This document shows, piece after piece, positions 1-64,000 of a DNA stretch of 64,000 nucleotides. Numbering within the stretch: the first letter of the stretch is position 1; every line of letters starts with the position of its first letter. The stretch spans positions 1,922,001-1,986,000 of the forward strand of contig CDPCPM010000370.1 in the NCBI GenBank assembly GCA_976551045.1. The letters are read 5' to 3'. Under the pieces are notes generated by a model. The model was not told the DNA's origin. It saw nothing but the letters and a program-made list of their open reading frames with translations, and ran no database searches. The position numbers were made by a program, and so were the translations under genes. Source of the DNA: Glaucostegus cemiculus (lineage: Eukaryota).

Positions 1-202
1 TGAATGAAATAACAGGAATGGTTAACGTTGCGGCTGTTCCTATATTGAGAATACACTGTGCATTTTAGCAGTTCGCTCCAAAATTCGCCGTTTGGGAACC
101 AATAGAATAAGCAAGGAAGATTATTGGTTGAGCGAACCTGTGAAGTTCAGCTGGTCGCTTTCAGGATGATGTGCTATGATATTACTTGAAATACGGTTAA
201 TC

Positions 203-1107
203 TTATTTCACTGATTTACAGAATACAGCCAGGAGGTATTTGAACGCGTGCAGCAGCTCCATTCTGAACTTCCTCTGGGTCACGGCATAAATTCCTGTAT
301 TCGTGCAGGAGCTCAGCAGCTGCAGCATAACCCCAATTCTCTCAAATGTTGCAAGAGGTCTGATCCAGGTTCTGCGCCTAAATGCTTTTGTAATTTGAAA
401 GTAAATAAAATATGCGACAGTTGTGGCCCAGAGCAGGATAAAGCTGCTGGAAATTGCAAGGAGTAGAATGATGGACTGTCTGCGTTTCCCCATTTCAGGG
501 TCCTTTACTTTCTCCACACTGCCGAGGTCTCTAAGGCTCCTGCGGATACGACTGGCAAATATTATGCGTCTTACCGTGAGCGTGTTAAAAAGCAAAATCA
601 AACAGAATGGAAATACTGGAGTTAACAGCTGCTCAGTCCAGGAAAATGCCACCCATGCGGGCAGAGAGTAAAAGTGTGACGATATAAGGCAGTCCCTCGA
701 AATGCCTTTATTATACACATCAATAGCAACGTAAGCAAAGGGCCATGGAAGGTTCTTTAAACAGAAGAGCGCACTCAGCGTCACTAGAACGACGACCGCG
801 TTTCTCTCGGTGCAGTATTGCTTTTTCAGATTCTGAGTCAAAATGGCAACAAAGCGATCAAAGGTGAAAGCGACCGTGAACCAAACAGAACAGTCAACGG
901 CGACGGGAGCCAGGAAGAGAATCAATTTGCACACGGGAGTGTAGAACAGGAAGGAGTGTGACCAATAAATTCCGGAAGCCTGGTGTAATATCACCTCGAA
1001 GACAACCACCAAGAGGTCCGACGTCGCCATGGCCACCAAATAAAGTGTGACACATTTGCAGAGACCGCAGTTCCCGCGGGACAGTATTACAATCGCCATC
1101 AGGTTAA
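203..1107 (-). CDS. GPR139/GPR142-like class A orphan GPCR, main coding exon (short first exon not located)
   Basis: Open 298-aa frame with hydrophobic TM segments and motifs LYLVAMATSDL, FTVAFTFDRFVAI and LSSCTNTGIYAVTQRKFR. Pyrimidine-rich acceptor (tttcttctttcattccatttcag) immediately upstream at 1108-1130 gives phase-1 (V)NLMAIVIL. Confidence 0.85.
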
Positions 1108-2761
1108 CTGAAATGGAATGAAAGAAGAAATTATCATGACCTTACAGGATAAAAGACCCACAATCTTAAACGACTTGAAATAGAACTTGTTGGAGACAAT
1201 CAATACGTCAAGCAGCATCTTGAAAGCGATTCGTCCTTTCCCTCTCCAAAAGTCCAACTGATCTGAGTGTTTCCGACATTTCCTTTTCTTTTCCTGCAGA
1301 TCTCCAAGAGCTGCAATTTATTTTCTCGGTCTTGAAGCGCTGTGCATGCGCTTCGCACGAAATTACTTCTTCAGCTCTTACGGCTTGTCTTCTCCATTCA
1401 AAGGCACAGCTTTAGGAGGTGATTTCCTCTGGCACCTGATTCCACACACCAGCCATGAGTTCCAAAGCGATCCTTCCAAAGACATTGCATTGATGGATTC
1501 TGAATACTGCGGTACGAAGGAACAAGTCGAAGATCACGTATAATCCAAGTTTAAAGACAGAAAAGCAAACATGTTCGCAGTAAAACAAATTGTCAGGAAG
1601 CTGGAGTTATGAAAGACATCATGGCATACCTGGAAACCGGCACCAACTCGGGAGAGAGAAACTGAGTCAAGGTGTGAGGTGTGAGGATAACCTTGAATCA
1701 ATCAGTGATCTTATTTGAAAAGAGCTGATAACCGATTAAAATTATAACAAAGGACAATGCGGTCTGATGTTTCCCGTCACCGAGCATTCGTTAATACGAT
1801 TAGCTTTCTCGTGGAGATTTCCCAAACACAATGACCAGGGAAGTTATTTGGTGTAGCGCTCCAGATAAGTGGTCATTATACCTCAGTGAGACACAAGAAT
1901 GCCGCAAAGGACAGCTGGATACAATCAGCGATAGATCGTGTTCAGGTAGAGTTTCTCTCTCCCGTGCTGCAGCCTCACCTGATGAGATTTTCTTTCTCCC
2001 CTCTTTATTTTAAGAACTCTGCTGTGTCCAGACAGAAATAACATCGTTCAATTTTATTGTGCATCCCGCCATACAGTTATGGGTGACGTACCGGTTACTC
2101 CAATTGCTGCCAGAATTGGGTAATAAAAAGGTTGTAACACCAAATCTAGAGGCCAGGCCATTCCTCCTCAATGTGTTCTCCGTCGACGCTGGAAATGGGA
2201 AGACAGCAGTCGAGATTATACCAAGGTAAACCCTGACAAACTTATTATGCGAGGGGAAGTCCACAGGGATAATGAGATCAGCCTCCAGGGGGATTACGTA
2301 CGGGCTGTTCCACAGAGGATTTCTGTCACACGTGATGATGAGTGATCTCATGCATCGGTGGGTCTGTTCATAACACATACACCAGCTGAGCACACCGTGC
2401 AACAACAAGGCAGAAAATAAAGCGATTTTTTAAAATTTCCTACTGTTTTTGCTATTTTGTATTGCAAGTATCAAAAGCTTAACCTGTGTAAAACATTTAC
2501 TTGTGTTTCATACAGCCCGATTCCCAGTCTATTTTCCAGATCTGCGGCAGCCATTTTCGCTCCTGAGAAAATGCACTTCATATCATTCCAAGCTCCTTTA
2601 TCGTTCATTTTCATTGAAATTGTGCACCGGATTTCTCCATGGGTCCATGGTAACATAACCGAGGATAGACCTGATGCGAAATCAGCCAAGCATTGTCCAG
2701 TATATATTCAAAAAATTATTCCTGCCTTTAGTGTACAGAAACAACGGCTACTCTCACAAAA

Positions 2762-4017
2762 GCTTTCAATACGCTTTCAATACCATCATCCCGCAACAGC
2801 TAATCGGGAAGTTGAGTGCTCTGGGCATTAGCTCTCCTCTCTGCAACTGGATATTGGATTTTCTAACTTGCAGGCCGCAGTCAGTCAAAATTGGTGAAAA
2901 CACCTCAAGCACCATCACACTGAGCACTGGCTCCCCACAGGGTTGTGTGCTCAGTCCGCTCCTGTTCACCTTGTTGACTCACGACTGTGAGGCCAGAACC
3001 AGCTCCAACCGCATTGTTAAATTTGCCGATGACACGACAGTGGTGGGTCTTGTCACGAATGACGATGAGTCGGACTACAGAGATGAGGTGAAACAACTAG
3101 CCGTGTGGTGCTATGACAACAACCTCTCCTTGAATGTGGATAAAACCAAGGAGATGATCGTGGATTTTAAGAGGGGTCACCGTGTGTACGCCCCGCTGAC
3201 CATCAACGGGTCTTCTGTGGAACAAGCACGCAGCACCAAGTTCCTGGGGGTGCACATCACTGACGACCTGACCTGGTCCACTAACATTACAGCCCTCACG
3301 AAGAAAGCTCAGAAACGACTCTACTTCCTGCAGAGACTGAGGAAAGTGAATCCCCATCCCTCCGTCATGAAAAAATCTATAGGGGGACCATTGAGAGCAT
3401 CCTAACTCAATGTATCACTGTTTGGTTTGGAGGCTGCTCAGCTGCTGGGCGGAAGTCCCTCCAGAAGATAGTTAGGGCTGCAGAGTGGATCATAAGTGTC
3501 TCGCTTCCATCCCTCGCAGACATATACAAAGACCGTTGTGTGAGGAAGACCAAAAGCATAATGGCCGACCCCTCTCACCCTCCCACCACCTCTTTACAAT
3601 TTTGCCATCAGGGAGGAGGCTTAAATGTATCAGGGCAAGAACGACCAGGCTGAACAATAGCTTCTTTCCGCAAGCCATTAGAACTGCAAACTCTCTCATC
3701 CCTCCATCTTCTTTTGTTAACACTAAGAGATGCTAGGTGCACAGAAATGCACCAGCACTTTAAATGCCCGTCACCAGCCCGTTCACTTTAATAACTATTT
3801 ATTTATTTACCGGCCATTTTTTATGTAATCTGCGTATTAATTTAATTTTAACTTCCGTAGTTTTTAATGTTAAATGTTTTTAATGTTTATTCTGTCAAGT
3901 GTGTATGCGTGTCTCTGCTGGTTGTTATTTTATGGGACGTGCACCTGAGGAGGACGGTATCTCGCTCCTATGCATACTATGTATGTATATGGTTGTGACA
4001 ATAAAACTGATTCTGAT
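2762..4017 (+). mobile_element. 5'-truncated non-LTR retrotransposon (Rex1/Babar-type LINE) RT fragment with 3' UTR
   Basis: RT motifs [48 protein letters not shown]. Frameshift near 3370-3400 with continuation HHLFTILPSGRR...RTTRLNNSFFPQAIR. AT-rich tail ending in aataaa. Confidence 0.85.
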
Positions 4018-4641
4018 AAGTAGAGACATGGCATAATAGTGCAGCGAATAGCTTAATTAAAGCAGAGAATTTACTTATTGAAATAGAGACGTGGTTGGAT
4101 CAGTGATTGGTCTAATCATCTCCCCTCTGTTTAAAACAAGCAAACGTTTCACATCAATTCATGACCACTGATGAGATACAAACGGGATTACGCTCGAGTA
4201 TTTTCAACTTTAGATTTATAGGAACAGTGACATGGCCGGTTCTAAAAGAGACTAGCGTCACGAGGAAAACATAAGCATGTTTTAAGGAGAACAACTGAAT
4301 GTGAAGCGAGCCGCCACATCATGCAGTCGTTAAAAGTGTGAAATCAAGAATCAATGAACTGGATGGTAAATGGAGAAATCTGGTGTCAACAGTTATTTTC
4401 GCTATCGTATTAGAGAGCATTATATTATTGAAACAGACTGAACCATACAGCTGCAAGCATTTTAATATCGACCGAGTCTTCACGGAGTGGAATAAAGACT
4501 CGTGTCATGTGAGCCAAGGATGCATCCAATTTTAAGTTGACGAGGAAGACTTGACCGGTACTTTGACCATTGTTCTGGGGACTGTTGTACGATGAAGAGT
4601 GAGTGCAGTTCGTATCGGCGGTATAATGGTACTATAACAAT

Positions 4642-5744
4642 TGTTACGAAGTAGCTTACTATAGGCAAGTATCCCTTTAAGATGGGACATTGTGTGTGTG
4701 TGCAACGTACTACAACAACAGAAGATAAGACTAACGTGATGAGGTCATTACAAGAAAGGAAAAGATAAGAGAGAGAGAGAGACAGACAGATGGAAAGAGA
4801 GAAGAAGGAGAGATGGCAGCCTGTTTTCTTTCTGTCGATGGATGAAGGACAGTAACTGTGTTTGTTACTAAAATCCGTGGATGGATTTCTGGAGTAGTCC
4901 AGTGGAGTTCACTTTGTCGGTAACCTGTAGAAGGACACAGGTGTTTGCGTGGATGACCACATTTTGGATGCTCTTCAGAGTGGCAGATACTATGAAACAA
5001 AGTGACGGAATTCACTTTGCTGCTAACCTGTAGAAGAACACAGGTATTTGCATGGATAGTCACGATTAAGGAGTTTTCGGGGTGAGAAAGTCACTACCGA
5101 GTTAGCCCTGAAGTGTCGTTTGAGTTTCAAGTGGAACATTCGAATTTCGTGATTACTCTCTAATCTCTCTCTATATCTATGGTTTGTCTTCGGTGGACGG
5201 TGCTTGTGAAGAAGCCTTTATTCGTGTTTCATCTTACGACTTATTGAATTGAACTTTAAGAACTAATTCCTGGACTTGGAGTTTAGGAATTCGACACGCA
5301 CACACGACGAGTAGTTTGGGGGATATAGTTTAAGATTCTAACATTTTATTGTATACTAATATACTAACTTTTTATTCTGATTTTACGTATTATCGGATGT
5401 AGTTATTAATAAAGTAGTTTTAACACTGAAGTATGACTTGGTGTGCTTCTTCTGTTGCTGGTTTCGTAACAAAGTGAACTCCACTGGACTACTCCAGAAA
5501 TCTATCCACGGATTTTCGTAACAAACACAGTTACTGTCCTTCATCCATTGACAGAAACAAAACAGGCTGCCATCTCTCCTTCTTCTCTCTTTCCATCTGT
5601 CTGTCTGTCTCTCTCTCTCATCTTTTCCTTTCTTGTAATGACCTCATCACATTAGTCTTATCTTCTGTTGACGTAGTACGTTGCACACACACTCAATGTC
5701 CTATCTTAAAGGGATATTTGCCTATAGTAAGCTACTTCGTAACA
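4642..5744. mobile_element. LTR-like element (TGTTACGA...TCGTAACA) followed by an inverted copy of its first ~280 bp; whole unit flanked by 4-bp CAAT target-site duplication
   Basis: 4642-4918 is the near-identical reverse complement of 5469-5744. Internal LTR-like end gtttcgtaaca at 5461-5471 preceded by aataaa (~5407). CAAT at 4638-4641 and 5745-5748. Confidence 0.75.
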
Positions 5745-6429
5745 CAATCATATTAAAAGAATAGTGATTTCGAAGAATATAACGAAGTAGTGCACCATGA
5801 AGCATGGCCTGTTGTCAGAGGTCTTGGTCTAATATGTGTTCAACTCTGCTGAATTAAGAGATTGGTTCCAGGTTCTAAGGGTGGACGCTATTCCTATGGA
5901 AGTGTTATTCTGGAGGAGATCAAATTAAACAGTGATGTCACATGGTATAAACGAAGGGGAAACTTGAACCTGACAGAATGGTTGCAATGAGGCCAATGAG
6001 ATATTTGCAGATCTTGGACCAGAAACTGGTTTGGTTTAAAAAGAGATCACCCTGATCACCGAGCTTATGGTGGTTTGTTAAGTAACTTATTAAGATGACG
6101 AGGAGCCAATATAATGCACAACAAGGATTTACCAAATATAATGGCAATGGTTCAATCAAAGCAACGTAAAATTCAAATTAACAGAGGCTTCAGATTGCAC
6201 CGTCAGGACTGGTGCACTATGCAAATTGGAACGCCCTTGTTTCAGAGTGACAGGAGAAATGTAAGCAGTGGCTATGTCTTTTAGTATGAGTACACACGAT
6301 ATAAACAATAATGGAGGCTTGTGTATACGAGTCAAGCGAAATAAGCAGAGAAATGCTTGAATTTTAACCAAGACTTCATCTTTCAGGTTAACAAACAGGA
6401 CAATGTGAATCGAGATATAAACCGATTGA

Positions 6430-6830
6430 GTTGGTAATTTGGTTTATTATTGTCACAAGCAGCGAGGTGCGTGAACAACTTTGCTTTGCATGCCTCCATG
6501 CAGTTAATTTCAAAATATATGTTCACCGAGGGAATACAAAGGGAAATGCCGGAATGAGAACACAATGCTGCAGTTACAGGTGCAGAAGCTGCAGTGTATG
6601 TCGACAGTGTGGTGCAAAGTCCACGACGAAGTTGATTCTGAGGTAAATAGTTCATATTTATCCAACAAAGGTCTGTTCATGAGTCTTAGAACAACGGGTA
6701 TGAAGCTGTTCTGGAGATTGGTTGTGTGTGATTTCAAGCTTTTATAAGTTCTGCGCGATGGCAGTGGAGAGATGTAAGAATGTCCGGTGTGGAATGGGTC
6801 ATTGATTGTGTTGGCTGCTTCCTCCAGTTA
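6430..6830 (-). mobile_element. LINE 3'-end fragment (same family as 32650-32990 and 58940-59570)
   Basis: Minus-strand translation SHTTNLQNSFIPVVLRLMN and tail tgtgacaataataaaccaa shared with the other copies. Confidence 0.6.
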
Positions 6831-9294
6831 ACGAACATCTGGGAAAACATAACGTGCCAAACAGCACCTGTAGAGGTAGAAAAAAGGTGGTCGATGTTTA
6901 GGGTCGAGACCCCGCGTCAGTTAACTACTTTTGAAAACAAAAGACGTCCATGTAACCAGTATTTGCCGCTCTGCCTTCAGAAGTTTGTGGATGCTTGGGA
7001 CGAGAATTTCAAGGCTGAAATAGAATACCGAGGTATGCAAAGGGAAACCTGAATAAGTTGTGGATCTTCTATGAATGAGGGAACAAATGAACGGGGTCAA
7101 ATCCTTACCCTTGCTTCTGATTCCTATGAAGTTCTCACAGAACAAACAAAACTACTAAGTTCATTGTGTCATTTCCCCAGTCCAGCGACTTTCTTCACTG
7201 AATTGCCTGAGCGAGGTTCTTTGTCTTTTGCCCGTCACAAGCCCGTTGCCAACACACATCACCCAGCCCACTAGGGACGGCTTATTTGACTTACAAACTC
7301 CAAACGCGCTCGCAGCGTTTAAGACTGGTATTGATCTTAAGGCAACCGTAGACCCATCTACATAAAATGGCCCCAAACCCAGTGTAATGTGGGTCACTAC
7401 ACGGGCAATAAACGCTGGATGCACGAGACTTGCGTCACCACTTGAACATATTGCAACAGGCCCATTCTTTGTTTCCCATCTGCACAATGATATTGGCAGG
7501 TGTGATCACTGAGAATTTGTCGTGGCGAAACTACCCATGCTCTGCAGCTCTTAGTTCTACCGGGCAACTCAGCCTCCCGGAGTTAACGGTGGGTCGATCA
7601 AATACAGTTCGTGATCTGTTATTCTCAGTTTGCTTTCTCCAGCCTTATCGATCGAATCTGCATAAACTTTCCCACCATCTTGTTTTGCTTTGTACAACCA
7701 ATCATTTTGGTTTATCCTCTAGACTTTCCCCTCCTCTTTCCTGTCGCTCTCTATTTAGCTGGTCTTTTATCGCTGTGTCGAGAGAAACGTGGACGTCAGC
7801 TTTCGATAAAAGGACTACCTGGTCGAAATCATTGAAAAGAAACGTTTGCTCTCAATATGGTGAATTAGATGAGCATTCATGAGTGCTTCGCTGGATTACA
7901 GCGACTTTGCATTACAGATTAAGTAGCAATTCTTCAATCCAATTTAATGTCATAAAGACAATTCCGGTAATGTAGTGTTGCAAGGAGTACCTTGCTTGCA
8001 GTAACGTCACAGGAACGTGGATTAAGACACTGCACATAATATAAATTCTACACTACTTTTACAAAATTGACAGAAAACAGTGTCAGAAACACTGCGCAAA
8101 ACAAGACATCTGTGCAACACACATTTAGCAACGTTCGGGGCAGTACAGAAGGTGGTCCAGATTGTGCCGCTGCTGGGTTAGGCTTCGGGTTTACAGGACT
8201 TTTAAAGAAAAAGATGGTTACAGGCAAGTACTTTTTATTGAATACGATGGGTTGGAACCGGGCAATGCCTCTGCTTCTGTGGATTTCAGAGGCGACAATT
8301 GGCCAAGAACAGCCCAGAATCTAAGTGTTATCAACCGCAACTTGATGCCGGTCATTTTTACTCCCGAAATGCACTTCAGAGGAGGGACTATGTGTACAAC
8401 TATATTCCTCGGTGCCATTTCACCTCAGATTGGCACTGCCAGCCGAAACTCATTTGCTATTTCCTTCCCCGACAAGTTTACAGAAAGTTTCGCAATCATT
8501 TCCAAGGACATTAGTGCGGAATGTGCACCCACAATATCCTGGAAGACTGAGGGTAAGATTCTGTCCCCAAAACTATGTGGTATCAATGATATATGTTAGT
8601 CTTTGTTGCAACAGGCTGATCAATGTTGCATACTTGTTAACTTTGGCAAACCATAATTCCAGTGGAGGTTGTCACCATTTCACCCCGGGGCTTGATAGAA
8701 CATGACTCAGAGAAAAGTGACTTCAGCGTCTCCAGGCATCAGAAGGTACATTATCTGCTTAGTGACCGAAACTTGGATTCCAACACAGACAGACAAGAGG
8801 AGAATTATAACTCGGGACACCTGTTATAGTATGAGATTTAAAATGAAGAATCAGGACATGCCTCACAGAAACAAATGTAACACATCAATTTGATTTATGC
8901 GGGAATTATTTTTATTTATTGTTTCACTCAAAACCATTTTACAGGGAAAGTTTGCAGAAGGTAGGATAAAGTGCATAGTACAAATATATTTCACACGGAG
9001 AGCAGGCTGTCTGAACTGTCAGCTATTTATTGAATTAGGACAAGTAACAATTTTCATAAACGACAGTAGATTCGTCCTCACAGAATATTTGTACGTTGAA
9101 TTCAATGAGAGATATTTACATCGTGGACAGTAGTGTTCGCGAAGCGAAAGTATCATCGTGAAGGGGAGAATGGCGATGTGCAGGAGGCTTCAAGAAAAGA
9201 AAAGAAAAGGATTCCGAGCTAGTACCCCTTTCAGTAGAGATGCGTTATAAGTTCCACATAACAAAAACATGCAAGTCAACGTAACAATGGAAGG

Positions 9295-10250
9295 AACAAT
9301 ACACAAAGCGCTCGAGACACTCAAAGGGCCAGGCAACATCTCTGAAGAGAAGTGGACAGTCTCGGTTTCGGTCGAAACCCTTCATCTTGACTTAAAGAAA
9401 GAGGTAAGATAGCGAGTACATAAAGGTGGAGGAAAGTGAATCATGAGCTAGCAAGTGATGGGCCGATTAAATTCAGGGGCTGTGGCTAAGAGGACGGGGA
9501 AAAGTAAGGTAGTTGATAGACGCAGGGAGGTGCTATTGAGAAGTGACAAACTTCTGAAGTCATAGAATATAAAGAGAGGAAGGTGGAGCATCAAATGAAG
9601 GGTGTGTTGTCCGGATAGGATCCAGGAGGAGGAGTGTTTGAGCGGAGACGGTACAGAAGGGGAAGATATATGGTGATGTGGTCAATTGAATCAGGAGAGA
9701 GAAGAGAGATAAAAACGGAACGGTTGCAGGATGTTTGAGGTTCGATATTCATTCCAGGAGGCTGGAATACCAAGTCTTGTCCCCTAAATTGCGGTTAACC
9801 TCGACCTCCCTGTGGAAGAGACCATGGACGGAAACGACGCTGTGGAATGCGAACTACGATTAAAATGGCTGGCCATCGACTCGCACGGCGGGCAGAGAGC
9901 AGCTGATTGACAAATCAGTCACACAATTTGCGTGAGGCCTTACTGATGCAGAGTGGACCGCAACATGGAACAGAATGCCATGCAGAACACCGAGGGATTC
10001 ACGAATGAACCACAGCCTCACCTCGATGGGTTGTCTGGAGCCCTTGGTAGTGGTGATGGAGAAGGTGGGGGGCTGTTGTTAATGCATTGTGCGTTTACAG
10101 GGGAGATTGCCTTGGTAACAAGGGGAAAAGGTGGGGAAGGATGAGTGGAAGAGGGAGTCACAGAGAGTATGATCCCTGCGGACACCTGGGAGAAACAATG
10201 AAGGTTTGCGGTAGCAGCTTTCTGCACAAGTGCGCTCGATACCAGACATG
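9295..10250 (-). mobile_element. Degenerate Penelope-like element fragment (GIY-YIG C-terminus plus terminal repeat)
   Basis: Minus-strand FQPPGMNIE resembles the C-terminus of Penelope GIY-YIG domains. Terminal motif ggtttcggtcgaaacccttcatc. No intact ORF. Confidence 0.5.
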
Positions 10251-10507
10251 ATTCGTGCTAAGAGGAATGGAAAATGTGTGAATAATCTCTGAGGAAGTTA
10301 ACTTATTTACATATGGCCTCTCGTTTTCAAGGCAACAGAATTGGATACATACACGTTACAGCAAAGGCATCTCACGCAATAATAAACAATTCAGACTGAG
10401 TGACTGACATCCTAGTCAACCAGTTCAGATTGCGATATCTTCAGTCACTTCAGCGGCGGATGTCAAGAGAATAATGGGAGAAATCTGCGAGTTCGTGGAT
10501 TGCACCA

Positions 10508-10516
10508 TCACTTAAC
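10508..10516 (-). CDS. IGHM: IgH TM2 exon (VK-stop), intact copy
   Basis: Minus strand ccttcacag|GTT AAG TGA with canonical acceptor at 10517-10519. Confidence 0.75.
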   Translation of the reverse strand, partial: VK

Positions 10517-10651
10517 CTGTGAAGGAAGGATGGAGAGTAAATAAATACATTCATGATCTGCGACGTTAATGCAAGGGCTTGTAATTACGAAATAATCGAC
10601 TTTTGTCCATCACTTTCAGATCAGGTAGAAGAGCGAGTGGAAGAAGCTCAC

Positions 10652-10687
10652 CTTCACCAGGGGCAGGGCAGCGCCGTAGACTATACT
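10652..10687 (-). pseudogene. Truncated duplicate of the TM1 exon 3' end (SIVYGAALPLVK|gtgag)
   Basis: Paralogous to the end of TM1 at 11170-11205. 5' two-thirds of the exon and its acceptor are missing. Confidence 0.75.
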
Positions 10688-11037
10688 GTCTCAGCGTGTA
10701 GATGCTTATGGAACATATGCTTGTGTATGTTTGTGAACAACTGCATTTTAACCGCGTATCACTGTCTGCAGTGTTCAGCATATTTTCAGTGATTGATGCA
10801 AAGTTTGAAAAAAAAGATTTTTGGAAGGGATCAGCTTCATGAACCCGGTAAATATAATACAACTGGATGCATTAAAGTTGAAAGAAAGACACATCGTGCA
10901 ATTATAACCAAATCAGACTGACTGACTGAAAATGTGTTCATTACATTTTCCACTTCAGAATAGGGTATTTTCAGTCAGTTCAACTGAAATCTCAAGAGGA
11001 TAATGAGAGAAATCCAGGGGTTCGTAGATTCGCACCA

Positions 11038-11046
11038 TCACTCGAC
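11038..11046 (-). pseudogene. TM2 copy with mutated splice acceptor
   Basis: Minus strand ccttcacat|GTC GAG TGA: AG acceptor changed to AT and K changed to E. Flanks are paralogous to the 10508-10516 copy. Confidence 0.7.
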
Positions 11047-11169
11047 ATGTGAAGGGAGGATGGAGAATATAGAAGCATTCTATATTCTGCGACGGTAATG
11101 CGAGGAGATTTTATTCCAAAATAATGGACGTTTGTCAAATCAGGTGGAAGAATGCGTGGATTATCTCAC

Positions 11170-11297
11170 CTTAACCAGGGTTAGGGCAGCTCCGTAGCAA
11201 ATACTCAGGACGAACAGGATGATGAACGTGGAAGCGGTCTTCCAAATACTGTCTCTGTCTTCCCCCAGGTCTTCAATCCCGGTGTTATCAGTGAAAT
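11170..11297 (-). CDS. IGHM: IgH transmembrane exon TM1
   Basis: (D)FTDNTGIEDLGEDRDSIWKTASTFIILFVLSICYGAALTLVK with CART-type motif. Acceptor ttttcgtag, donor gtgag. Confidence 0.92.
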
Positions 11298-12900
11298 CTA
11301 CGAAAAGATGAAAGAGAAATAGATTCACAACTTTGTCCAGTCCAGGACATGGCTTCTTCATTTTCTTATTTACATTCAGTCATCGAATCTAATTTTCCAT
11401 GAACTTTCAGAGCTTCTCAACAACCAATGTCTGTTCCAGCAATAGAGGCTCATCATGGTCAGTTATATGTACAACTTTTAAATTCTATCATTGACTAATT
11501 TCAGTATATTATGAATAGGTTACTTCAGTGGTGTATGATTTGATGCGGGTTATTTGTGTGATGTTTTTGAAAAAAATATTTTGAAGTCGTAAACTTCCAA
11601 CAGATGCAAAACATTTAAACAATTAAATTACACTGAAAAATAAGGTGCTGCGCAATTTTCCGGGCCAGAGTGGAGATCCACAAAAACTTGCCATATAGCA
11701 ATATGTATTTAACATAGGTATCAGATGCCTTGTTTGTATAATAATTTAATTTGAGAAATGGATTGTCTAAATCTATTTCACTGAGAGGTCGTCTTCACTA
11801 TCGCGTGGTTAATTATGCCGGTATAACATTCAATGTGCCCTTCGTTTGACACGAACTGCGTTGACGCGAGTTTTTCCTGTACGTTTGTGTGACTGTTGAT
11901 CGAGTTTTGTTTCATGGAGATGCATGGTTGTTCATTTTTATATGTGTGTATGCACGCGCGTATGTGTGCGCGCGTTTGTGCATGCACTTAATGGATGTTG
12001 TTTGTGTGTGGTTTACGAGCATGTGCTGCTCATGTAGTGAAGCTTCGTGTTGTATGGTTCTACCATTTTGCATGTGTACACGCCTGATTGTGTGTGTGTT
12101 TTCCTGCTTCTCTATGCGCGGTCCTGTGAGTGGATTTGTGTGTTTTCACGTACATGTGCTTCTGATGTTGTGAGGCTTATGTTGCAGCACCAGTCAGCAT
12201 GAGCTTGCGTGTCAACTAATTTCCTGCGCAAATATATCCATTAATGTGCAATAATTGTGAGAACACCCCCGCGCGTGTGCATTGATGTGTATGACTGTGT
12301 GTGTGTATTTTTTGATGCGAGATTTAACAGTAACCATGCCCGTTTTATAAGCCTTTTCACGTGTTCTGTTCACGTTTCACCGAGTGTTTTATATGAATAT
12401 TCATCTTCACTTTCAACCTTTGATCATTGCTTGAATCAGAATGTACTTTTTTGAAACAGACTCAATATTTTAATACGCTTTCGGATTTGTTCACATATTC
12501 CTGCTCGTCTGCCCTCGGAAGGACTGTGTGCGGGGGTTGGGAGCAGAAACAACCTACACTAAGCCAGTAACCGACCGTCCACTAAATATCTTATCTTATC
12601 TGATCTTTAGACCTTACTCTATGCTCCGACTTTACTCTCATGTCCGTCATCATCTCAGTTGAAAAAACAATCTATCACAAACTGGAGTAAATTTGATGAT
12701 GAAAGGACACTAGAGAAGATAACTCCAGAGTTCCATCAGTCTCTAAGAAGAGATTTCTAGACACGTTGATCTCAAATGGCGACTCCTTATAGATGTTCTA
12801 GAACTCCCAGTTATCCACACACGAAAATATGTTGGCACAACTGAATCGATAGAAGCCTGTTTTTCTCCTAACTCTCATAAATGTAAGGTGAGCACTTACA

Positions 12901-12902
<2 letters not shown>

Positions 12903-12980
<78 letters not shown>
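12903..12980. repeat. (GT)n microsatellite
   Basis: Uninterrupted GT run. Confidence 0.98.
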
Positions 12981-12981
<1 letters not shown>

Positions 12982-13756
12982 TGTTTGCGTGTGTGTGTGC
13001 GCGCGTGGTCATGGACATATGAATATTCTTGCAAATGTATATCTATGTTTCAGCGTGTGGATCCTTACGAATGTTGTGCTTGTGTGTGGTTTATCACCTC
13101 CTTGTAAAACTGTATTTCGCCACCTGCAGTGTTGTGCATATTTTCACATGACTTGTGCAAAATCTGACAAATGTTTTCAAGAACGGTTCAGCTTCAAGAA
13201 CTCCGTGTCAGTTTGATATCTCTCATTGTGCTCCATGTCAGAATAATATTTTTTGTGATTGCGGCCATGTATTTCATAATGCTGAAGTACGATTGCGCTT
13301 CAGATTATGTGCAAAATATCGTCCCTTTTGCTGAAGAGCTGCTTGCAACAGTTGGTGGTGGGCGTTGTTTCTTTCCTACCCCCTAAAATGTGCGAGTGTA
13401 TGGTGGGGATTGATTATGAGTGCGGCGCTGCAGACAAAGTTCAGTAGTTGAGTCCCTTCTACAGTCCTGAATGGATGGGAAGTGGGAGCAAAGGGAAATG
13501 GGGACCCCGGAGTGTTGGCTCCGAATCCCGACAAAAACATCAATGGTTCTGAAATGTGTCCGTGGATGACACAATGATTGATAGTAAATTATTCCCATGT
13601 CGCTGGTGCGGTTGGTCCTAGGGCGCTGGTCTTACAGACAATCTCTTTGGCAACATTAAGAAAAAAATAATTAACTGGTCCTGGGAACAGTTCAAGATTG
13701 GAAGAAAAACGCATTTATTGGTATTTATTTGATAACTTAATGCATTCGAGTGATTC

Positions 13757-14148
13757 TCATTGACAAGAATTGACAGTGTCCAACAGTAGAATGGAAACAT
13801 TGACAAAACTAGGTTTACCGCTGGATCGATTGACCGTTCTGGCAATCGTCTTCATTGGGAGGCTTTCGTGTCCCACCACACAGGAGACAGAAGCTCCACT
13901 GTTCCACTTCTCCCTCCCGACGTATAATAAACTGTACATGAAGAAGGAGCTGTTGTCTTTCTCCGCCACCACATCGGTGTTCCTGTAGTTGCGCGAATCC
14001 ACCGGCTTGTCATCGACCGTCCACTTGAGGAAGATACGACGAGGGGAGAAACCTCTGACTAAGCAGGTGAGAGCGATGGATCTTTGAGCAGAGAGTTCAC
14101 CTGTCGGCGGAAAGAAGACAGAGATGGACGGTTCCCGAGGGTGTGTAT
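13757..14148 (-). CDS. IGHM: IgM CH4 exon with secretory tailpiece
   Basis: (D)[14 protein letters not shown]...[17 protein letters not shown]...[42 protein letters not shown]. Internal TM donor G|GTAAAC after 13819, NVS sequon, penultimate Cys, poly(A) signal near 13715. Confidence 0.95.
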
Positions 14149-14599
14149 CTGCGGAACAATTGGGAGAACTTTTGTCACACAGAGCAATGGAAGAGACGAA
14201 TGGCTGATAGTTTAAGGCATGAATGAACTGTGATTCGGACTGAATATTGAAGGTATAACACTTCCGAACCGTCGCCGCTTGTCAGCCCCAGACAGTCAGG
14301 CCTCTGCCTCTTTCCTCTTAAAGAGCTGGACGGTTTGCTTGAGAACAGCATGAAGTGTACAGCCAAAGGATCAAATCGTAAACCCACACTGATCCACGCT
14401 TGTTTTTATATGCTATCGTCACCTCCGGCCACTTTTTCCACATATCCATCTCATCATTCACTGAATTACTACACCATCGGAGACATGGTAAAACGCAGGT
14501 GAAACGGCAACAGTGATTATCGAGGTGTTCGGTTTTGCAGTATGAACTAAGAGAAGAAATAGATCTGCTGAAAATCTAAAATGAGAACATAACATTGAA

Positions 14600-16560
14600 C
14601 AAAGGACAGGATACGGCCCTTCCGCACATGATTCTCTGCCAAATTTGGTTAATTATGCCAGGTTACACTCATCCCTTCTACCTGCTCATGGTCCGTTTCC
14701 CTCTGCATAGTTATGTGCCTATTGAAGAGCTACTTGAACGCCTTTCTTATATCTATTTCCAATACCACACGGACAGAAGAATGTAAGGCACCCGCCACTT
14801 CTTGCGTGACAATTTCGTCCCGCACACATCCATTGAAATCGTCCCCTCTCGATTTCAATGCATTCTCTCTCGAAATCGGCATTTCGGCCCTGGCAAAGTC
14901 AAACCAGCTCTCCAATTTACCTGTCCCTCTCATACCATCTCCGATCTCCCCTCAGCACCCGCCGCTTCAGGAGAAACAAAGCAAGATTGCTTCATTTCCC
15001 ATTCGAGCAACTGCCCTCCAATCTGGACGGCATCTTGGTCAACGCCCGAAACACCATTTACATTTCTTGTAATTGGGTTGTTCGAACTGAATCCAATACT
15101 CCAGATGAACCGCAACCAGAATTTTATTAAGCTGTAACATAACTTCCCGAATCATGATCTTAGTGCCTCGACGATTGAACATGCCATGCAACTGTTTTTT
15201 ATCACACTATGTACTTGGGCGGTCACTGTCGTGGAGCTATGTATTTGACTCCAAGATCTCTCTGTACATTAATGCAATGAAATGTCCTGCCATTAAGTGC
15301 GTGGTTCACCTTTGCATTTGATCGCACAATTTGTAACACCTCACACCTGCCAGGATTAGGTTCAATCTGTCATTTCACCTGCCATATCTGTAACTGATCA
15401 ATATCCTGCTGTATCACTTAGCGAACTACTTAAATTTCCAAAACGCCACCAGTCTATATGTCATCTGCAAATTTAATCTCCCACCTATCTACGTTTTTAT
15501 CCAAGTTATTGATGATTTCTGAAACAACAAATTTCCCGGAACATGTACCCACGGAACACCGCTCGACACTGACATCCAGCCGTAAGAAGACCAATCGACC
15601 ATTACCCTTGATTCCCTTTGCGGTAGACAACTCCGAATCCAAATGGGGAAGTTACCTTTGCCCCAATGCATCACACTCTTCTTGATGAGGCGGGCATGGG
15701 GGACCTTTTTTGAATTACCGCTGAAAATTCATACATGCAACATCCTCTGGTCTCCCTTCATGGAACTCAATATCTCGGCCAGTATAGACAAAGATGCCTT
15801 CCGACTTCTTTACCACACTATGTGGTGCGGCCACTTTCAGGGAGGTATGGTTTTGGACCCCACTATCTATATGTACATCAACTCTGTCAAAGTTACTGCT
15901 GAAACTGTCTACTTCATTTACAGTTGATTTTCAAAAGTTCGATACCTCAGACTCAGCAGGATTATAATCCATCTGCCATTTCTCTGTCCTCCTCTCCAGC
16001 TGATTTTTATCTCGCCGCTTCCTTTGGAAATCTTCAACACAATCTACAACGCAACCAGTCGTTGTATCTTCCACAAACTTACTAAATCAACATCCACAAA
16101 TTACACCAGGACATTTGTTTTTACCAATCACAAATAGCACAGGTCCCAGTACCGATCTCCACGGAACACTACCAGTCGTGAACCTCCAGCCAGAATAAAT
16201 TCGATCGAACTTTTGACTTCTATTGGAAGCCAATTCTGATTTAAAACGGCTAAGTCACTGTGGAACCCATGCAGTTAATCTTCTGGATGAAGATACTCTG
16301 AAGGCCATTGTGAAACACGTTATGAAAATCCTTATAGACAACATCCACGGCACTGCGCTCGTCGGTCACCTTCGTCACTGCCTCGGAATGCTTAATCTTT
16401 TATAAGACATGTTCTGCGGGCAACAACGCCAGTATGACTACCCCGATCTCGGCCACGCTTTCCCAAAACTTCTCAATCCTATTCCTCGGAATCCTCTCCA
16501 ATACTTTTCCAACCACTGACGTGAGACTTATCTGCATCGTGCAACAAATTCTGCCTCTTC
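14600..16560 (-). mobile_element. Degenerate CR1-type LINE fragments in the CH3-CH4 intron
   Basis: Broken RT motifs (SSGVP..., IKFADD at ~15454-15480) and CR1-like 3' segments. Multiple stops and frameshifts. Confidence 0.6.
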
Positions 16561-16895
16561 ATTTGTCTCCTCATCCTCCAAATTATCTCCCTAACGCATT
16601 TCAAAGGATCTTCAAGGAAGCTCACCTTGTCATCATCGTAACCCTGACGTCATCCTAACACCGACATTCGCTTTGTCTTCTCCATGACTCGTCCACCTTC
16701 CGTGTATCTTATCACCTGTTTTATTTCCCCTTTACCAGGCAGGACAATGGCGTTTCATCAAACATTAGATATTAATTTCTTTCCACGGGTATCGCCTAAC
16801 CAGCTGAGTGTTCTCAATACATCGTTTTTCTCACTCTGAAAGAAAAAAATGCAACGGCGCACCCCGCCGTCTCCCATCCACCAGCCCCGCCTCAC

Positions 16896-17204
16896 CCTTT
16901 TCGTTGCGAATGGAAGCCCTTTTCGGAGTTGGCATTTCCTCGTGGCTCACGATGCAATCAAACTCGTCGCCACTCAGCCAAGCTTGCGTCGAGATGTTCA
17001 GGTTGCTGATGACGCTGTCGGGGGCAGCTCCGGGCTGGAAGGTAATCTCAGATTTCAAAGGCGTACTTCTTTGGTTCCAAGACACTAGGATGCCATAAGG
17101 AGCATGAGAGACGACGCAGGTTAATGTAACGGTCGCTTCAAGTAAGACCTGCTCCAGTGGCGGCGGCTGAATTGTAATTTGCTCTTCTGCGCAAGAGCTA
17201 TGAC
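16896..17204 (-). CDS. IGHM: IgM CH3 exon
   Basis: (G)[42 protein letters not shown]...[22 protein letters not shown]. Acceptor ttttacag, donor gtgag, phase 1. Confidence 0.95.
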
Positions 17205-17458
17205 CTGTAAAAGAGAAACAAAAAGCAATGCAAGCTCCAGCAACAGAACATGGAATGCAAGATTCACCGTCCAAACTCAAAACAGGAGAGGATCCCTCTC
17301 CGGCCCGAAGTCTCTACTTGCAAACATTTTCTGTGTCGGATCACAAAACAAAATCAGAATGGAATTAGAAACTTTTTCGGGGGTTGACCGAAGGTCTAAC
17401 TTGGACTGAAGACCACACTCATTGTGAGATTTAGAACTTGAATGGATGCGTTTCTTAC

Positions 17459-17770
17459 CTCGAGTGACACTGATATTTCGGCTTTGCGTGTACTCTTCAT
17501 GGGTGACCCGGCAAGTATACACTGAACCACTAAACCACTCTTCGGCTGAGAATATCACTTGGCTTGTCGCCGAGAAGTTCCCGTTAACCTGAAAGGAGGG
17601 AGTGGTGACGATGCCTGAATCCAGAGACTGTCCATTCTTCAGCCAGTTTACAGTTAGTTCCGCTGGCCAGAAATCGGTAATCAAACAGACGGCGGTCCCC
17701 GTGCTACTCGTTTTGATTTCCTCATTGGAATTCATTGTGATGACGATGGTTGGATGATGCACCACTCGAA
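17459..17770 (-). CDS. IGHM: IgM CH2 exon
   Basis: (V)RVVHHPTIVITMNSNEEIKTSSTGTAVCLITDFWPAELTVNWLKNG...YTCRVTHEEYTQSRNISVTR. Acceptor cttcccccag, donor gtaag. Confidence 0.95.
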
Positions 17771-18164
17771 CTGGGGGAAGATAACATTAATTCCAATTAA
17801 TATTAATATGCAACTGATCGTCAATAAAAAAGTAATTTATTTATGCAGAGTTGACAATGTAAACTAAAGTAGATCCAGTTGGGTTTTTCTTCACCGTGAA
17901 GTGAGTTCTCCACAATTCACCGCAATAACATAGCTTTCTACTCCCTCACAGTCGTGGACACATAATGATGATACCAAATTGTGTAGCTATCAAGATGCTT
18001 CACGAAGTGCTGGTAAGTGGGAGTCGTGGGGATAAGTGTTTCATTGCAGTCATGGAGGTGATGGCCGAATTGTGTGTTTCCGTACTCCATCTTTATGATT
18101 GTAAAGATGCCTCATAAATCTCTCAGTAAGGTCGCATCAACGGATCTACAGAACACAGAACGGA

Positions 18165-18640
18165 GATAGAACATAGAAGAGTCGAGCACATGAACATGCC
18201 ATTTGGCCCACGATGTTATGCTGAAAAAGTTAAAGGAGCACTAACCTAATCCCATTGGAATACTCAATATCCCTCCATTTCCTGCACGTTCATATATCTA
18301 TCCAAGAGCCTATTAAATACCTCTATTGTATTTGCTTCAACAACAACTCTGCCAGCGCATTCCAGGCACTAATCACTACCTCTGAAAAAAGGGCCCTGCA
18401 CTTCACCTTCCAAAGTTTACCCTCTCGCCTTCAATGTATGCCCTTCAAGATTAGATATATCGAACCTGCGGAAAAGATACCGGCGGCCTGCTCTATCTGC
18501 AGTTCCCATTGTCTTAGCAACTTCGATCCGGTATCTCGTCAGCCTCCGCCGCTCTAGAGATAGTAACCCAAGTTTGTCCAAACTCTCTTTATTACATATG
18601 TCCACTGATCCAGGCAGCATTCTGACAAACCTATTCTGCA
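18165..18640 (-). mobile_element. CR1-type LINE 3' fragment in the CH1-CH2 intron
   Basis: Translation LDKLGLLSLERRRL...GHTLKARG is typical of the CR1 ORF2 C-terminus. Confidence 0.7.
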
Positions 18641-19639
18641 CAGCCTCTGTCTTCGATGCGCAAGTCAGTTCTGAGTCTAAATGACTAATTCACCGTGGCT
18701 CCCATGGATCTTCAGGATGATCCCACCATGAGAGACGACGTCCAACGCCTATTGTGTGTTTGGCGTGTTCAACCATCCAGTGCATCTCTCGTGACCTTCT
18801 CTTTTTATTTGGGGGGGGGGGTGTCCGAAATGATAGTACATTTATCCTGCTCAGTGATCCTAGACTAATAGCATCACTATATTTCAAACACGTGAAATAT
18901 CTGAGAATGCAAAGCACTGCTCCTTTTCTCACAAGAAGAGAAGTTGCTTGGCCAGAATGGGTCACTCTTATCCTTCTGTTCTGAGAAAACAACACTGTTC
19001 ATGTCCTTTCTTTCCACTGAGACATGAAGGCATTTGTCGGTATGTTGGGGGCAGCACTGTGAGCAGTGTTTTATCTGTCATATGGACTCCTAATGTTTGC
19101 ACTCCACTTTACCAGTAACATTGAAAATGGAACTTTAGCTGATTTACGAAACGGTGAATTGGTAAATTAGCTTTTCATTGTTACATGGAAGGAGGTACAG
19201 TGAAAAAATTCATTTTGCATGCCATCCATGCATATTATTTTATCAGATCAATACATAGATGTGGTACAATGGAAACAGTAACAGTATGCAGAATACAGTT
19301 ACAGAGAAAGTGCAGCGCATGCAGCCAATTGGACGCACTTCATATCAGGTTGGATTGTGAGGTAACAGTCCATGTTATCATACTGGGGAACGTTCAATAG
19401 CATTCTAACAGAGGGGCGAAAGCTATGCTTGAGCCTGCTGGTACGTGCAAAGTGGAAAGTGGTGGATGGAGGTCCGAGCGGTGCGGTGTAGGTTCAATGT
19501 GGCACAGGCGATAGAAACTTAATAACAGATCAAATTAAAAATTAAGAATTTTCTTTCGAATGTGAACATGTTTACACCAATTGACATGTCCCGTACTCTC
19601 TGATTAACGCGAGCACCCGCGGTATACCCCAACACATAC

Positions 19640-19936
19640 CGGGTATTCTGACTTCCTTGACTGTGTCGCCGTACCGAACCACGCAGTAAAAGACGCTGCT
19701 CCCCGCCTCTCTCTCGGTAATTGTTAACTGGCTACTGCGGGTGAAAGATCCTTTCTTGTTGAACACGGCTGGATAGTTGATCAGTCCGGTGATGATCGGT
19801 ACTTTGTCTTTCTTCCAGGAAAAGCTGATGCTATGTGGAGAGTAATCCATCGCCAAACATCCGAAGGTAACCATGTCGGAGGGACTGGGTTGCTCACAGG
19901 AGAGGAGAGGGTAGACAGTAGGGGCCGATGGGTCCG
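19640..19936 (-). CDS. IGHM: IgM CH1 exon
   Basis: (A)DPSAPTVYPLLSCEQPSPSDMVTFGCLAMDYSPHSISFSWKKD...YPAV...SSQLTI...FYCVVRYGDTVKEVRIP. Retains the N-terminal Cys for light-chain linkage. Acceptor tctttccag, donor gtatgt. Confidence 0.95.
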
Positions 19937-22684
19937 CTGGAAAGAAATGGTCACGTGAATAAATTAAACTTTATATTCCTGGCTTATAGGATATTAAAAT
20001 TATTGGAAAACTCAATATGTAAAAACCGCTGCGCTATATTTCAGCAAATGAAGCTGCCGTAACCGTACAATTGAAAGTCGCCACTACAATACGTCCTCAG
20101 CTAATCAGAGCGAAATTATTTCTGCAACACACAATTGCAAATACATGGAATGGGCATTTCCAACTGTTTGAAGGCCACACCTATGCCTGATTTCCATTCC
20201 CCGTATAAAGACAGAGCTCACGACCAGCAAAACGTCATGGGTCAAATATATGTTGACAAGTCCCATAAACAATCGGGCACTGCAAATAATTTCCGAGATC
20301 AACAGGTTGACAATGGATTAGTACAATGCACTGCAGCAACGCGCCAAGGATTCCTGTCCATCAGGCGAACTCGCGAATTCCTCAGCCTTGAAGCACATCA
20401 TTGCAGGTTCCCTGGGCTGCAACTATCTGAAAGTTACAGTCAAAGCATGCATCATCCTCAGTTGCAGACTTATCTCTGTGCTTCCACTATTAGCTGCTGT
20501 CAATTTCTCAAGCACTACTGGCAGTGCGCAACTATCACCAGAATTGTATTCAGTGTGAAGATTCCACCACACTCTCATGTGCACTTCAAGCCAACTTGAT
20601 GAAAGGACCGATACAATGCTGTCCTCCATTTAAGCGTTAGATACCGTGTTTCATTATTATAACTAGGATTAATGTAGAGTAGGGGCTCCCTTAGACTGCC
20701 CAGTCTTGGCATTTCCCATCAGCAGTAGCAAGGCAGGAATTGTGAATGAACATCCAGCGGTCCTGTGTTAACAGTAAAATGTTCTCTTGTCCCTCGCCAA
20801 ACCGCCAACCCTGATTCAAACAGAACATTGTCTATCCATTGGTTTAAATTTGTTCCTCTCAAAGGCATTCCATTGACTTTCTCCGTCTGAATGCCCCCAA
20901 CTGGGTTACTGTTCCGAGGTACCTCTTCGGTCCGAGGGAAGTATTCGTCCCTCATGCTCAGACAAATATAGTTGCGGGTCAAAATGCGCCAAAGTACAAT
21001 ACAAGAAAATAAAAGATTGACAGCCAGGAAACCGACAGAATCTTTGATTCCCATTTGCTATCCAGTCACCACAACAGGCAAATTCTCTCGAAGTGAGCTG
21101 CGATTTAATTGGTGAACATTGTTTTCAACACCCAGCAGTATCCCGTCACCGTTAATGACCGTGAAAACCTAGAGTGACATTCCCTGGAAATGTTTAGACC
21201 CAGTAATTCATATCTCGCGGTAAATGGATGACATAACACCTAACATTGGGACATACTGCGCTAAGGTTTTGAAGGGTGACGAAATTAGACGACGGCAAAC
21301 AAGTCGTTGGTGCAATTTGGTGACAAAATGCACCTTCTGAAATTCTGAAGTTCAATTGCACAATTGCGTCACTGAGCAGCACAGCAGAATAATACAATAG
21401 ACTGTAATGCCAATGTGGATATCACTGACGATTTTCGACAATTTATTCAAACACTGTAATGCTGTCCGATCAGCCATGCGTGTCAAGAATAAGTTAGGTA
21501 GGGTCTGCTTTCATGGAGAATTAATATTGACGTTCATGCACTTTAATGTAACACCACTTAAGTTTAACACCTGCTTCTCATTGGGTAGGCGTTATAATCG
21601 TTTGCATCAAGAAAGTATGTAATGTCGCTTCCAAACAAGCAAAACTTACATGAATAACTGACCACCTTCAAAGCAATATATGTTAAATAAAACATATATA
21701 TCTTTTAAGTGATCGTTTGTAGCTACCTGTCCTGTTTGTCTTCCATCAAATAATGTGAACCGACAATTAGTAAACCAGGAACACACGCTTCCGCTGGCAT
21801 TCACCGTTCAGAAGTGCCAGCCGGAGCTACAGATCATGAATTCACATTGTCTCCACTGGACAACGGGGAATTGATACTGCTGACGGGCTGAGTTTCATAC
21901 CTTTTTTTACAATTCACTTCAACATACTCAACTTACAAAACTTGGAACTTTTCTTGCATTGAGCCAATCATTGCGAATATAACCATAAATGTAATAAAGG
22001 GAACACGGTTTGTGATGCCATGGATCGTGTTTCACCGATCGTGATTTTACAGCATAACCGTGAGATTGGATTAATTTGCCACTTCATCGTAATTGAAACT
22101 TTATTGGTGGATAATGCTCCCTGAGTGCGAACCTTGAACGTCTGTAGCTTCTACTAACAAGAAAATGTTGTTTTTTTTTTCATGCAAGTTTTGCTGGAGA
22201 TTAGATAAATGGATGGCAAAGCGCATTCACCAATCAATGCATATATTTCAGATTATTTTGCACTCAACATTCACCTGTTTATGTCTTGCCTTTCCCTCCA
22301 TAAATTCACACAATACCGAATGAAACAAATCGTTTGCTGTAGGTCAGGAACAGCAGTTAGATATTTCTCAGGTTAAGCATTGCAAAAGTGTTGATCAATT
22401 TAAAGATATCACGATATGGGAAGCAACTAGCACTAAAGTTTATTGAGTACATAAGCAGTCAATCACAACTGTCATGGAGCCAATGCATCAAAAGGAATTA
22501 GCACAAAAACAAGCTTAACTGCGAATCTTTCTGCTGCAAAGTCACAAAGCAGTTTGCAAATTGATATCAATGCAGAATTCGGGAAATTGCAAAATGGACC
22601 TGCATGAACAAATTCTTATAATCACCCGAAATGCAGAATAAAATCAACATTGGAACAGACGATAAATAAAGACTGTTTTCCTAC

Positions 22685-22770
22685 CGTCAGTCACTGTAAG
22701 CATGGTGCCTCCTCCCCAGTAGTCCAGGTCTTCACAGTGTTCCGTTCCTGAGCTGCGTCACACAATAACC
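22685..22770 (-). other. IGHJ: JH segment (coding 22732-22685) with 5' 22-bp-spacer RSS
   Basis: ggttattgt-22 bp-cactgtg then (E)DLDYWGGGTMLTVTD|gtagg. Confidence 0.92.
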
Positions 22771-23086
22771 AGGTCTGCAAAGCAGAGGCAGAAAGCAAAA
22801 ATTAGTAGAAATTCGCACATTTCATAATGAAGGTAAAAACAATATTGAGCAATACGCATGATTAATGAGTTAAAGGAAGCATTCCAACAGATATAAAATA
22901 CTATTGTGCTGTTTATCAGACAGGTCCTTGAAATGCGACTTGTATCTTTGAAAGATAAATGATAAATAACCAAGAGTTATACAAACACTAAACTGTGCTA
23001 AGTTCGTCTCGGCTTAAAAAGAGCTTCATTGTGTGAACCATTCTGTTCACACATTGCACACTGACACACAACCACACGGTTTAGAT

Positions 23087-23153
23087 TCTTTTTGTGTTGA
23101 CAGGAACCATCGTGCGGTCCATCCGCACAGTGAAATAAGCTATGTCAAATACT
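23087..23153 (-). other. IGHD: DH segment (CGGATGGACCG, 23125-23115) flanked by two 12-bp-spacer RSS
   Basis: Plus strand: ctttttgt-12-catcgtg [D] cacagtg-12-tcaaatact. Confidence 0.8.
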
Positions 23154-23454
23154 CCACAGATTTTGTTCTGCTTAAGAATGATCAGGTAGAATTCCATCTC
23201 ACTCTGAGAATCACAATTCAGACACCACTGACAGAGGGCACCAATGGAATCTATCACTGTGTCCTGTTCACTGCCAAATATGAAGTTCAATATCATCTTG
23301 CTGCAGCACATGCTTTACGGCATAAATTGCACATAGGACAGTTACATTTTTTAACTGATCTATGTTATTTCAGGTGCTTAAATTCTATTTTAAATTTCTG
23401 ACCTCTGCCTCTCCTGTCCTTTTGGTAAGCTCAAACAGGAGGTACTGGATGCTG

Positions 23455-23492
23455 GGATTTTGTAGGGGGAGGTCACTGCTTGCAGTACTGTG
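23455..23492 (-). other. RSS 3' of VH (22-bp spacer)
   Basis: Minus strand cacagta-ctgcaagcagtgacctccccct-acaaaatcc. Confidence 0.85.
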
Positions 23493-23809
23493 TCCAACGT
23501 AGCTCCATCTCGTACAATAATAGACAGCGGTATCTTCTTCCATCAAGTTGTTCACGGTCAAGGCAAAAACACTTTTTGCAGTGTCTTTGTACGGAGTAAA
23601 CCGACCTTGGATCCCTGCGGCGAATAGCTGGCTTGGAGGAGAATGGTACAAAAGCAACCACTCCATACGCCGCCCGGGAAACTGTCGGACCCAGCCCATC
23701 CAGGAGTTGATAAGATCCACCCCGCTGGCTTTACAAGTCAGTGTGATAGTGCCTCTGGGTTTGGCGGTATCCGCCACCGGCTGAGTCAACAAGAGATTGG
23801 AGTGGACAT
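23493..23809 (-). CDS. IGHV: IgH V exon (elasmobranch IgM-type VH), probably germline-joined to D1
   Basis: LLTQPVADTAKPRGTITLTCKASG...WVRQFPGRRMEWL...RFTPYKDTAKSVFALTVNNLMEEDTAVYYCTR plus WSYVG before the heptamer. Acceptor tttgcttatag. Open frame. Confidence 0.93.
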
Positions 23810-23951
23810 CTATAAGCAAAAGAAAAGAAAAGATGTCTGCGAGTGATTACGGACACTTAATTTCACAGAGAAAAGAAGGTAAAGACATACGTATAAAATG
23901 AAAGAGAGCGAGTGAGAGAGAGAGAGACAACTCGGCATCAGAATTACTGAC

Positions 23952-23997
23952 GGGATACAAAAGCCAGAAACAGGCTCAGTGCAGTCGGCCACTTCAT
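23952..23997 (-). CDS. IGHV: VH leader exon
   Basis: ATG...MKWPTALSLFLAFVS, 46 nt, phase-1 donor gtcagt. Confidence 0.85.
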
Positions 23998-24084
23998 CCC
24001 GCTGGGAATCTTGCCAGGACCGATTCTGCACAGCTTCTCAATAAACCAGCTGCAGGGAAGTTGGATTGTGGAGTCTCCAGGAAA

Positions 24085-24120
24085 CATTTAAATACTCGAC
24101 AAACGGGGGCGGGACTTTCA
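24085..24120 (-). promoter_or_regulatory. Putative VH promoter: TATA-like tatttaaat, GC box and kappaB-like gggactttca
   Basis: Motifs lie about 90-125 bp upstream of the leader ATG. No octamer seen. Function inferred from position only. Confidence 0.4.
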
Positions 24121-25296
24121 CCGACGCCTATCGATTCAGGGGGCGGCTGCCAAAGCTCAGACGCCTCTCCCTGATCACGAACGGTCCTCACTCATACCTT
24201 ACACTTCTAAACTAGTGCAGACAGACTCAGGATTACCAGGTACTTACCACGCGGTTCACACAGGAACATCATCACAATCCTCGTTGTTATTTTCAACCGA
24301 GCGATGCACAGATATCAGAGTATCAGTCGAAAAACATTTCTGAAACAAATCATTGCCCTGCTATATCCCTACTCCAGAAACCCATATATGAGAACGTTTG
24401 TTAATAAAATCAGTTCAGAGTAAAATAAACTTCATGGCTCATGCCAGATGGTCTGCGAAGCTGCTAGTTTATGACGGACACGCAGACCAGCAGGAAAATA
24501 AAAGAAATCCAGTTGCTCCCCATCTTTTCCAAGTTCCTTTATTGTATTTCTCATCCATTTATCTCCAAAGTTCGTGGCATGCTTTTGGAGGGCGGGGAAG
24601 AGAATGGTCTTCAAATCTGTAAATCCTGCATACCGTTGCATATGAAAATTCTTTATCATTTGCTATCATAGTTAATTTGATCGGATATGGATCTGTTTAA
24701 TAATCCTGTACCAGTGGAATAAACAGAAATTTATTTATGTCTTCAACAGAATTTAAGGCATTGATTTGCAATACCACAGAATAACTATCACTGATTAAAG
24801 AGTTAAGCGCCAAGCATCTTCCTTCAATAGCGTCAGACCATCTCACACGAATATTGGCAACACGCCAATGAATGGCGTGACCTCCGATCGAGAAACGAAC
24901 ATCAGTTACAGGAAATGTGTGGACTTCGGAAAGAAACATACGAACTCATTCCTCGCTGCGAACTGCTTGGATGAAAGCCCGCTCAAACAGACAACATAGT
25001 CGGCAGGTTCTACAGTAAATTAAATTCATAATACTACATCTATGCATTTTCCATTGCCCAGTTGCGTTAGAAACCTCTAATGCCAGGTTAAGGAGCGAAC
25101 AGGCTTCACGCATAAAGTCAATAATGACAGTAACTTGAATGTAGTGCAAGAAACGATAGACACAGATAGAGGGAATCATAAATTGATGAGAGGGACAAAG
25201 AGAGAGATGGAGAGAGAAAATATTAGAGGGGCAATGGTCCGTCGTGTATGCATGTATATATATACATACAGAGCTAGATAGGTCGATAGATCGAAG

Positions 25297-25514
25297 NNNN
25301 NNNNNNNNNNNNNNNNNNNNNNNNNNNNNNNNNNNNNNNNNNNNNNNNNNNNNNNNNNNNNNNNNNNNNNNNNNNNNNNNNNNNNNNNNNNNNNNNNNNN
25401 NNNNNNNNNNNNNNNNNNNNNNNNNNNNNNNNNNNNNNNNNNNNNNNNNNNNNNNNNNNNNNNNNNNNNNNNNNNNNNNNNNNNNNNNNNNNNNNNNNNN
25501 NNNNNNNNNNNNNN
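25297..25514. other. Assembly gap
   Basis: Run of N. Confidence 1.
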
Positions 25515-26956
25515 CGATACTTCTCGGTGCCACTCTGCCTGCCAAACTTGAATGCCTGACCTTTCGGGACTCACAGTTATTCCGCCACTATTTCCTTCCC
25601 CTCCCAATCCCCCAAATCCCGTTGCGTTTATTGATATCACTTGTTCTGTTAATACTGCCCAGTCCAATGCCCAGGGTGGTGCAGTGATAACTTGCATTAA
25701 AAACTAAACTCAAACCAAATTCAGATAAACTATTAACATGCAATCAAGCCCGCGGGCGGAGATGTTTCCGTGGCACGATGAAGAAGTGAGGAACTTCATG
25801 TCTGGATTGACAGAAGAAAGCCAGTGTTTGGCACAATATAGAACCGGTTTTAAACGTTCAGCATTCGGACGCTATCCAGCCGTGTTAATAATCAAGTGAC
25901 GCTACCACAAATAGGGATCTCGGTCAGATGCAGAGATTAAATGCAGATGCGTCACAAAACAATGCAGTGCAATGAGAATGTTTGGTCCAGCGTGTTGTTT
26001 TGATCCAAATTGCACTGGCTGAGATGATGGTGCCAAGGATCAATATAAATATTGAAAGAAATAACTGAGAACAGAAATAATTGCCCGGGCTATGAGGAAA
26101 GCAACGTGGCATGGGAATAAATGCAGAATTCCTTAATGAGCATGAAGTACCACAGGAAATTCATGGGTTGCTGAACGTCCATGGGTCTCTATCTTGGATT
26201 TAAGTTTATCGTCATGTTTGTCTGTTCACCTGAAGATTTTGTGAGTGACATCGGTATGAACGCATGCAATGTCTGATAACAAACGATGTTGTTTCATAGA
26301 AAGGAATGTGAAACATTTTCCAAACGAACTTAACATTTTAGGAAATGTTTGACTGATATGAGAATAGAGTCCATCTTTCTTTATTTGTCTCATCGTGGAA
26401 GAGAACATTATAATTTGAAAACAATGTGGCTGAAGTAAGCTGTTGAGAGATTTGCATTTCTATTTTGTTATTTTGGTTCTTTAGGGGAAACATTGACTCT
26501 GTTTTTTGTCCCTCAGTGAAAGAATATTGGTCTGGGGTTTCTGAATTCAGTGTTGAATTAAATCCGTTAGTTAGTGTTTTTCATCTGTTTATAGAACAAC
26601 AGAAACAGGTCCATGAAGGTACTGATCGATGAGACTCAAATGGTAACGGATTTTTTTGAGGACACTGATAACGGGTGCAAAGCCAACTGTTTTTTTGTGA
26701 CAATAATGTTATTTTATTTTGTACAAATAAAATTGACCTGCTTTCTCACCAAAAGAGTTAAAGTTTCAATTCACGAATGTCTCTGTCATTCCGCAGCTAA
26801 AATCAATGGAACATATCTTTGTGGAGCGCAATGGATTGCCAGGAAGGTTTTACACATGTGGCACAAACATAACCAAAGGAGAGATTTACACAAACATAAC
26901 CAAAGGAAAGGCCAGGCGCCTTCCACAGATCCCCGTTTAACTCGAATCACAAATTG

Positions 26957-26960
26957 CACA

Positions 26961-27006
<46 letters not shown>

Positions 27007-27174
27007 GCACACACCCATACATACACACACACACACATTTCTGTTGCAGAAGATCCAGTTCTTGCTTGACAAGCATTTGATTCTGTCTCTTATTATCATA
27101 ATGCTCCGTTATGACTCCGTGTCACATGGGACATAACGTCTGTCTGTCTCTCTCTCTCTCTCTCTCTATCTATC

Positions 27175-27217
<43 letters not shown>

Positions 27218-27220
27218 GCC
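26957..27220. repeat. (CA)n and compound (TC)n/(TATC)n microsatellites
   Basis: CA run ~26962-27037, TC/TATC run ~27140-27218. Confidence 0.95.
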
Positions 27221-30200
27221 TCTATTTCTGTCTCTCTCACTCACCCACTCTCACTCACTGAAACTACACTGTATCTCTTTTCATCTCCATTGCACAAGTC
27301 ATACTTTCGGCTGTCAAATGAGCACTACACTCCCCATTCAGTATAGTGAACACTGCTACAGAAAGTGATATGTTAAGCCTCGTATCATTGAGTTATGAAT
27401 CTGTCTTGTCGGGTTATTTTTCAAAATATATATGGTTACAATGAAATATACCCCATTCTTCTTCGATATTTGTTTGACCCGTGAATCAGTAAATGTTACA
27501 TTATGCTCTGTACAGCCCATAGTACAGGAACTTGCAATTGTGCTTGCGGGTTGTTAAACCAATTAGGCCTGGGAGCGCATCTCAGCAGAGATATATACTG
27601 ATTTTGGGGGTAGGTGGGTGTGACCGCAATGAAATCTCGTAGGAAAACGAAGTTACCGTGCAGCGCTGGCATGGGTGTGAGAGGAGATGTGAAAGAAATG
27701 CACAGCGGAACTTCCATTTTATTTCATGTTTATGAATACACAAGACCGTGTTTATATCTGTATCACATTATGCCTGAGATCTAAAAATATTAGACTGAAT
27801 AATTTCTCTGGTAATATTCCACAGTTGCTTTAATGGGGCATGAAGCATTGGCACAACAGATGACAAACTTACCTGGTTAAAGTGGGTAAGTCCAGTAGAA
27901 AGGTCAGGCAGGAGCAGGGCAGTGATAGAAGATGATCGGATCTGCTATACCGCATGTATTTTGATACAGACAAGCCTGGCAGTTAAGCGAGGTGAACTTG
28001 GGGCCTGGATCGACTGGTGGGATTGTGATATTTTAGATGTTGTGCTTAAATTCTTGCGCGATAGGCAATACTGGTCTCGGGGTAAAAATGCTTTCTGTGT
28101 GATACAGCTGAAGGAAAGTGAAAGGGGGACTTTTGATATTGACTGACCGGAAGATCATGGCAGCACTTTGATAAGATAATCACTGAGAAAACTTCAGGGA
28201 GGCCAAATGATCAGAACGACAAATAGGAAAAGGAAGCTCGTTTTCCCGAGTAAAAACGTGATGTGTTCATCGTTGGAATGCAGTAGAAATATTATATTTT
28301 GTTTAAAGAATGTGGCATTTTCAAACTTAGTGCTACAAACGGATTCAGGATCCTAGAAAACAAAACACAGGAAGTTAGTGGAAGGTGGAAGAGCTCATTT
28401 GGGAGGCTGCTTGGATGACATTATGTTGCAAGTGGAATTAAGTATACAGTTTGGGAAGTTTTACAGTGACCTGATGAAAACACAACAAGAAAGTTTTGTA
28501 TACCAGACATGAGGCATGGTATTCTGGTATTGCGATTTATTCAATGCAGTATACTTAATAATTTGATATTTGGTTTTATTCACATTCCCAATCTGCTCTC
28601 CCTATTGACATTGACCGTGAATTCACATTGTCGGAACAGCACCAAGAAATTGTTAATCAGAATGAACAATCGCGTAACTAGTTGAGGGAATGATACATGA
28701 GTTGCTGGGCGAATTTGTAGTCATTATGTCGTATTCGCCATCGCTCGTCTTTTCTCTCTGAGCAGTGAGCTACAAACAGTTCATTAATTTCGCTGCACAG
28801 AATCGATAGGTTTTTCCGTTCAGTTACATTTTGACCTCTTGGCCGTGCAAGACTGAAATGCTTCACACCACCAGAAAAGGGAGAGAGAGGTGGACTGAGA
28901 TGGAATTGGAATAAAACTACTTTCCCGACGATTATGTGGGTTCATAAACAGTAAGATATATTACCTGGAGCTAACCGAATCAAGGGATATGTGTAGTGAA
29001 CAGAAGGGACTGAAATTGGACGATTATCCATGAATGTTGAATAGTGGAACATGCTGAAGAGGACGATTGTCCTTCCACGCAATATTTATTATATTGCTTG
29101 CCTTATTCTTATCAACAACGCTCCATATAGATATGATGACAGTCAATCTCCCACTGCGTTCTGCAAAACTTCAAGGGGACAAAACGTTAATTAATGACAA
29201 TTTTGCATTTCACATATTGACACTTCGAAGTTCCACTTTTCTATTGTAATTGCCCTGCACTGTACATGGGATGTTCAATGGTTCGACCATTTATCTGATT
29301 CCACGAGAAATGCATTGCGAGAAGAGTGATGGTAAATGGAACGATAACATTTAATTTTATTCCCTTCAATAGTCAGCCTAAATTCTGTGGCTGCAGTCCA
29401 ACATTCATTGTTCGCTCTCTTTGTAACTGACAGGAAACATCTGTGCATTCTGTAACCAGAAATAAACGAGTTGTTTCCAGCCCATGACTCAGAATGAGAC
29501 AGTCGCCCTTATGAAGGAGACCAAACACGAGAAAAATCTGCCCAGCAACAGATGTCTCATACTGCCAGCAAGCATTCTAATTGGTTACACAGTGCATCAT
29601 TCTAATTGAATTATTGACAGCGGGAATTGTGAGCGAGTGGACACTGGACAATTTGGATTCACTGATATTAGCCACCAATCATGTAATGTGCCTCACAGAC
29701 TCAGATGCTCTATTGAATCGGAGTTTGCCGACGATTTGACCTGGACCCATAAAGGAGCTCACATCCTTGGAATGATTGGTAGTCGCACACCACATAGTCA
29801 GGGGCCCTTCCCGATGCATGAAGGCCGGTGCTGTCCACGATCGGTCCTCACAAACATTAACCCTATGCTGATGGAGGGAACTCCACTGTGTGGAGGTCAA
29901 TGAGCGAATGCAATCAGTTGTGCCTGAAAATATAAAACATGGCTGGAACAAAAGCGGAGGTCTGGAGTGAATGTTCATCAGCCACAGAGCACAGAGATTT
30001 TACGATCCGAGCAATGCAAATACAGTGTATCCCCCAAGTTACCTCCTGAACCAATCACCTCTCAACCACCGCTAACAGCTGAGATTGACAGTCATGCTGC
30101 CTTCGCCCACACTCTGCGTTGAGCGAAGCGTTGAAAATATCAGGGTGAAAGATTTAAATCCATCCCACAAATAGCAGTTGTGTTGTATGTTTATTTTTCG

Positions 30201-31368
30201 TTTTTTCGGTTAATGGTATGACATTCCAATGTAAAATCACTTTGATTGCAAACAGTAACATTGATTGGGAAAAATAATTGGGTAATGTAAACTAAGCTTT
30301 ACAATCATTTTCGATCCCGTCACTTGGAGGGCAATGAAAGCCCTGTGAACTGCATTATCCTGTACCTTCAAATACTCCCGAAACAGCAGAAGTATTGTTG
30401 AAATACTGATCGAAAATTGCCTTCCATCAAATGCTTCCAGGGCAGGGCAAGACTCGATTATACGCAGAGTAATTGACACTATCCCGTGAAATAGCATGGC
30501 GCAGGGGCTGCTTCCAAAACACTCTCCATTAAATGCGCCCTGGGCAGAGGCAAAATGCATTGCATTCAAAGTGAGGTTACTGCACAGGTCCTGTCAAAAT
30601 CTGCAAAATTTGATGCGGAATAGATAACGAGTCTTGCATAATATCTCATCAGTTATTCACATGGATCGTATAGAGAATAAACCCTCCCTTTCGTGGACGT
30701 CGAAGGGAAAAAAGCTTCATATAAAACCTTTTCAACAAGTACTCGCAGTGGCTCGACAACAGCTCAGATCCAGGACGTTTTTCCATTTGATAATTCAATA
30801 CGTAGTTCATGTATTGGTGCAAACCTGCATCAGTACCCTTCCATCAACTCTCCACAAGGCCTGAGATTTTGGCCGACACATCTTTCTCTCAGACATTGAC
30901 ATCTGACATTTGGGTAAATATATTGCTGTGGCAGGTTTAATTTGGTAGGCCGATAAAAGAGGGATATAGAGAGCGGGCTGGACAGCAGATCATCAGGCAC
31001 TCGCATTCAGGTGAGCATTGGGAAATTTACCAATCTGCTGTATGAAAATTAAAGCATTTCTTTCTCCTATAATAATCGAAGTGCATCTGAAAAGTTCACC
31101 TTTGCTGCTGGACCGGCTGAATATTTGCATCTTAACTTTCCTAAATTCTGTTCTGCGTTGGCGGGGACAAATTAATTCTGTTTCTGTCTCTCTATGTTCT
31201 GATCTGGAACTTCTATTTCTGAGATTATTTGCATAAATGCTTCCGTGGCATCCATCTGTGCTCAGGACAGAAATACACACATTACTATCGTTCCTTATTG
31301 AATTATCTTAACTGACCAGATGTGTTGTCTTCCGATTTTTGACAACTGGTGGAAATGACTTCAAATTT

Positions 31369-31517
31369 NNNNNNNNNNNNNNNNNNNNNNNNNNNNNNNN
31401 NNNNNNNNNNNNNNNNNNNNNNNNNNNNNNNNNNNNNNNNNNNNNNNNNNNNNNNNNNNNNNNNNNNNNNNNNNNNNNNNNNNNNNNNNNNNNNNNNNNN
31501 NNNNNNNNNNNNNNNNN
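31369..31517. other. Assembly gap
   Basis: Run of N. Confidence 1.
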
Positions 31518-32649
31518 ATTTATCCACCGTGGAAAAAAGGGACGCCAAGAATTGGTCGCTTCTGCGAGTTCTCCAGTGCGACATTTCTGAGCAGGGTACT
31601 GTTCCACCGCATATACATTTACAGCAAGTGTTACACATTTAAACTCAGCAAATCCAATCTTTGGCACTGGAGAATTGCCGAGAGATAATAACGCCTCACC
31701 TTTTATCCACCATAGAAGTTAATATAAATACTAACATTTGGGAAGAAGGTCTCAAATTTGATCGTTCTGCGATGTGAAAATAAACAGTTTGCAGCCACTA
31801 TGGTGGTTTCTGAAACGTATCCGCAATCAGAATGTGATGACAATATTAGCAAAATAAGCCCCCTTTTTAAAGGCGCACAACTATCGAATAAGTATTACAG
31901 AGTGACAGATGTGGACATGTGAAAATGATAATGGTGTCGGAGAATGTAAACAGAGGAACAATCTAGTCCTGGGCCCTGTCTCACTGATACTACAGAGGTC
32001 TGTGTCACGGTTTAATTTGCAGTAGGCTAGTCTTAATGCCGCATAGAAACAACAAGAAACCAGGCCCTTTGGCCGAATTCGGCCATGCCAATGTAATTGC
32101 AGTCGATTCTGTAGTTGCTGAGAGAACACTTGGCCTTCGCTGAGTTATCGCCGAAGTCGAACTTGTGGCGGTTCACATTATCGTTGACGTTCGCTGTGTC
32201 ATTACAATAGGCTTCATGCCCGTTTTGAAAACAACAAAGTTTTGTATATTTTTTTTCAACAGAACTGAGCTCTGCTTCTCTTTGTTTGAGACCAGGGCTG
32301 AATTCAGTTCTCAATTTATTAATCGCTGTTTACAAAGTTATTGCTGTCGCTGAACATACCACAGTGCACCCAGACCCTCTTTGAACAAATAGTTCCGGCC
32401 ATAGAGTCAGCCTTGTTCTGGTCACATTGTACTTGTTCTTCTCATGTTATTATACCACTCCATGCCACGGCTGATACTATTCCAGATTCTGTCTCTGTTT
32501 AAACTGTGCCACTGTTTTCAAATTTGACTTTATTTTTTTGTTTATATTAACCGAGGCCCTATTTGTATAAATTACAGAAGGTGCTATGTGTTTTCAACTG
32601 CTCTGGACGCAAATTTCGGCTAATATTGTGCTGTCTCCCTTCTTTCCTC

Positions 32650-32990
32650 TTCCATTGGGTAGAATATACAGGTGCCTGAGGGCAGGTACCATCAGACTTA
32701 AGGACATCTTCTACCTTACTGTGATAAAACTATTGAACGGTTCCCTTGTACAATGAGATGACCTTACGATATACCTTGTTGTGACCTTTCACCTTATTGC
32801 ACTGCCCTTTCTCTGTAGCTGTGCCACTTTACTCTGTACTGTTATTGTTTTTACTTGTACTACATCACTGCACTTTATGCTAACTCAATGTAACTGCACT
32901 ACGTAATGAATTGACCTGTTCGATCGGTTTGTAAGTCAGGTTTCTCACTGTACCTTGGTACAAGTGACAATAATAAACCAATCCAAAGAC
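32650..32990 (+). mobile_element. LINE 3'-end copy
   Basis: Highly similar to 59250-59570 (ctgtgataa..actatt, tgtaccttggtacaagtgacaataataaa). Confidence 0.75.
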
Positions 32991-35900
32991 CAACCAGACT
33001 CTGATTATATTACACTATGCTTACAAATTAATTATTTTTCTCATCATATTCATTACTTATTTAAAAGTCTCACTATGGCGTTGTTCATACTGAAGCAAAC
33101 CGTCCTTTAGTTTTGCCAGGCTTGCTCTCTGCTGGAATTACACTGTCCATTCCCACTTGTTGTGCATGCTCTTGACCAACCATTTGATAGAACTGCTTGT
33201 TTGTGCATGCAGCTGAAAAAAAGCGAGGACAGCAGGTTAACATCTCACCCACAAGACAACAAGACACTGTCCAGCAGTACTACCGCAGAGGCGTCGTCCT
33301 CGTTTGTGAGTCCCGGCCCTGGAAATGGAGCCCAGGGTCCCCACCAATCTCACACTGACACAGTCCATCTTGACCTCCTGCATTTAAGACGTGTCAGGGC
33401 CACTTCACTCGTGGTGTCGTGTTTCCACTGTAGTTGATCTTCAATGTGTTATCTGATATTCTTATTACCAAACAGAACGTCCCCAATCCATGTTTTTTTT
33501 AAACCTTTGATTCCGTCTGTGTTGACAACACAGGATTCGTCATTTTGTTCAAAGTTGCAGCATGGTTTCCCACTTGTATCATTGGATCAAACAACCTCTT
33601 TCTTTATTTACTCGGTTGCTCATGTCACTAGTTTTTTTACCCTTGGCTCTGCTCTCACTCCTCTCACAGAGAGAGGATACATCGGCTCCAGTCTCTGCCT
33701 CGCCAGGACTGAGATTGGCCTCAGCGATTGTAAGAGAATGCCCTGTGATTCAGATCGCGTAACTTGTCAACTCTATAGTTACATCAAAACATGTCGCAGT
33801 GGAGATTAAATAGCTGCATTTTCCCAGAAATACCTCTGTCTGTTCAACCGACAACAGAAAAACTAATATTGCACAATGTAGTGACATTTCTCTCTTTTAA
33901 ACGTCAATTCACAACTCCCATGTCAATGAATGTGAGCAGCTCCTTGTATTATATTCGGCCCTGGTCTATTTATATCAAACAATATTCGGTATATATACAG
34001 CACACTGGCTTCTCTTTGAAGTATAGCTGACCCAGTCTTTGCTTGAATGAAACCAGGCGATTTTTCAATTTTACTAGCCTTGAACATATTTATATTATCA
34101 CAGCACTGTCAATATTTACCCCATTGGCATTTTCTGCTGATACTGTATATCACATCTTCCAAACATATTCTTGTGAGACATGCAATGAAACGTACTCTTT
34201 AATGTTATTCTAATTCTTCATTACACTTCATTCCGAGGAATATTAGGTAAAGGTGCTCACGAGGCGCAGAGAAAAAGAAAGCGTTGATCGGCTAGTCCCA
34301 TTATGCACCATTTCGGCAATGTGTCCTCCTGCAAAGCCGTCCTTTGGAAACTTTGTCACTCTCCGATGCGAGCATTAGGACCCTGCGGCTTCACAACTGT
34401 CAGAATAATGTCGAAGGCTTCCGTTCAGAAATCGGACACAAGAGCCCTGCAGCTGCCGGCCTCATCTGTTGTGAACTGTTCGTTGCAGGACTTTGGATTT
34501 TGGACGGACTTGAGAACACTGTGTCTGCCCAGCTGGTGGAGCTGTGAGCTCATGGTGTCCACTCATACCAGTCTGAATCACATTCGGCCTGTTTGTTTAT
34601 ATTTTGCACATTGCACCATTTGTTATTCCACAATTGTCTCTACATACTTTCTTGCTGTACTCAAAAAATGCCAAGGAATTGAGTATGCCTTGCTTCCAGA
34701 CTGACCCTGGGATTACTGATGAGGCCAATGTTGGAACGGTACTGGAGGTGGCTGACGGCACCGACGGGTGTAGGTCAGTAAAGTGGCGTACTCCTCCACA
34801 ACTTACACAATTAGTTCTTGTCTCTGAATACTTATCCCTGTCCCAGTTCGTGTTACATTGTATCATGTACATGCAGAAACACTTCAGGAATGATCTCCTG
34901 ATGATGTAATATTTATGCTAAACCTGTTCTGACTATATAATTGCTTAAACACAGCTATATAAGAATATGTTTCGTTCTACTAGACGCTCTTTCTGTTTGA
35001 ATTACACGAGGCTTGAAAGTTTTCAGATCACCTTGTTTCTACATGTGATGGACTGCACCCTGTCACTTTGTGTCACAAGGGCCCAGTGATGTCCATATAT
35101 TCTAAATCCCGGCCTCTTCGGGGATTTTGTGGTACCCTGTCTCAGTTTCTATTTTGCATTGCCTTCTGAGCCGGTTTGCATTTCTGCAGCACTGTCTCTG
35201 TACTTATTGTACTGCATTCAGTCTCTGTCTTACAGATGGCCCTGTACCTATTTATACCACAGTGTACCCTATCACCAGGCATATAAGACTTCATTATGAC
35301 ATTATTTTTGTCTCACAACTCCCTTTCAGATAATCTTTTCACATTACATCTTGCCTCTCTATGTAATGTCATTGTTACAACTCCAACTACATTATTTACG
35401 GTCCAGAACCGGTAAATGCCACAGCGAGCTTCTTTCCAATTATGTTTGGGCACCCATTTACACTGCGGATATTACCCAAGGACGCGAAATTACTTTCATC
35501 ACATTCGACATTGTCTCCATGGTAACCCCACTTGACCATGATTTAATACATCTTTCAGAAGGCCCTCTACCTGTTTGGCCCTGTCTTTGCATATGTTCAG
35601 ACAGGTCCCTTACTCCGTTAACGATATAAAGGGTTCTGACCCCATATGTACCAAAAAAGGCCATATTTCCTTTTATATTAACTGGACACCATTCTGTTTA
35701 AAGGTCACAGGCTCTGTGTCGGTTTCAGTCACAATCGGTATTGGCACCATGCACATTGTTCTGGAGCACGCCCTGAATTATGTAACAGAAGCGTTGAACA
35801 TGTACGTACAATATTAAGACTTGCCTTCGGACAGGTAATATTGGGGCTTTAATTGTCTCTTTCTCATAAGATCCTGCAATAGTTCAGATCAGATCGTTCC

Positions 35901-38900
35901 TGGCCAGTGCAATATTTTACCTCATTCTGCCTCTGAATATTTTAATACAGCCTTATCCATATTTGGATCACTTTTGGCTTGGATTTGCTTCTCCCTCAGT
36001 AAGTTTTATCATTGTTCTTGTTACAGCTGAGCCAACCGATCTTTCTATCATAGAAGTCCCTGTCCCAGTCATAACTTACAAGACGCTGATTTCATTTCGG
36101 CAGGTATCACTGTATCATTTTTTGCCCACCAATAACGTTTTTTATGAGGTGGGGTGAACCAGCTCCTGCACCCGCTGCAGTCAGTCTACCACTCTTGTTG
36201 AATATGATCCACCAACGCTCTTGGAGAGGAAATGTCGGGATTCTGATACAACGACAATGAGAGAGCTGCGATAGTTTTCTTATTCAGGATATTGTGGGAT
36301 TACGACAGGAGTCGGGGAGTGGTGTTGATCGCATCCACGTTTTGTCTTCATTTGCCTGTGGATATCTGCAAAATGATGCTCTGAATATTCCACCGGATCC
36401 CTTTCTCTGTCACGAAACGATTTTCTTATGACGTATTGGACCTTGCATCAGAGTTATCCTTCCCTCTGGTTATAGCTCATTCGGGACTGTAGTTCTCAGT
36501 ATTGCAGGAGGTCTTGCTTCTCGAAATATTGCACTGCACAATGCCTCCATCGATGTCAAATTCATGCAGCTATTTCTATCACGCCGGGTCTTGTCTGTTA
36601 AATTTGCCCCACTCACCTCACCCCCGCCCTATCGAAGTTACTATTCCAGCCATCGTGTTCATGAATACCAAAGGAGGCCATACATCTTTGCATCTAATGT
36701 TGGAACCTTTCTCATTCTGCATTTAAGCAAGGTTCTGTGCTAGCTAGTATAGGGAAGGGCCTTCCTCCTCCATATATTCTCCCTCACAAACCCTCTGATG
36801 AAACCACACAGGGTCCTCGACCAATTCATCTCAATTAGATTCTTGCTACTCTTCACTCGTTCTTTGTCTCTCTACACTTGCTCTTCTGGTCCATGTGTTT
36901 CTCTTACATACATGGGGTCTTGTCTATGTTCATCTCAAGTTAAGCATGGTTACTGTACACATGATTCTTCAGCCTCGGTCTCCTTAAATCACACACGGAC
37001 CAATGTGTGTGTGCGTTTCTTTTTTCCCCGCAGCAGTCCCTGTCTCCTTATAGGTTGTCCCAGATATTTCCACTCTGCAGACTATAGGGGGCTCCGCATT
37101 TTTATTAATCTCTAATATTTCGCCTTTTCCCTGTAATTTTTGTCTCCGATCGCACAACGTAATGTTATATACATGTCTTTCTCTAAATATGCCATACCCA
37201 GTAAGACATATGCTCCATGTCTTTTACTTGTTCGCATATCTGAGGACCCTGCCACGAAATAACTTGGGCATTATCTGCGGTGGTATGACACAATGTATAG
37301 AAATGTTTACAATTACTTAGGTATTCCCTCTGCATATACTTCATTGGATCCAATCCCTGTCGATATCGTTCAGGTCCTGTTCCTGTTTTGCCACCCTGTC
37401 AGCTGTCTCCATCGATGTCACATGGCCCCTCACTCTATAATCCATTCATATTTTGTTACGCCCTGTGTCACTCAATATCACATAGGGCCTGCCACAAGTG
37501 CAGAGAATTCAGCACTCTTTCTGTGTCTCTCTCTGTCTCCACCTCCCACCGCGGCGTTGTGCATATTATCGAACGTGATGAAAACGAACGGAAGACAGAA
37601 GGAATGGGAATGGCCGAAATGAGCTGTATGTCATTCTGCCAACATAAACAACAAAATCACAAAGTAATTGGCCCGGGGAAAGCAGTAAAACGTGTACGAG
37701 TAAAATGCCGCACGGCTGCACAGGTTTTGATAGAGTTTAACATTCTTTTTCACGGACGGGAGTTCGATATATTCCTTAAATTTCGACATACAATTTTAAA
37801 TGCTACTTTCAGGGTTTTTTCAGGTGTCTGTTCCGCAAGGTGGTCAGCAAGTCCATGTTGACCACACGTCGTCACAATTGAAATCATTGCTGAACATCAC
37901 TTGGAAACAACCATCCATTTTTTTAACAGCCCCGAAGTAATGTCCTCTGGGAAATATTCCAGTCGTCCTTTGGTATTTGCCACTTTTTAACAGTGTGTGT
38001 TGACTGTGTCGTCTTACACTGACAGCGCTGAAAGAGAAATATGTTCATCACCAATTTTCGGAGATGGAAACTACTTATTTCGAAATACTGGCAGCAATTG
38101 CAGTATTTGATATGTAATTCACGCTCTGTAAAACGGGATTGATAAAGCCACGGATTATTTTCCTACTTGAGTCTGGAAAGAAACATATCTTGATGCAAGG
38201 AGGGAAACATATTAAAATGATCAATTTAAACAGGGTCTGTGAAGACATTGTTTTTAAAAAAATCTGCATCGTGTTCTTTCATCGCAATTGGCAGATCGCA
38301 TTATCCTGCACCCTCAAAACTGGTTTAAACCATCCTTGTTTATTGCTAGAAATGAAGGAGCTCACTTTTACTCTGAACTAAATTGGCAGTAAAGGTGAAT
38401 GTCCCAAAAGTCACGGGACAGATGTCGCTGAAATGGTGAATGACCGAACATGACCAATGACAGCGGTATTGCATGTACATGTTATCCGTCTCTCAGGCAC
38501 ATTTACTTGACGCATCAACGAGGTTTTTTTCCCATATGACTTTTCAAGTTACGACATTAGTGATCGACGAATCTGTCTACAGTTCAATGAAAAGAGGAAC
38601 TGTTGTAATTGACGAGAGTGAGTGAAGTTCCCAGTCCGCCGGTGCTTCAGTTGAAGTGATGGCCTTGAGGACGGTCTACCACATAATACGCTGTAAGCGA
38701 GAGACTAATGGGAATTTGGCTGCGTTGCATGGAATATACTTTCTTTTGGATCATCTGGGATTAACATGCCGCTGGCACGTAAACATCAATGGCACAGAAA
38801 GCAAAAGTGAAGATATTGGCATGGGAGTTCACAACCTCCATGTTTAAGCTGATCTAAGTAAATGGAAGATTTCAGCCAATGATGCCATTTAAATGGGGCG

Positions 38901-40184
38901 AATAAATGCCAGAATTGTCCACGAGCATTGAGAGGGAAGGTCGCTGGAAGCGACGGATTGGTTGTCCTGAAATCTGAAAGTTTCAATTTGCAGTTTAAAT
39001 ATCCATTGACATTCAATGTCATTCATCCTGTCTGATTGTCCTGCAGTTTTGTTGCAGTGTTGCTTTAAATCCTGACTCTTGAATCAGCAGGGGCATCTTC
39101 TGAATTGATGGCAACTTCGAATCCGGTTTGCCACCAACTCGTAACAAACCCTCACGCCGCGCAGCTGTGAGCACGTTTTTACGTGATTATTCTCTCACAC
39201 ACTTATTGCGCGTGTATTTGTATTTGGATTAAACTTTATCTTACGCAACAAGTACAAGAGAATTTTGGTTGTGGACATATCAAGAGCAAGTTCACTTGGC
39301 CATGGTGGCAAAATTCAATCTGAGGACGATTGTAAAACCACGTAAATTTCGGATGGAAGAGGGAGGGTGAGCGCATAGCGAACGGAAGCATCAGCAAAAT
39401 TTTTCACACAAGTTTTAGTTTCAAAGTCACCGTATCTCGTCACTGGAAGCTGATGTGCAACCGCATGAACAAGGGTGCTGTGAGAACGGGAATTAATGTG
39501 TGTTCGGACCCTGGTAGAGGAGCATCAGAAAGCACGAAATGTGGAAGAAATGACCATGGCTCCAGAAATTATCCGAGTCCGGTTTTCTGACTCTGGTCAT
39601 GTTCCCAGCATCTGTCGAAAAGGGTGGAGATTATGGTTGCGAGGAGGTTAATCCTGACTACGCCGGGCATGTGATATTTAATATTCACTGATAGATTGGG
39701 GACGTGATTCTTTGGAAACCCTTGGTGTAGATCAACGGGCGGCTGTTATTTGTAACTGAGGAATATCCCGGTTGAGAACAGATATTGCCATTACATCTTC
39801 ACTGTCGATTTTCAATAAAATCTATTTGCATTTGGCACCGTATGTTTGGTTCCTCTCGCTGTATAATTGTCGTTCAATTTCACCCTCTGTTCTTTTCGGT
39901 TTTCTCAAAGTTCTTGTGCGTAGATTGCGCTTTGGTTGTAGATGTATGGCGACCATTTGAATGTGCGTCGACGACCACAAGAGATCCGGCAGAAAGAAAC
40001 AGAACGGTGCGTGCTCAAAATGGATTCTGCAGACATTGTCTGAAGTGGCCGCCGGAGAGTGAATGTGAGATTGCGGCGCTGCCTTTCATCTTAATCTGCC
40101 GGGAAGTAAGGAAACAGTTTAAGAGGAAACTAAAAGCGTTAATATCTGGTTATTGGCAAAGAGAATGTCTGCATTTATTCAAAG

Positions 40185-40700
40185 AACCAGAATGCTGGAA
40201 GGACTTGGTGTGTAATCCGCATCTGTGGAGGCTGAAGAGTAAATAGACGTCTCCGATAGATACCCTGAATTAGGATTGAGAGGGGAGAGGAAAGACTGAC
40301 AAAATGAAGAAGACTAAGAAGGTGATACAGGCTTGCAGGTGATAGGTCTTTCCAAGTAATATGACAATAATGGGCTGGTGGAACCAGATGATGGGAGCGG
40401 GGGTGGGTCAGATGCTCTGAGGTGAGGTGGAAGCAGACTGAGAGGGAATTATGGACGGTGGGAAAAGATGGGGCATGGGAGTTGATCAAAGGCAGAGGAA
40501 AAATATGTGTACAGTTGAAGTGGGAGAATATATAGGTGTTGGTTTAGAAAATTGGATAAAAGATCTATCTTCATACTATTTCTTGAGCAATGATCTCCAG
40601 AATGCTGTGTGTTCAAATTCCACCCCAGCCTGTGAGCAGAGCATTCTGACATTCCAGTGCAATGCAGAGGAGGCGCTGCAGTGTCGGAGATCACAGGGAT
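40185..40700. mobile_element. Degenerate Penelope-like/interspersed repeat fragment
   Basis: Starts with agaatgctggaagg... motif and a purine-rich tract resembling the 9295-10250 element. No ORF. Confidence 0.35.
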
Positions 40701-41501
40701 ATTTAACTAATCTCCATCTCACTTTTGGACAGATATTGGAGATGAATTTCTGTGCAAAATTGACATCCCTCTACATTAATTTACAGATATCATCCCACGC
40801 AACACAATGTAAACTTTTGTCATAAATAGACTTGGGATACCCCACGTCTCTGTATGGTGCTAAACAAATGGAAATCCCGAATTGTAATTACTATTTTCCT
40901 GTCATTCTTATTCAAAGTGCCACAAAACGCTCTTTAAACATTAACAACTGAGACAGATTGCAATGAAGCTTCAAGGGTTGTCTCCGACAAATTACCCATT
41001 TTAGTATCCGATCAATCGCAGGGGATGAAAAACAAAATGAAATCTCTCCGGACTCTGAGAGAAGTAAGGATTATGCATGAAATATATTGCTGAGGAACAC
41101 GTGGAGTCCTCCAGGGGAAAGATGATGTGGTGGATAATCAGCAATGGCTGGGAGTGACGCACCATATCTGGCTGCACAGTTTATTTATTTTTTTTAGGGA
41201 AGTGACAGCATGAAGTCATTATGGAGGATGTGGTTAGAATAACTAAGAGATTTTGTAAAGGAAAGAGAATTACTTTCATGTTGGTGAATTTAATCCTCTT
41301 CTTCCCCTCTGACTAATTCTGTCAACAACCAGAATAGTTGCAAAGATAATATGCGACTACCTACTTTCCCACGATCTCCCCCTCTCTGTGTGTCTTTTTC
41401 AGGCATGATTGATTTTTCTGCAGTTTTCGCTCCCCTGAGGTTTTGGTAAAGCTCTCTCCGTGCCCTGACCAGCTGACTGTCAACAATGCTCACCACACGG
41501 A

Positions 41502-41540
41502 GGTTTTTGTACAGCTCTCTCCCTGCTCTGTCTCACTGTG
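41502..41540 (-). other. Consensus 23-RSS of the supporting V-delta
   Basis: Minus strand cacagtg-23 bp-acaaaaacc, a perfect match to consensus. Confidence 0.95.
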
Positions 41541-41852
41541 CTGCGCGTGTGCTCAGTGCACAGAGATACACAGCCGAGTCGCTCAATTGCAACTTGGAGA
41601 TTGTTAACCTGCTGATTTCCTTGCCAGCATCGAGTGTGTCAGAACTTTCGACCACGATGGAACTTTCTTCATCATCATCTCCACCAGACTCTCTCGGCAG
41701 AAGGTATTCCGGAGCCTGGCCGTGGTCCTGCCGGTACCAGTCTACTGTGTACGAACAGAACTTGGAATATTCGCAAATGAAAGCAGCCATGCCATCAACA
41801 GTCGTTTTGTGTAAGGATGGACTCTGGAACACATTGAATCTCGCTTCAGTAT
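41541..41852 (-). CDS. NAR-TCR supporting TCR-delta V exon (no leader found)
   Basis: (D)TEARFNVFQSPSLHKTTVDGMAAFICEYSKFCSYTVDWYRQDHGQAPEYLL...ISRLTISKLQLSDSAVYLCALSTR. Extra Cys in CDR1. Phase-1 acceptor tatttcag compatible with the NAR J donor. No leader exon seen upstream. Confidence 0.9.
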
Positions 41853-42254
41853 CTGAAATATAGGAGACCATCATTTATTTAATAAAAATACAGAATGGGG
41901 CGTGTAACTGACGGGAATGGCGTTACCATTTGTAACAATTTGTTCAATATTATCTTCCCAAAATTCCGCACGGGCCTACCAGTTCGCTTTCTTATTATCT
42001 TGGGATCGAATCCGAGCACTAAGGGAATTTCATGGAATCTGCACTCTCTCACACTGAGACAGTGACTGTCCAGCTCGTTTTGACTTGTCGAATGGCGGCT
42101 ATTGTTGTATTTACTGTACACGCTAAGAGCCCACTGTCAGCAGTGAGACAGTTTTACGATGCCCTGTGAGAGGAGAGGGAACTACGGACTGCTGAACGTG
42201 AACAAACTGTCATTAAGCATCTGTCAAAGATCACTGCGCTTCGAACCGTGGGCT

Positions 42255-42370
42255 CTCAAGCAATTTCAAAATATGTACATATCCTGCAGATATCATTTTC
42301 TCCTTACTTCAGCTCAAGCAATTTCAAAATATGTACATATCCTGCAGATATCATTTTCTCCTTACTTCAG
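42255..42370. repeat. Perfect 58-bp tandem duplication
   Basis: ctcaagcaatttcaaaatatgtacatatcctgcagatatcattttctccttacttcag twice (42255-42312, 42313-42370). Confidence 0.95.
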
Positions 42371-44257
42371 TTTAAGGATGTTCTTCAGTATGATTGTTTG
42401 TTCTGGTGGCTGTTGTGTTTTAGCAAAAGTGGTAACCCTTCTCAGAATACCGAAGTTGACGGTTGTCACCAGGCTGAACAATTTCCACAGTGGTTTAACA
42501 GCTCCTCACTGGAACCGCTCCACCGGCTTCCTGAACATGCACGTCCATTTAGCTCATTGGCTGATTCTCCCCGGTGGGCCGCGATCGTAACCACCCTCCT
42601 TACAACACCAGTAAGCACATTTTATGGAGAATATAAATCAATGCAAAGCCAACTGTTCTGTGCCGGTGTTTAGAATCCATACGAATCTGTTCGAATTTTA
42701 ACCAAAGTTAGAACCCTCTCTCTGTGTCCCTGCATGCCTCGCTGGATCTATCAAGGACACCTAACCCCCATTTTCCCCCACTCAACCCAGCAGAACAGTG
42801 TTGGTCTCTCTCCTCTCCACTGTCTTGGTGTCAGCAAAGTCATTTTAACGTTATTTGTTTCAATAAGTTCCTGGCGATAACTGCAAATATTTTATTGTTG
42901 ACTACCATTTATCCACCATTCCAAAGACAAAGCAAAAACAATCCATTCAGTTCATTGGTAAAACGAGCAGTCCCAAACTCGGAGATTCTCCCGGTTGTTT
43001 AAGACTTCCTTTCTATCGAAAATGCCTCTCAGCTCTCCCCGTCTCAGCATTTCATGCATCCCAATGCGATCGCCGTTCAGTTCTCTCAATTCCACTGCCA
43101 GGTAGCGCTTCCTCTTCAACTTCTCCACTTTTCAAACGCCTCACGATCCGGGAATTTATCGCGGTATGTTTATGGAAGCCCGTCAGTTTGGGTAATAAAC
43201 ACACTCATACCACTATCCCATTCCTGTCAGGACATCCGACATGTGCCTTCTCTCTTTCTTTCGCTCTCCCCCCTCTCTCTCTCCTTCTATCCTTCCATTT
43301 TTTCCTTTGCACCGACAGGTTCTCTTCTTAAATCCAGATTCTGCCTTCTACATGTGTTCTCTTTCCACCGTTTGAAGCATCGGCCCTCTTGCCTTCATTC
43401 GCTCGTCAAACTGTTTGCATTAACATTAAAGTGGGATACGGACCTAATTCCACACTTTGAGGTGGGAATGACATTTGTTACGAAGAATTACATTGACTTT
43501 AGAACACAAGAACAGACCGTTCAGTCCGCCTTCTCTACTTAGTACAAGCTGCTCTTTTCAAAGAAAATTTCACCCTATCAATATCGCAATTTCCCCCTTT
43601 CACACTTCTGCTTATATTCAAAATTCCCATAAAGATTTCTGTTTTCTGCCAGAAGTACTTATTCAAGCAGCGAGTCCTGCATTCTCTTAAGACAAAGCTG
43701 ATCTTGTCATAACGATTAAATTGTTTTATATTAATTAAAAATATATTAAGGGCAATGAACCATTAGTTCAAATATTTAATGCTGTCAGATTCGCCAATTT
43801 ATCATGGGAAAGGGGAAAACAAATGTATGCAAATAAATTCAGTCACTCAATTCACAGTGCGGAGATGTTGCCTTGCAAGTTAATTTCAGCGGTGTGACAC
43901 CCCATAGCCTGTTACTGGTCTTCATGACGTCACGTTCCAAGTCAATCAACGATGGTCCAGATATGTATCCCGTTCCGAACTCTCTCTCGCTCTCACTCTC
44001 CCCCCCCCCCCACCCATTCTTGTGACTGAGTACACCCCTCACTCTATCTCATATTTGGATTGGTAAAAGAAGGGAGAGACGCATTGTCTCTGCGCCAGTG
44101 ATTCCGGCTCAAGTCCCAATCGCGATTATGGTAAGTCGATGAGAAGCGGGCCGTTACAGAAATTGTATTTTTAAAGTGAACTGAGGTGATTCTGTTCACA
44201 ACAGAAAGCGGAAATTAATGGACATTCTGTGACACAATAGAGTGTGGAGTCACTTAC

Positions 44258-44346
44258 CGTCTGTGACAGTTACCACCGTTCCCGATCCATCGACGTATTT
44301 AGTTTCACACGGTGCCTCCGCTGTCAGTCTGATTGATACAAGAACC
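44258..44346 (-). other. NAR-TCR J segment (coding 44307-44258) with 23-RSS
   Basis: ggttcttgt-23-caccgtg then ETKYVDGSGTVVTVTD|gtaag (NAR-type G-x-G-T without W/F). Confidence 0.9.
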
Positions 44347-44669
44347 AAGCATACATCAATCTGGCGGATAAATCTCACCAGAGACGCTCCGATCCTTTAA
44401 GATTACTTTTGTATTACAATAATGACCAATATTCGTTATTTAACAGTCCCCGTCATTCAAACGTTCTTTTGTAACACAGAGAGTTCTTAGGGAAAGGACG
44501 CAAGGGCAGGACCCGGGAACGCGTGCGTAACATAAACAGATGGAAGTCAAAATTGGAAGAAACAGAACTCCAGAAATTGCAATGAAATTATTCAATTTTC
44601 AGACAAGAACACCAATAGTCAAGTAAATTGGAAAACCGACCCGGAGACTTTGCATTTTAGTTATCCTGT

Positions 44670-44740
44670 GTTTTTTGTTCGGATCTCCACCATTGTGAGT
44701 TCCCATACCCTACACAGTCAATTACATCATTACAAAATCC
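44670..44740 (-). other. NAR-TCR D segment (TAGGGTATGGGAACT, 44712-44698) with 12/12 RSS
   Basis: Plus strand: gttttttgt-12-cattgtg [D] cacagtc-12-acaaaatcc. Confidence 0.88.
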
Positions 44741-45053
44741 TTCTCCTACTCGGAGAGACGGTAGAATGTCCTTAGCAGACGAAGGCAGCGACTTCCCATT
44801 GCAGCTGTTGGAGCAACATCATATCTGATCTTGACGACAGTGAAGCAGGAATGGTCATTCCCAATCAACAGTTACAGCCATTAATCTCGGGAAAAGCAGC
44901 ACTTTTGCTTGGTCTGTGAAGCAGGCGTAATGTGGGCGGTCACAGTACAATCCCGCGAAATTCAGACATCGGGCAATTGGGGCGAAGTGGGGCTGTGCTT
45001 TAAAGGCGGAATCACCCCGTCTTTTCACCTGTTCTATGAAAATCTGCAGCAAG

Positions 45054-45091
45054 GGTTTTTGTACCGCGGGAAGACCAGTCCCATCATTGTG
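45054..45091 (-). other. RSS of NAR-TCR V (22-bp spacer)
   Basis: Minus strand cacaatg-22-acaaaaacc. Confidence 0.9.
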
Positions 45092-45379
45092 ATTCGTTCC
45101 AGTACTCAGCTTTACAGTAATAGATGGCGCTGTCTTCAAATCTCAGGTCCCGAATTTTCAGCGTGAAGGTCTTTTCTGCTTTATTCGTGGACAGAAGAAA
45201 TCGATCCCCACCCGTAATCCGCTCCCAGCCTGTGCCAGACTCTACATGCTTGAAGAAACTTCCGGATTGAAAAACATGCCAAGAATGAGCAGACTGGAAA
45301 CGGCAGGTGATCGTGAGAGATTGGCAGACCTTCCTGGTCACGGCTGTCGGGCTCTGGATCACCGACTGACTGAAGGTAC
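45092..45379 (-). CDS. NAR-TCR V exon (IgNAR-like V lacking CDR2)
   Basis: TFSQSVIQSPTAVTRKVCQSLTITCRFQ...WERITGGDRFLLSTNKAEKTFTLKIRDLRFEDSAIYYCKAEYWNE. NAR-type short FR2-FR3 and YYCKA, extra FR1 Cys, acceptor tttccag. Confidence 0.92.
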
Positions 45380-45479
45380 CTGGAAATTAACACAGGGATA
45401 GGTGAATATGCATCATAGGAGAACTTACGGAGCGGGTGATAACACTCTGAGAGTGTTAGAATGTGTGACAAGTACTCAC

Positions 45480-45522
45480 GGCGTAAACAAAGACACAAGG
45501 TGAAAACCACAAGGAATCCCAT
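45480..45522 (-). CDS. NAR-TCR V leader exon
   Basis: MGFLVVFTLCLCLR, 43 nt, phase-1 donor gtgagt. Confidence 0.85.
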
Positions 45523-45665
45523 CGTTTTGTCTCCGAGGGCAGGTAGTTTATGTGCCGGGGTGCTGGAGCCCGCGGACCCGGACTGCTCCGACAGCCTGCT
45601 TCTCAGATCTAGACTTGGACTGGGACTGGGTCAGGTTGATTTCCACCTGGCGGTGTTCCCGGAAC

Positions 45666-45669
<4 letters not shown>

Positions 45670-45717
<48 letters not shown>
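45670..45717. repeat. (GT)n microsatellite upstream of the NAR-TCR leader
   Basis: GT run. Confidence 0.97.
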
Positions 45718-45720
<3 letters not shown>

Positions 45721-48700
45721 GAGCGACTGGTCTTTTGGGGAAGTGTTGATGGTTTTCTTTCTGCTTCGAGTCTCTGAATCAGAAGTGAATGCCCCTCCCA
45801 TGTGTTTCTGACGTTCAGTAGGCGGGGAAATTGTTCAGAGACCGTTACTCCCCTTTCCTCCTCATTAATCTCTCACACAGAGGCTTCGTCATGTCCGGAA
45901 CAAATCTTGTCACCACAGGTTGTCTTTCTCTCTGGAGCATCTTTTCTTCATCTGCGAATCAGGCTTCTTCGTAAACAGCCTATCACGACGACAACACTGG
46001 CCTTGCCTATCAGAACTTTCCTTCTGTCCCATCCCGCTCCCCACCCTGCAAGATGAACCTAACTTGTCTGCTCGGCTTTCTAATTCTGACGAACAGCCCT
46101 CGACTGCAAAGGTTAATTCAGTTTCTCTTTCCACAGATGCTGCCTGGAGCATTGAGTGTTTCCAGCACGTTTCCGCCGTTGCTTTATATTTCCAGGATTT
46201 TTAGAGTTAATGTAGAGAAGCAGTTTCTAAGTTTCAGGAAACCAATAAAGTGCACCGACATAATTTCCAGCTCCTTTATTTCAGTACGATATAATGTCAT
46301 ATTTCCAGGTCATCAGTCAGACAGTAATTTAACTGTTTTATCTCTTTCTTTCCCGCTCCGTCTGTCTCGCCCTCTGCACTTTTTTCTCCTCGTACCCATC
46401 GCATTGAAACGGCGCGTAGAGTCAATGCTGATTTTCTGTTGAGTGAAGAATGATTGGGAACAGACTGCCAAAGCACAGGCGACTTGAAAAGTTTGAACGT
46501 TCGCTGTTCATTGTCGAGGGGGTGCAGAGATGGAAAAGGAATACACCAGGGAGAACTTGTGCTGGTATTAATCCTGCTGCATCTAATTCTGTCCTTCGAT
46601 CGCCACGGGGAACTCAATAATCATGAAGGTCGCGGGTTAAAATTCAACATGTATTTATTTCACTTGAATTTTCCCTGGTTGGCAATAGGACAGGAAATGT
46701 GCAGAGAGAATAAGAAGAAATGATCTGCCAAGTAACAGCCATGTGCTGTCCTCCTGAAACAATGCAGCTCCTCTGGGGCTGACAAGATGATTTGAGTTTC
46801 TCACAGGAAAATTCCTGTTCGAAAGCCAGTTCAGTGGGCGCACATCACTGGTGTCCTTCATTCCCATTCCGTGTAGAAACGGATGTCCGGGGCGTCAAAC
46901 CAGACATAAGGCATCAACCAATAAAGCAGGAGATACTTGGAAACAATCAGCGGGGCAGCCAGAAAGTCGCGGACCTTTGTCATATCTGAGAACGAGAGAA
47001 AATTAAGTCATATGTAAGCAGCAGTTGGTCATGGATAACTGAAAAAAGGGAGGTATGGATAGGACAAAGGGAGTTTTTCTAATAGTGTGAGGTCAGCGCT
47101 TCCTTGGAGAGGAGCTGCAGCTGAAATGTTTGATTGATGACTTCTTCCCAGTATCAGTTCCCTGATCTGGATTCTGATCAGACATTTCTAACGTTTTAGA
47201 CATTTATTTGTATATTTGGACCACCATAGACTCATTTTGATGAACCCAGCGAAACTCACTCAGCAATCTCCCCTGGGCCTGTCGAAATCGTTCCGAGTAA
47301 ATACTCAAAAGACCAGTGATCTCGTTCAAACTCTTCCTTTATTTGATCCGAGGAGAGAGCAGGGAGCCAGGTACTTCCGTCCTGGATCTGATGTTCTCTG
47401 CAGCACATTAACTTACAGGCATTTTATACCATTTTAAAGGTACAAACAATAACCAGACAAGGAATGATCATTCACTGGGCAGGCAGTATCACGTCTATTT
47501 TCTATATAATGATCGAAGAAAGTTGCTAAAAATAATTAATATTTCAGTTGAGGCCGTAGTTCCTTAACCTTTCTAAAGCATCAGGATCCATAGGGTATCT
47601 TTGGATACACAAGGTTCTTCGTTGAGACTTCAGGGTTAAACAGTTAAAGCAAACACGCTGAAGCAGGAACTGATGTACTGGAATTATCAAACCTCAAAGC
47701 TGCAGAAACGTAGCCAACACAAGCAGAGTACCTAGGGCTAAAGCAAAGCAAGATATTGTTGTTACAAGCGCTCTAATACCATATACCCTTTAATTCACAT
47801 CTCAGTGTTCACGCAATCTTTTTTTCTTTGAGGCTGTCCCTATATCTTATACACATTCTCAGGGCAATATGCTTCTGTCCAGACATCCCGCAAAGAATCC
47901 AGGTTTCAGAGCCCACTGATTGATACGAATAGAGTAGCTTCAGCTTGCAGGCAGGCATGAAAAGGGCAGCAGAGGTCCAAAGGGAGATCATATTATTTAC
48001 GTCACTGCAAATTAGCAGACTGTACATCAGAAAAAATGGATGTCCCCTCTGTCACCAAGATTCCCAAATTAACATCAGCTAGTTGTCGAATGCACGCCGC
48101 CCGGTTGTTGAGTCACGGTGTCTATTTGATGAGATGTGGAAGACGTTACGACGCTGTCAGAAGGATACAGGCCTCAGGATCCTAATGTCGGACCGAAGGT
48201 CAGTAGCGAAATTCCCATTAAATGGAGCGGAAGCACAAAGCATCAGATTGTACGGGGGTAAAATGATGTTTCCAGAGACAGCAGAGGAAAATCGTCCTCT
48301 GTAATCGCATTCAGAACAGCTGGAGTCCTCAAGGCAACTGTGAGACGGGGTGAATGACATTGTTTAGGCCCAGTTCTCCTGTGAGTGTAATCAATGCGGA
48401 ATTAATTCCCGTCAGTCACGGCCAAGGGGCGCAAGAGGAGCCCTCGACTGGTCTGGGTGTTGGCGGAGGTCCAAACTGAGGTCATCACTCAAGTACCTCA
48501 CTCTGGGTGAGGGTAAACGCTGCAGATCCTGGAACAGAAGCAGCAGCGTGACTTTGACCCGACCCTGACAGTGCATCATGCAGCAGGATGTAGTGACATG
48601 GTGATAAGTGGAATCCTGCGTTTCTCCTCCTGTCGGTGCTGTCATCTGGTGGCTTCACTGAGTACTCCACTGATAGGACTCTGCACCCACTCCCATGATC

Positions 48701-50074
48701 TGTACTTGTGTTCTTGGAAGACTCACCGTGCTTATCTCTTCACAGATGCGGCCTGACCTGCAAACCATTTGCACATTAACTGTGTCGTATCCCATTTCCA
48801 GCATCCGCAACATTTTGCATTCTGGTGGCAGTTACAGGTGAAATCCCCTTGATTACAGAGGACTCTGACTGCGTCTTTGTTACACTAGTCCAGGCCAGGA
48901 TGTAGGGTGTCACAGCTTAAGGTGAATTATTCATTCCCTGTGCATCATGCATCAGTCATATTTGCAACCAAAATATCATGCCTATATTCCACCAGTGTAT
49001 TAAGCCCAGGCTTTGTGATGGTTGCACTCACCATTTAAGGCAATGCTTGTCACTGCTCACATCATAGTTACACTTGATGAAAATATGCAGATATTCCAGC
49101 TGTGGAACTGCATTGGATGAAGAATTTGCTGACTTTAAACAGACGATAACTCATCTTCCTGATCCTAGTTAATCTCACACTGAACCCCTGTCACACCAGA
49201 CCCAATCACTCTTTATTTTCCACAAGTATGGAATACACTGGAGTTGATAACTGATCAAATTATATTTGCCCTAACTGCAATTATATGGTCACTTCAATCC
49301 CAATAACACAAAATAAAAGAAGGATTTATTTTTCGTTAGTAACTGGATCCCACAGCATCAGTCTGAGTCGTTGTTAATATTAAAATTGGCCATTTATCAC
49401 AAGGCCTCGACATTGGTCATACTGTCTGGGTCGTCACAACATACAAAATGCTGTCAATGCTCATGCTAAACCGGGTCCACTTCAGCAGGCGCAGTCACAC
49501 TTCGGATTAACACCGAGACCTGCAGCGTCACGCCAATACTCTACATATGAGACGGGGCTCTGTATCAGCAATCCCAGCCACCGTTCTATTACACTGGTTC
49601 CTAAAACACGAGGGGAAAAAATATCTGATCATGTTTTCTGAGTCCAAAAACACGAGGTCTGTTGCTTTAAATTGGGTCCCTTGCAACTGTTCCAGTGATT
49701 GTTTAAGGAAACCTGGTATCAGGCAGAGTTACTCATCAGTTTACCGTGGCCCCTCTACCATCAGATTCAGTTGATAGTTCCAATACTATGAAAAATTTAA
49801 TACTTCACGCAGAGTTGTGATGGTGTTAGATTAAACCGAAAACACCAGGGGCAGTCACTATTAATATTACACATTCCTTCGCAAACCAAGTAACAATTCA
49901 CATTATCCTGTTTGAAAACACCAGGCGCAGGAATGCAGTCATTTACAGTGATTAAGTCCTATATCACTGGACCTAGTAGCTGTTCATATCACACTGGTCC
50001 CTATAGCACCAAGACCAGTCGATGTTCAAGTTATATTGAGTCCTCTGGAACCAGACCCACAGAGTTATCACCTT

Positions 50075-50310
50075 TTACCTAGGGGCAACTTCGTCACGCA
50101 GAGGATAGTATGTGTATGGAATGAGCAGCCAGAGGAAGTGGTTGAGGCAGGTACAATTGTGTTGTAAAGAAGCACTCGGATTGGTACATGGATGGGCGGG
50201 GCTTGGAGGGATATCGGCCGAGCACAGGAAATTGGGACGAATTAGGTGGGCACTATGGATGACATGGACTGTTTGGGCCGAAGAGCCTGCACAAGAACTG
50301 TGTTGCTAAG
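50075..50310 (+). mobile_element. CR1-type LINE 3' fragment
   Basis: aggggcaacttcgtcacgcagagg...tggaatgagcagccagaggaagtggttgaggcagg...gggccgaagagcctg resembles a CR1 3' end. Confidence 0.65.
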
Positions 50311-50429
50311 GAACTCTCCGAAGGAAAACTCGCCATCTCTTATCGCAAATTCTTTTCTGCCCCAAGTCCACTGCGTTCCTATCAGACTGATTTATGTCGT
50401 CATGTTACTGAAAAGCATATGCACTTTAT

Positions 50430-51322
50430 TACAAATAAGTTCCAATTAAAATGATAGTGTATTTGACGGCATTGGAGCAGCTCCTCTCTGAAATTCCGCG
50501 GGGTCGCTTTGTAAATTACCGTGTTTCTGCAGCAGCTCAGCAGCTGAAGCATAGCCCAGTTGATCGAATGTTGCAAATAGTTTCCTTAAACCTCTGGACC
50601 AAAATCCCTTCATTCATCGATGGATAACAAACTTTGTTTATACGTGTGGCCTAAAGCAGGATAAAAGTCCTGGATATAGCAAGAAGTAAAGTGGTTGACC
50701 GTCTGCTGTTCCCCATCTCGGCAACCCACTGGTGATATCCCGGAGGCTCCTGAGCACCCGTTTGGACAGTAAAATACGTCTGATGTTGAAAGCATTGAAC
50801 AACAGTATCAAACAGAATGGAACAACTGGATTCAACAGCTGCTCTTTAGAAGAAAATAACAGCCATGCCGGATGAACTTGAGAATTCTTCTATACAAGGT
50901 ATCCCCAGGGGATATTTTTTATTATTATTATTTGTGAAAGCAACATAAGCAGAAGTCCAGGGTATGTTCTTAAAGCAGAAGAACGCGCGAAGTGTCACAA
51001 GAACCATCACAACAGTTCCCTCTGTGCAATATCTGGTTGTTAGTTTGTGAGAGGAAATGGCCACAAATCTATCAAACGTGCAAGCGACCGTGAATCAGTC
51101 AGAAGAGTTTGCGGCCACGGGAGCCAAGTGGAGAATACGTCTGCACACAGTAGTGCAAAATGAAAAGAGGAGTCCCACCAATTAAGTTCCGCAACTGGTG
51201 CAACATCACCTTGCAAACAATCACCGCGAGGTTCGCCGTTGCCAGAGCCACAAGGTAACAAGAGCTGCATTTGGAGAGACCACACTTTCCGCAGGACAGG
51301 ATCACAATCGCGAAAAAGTTCA
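50430..51322 (-). pseudogene. GPR139/142-like GPCR pseudogene (paralog of 203-1107)
   Basis: Successive frames give NFFAIVILSCGKCGLSKCSSCYLVALAT, YCTEGTVVMVLVTL...FCFKNIPW, PVVPFCLILLFNAFNIRRI and LQLLSCCRNTVIY. Several frameshifts. Same acceptor context (tttcttctttcatt...cag). 3' end approximate. Confidence 0.85.
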
Positions 51323-54300
51323 CTGCGAGAGAATGAAAGAAGAAATAGTAATGAAATCGGCAGGGAAATTTTGGGCTGGGGGAGAAGTGAATGTCGTTAT
51401 TTTATTCGTATTATTCCAACTGCGAAGGGGCACCATTTAATTCGGTTTCCCTGATCCTTCACACAGGTATACATCTTTCACGCGACGCTTCCTCTGATGC
51501 TGAATCAGTAAATTCAGCCTTTAGTTTAAGAGGGTGAGAAAAGTTAGGATAGTTGAATCTAATCTTTAATAGGACGAGACCTCGAAACAATATTAACTTA
51601 ACATGGGGAACACACTGGTTTCAAGAAGGCAATATTTCTTCTGGATTTTCAAATCCCTCAAATTGTCAAAATGAAGCATAAAACAAACAAAAAGCACAAC
51701 ACCAGCAGAGAATACCTTGGAAATGTAAGTGAACAATACATTCAAATAACAGAACGTGTCAACCCAAATATATGTTCACAGCGAAATGCGGATATTCAAG
51801 GTTCACTGCAATATAAACTGAGCAGGTGTTCCAACCGAATAAACAAGAAAAAATCCAGTGATATTAACGAATGGAATATAATCAAAAACACGGACTCGGC
51901 ACTCAACCTCATGTGACATGAATTGTCAAAGGCGTCCTTGCAGGTACAAGCAGACTCACATTATATATTTATATAATGGGAAATTATTATCTGCAATGAA
52001 CAGCATTGCACAGCATTGCATACGTTGTTGCTGGGCATTGTACATAATAATCAGATCCAGGGCCTGGTACAAATATGGAGAGATGAATAAAAGACAACGT
52101 GGAAACGTACATAATTTCGTTAAAAGCGAGGGTTGGGTGTAATAATCATGTCCCAATTTGGTTTTAACAGTGTCAAATCCACTTTCGAGAGAAGATTAAT
52201 GTCACATGAGCAGTGTCGTTTACACAGAGACATGGTATAATCTGATACTTAAAAAATTTCTTCTTCGTCAAAAACAAAATAATCTGTGATATGATGCAGT
52301 ATGATTTATGCAGTAAGTGATATGCTTCAAAATAATTAGTTCCGAGTTGTCAGATGTATTCGCCAACGGAATCTCAAACAAACATTCAGAGGTTTGTGCA
52401 CCATTGGAAATTGAGGTGTGTATTGCGATACGCAGGAGATGTTCTCGTCCATGTAAATGACCGAGGACCTACATCAAGGCCTACAATGACAACGGGACTT
52501 AAAGGGATATATACAGTTCGCATAAGTATGGATCCAGTGACATATGACCAACAATCCCAGACATAAGCACAAAATCCGTCACCACTACTAACCAGAGTTT
52601 CAAATGCATGAGGACGCCGACCCCTGCAGGTTACTCTCCAAACCACACACAAACTGCGGATGGGAAATCTAACTTCAGCATTTTTTCATCGCTGTATAAT
52701 CCTGCAACTGCTTACTCAACAACATCGCGAGAGAACCCGCAGCAGAAGGACAGCAGCCGTTCAGAGGACGGTACACCACCAGATTTTCGAAGTCAATTAT
52801 TTATCACCAATGCATGTTGTCCGTGCAAGTGAAGTTCAGATCGTGAAAGCAAAAAAAAAACTTAAATGATATAAACTAGTAGAGAACCATGTGTAAGCAA
52901 AGAGAGACTGGGTGACAAACATGAGGCAGAAACGAGTGTCAGACATAAGTTTAAAATACAATATGTATTCTGAGTACAGACGGGTTCGACTGATGTAATA
53001 AGGGCCAGGGTGATGCAATTACAAAGCCTGGTCTGATATAAACAGTTGCAGGCTGTTGTGAAATGTCGATAGCTGAAGGTTCCAGTTTAAATCTCTGAAA
53101 TTAATGGAGCGATGGACACATCCGTTTGATCCACAAGAGACACGCTTCAGCATAATATGTACAGCCACAGGGTCAACAGTTTCGAGAAATTGTGATATGT
53201 AAACGGAGGCAGGGAGGAGAGCAATGTAAAAAAATACCTGAAGTAATATTGGTTACTGCAGAGCATGCAGAATATGAACAGAGAGAAAGGCCAGTACGAC
53301 GTGCATAAAATTAGGGATGATATTAAATAAACAGATACCACTATTTGTCAGAAAGGACAGATAGAGTTTCAAAAGTAATTAGTATGTAGAAAATGAATAA
53401 TCCCTTTTATAACAGGAGAATGTCACAATGTTGATTGAAGAGCAAGCTCACAGAGAACCCAAATGCGCCACACTGGTACAAGCCTGGAGTCAGTATACTT
53501 CCTCAGGACCGGGCACAGGCCACTCTGGAAGGAATCTTGCCTCGGAGATCTGAGTAGTAATCCCAACACAAACTGAATCTTCTCCTCAAGCAGGCCTAGA
53601 GAATGCAGGGCTGCTCTAGAGTACATCACTCTTGGCAGCTAGGAGCCAAAGTGTACCCGAAGGATGACCAGTCCTCTGGCAACTAGTGATAGAGAAACCC
53701 AGGTACTTATGCGAGGCTCCTGATGGGGCTCAGGTGTGTGTCATTATGCAATCAATCCAGCATGGAATACATGTGCTGTACAACGAGGCATCGAAGGAAC
53801 CGAATCAAGGGCCAGGACTCAGAATCATGACAGAGAAAGTTTAGTGTAGCATAAACAAATGAAGAATTCGATACAACACATAGTGCTAGATATTTCACCT
53901 TGATATGCACAAGGGCAGGAACTGGGATAATATAAATGTGATTGAGATATTGGTGAAATATACAAAGATAATTATATCACTGAGAATGTATTTTAATATG
54001 TGAAGTCAGAAGTCATAAGTGACAGAAGCTAGATCAATAAAAGTTTGTATAACATGCACAAAATAAAGTACAATGTGTTTCTATCAGTGCAGGAAATCAA
54101 GTCTTATCTGCAGGAAAATTTTTCCGGTCGTTGTGAAATATAGATAGCTGAATGTTCCAATGTTAATTGGAAATAGAAAATCAACGAGTACAAACTCGCG
54201 TGTTTCAAGATGAGAGAAGTGCATTAACAAAATAAGCACCACGATGAGACCAATTATAATATTAATAGGTATAAGATCTCGCAATATTTATGTGGAGTCA

Positions 54301-57300
54301 TGGTCCAGTTGCATGTAAGAGGAAGAAGGCATGAAGTGATATTGCTTATTACAGTTCTTCCAGAATATGTAAAGTATCCAATGTCATACATATGGGACAA
54401 GATGAAATAAATGGTAAAGGGAGACCAGGGCTGGTGTGATGGAATCACGTGCAATGCATTGCGTCATATAAGCCGAAATGGGACAATACATGACACGTAC
54501 ATAGGGTGCGTCGCATAATTCACCTCGAGCAAGATGGGCTTTTTGTTATGTAAGAGTCAGGATATCATATGAAGAGTTCAACGTTACGTAGACAGGCACA
54601 AACAATTTGCTATTTCGGTGGAGATGGCATCCAAAATAACAATAACTTTGCATTTCAACATCGAAGGTCTTTGTTGATATGAATCTGACAAGACTTGAGT
54701 ACTCAGAGGCAAGACATAGAGTGAGTTAAACTGATACAGGACTCTGCGTAAAGCTCGCTTCCCTTGTAGTTGTCGTTTGTTCCTTTATATGCTACAATAT
54801 ATTCTTAGTGCTTTGCCGCATCCATTTTGAGCCCCACGTAATATGAATTTTGAGCCCCACCTGAAATCGCCTATTGTGTTATAAACTGAACTTAGACTTT
54901 GGAGAGAGAGAAAAGCAATAAAATCTGAGACATAACTAATGCAATATATATCTTGTCATGGAGATGAATCCTGGTGTTATATAAATATGTTGAACACTTT
55001 TTTTGGAATAAAAATATGAACACAATAATTAATGCCAAAGAGAATGTATTATCAGCAATACTAAGCCTTGTCCAACAACAACAGAGCCCCTGAATAATGC
55101 ATGTGGAAATACAAGACTTCATGTGATTGGATTATGTACAGAATCATCTGTTTTAAATGCAGACACATTGGTCACTCTTGTGCCATAACCTCAATTAACT
55201 CAACCGGTCAAGGACTCAAATAGTGCAAACTGCGATGGGGTGGGGGTGGGGGGTCCCTCAAATATATACAGAAACGTGGTGTAATATGGTATTGGCATGC
55301 AGGGTATCGTGGAAAAATGAATTATGGCATTTTGGAGACCATATATTTCTCTACGTCAAATGACTTTGGAGTACAGTTGTTGCAAATATTCCAGCCAATA
55401 ATTAAACTACATTCGGAAATTCAGGGGAGTTGTGATATGGGTTATTGCGGAAGCTGAATTATAATGTCGGTGGGTATATGAGAGGCTTAGTAAGTAAGTG
55501 AATATGGAAATTTTAGTAATATTTAAAGACGCGCAATGCTTTATGCAACCTGAGCAAACAAGGTGTCCATTATTTAGGAGAGGAAGGCATGAACTAAAAT
55601 GGCCTAAACCCTCAGTGGTGATTCCGTGTAATACAGAGACTTGAACAAATGAGTTGATTGCACATTTAATCTCCTCATTTTACATTGTGTTGATAAGAAT
55701 AGAGACGGAATGGTAACCACAGAGCTAAAAACAAACAAAGTATAATTTGAGAAAGGATATCGACCGGAGTGTCTCTGGGTGTGCAAGAAATATGCAGATC
55801 AACCTAAACACCGAACTCGTTTCACCTCTCTCCAGGTTCGGGCAGATTCAGGCTGCCAGGATATTGTATTGGTGATATTTGTGTTGAAAGACGGCATGAA
55901 CGCAGAAACAGTCTCGCATAAATGCGCAGTAACTCGGCTTAGCATTAGGTTTTCAGACTGGGTCACGGTGAGCATCCGAAGGGCGAAGATATTCACCTTG
56001 TTTCCTGAAGACAGTACCTCATAGAAGCCTTTCTCGCAGAAGTCTGATCTTGATGACTGTCCCGTTCGGTAAAATAACTGGTTGTCAGTTTTTGGGGACT
56101 GCAGTGCACATTTTGTTGCACAATCGGAAGTTTCTGCCGTCTGCAGGTCAGTGTCTGCGTTGTGCTAATGCCCACCTAGCGACATGGAAATCCAATGTAC
56201 CAGTACTGCTAACAGAGAGATGTCATCTGACTGACATTTCGCACAGGCCGCACTGAATATAGTGATCTGGGAGGTATTTGCCTTCAGATACTTGACATAA
56301 ATAGAGCTTGTCCCTGTACTCTAAAGTGTCTGTGAAAGGTCTCACGGCAGATGTCCAAGGAAGAGCGTGAGATCATTCAAATTTGTACTCAGGATACTTA
56401 TTGCACAAGCGCCATGCTCAACAGTGCTGCTGTTAGTGGCAATCTGCTGTGCACAAACTGGCTATCGATTTACTGAATTATTTTGATGTCCTCTCTAATA
56501 AAAGTGGCTGCGCCTTGGGTTTGGATGTCACGGGTCGTGGCCGATGCCATCAAACCTGGACACTATTTTTTTTTCAAAATGTAAGCATTTGGGATCAAAG
56601 GCAACACGGTTTCATTCTCCTTCCAAGCATGCTTGCACTTGGTCAGTTTGCATGTAGCAGAGCCTTCTGTGAATAGGCATCCATTGGAAAGACACACTGG
56701 ACATAGATATCTCATGTGTTTTAGCAGAAGAACCTTCAGAAACGCTTCCTTAATTTACCCCTTTATCCCAAATTCTGTAACTATCCTGGACATTTCGGTT
56801 CATTTTGCAGCAACTTTCACAATTTCTAAAAGTAATCAGGTTTGGCCAGTTACGACCAATCACGAAGTGACTTTCTTTAGCTTGGTTTCTGTGTCGAAAC
56901 CAACTGGACGAGAAGGAAGTGTTGATGAAAATAATCTCAGAGCTGGACTCCCAGGTCAGAATACCGAGACAGAAACAGAATAGAAGATCCCTGCAAGCAC
57001 AGAATTGAATAATAGAGAACCAAATACAAGTGTCTCAAACAATACAGCAACAAAAAGTACAATCCTAAGATGTTCCTCTGAACATTGTTCTTATAAACAA
57101 AGAAACACAAAAATAGAGATTGCATCCAGCTACAGGTTGAGCAAGGGTCCCGAGTTCTCACTGTTCATGGAAACATACCGAGTAATTTCGCGAGCAGAAC
57201 TGTATCCAATGCTCAGGTTGTGTGTAACACCAACATAACTTCGTTGTTCTTATGTTTTATATCTGTGTCCTGTGGCGGAACCGATATCAACGACCACTGA

Positions 57301-58181
57301 CACGCAGGAACATCATGGAACAAGCGGGCAGAAGTCCAAATCCTTGGTGTTGAGAGTGTTCTTTTTTCTGCGGCTTCTCTTCGTTGAAGCACAATTTTCC
57401 AACAATAACTGTTGATACCCAAATGCATTTATCTTTTTATTTCCTGAGGCATGCTGTTAAAATTCGAGTGTATTTCCATGTCCATGTCTGCTTTGTTGTC
57501 TGACTGGGCTTAACAGCACATGCCTTTTCTGTTTATTTCTCTGTTACACCCTTTCTGTCTGTGTGTATTTCTGTGAGGCTTAGATTCGTGTGATCGGATT
57601 GGTTTTCCCTCTGTGTGGCTCCCTGGTTCTGCTGTCAGCCGGCAAGCGGCACAAGAGGGCGCTGTTGGCTCATGTCCGAGACCCCATTCATTTCATCCAT
57701 CTGAAATATGGGTGCACAATAATTCTGCGTCTCTTTAATTGTTTCTAATGAAGGGACTTCGATTTAAAAACTTCGCTGTCTCTTTGTGAACATGCTGTTT
57801 GACCTGATGAGTGTTTTCAAGCATATTAATTTATTTCGTTCTGTGGCTGTGGCTCAGTTCCCCATTGCACATTGCTGCTTTCTTCACCAGACAATATTTG
57901 ACAAATAGTCCGACATCTTTCCACGGGAGTATGTTGTCCTCTGAAGGGTGTTGGAGCTTACTTTAGAGACAGTCGGCAGTGATTGGCCTGCAGCTCCTGC
58001 TGATTGGTTGATGGTTGGTTGTATTTCTAAGCGTTAAGCCAACCTTCTGCCCGCCTACATCTCCGGGGTCTTTCACTGAATGAAGCCCGTCCCAGCTCTG
58101 ATCTTGCTCTTCAATATTTCTCCTTTTCGTGTGAGCATAATGAAATTATTCGCATTCCAGTTCGACTCCCGAAAAGGAGCC

Positions 58182-58227
58182 ATGCTTTCTTCCTGTTTAC
58201 TGTTGATCCTAATGGCGCTGCTGCCAG
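58182..58227 (+). CDS. TCR V-alpha/delta leader exon
   Basis: MLSSCLLLILMALLP, G|gtgag. Confidence 0.85.
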
Positions 58228-58312
58228 GTGAGTCTCAGTGCATGTGCTTAGTTTATGTCCTGTAGGTCACAGTCATTCACAGGAAGTTTGAACTCTAAAT
58301 ATTTTGTTGCAG

Positions 58313-58619
58313 CAGCGAGTGCCGAAGATACGGTTTCCCAGGATCAGCCTGAACTAACGGTCCAGGATGGACAGACCATAATAATGAACTGCACTTACTC
58401 CACATCGTCTACATTTCCCTACCTTTTCTGGTACATACAGCGTTCCGGGGAAGCTCCGAGATACTTACTGAAGAGATTCGGCAAGGACGGGAAGGATCAG
58501 TCTTCAGATCTCCCTCCCCGTTTCTCTGCCGATTTGGACACGCAAAACAAATTATTTTCTCTGACTGTCTCCGGCGCAGTTCTCTCAGACTGTGCCGTGT
58601 ATCTTTGCGCTCTGAACCC
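58313..58619 (+). CDS. TCR V-alpha/delta segment 1 (followed by 23-RSS at 58620-58658)
   Basis: EDTVSQDQPELTVQDGQTIIMNCTYSTSSTFPYLFWYIQRSGEAPRYLL...LSDCAVYLCALNP. RSS cacacta-23-acaaaaact. Confidence 0.92.
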
Positions 58620-58939
58620 CACACTATGACAGGTGCGCAGACAATCGATACAAAAACTGTCAGGGAATCTCACAACCTCTCAACAGTTAACATCTGGGAC
58701 ACAGATTGTGATTGTATCACAAAAAATATTACTCTTACCACATCACTTAGGGATTATAACAAACTTTGCATTGAAGAAAAAACGCGTAATAATATAAGAA
58801 GGTAATTTAAAAAAGTTGAAGTAAGTTATTGCAACTCGTGCCCTCTCCGTCATTCAGTAAGGGTTGAGTGACATTTACCTCACGGCCACTAGATGCACAA
58901 GTTTAATATCTTTGATTATCTTAACATATATGGATCACC

Positions 58940-59570
58940 ATTTTGAACATAATCAGAGGCTGAAGAAAATTGGTATGTCCGCATCGACTGTCACCAACTT
59001 TTACTGATGCACCATAGAAAACATCCTATCTGGATGTATCACGGCTTGGTATGGCAACTGCCCTGCTCAGGACCGCATGAAACTGCAGAGAGTCGTGGAA
59101 ACAGCCCAGCGTACTAGGAACACCAGCCTCCCCCCTTTGGACTCTGTATTTACCTGTTATTGTCTTGGTGTAGCGGACAGAATAATCAGGGACCCCACTC
59201 ATCCGGGACATTCTCTCCTATCTCCTCTTCCATTGGGTAGGAGCACGAGAGCACGTACCACCAGTCTTAAGGACAACTTCTACCCCACTGTGATAAGACT
59301 ATTTAACATTTCCTTTATACAATGAGATGGACCCTGTCCTCACGATCTACCTTGTGTGACCTTGCAGCTTATTGCACTGCAATTTCACTGTAGTTGCGAC
59401 ACGTTATTCTGCACTGTTACTGTTTTTTACTGTACTACATCAATGCACTTTGTACGAACTACGTAACTACACTGTGTAATGAAATGACCTGTATGATCGG
59501 TTTGTAAGACAAACTTTTCACTGTACCTTGGTACAAGTGACAATAATAAACAAATACCAATACCAATAAT
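58940..59570 (+). mobile_element. Rex1/Babar-type LINE 3' fragment
   Basis: IENILSGCITAWYGNC, KLQRVVETAQ...RIIRDPTHPGHSLLSPLP...RTTSLKDNFYPTVIRL. Tail aataataaacaaataccaatacc. Confidence 0.8.
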
Positions 59571-60284
59571 CAAGTCTGTTCCACAGGATTTTCGCAAATA
59601 ATGACCATCCATTCACTTCTCATCTAAAACTGATTTATAAACTCTTATTGATTGACCATGACCGTGATTCTCTGCATGCTAGCTTGGAAGCATCGACTAC
59701 AAATCAACCCATAAAGTCCGATAAGGATCCTCTTCGTTACAGTCACTCTTCAGAGCACTGACAGAAACAAACACAGTTTGCACAATTTCTTCTCAGACCA
59801 TAAAGCTGTATTTCCAGAAATGAATTGCACGATTTTTGCACTCTCTTCAACATAAGCTTAACCTTCTATTAGTAGGCATTACTTTATCTAAGTCTCCGTA
59901 TCGGCAAAGTCCACAATAATTGCTGAAGAGGATCTCCACTCTTGTTCACAAATATACTTGCAATAAAGGCGGACACACCGTTTGTATTCATCCTCCGTCC
60001 AAACTTTGCACTGCCAGCGCCGCAAATCGAAATTAGAATTAACGATACCCCATGCTACATGGGCAGTGTGTCCTTTTAAGAAGAGCGATTTAATTCCTTG
60101 AAGGGTCATCGTCTGAATGGATACTTCTTTTTCTCTATCCCGAGATGCATTCCGCTCTCTTGAGCATTTGTAATATTTTCCAGTTTAATTTCAGATTGCA
60201 GCGCACGCGGTATTTTCAGTTCAGTTTAAATTTCCATCCATTTCACCACTGGAAAGAGGAACGCTAATCGCGGGCCGCACGGAC

Positions 60285-60400
60285 GTTGCGACGTCATAAA
60301 GCATGGAACAAAGTATCTGTCTGTTGATTGGTTGAATTGCGGACAAAAAAAAAGATAATCAAAAGTATAACGTAACCAATCAGCCAGGAGCCAATCAGAT
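60285..60400 (+). promoter_or_regulatory. Putative TCR V promoter: CRE-like cgacgtca and CCAAT boxes
   Basis: gcgacgtca near 60288 and ccaatcag at ~60376 and ~60391, about 170-270 bp upstream of ATG 60561. Confidence 0.35.
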
Positions 60401-60560
60401 ACCTGAGGAAGAATGCACGAGTCGAGCTGATTGGATGCCACCTGTTTCCACAGGCAGGAACGCTCCAACCAGCAGTGGCGCTGGATTTAACTCCACCTCC
60501 CTGAAAAATAAGGCATTTTCCAGCTCAAATTCTCTTGAATAGGGTCCACATTCTGCAGGC

Positions 60561-60606
60561 ATGGTCAATCTTTATTCACTGTTCACGGCAGCAGCTCTCC
60601 TGACCG
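60561..60606 (+). CDS. TCR V-alpha/delta leader exon
   Basis: MVNLYSLFTAAALLT, G|gtgag. Confidence 0.85.
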
Positions 60607-60788
60607 GTGAGTTCACTCGTGGCATGCACATACGATTCGGGTATCTTCGGTGTTCTGTTCAACTGTCAATCCAACGAGCAACCGAATGAAAATAGTGTTG
60701 ACAGCGAGAGATAAAGTCCGGGGGCGTTGGTGTGGCAGACAAAACGAAGTGAGGATATTTCATTTAGTTTATTTCTTTGCTCTTCCAG

Positions 60789-61089
60789 GATATTGCCGGG
60801 GAGACTCCGTTTCACAGACCCCGGCTGCGATCAACGTGCGAGAAGGGGGCAATATCCAGTTCCACTGTAATTACACAACAACCAGTAGCGATCCGAACCT
60901 TTTCTGGTACCGTCAGCATTCGGATGGTTCCATTGAGTTTCTCCTGCACAGACACAGGTACAGCGTCGAGTCGAGAAATACGGGGAGCCGCTTCTCGGCC
61001 ACTCTCGATCATTCGAAGACAACCGTCCCGCTCTCCATCGCTGAAGCCCAGCTGGAAGACTCGGCAGTGTATTACTGCGCCCTGAGACC
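60789..61089 (+). CDS. TCR V-alpha/delta segment 2 (followed by 23-RSS at 61090-61128)
   Basis: GDSVSQTPAAINVREGGNIQFHCNYTTTSSDPNLFWYRQHSDGSIEFLL...LSIAEAQLEDSAVYYCALRP. RSS cacagag-23-acaaaaact. Confidence 0.93.
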
Positions 61090-61198
61090 CACAGAGGCAA
61101 AGAGTGCGGCTGAACCTGCACAAAAACTCCTCTGCGTTGTCAGAGACGTCTGCAGCTGTGAACAGGAAAGATGCATTTGGGCGGGGACGCCGCGTTTC

Positions 61199-61474
61199 CT
61201 CTGTGTGTGTAGCTTTGTCGCGCAGAAGTACAGCGCCGTGTCTCGACTTCGGAACTCTCGATAATAAACTAGCCGCGTCTGACCGCAGTGACACTTATTC
61301 TCTCTCCCTGATATTGTTTTCTTTATTACACGCTCTGGACTATGCACGGCACTGTCTGTACCAGCGCAAGAAAATAGTGCAAGAGGTGTCGTGGGTCCAT
61401 TCATCCAGAGCATTTTCAGGTCCGGCCGGTGATGACAGACGGAGACTTCAGCACTCAATCCAAGAGAAATACAT
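61199..61474 (-). pseudogene. Degenerate V-domain pseudogene, inverted relative to V segment 2
   Basis: Across frameshifts: VLKSPSVITGR...C, WYRQ, SPERV, DTALYFCATK, then a cacagag heptamer with no good nonamer. Confidence 0.65.
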
Positions 61475-61999
61475 CTTAAAAACACACGCACAAAGTAAGT
61501 TCAGATGAGATTGGGTCAACAGCAATAAACTGAACGAAAACAGGTTAGTGAACAACATCGCCTGAACTGACGTATAAGCAACAACCGGTGGAGGGGATAT
61601 AGTTTATGCTGCACCGAGAAAAAACATCCAGGGAAATAATATGCATAGGATCAAACGCCGCGTTATCAGCGTCAGAGGAACCTTACTGTGAAGACGTCGA
61701 CCAGTCTGCAAGTGAATGGTCGTGTTGCTGAAGGGCTGGCCACCTTCCTGCTCTGGGATTGGCTGAAGAAAACTGTTGTTTCCTCATCACGGAAGTAGTT
61801 GTTTGTTAAGCAGTGTCTCAACCCGCCAACGATAATACAAGAAGCAGAAAGATAGCAATTGTGTGCAGCTTCATCCTCTGCATCTGAATCATCGGTTAGT
61901 CAAAGTCTCCTTTATACCTTTGGACACCCAAGTCTGGAATAACTTTGCAAGTTAGAATTTAGTGTGCCCCGCGTCAGTGAAAGACGGCCAGTTCTTGCT

Positions 62000-63350
62000 C
62001 AACCTAAAGTGCTGCTGAATAAGGTGCCTGTGAGCCTCCGACCAGAACTGCAGGGAGTAAATTGAAGGTTATCCCAGAGTGCTGCTGGTGAAGGGGAATG
62101 ACTATTTGAATCATTGAGACCGTGGCATGACGATATATTTCCAATCAGGATCTTGCGTGACAGGAAGGTGACGGTTCCGTGCGCCTATAGCATCCACCCT
62201 ACTTGGCGGCAAAGATCTTGTCTTTGAGGCAATCTCTCGGCGCAGCCAATGCGTGTTACCGCAGAGAGACAATGATCTTCTGAGCAGCCAGAAATATTGC
62301 GCCCTCTGCTGAAGTGGATGCAGAAATATCATAGCCCCGTGGATTCAACCGGCAACACAGCTCCAAGAACGATTAATGTTCCTCGGTGGCTCTATACCCG
62401 AGCAGTTTACGGGAGCTGCAAGGGTGACACCGACGCGGATAAGATGGAACATCCTGGAAACTGAATTGGACAAAGTGCACAGCGAATCCCATTTCGAGAT
62501 GAAGCAGGATGAACGGTGATTAAATGCAGAGAAATATTGGACAAACGGCTCCTGCTCACCAAATAGGTGACTGGGAAAAAATATCCAGAAGAATCAGAGT
62601 CAAGTGAAAGTATTGTTCAACATGAGAAATCACTGTGCTGACGGAAAAGAACGTCTCTTTAATTCCACAGCCTGCTATCACACGCTGCCGTCAGCCCTCC
62701 GCAGTATTCCGCGAAAATCCACAAAAACACAATCATTGACACATGTTCAAGGGCGGCGGAGCGGGGCCGCTATCCAGTTAATGTGAGCGCAGTGGAAACA
62801 GGTGGTTCGAGAGCGATCGGAGCTCCTGGGTATGCCAGTCAACGGATGTCACCAAGCAACGCATGCGCATTTGTGAACAAACCCCGGGCCCCGATATGCA
62901 TCACCCCATTCAGTGACTTTTGTTCCTATGGGAGTACTTATGTCCCCCGGTTACACAAACCAGGCATAGATTTCCGGCACTTTCTGAATGAATCGTCATG
63001 GTCGGTTGGTGGTCGATGCGAATTCAGTGGGCCGATTACTTCCTTACGTGCTTTTTCTCTTCATGACCCCCATCGGCCGAGCGACAACACTTGGACCACG
63101 GTGACGACAAAGATTTCTGCGATTCGGCTGCATACCATGCAAGGTTCTCTGCAGCTCAAAACAATCATACACCCTGACCCACTTGACAACGGAAACAGAT
63201 GCCGAGAGTATGTGTCCTCTCGTTGTGAGGTGAGTCAAGAATGGGTTCAGAATAACGATTCGTCCGTTCAAAGTAGGGGTGAGAACGATTTTCCTCTCCC
63301 CAGAGCCGCGAATCTTTGGAACTATCCACACCAGAGCGCTGTGGAGCCGT
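62000..63350 (+). mobile_element. Possible highly degenerate Penelope-like RT remnant
   Basis: PRLHKPGIDFRH resembles the Penelope RT PKIHKP.x.RP motif. Otherwise degraded, and boundaries are uncertain. Confidence 0.25.
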
Positions 63351-64000
63351 AGTCACTGATTGCGACAGGTAGCTGTTTGACACAAAGAGCCTGCACATTA
63401 TCGTTGCAGCTTTTTGTTTGACTGTAAATTTGAACACTGTGTCCAGTGCACCAGAATCCAAATCACTGGTGAAAATTCATGAAAACAGTTGTGGAGCTAC
63501 GATCGACCCCTGAAGGATACGTGGGAATAGATGCTTGCAGTCCGAAAGACGATCGGTCTCCTCTCTCGATCAACCCCTCAGCCAATTTAGCGTCCGTCCT
63601 CCCGCTTCCCTGTCCACCCAATGAGACTTAGATTTGCAACTCTTTCCATTTTATCAGACATATTTCAGAAGTCACTGGCCAAACAGCATCCTGACCAAAT
63701 GTCTCATGCACTGAGACCTTAACCTCTTGTTGCATATCTTGTATTCATTCAAGTTAATCAAATTTCTGAAAGCAACTTTAACTGAGGTGTTTATCTCGAC
63801 AGTACCTTCTGTTAGATTAATTAACAAGGGCGCGAGAAACAAAATGTTAGTTAATTTATTCAGAATTATGCAACATACAACTCTGATGCTCGGTGCTAAT
63901 TGTGGTTCCAGAGAGACTGTAATGCAGTATAAGTGGCACTGATTTCAGAGACTCCAACACATGAGCAGACTGTTCTCGCGGAAGATGCACGCGCCCGGGA

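Follow-up and report, generated by a model that had tools for sequence, protein, structure and literature searches.

The window, a 64,000-nt stretch of Glaucostegus cemiculus contig CDPCPM010000370.1 (C370; positions 1,922,001-1,986,000), carries a cartilaginous-fish IgM cluster on its minus strand, in which every exon used is bounded by AG/GT. Its parts are as follows, in window coordinates.

23997-23952, minus: IgM leader exon, 46 nt, open, AG/GT by exon scan
23809-23493, minus: IgM VH exon, open; the last ~15 nt (23507-23493) are a germline-fused D1 remnant
23455..23492, minus: RSS after VH, 22-spacer, inherited from the 3' side of D1 (flank comparison)
23115..23125, minus: D2 segment with a 12-spacer RSS on each side (segment reading)
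22732-22685, minus: JH, open; 22-spacer RSS at 22733-22770
19936-19640, minus: C-mu1 (CH1), open; Pfam C1-set
17770-17459, minus: C-mu2 (CH2), open; Pfam C1-set
17204-16896, minus: C-mu3 (CH3), open; Pfam C1-set
13757..14148, minus: C-mu4 (CH4, 14148-13819) and secretory tail with penultimate Cys; secretory stop at 13757
11297-11170, minus: TM1 exon, open, AG/GT
11046-11038, minus: TM2 copy at the usual place; acceptor AT instead of AG, dead
10334..10687, minus: local duplicate of the TM1 end, intron and TM2; 258/340 (76%) identical to 11205-10856
10516-10508, minus: intact TM2 inside the local duplicate; AG acceptor present

An IgM minicluster with VH fused to D1

This anatomy is that of an elasmobranch IgM minicluster: a cassette with a single VH, D segments, a single JH and a single C gene, along with four C1-set C-mu domains, a mu-type secretory tail with its penultimate Cys, and TM1 and TM2. 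VH matches the Pfam V-set and CH1-4 the C1-set, all above the curated cut-off. In a PDB search with CH4 plus tail, IgM constant-mu chains lead the matches that cover the tail; the first-ranked entry, an IgG hybrid, is matched across several domains. Leader plus V, the secreted form and the membrane form all translate with no internal stop. A TATA-like element lies 97 nt upstream of the leader, and no Ig octamer was found within 300 nt upstream of it. AATAAA-type signals lie 27 and 37 nt past the secretory stop, and an internal donor in C-mu4, at 13819, would serve the membrane form. The RSS order, 22 / 12-D2-12 / 22, is 12/23-compatible through V-D-J. The initial annotation described all IgM exons as open with canonical splice sites, and the exon scan agrees, with two corrections: the identity of the D segment and the copy of TM2.

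The first correction arises from a germline V-D1 join that had been overlooked. VH is fused to D1 in the germline and the cluster configuration is VD-D-J; the segment annotated as “D” is D2, because D1 is already joined to VH. VH ends in ~15 extra bases, followed by D1's 22-spacer RSS. The VH 3' flank scores 162-279 against eight of nine D1 flanks and 32 against the ninth, and 24-33, which is background only, against all 12 V flanks. It is also identical at 252/363 positions to the D1-D2 interval of cluster 15 on the same contig, and a split-cluster control in the flank test behaves in the opposite way. Hence, V is fused to D with D's 3' RSS and flank kept, as in a partly germline-joined IgH. 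A candidate extra D at 23268-23262 was rejected, since in other clusters the DNA that aligns with it is plain spacer between D1 and D2. Partly germline-joined IgM clusters, VD-J and VD-DJ, are described for sharks and skates in sections of PMC5192425 and PMC4279169. As in those clusters, the V-D1 fusion here retains D1's downstream RSS. Unlike the VD-J and VD-DJ forms in those sections, the window cluster is VD-D-J, and five germline states coexist side by side on C370: 10 split, 3 V-DD-J, 1 V-D-DJ, 2 VD-DJ and 1 VD-D-J.

The second correction affects the membrane form. An open TM2 with canonical splice sites does exist in the duplicate, while the copy at the usual place, with its AT acceptor, does not fit that description. 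The membrane form would be made by splicing TM1 to the duplicated TM2, and is less certain than the secreted form because the usual-place acceptor is dead, the polyA signal is distant (the nearest beyond TM2 is ~1.5 kb off at 9031-9026, with none within 1.2 kb) and the TM1-TM2 intron contains cryptic AGs. That intron is 653 bp here; in 15 of the remaining 16 IgM clusters it measures 125-140 bp.

The IgM family within the TCR alpha/delta locus

The neighbours of the IgM gene in the window belong to T-cell receptor families.

45522-45480, minus: NAR-TCR leader, open
45379-45092, minus: NAR-TCR V, open; 45054..45379 with its 22-spacer RSS
44712-44698, minus: NAR-TCR D with 12/12 RSS, open
44307-44258, minus: NAR-TCR J with 23-spacer RSS, open
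41852-41541, minus: leaderless supporting V-delta, open; consensus 23-RSS, 41502..41852 with it
58182-58658, plus: TCR V-alpha/delta gene (L, V, 23-RSS), open; inverted relative to C-delta
60561-61128, plus: TCR V-alpha/delta gene (L, V, 23-RSS), open; inverted relative to C-delta

The cassette consists of a NAR-like V, a D and a J of its own and, after these, a leaderless supporting V-delta with a 23-RSS, and it lies upstream of D-delta, J-delta and C-delta. The best single-domain PDB matches of its V are VNAR domains, and the supporting V-delta splices in frame to the NAR-TCR J. A V-D join in this V was considered and rejected, as a 22-spacer RSS after an identical V ending is the usual state of these cassettes. 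NAR-TCR (Criscitiello 2006) is described in passages of PMC12227049, PMC5931798 and PMC6795676 as a NAR-like V, D and J plus a leaderless supporting V-delta. The anatomy here is identical to that description; C370 has at least 24 such cassettes, 17 of them inverted relative to C-delta. The placement of the IgM gene about 17.5 kb downstream of a co-oriented NAR-TCR cassette, with TCR V-alpha/delta genes further along, was borne out: the cassette is intact and shares the minus strand, the IgM ATG is 17.5 kb away, and the two V genes are open on the plus strand. Co-orientation itself carries little weight: although 13 of the 17 IgM clusters face D-delta, the same is true of just 7 of the 24 cassettes.

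The same mixture extends across the contig. A single 3.07-Mb contig, of which ~0.78 Mb was read directly and the remainder through searches, holds 17 IgM clusters (14 open; the defect in cluster 8 is a CH2 frameshift), with the NAR-TCR cassettes interleaved among them and TCR V genes on their flanks. There are 17 CH4 exons at 71-100% identity and 17 VH on C370, and no CH4 match above 41% outside it (150 scored of 480 candidates in the assembly). In a DNA search for IgM, with 18 of 18 candidates scored, all 20 matches were the C370 clusters; IgH-type V and C matches other than IgM sit on separate contigs. That all IgM is nested is a statement about this assembly. The TCR-V matches (150 of 150 scored, from 587 candidates) lie on C370 between 272 kb and 3.03 Mb, extending past the IgM family in both directions. 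D-delta, nine J-delta, C-delta, ~80 or more J-alpha and C-alpha occupy 230-54 kb of the contig. The initial annotation had asked whether the delta segments lie on the scaffold; they do, co-oriented with the IgM gene and 12/23-compatible, and D-delta, with a 5' 12-RSS that matches the consensus perfectly, is 1.72 Mb downstream of it. A pattern search of the assembly gave six matches, five of them off C370. The constant part of a NAR-TCR-type chain (P0016) shares 51% identity with the C-delta exon. A representative C-delta search found 37 proteins; nine were read, and the ones carrying an Ig-like V (P0022, P0025) fall outside the IgM VH clade. Weak homologue searches, which covered longer proteins only, scored 0 of 47 candidates for the supporting V-delta and 0 of 28 for C-delta. 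Free Ig-like V genes lie at 610, 1131, 1137 and 1191 kb, each with a 23-RSS and, in the stretches read, no other RSS.

The window IgM gene shares a duplication with the neighbouring cassette. A ~36-kb block containing both is colinear with C370:1308911-1343306 at 64-76% identity. The IgM and NAR-TCR pairing is best read as an old segmental-duplication unit in a mixed locus, and not as a dedicated two-gene device.

Probable use in B cells and possible use in T cells

What is the window gene for? The features point to an intact IgM minicluster with VH and D1 fused, one of 17 nested among TCR alpha/delta V genes, and its probable product is ordinary IgM in secreted and membrane forms. A role as B-cell IgM is likely on the evidence of selection. 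The own-branch C-region dN/dS is 0.31-0.42 in four of four triplets (upper 95% bootstrap limits 0.48-0.69), although a value below 1 is an average over the entire branch and is compatible with recent silencing. Pairwise C-region dN/dS is 0.28-0.38 against 13 same-length paralogues, with clusters 6, 8 and 9 left out for differences in length. In B cells, RAG would make two joins, VD1 22-RSS to D2 12-RSS and D2 12-RSS to JH 22-RSS; with VD1 pre-fused, CDR3 would begin at a germline-set stretch that could still be trimmed.

T cells could use the same VH. It is linked to D-delta with a compatible RSS, and its joining to C-delta would be permitted by the 12/23 rule. The VD1 22-RSS would join the D-delta 12-RSS by deletion, as any co-oriented V of the array could. 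Regular dual use, with VH-D1 normally contributing to the IgM and TCR-delta repertoires alike, is compatible with an ordinary IgM gene; the extra element is routine T-cell use. Such use is possible but rather unlikely. In its favour, VH shares D-delta's contig and strand, the D-delta 5' RSS is perfect, the local NAR-TCR V genes also use a 22-spacer, and passages of PMC12227049 and PMC5931798 report joins of IgM/IgW V to TCR-delta as common in sharks. However, D-delta lies beyond 15 other IgM clusters, the free Ig-like V genes could supply Ig-type TCR-delta domains, and B-cell use alone would explain conservation of the C-mu exons, such that T-cell use is not needed to account for the gene's intactness. 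The initial annotation proposed a dual-use B/T locus centred on this gene, in which VH would serve both C-mu and C-delta. Part of that interpretation stands, since the cluster is intact, contiguous and within a TCR alpha/delta locus with C-delta on the contig; its singularity does not, given that most C370 IgM clusters are open and a similar layout is listed by Flajnik 2025 (Table S1).

Ig-TCR-delta chimeric rearrangement and TAILV have reportedly been found in nurse shark, by Criscitiello in 2010 and Deiss in 2019. The case here is similar in that an IgM VH can reach D-delta with a compatible RSS and the array has free Ig-like V genes. Here the donor would be an entire gene in cis, which would make the join an ordinary deletion within a single chromosome.

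It is improbable that the IgM gene has been recently silenced, or is kept solely as a TCR-delta V donor, with C-mu exons yet to decay. The VH branch is long (in a protein V tree of the clusters other than the broken 9 and 10), the usual-place TM2 acceptor is dead, and 3 of the 17 sister clusters are broken, all of which would suit decay. Against this are the intact frames and splice sites of all exons used, the low own-branch dN/dS, and the retained secretory polyA signals and TATA-like element. A false join of the IgM cluster to the TCR region, invited by the two N stretches between IgM and cassette in the window (25297-25514 and 31369-31517), across which a contiguity check had been advised, is very unlikely indeed: the genome copy of window 23001-33000 has zero N and 0 mismatches at non-N places (count only), no N occurs in the ~779 kb read from C370, both flanks of both stretches are colinear with the N-free paralogous block, and the same IgM/TCR mixing is listed for two other species.

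Relation to known loci and functional implications

Interleaving of IgM, NAR-TCR and TCR V genes is already known, and this case is unusually well resolved. Flajnik 2025 (PMC12227049) describes an elasmobranch antigen receptor complex (AgRC), in which IgM genes share a linkage group with TCR alpha/delta and have TCR V and NARTCR V exons between them; IgW, IgNAR, UrIg2 and PSMB5 also belong to the group as described. In its Table S1, nine rows for C-bearing IgM genes on great white shark chr27 stand among rows for NARTCR and TCR V, while on Atlantic stingray chr26 four IgM rows lie upstream of both TRDC and TRAC. The table draws on gene models, of which many carry the label pseudo or missing V, and the article itself speaks only of some V exons between IgH clusters. 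C370 is like the AgRC: IgM is linked to TCR alpha/delta, TCR V genes lie between clusters, and IgM clusters are mixed with NAR-TCR. It goes beyond the table in that all IgM found in the assembly lies within a V array on one contig, resolved to segments and RSSs, and in the co-duplicated NAR-TCR and IgM block.

What would such an arrangement mean? Taken alone, the window gene appears ordinary, a likely working and partly pre-joined IgM. A broader and still tentative reading, which is more doubtful than not, is that the IgM locus is the TCR alpha/delta V region: all clusters would be nested in it, IgM and NAR-TCR blocks would co-duplicate, and open VH genes, germline-joined ones included, would feed TCR-delta by cis V-to-D joining. 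If so, shark “trans-rearrangement” would be cis, and the choice between B- and T-cell RAG targeting would be resolved gene by gene over ~17 kb. That IgH and TCR-delta are linked in sharks and rays has been published before, on the basis of gene models in which many parts are absent or uncertain. The segment-level map of C370 lets the IgM VH genes be told from one another by sequence and orientation, by how far each lies from D-delta and by its state of germline joining. Set against this map, repertoire data could reveal the antibody genes that T cells take up and any influence of distance, strand or a D already joined in the germline. The map also bears on the way a single locus is opened, one gene at a time, in B and T cells.

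A likely functional IgM gene with a germline V-D1 join

The IgM exons of the window lie on the minus strand where the initial annotation placed them (leader 23997-23952 to TM2 10516-10508), with AG/GT ends. Its reading of the cluster holds for the most part, but it overlooked that VH is pre-joined to D1 and that the acceptor of TM2 in the usual place is AT, with the intact copy of this exon sitting within a local duplicate (76% identical). No internal stop interrupts the translated leader and VH, the secreted chain or the membrane chain. Pfam finds one V-set and four C1-set domains, and the PDB matches covering CH4 and the tail are led by IgM chains. C-region dN/dS on the gene's own branch is 0.31-0.42 (four triplets), showing purifying selection there. 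Judged from its sequence, this is likely a functional, partly pre-joined IgM.

The window VH is joined to D1 in the germline. Split IgM clusters on the contig read V-23 / 12-D1-22 / 12-D2-12 / 23-J, in steps of ~390 bp. The window VH instead carries ~15 extra bases and a 22-spacer RSS, and a single step of 367 bp leads to the 12/12 D. DNA beyond its heptamer scores 162-279 against eight of nine D1 flanks (32 against the ninth, from divergent cluster 17), versus only 24-33 against all 12 V flanks; a control from a split cluster gave the reverse. By their RSS lists, the 17 IgM clusters comprise 10 split, three V-DD-J, one V-D-DJ, two VD-DJ and one VD-D-J, the last being the window cluster. Partial germline joining of IgM clusters is described in excerpts of PMC5192425 and PMC4279169.

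Other loci have related features. In IgM cluster 5 (C370:1025001-1045000, L035), all frames are open and the D1 3' heptamer lacks CAC, so this D1 is probably unusable on its 3' side. NAR-TCR cassettes at 780 kb (L086) and 1905 kb (L084) are apparently germline V-D joined with a 12-RSS, and one at 1350 kb (L085) shows an apparent V-D-J join. IgH-type V genes on other contigs (L097, L098, L102, L104 and L105, on C257, C117, C868 and C165; probably IgW) also have germline joins, two of them apparently complete V-D-J.

The IgM family among TCR genes

On contig C370 (3,070,252 bp), of which the window covers 1922001-1986000, a CH4 search found 17 copies (71-100% identity) and, elsewhere in the assembly, no match above 41%, among the 150 of 480 candidates scored. 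Each copy has a VH partner 8-14 kb away (17 in all), and a CH2-CH3 DNA search gave 20 matches, all in the same 17 clusters (18 of 18 candidates scored). The family spans 364 kb-2.04 Mb; L-V, C, secretory and TM frames are open in 14 clusters, and clusters 8, 9 and 10 are broken. IgH-like matches on other contigs are putative IgW or IgNAR. All 150 TCR-V matches scored lie on C370, between 272 kb and 3.03 Mb, so TCR V genes stand on both sides of the IgM family. At least 24 NAR-TCR cassettes (24 of 24 candidates) occupy 540 kb to 2.01 Mb. The TCR-delta setting presumed by the initial annotation is supported by minus-strand D-delta, J-delta and C-delta on the same contig.

TCR delta and alpha segments on C370
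229.9 and 229.4 kb, minus strand: two D-delta, 12/23 RSS
After D-delta, minus strand: nine J-delta
198 kb (TM exon 196 kb), minus strand: C-delta
C370, minus strand: ~80 or more J-alpha (67 and 14 further)
56 kb, minus strand: C-alpha

The putative C-delta is named from its position, its TM motif (which we take to be of C-delta type) and the 51% identity that its exon shares with the constant region of an unnamed chain of NAR-TCR type.

Within the window, the NAR-TCR cassette has open L, NAR-like V, D, J and leaderless supporting V-delta; 17.5 kb separates the end of this V-delta from the IgM ATG. Both TCR V genes further along are open, on the plus strand. A minus-strand frame at 61500-61075, tail to tail with the second, is open and shows a V-like motif at its end; it received no score in the V scan and is possibly a decayed V. 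A second 23-spacer RSS lies 60-63 bp past the first behind the supporting V-delta in 10 of 21 cassettes scored (e.g. L064, L068, L074), with recognizable remnants in most of the others; the window copy (41478-41440) is degenerate. This RSS may offer a second rearrangement attempt.

Several features concern the V genes and promoters. The conserved framework-2 Trp gives way to Leu or Phe in clusters 1, 2, 4, 5, 7 and 10-14 (10 of the 16 VH that could be read at this site); the window VH retains Trp. No Ig octamer occurs within 300 nt upstream of the leader in any of the 17 clusters, and in 11 of them a TATA-like element lies around -89 to -99; elasmobranch IgH promoters are not known to carry the octamer. 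The VH of cluster 17 (C370:2019001-2039000, L057-L058) falls apart from the other IgM VH and together with three Ig-like V genes that stand free in the TCR V array (610 kb, the 1131/1137 kb region and 1191 kb; support 97/96). This suggests that the TCR-delta V pool has exchanged V with an IgM cluster. Two Ig-like V of another divergent type adjoin D-delta on opposite strands (237-260 kb; L022, L025).

Contiguity and block duplication

The window's continuity across its N stretches (25297-25514 and 31369-31517) is upheld: the genome copy of 23001-33000 is N-free with 0 mismatches at the window's non-N positions, and ~779 kb of C370 sequence read contains no N. Furthermore, window 9055-45620 is colinear with N-free C370:1308911-1343306, at 64-76% identity either side of both stretches. 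That segment carries IgM cluster 7 together with a NAR-TCR cassette in the same orientation; thus the pair is an old duplicated unit. Three NAR-TCR cassettes that are close relatives of one another (1567, 1635 and 1717 kb; support 100/100) interleave with related IgM clusters 10-13, suggesting a candidate younger block duplication.

The annotated arrangement is real and was for the most part read correctly, and its kind was already known. The text and Table S1 of Flajnik et al. 2025 (PMC12227049) link IgM, IgW and IgNAR to TCR alpha/delta, with TCR V exons amid IgH clusters, explain IgM/W V to TCR-delta joins by proximity, and list great white shark and stingray IgM amid NARTCR and TCR V rows; its figures and supplementary PDF may show more. 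Excerpts of PMC5931798 and PMC6795676 cover Ig-TCR-delta chimeras and NAR-TCR, and one of PMC3964593 covers Ig-TCR linkage in elephant shark; the portion consulted of bioRxiv 10.1101/2022.06.22.497154 held nothing relevant. The literature searched gave no statement of a whole IgM family within the V array or of NAR-TCR and IgM co-duplication, a weak negative since Deiss 2019 and Ott 2021, which bear most closely on the question, lay outside the search.

Use in B and T cells

How would the window gene be used? In B cells, VD1 would join D2, and D2 would join JH, followed by secreted IgM or by splicing to TM1 and the duplicate TM2. Use in T cells as well is permitted by the RSS sequences: deletional joining could link the 22-RSS of the window VH with the consensus 12-RSS at D-delta, which lies 1.72 Mb downstream. 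This would strip the allele of the window C-mu and 15 other IgM clusters. Conversely, a joined VD1-D2 would keep only a 12-RSS. That signal would be incompatible with the 12-RSS at D-delta or J-delta, making the two uses mutually exclusive per allele. Routine dual use is disfavored by that long distance and by the free Ig-like V genes in the array. Orientation lends it little support, with 17 of 24 NAR-TCR cassettes pointing away from C-delta. The main value of this work is the contig-wide map, which opens the question of dual use to direct testing.
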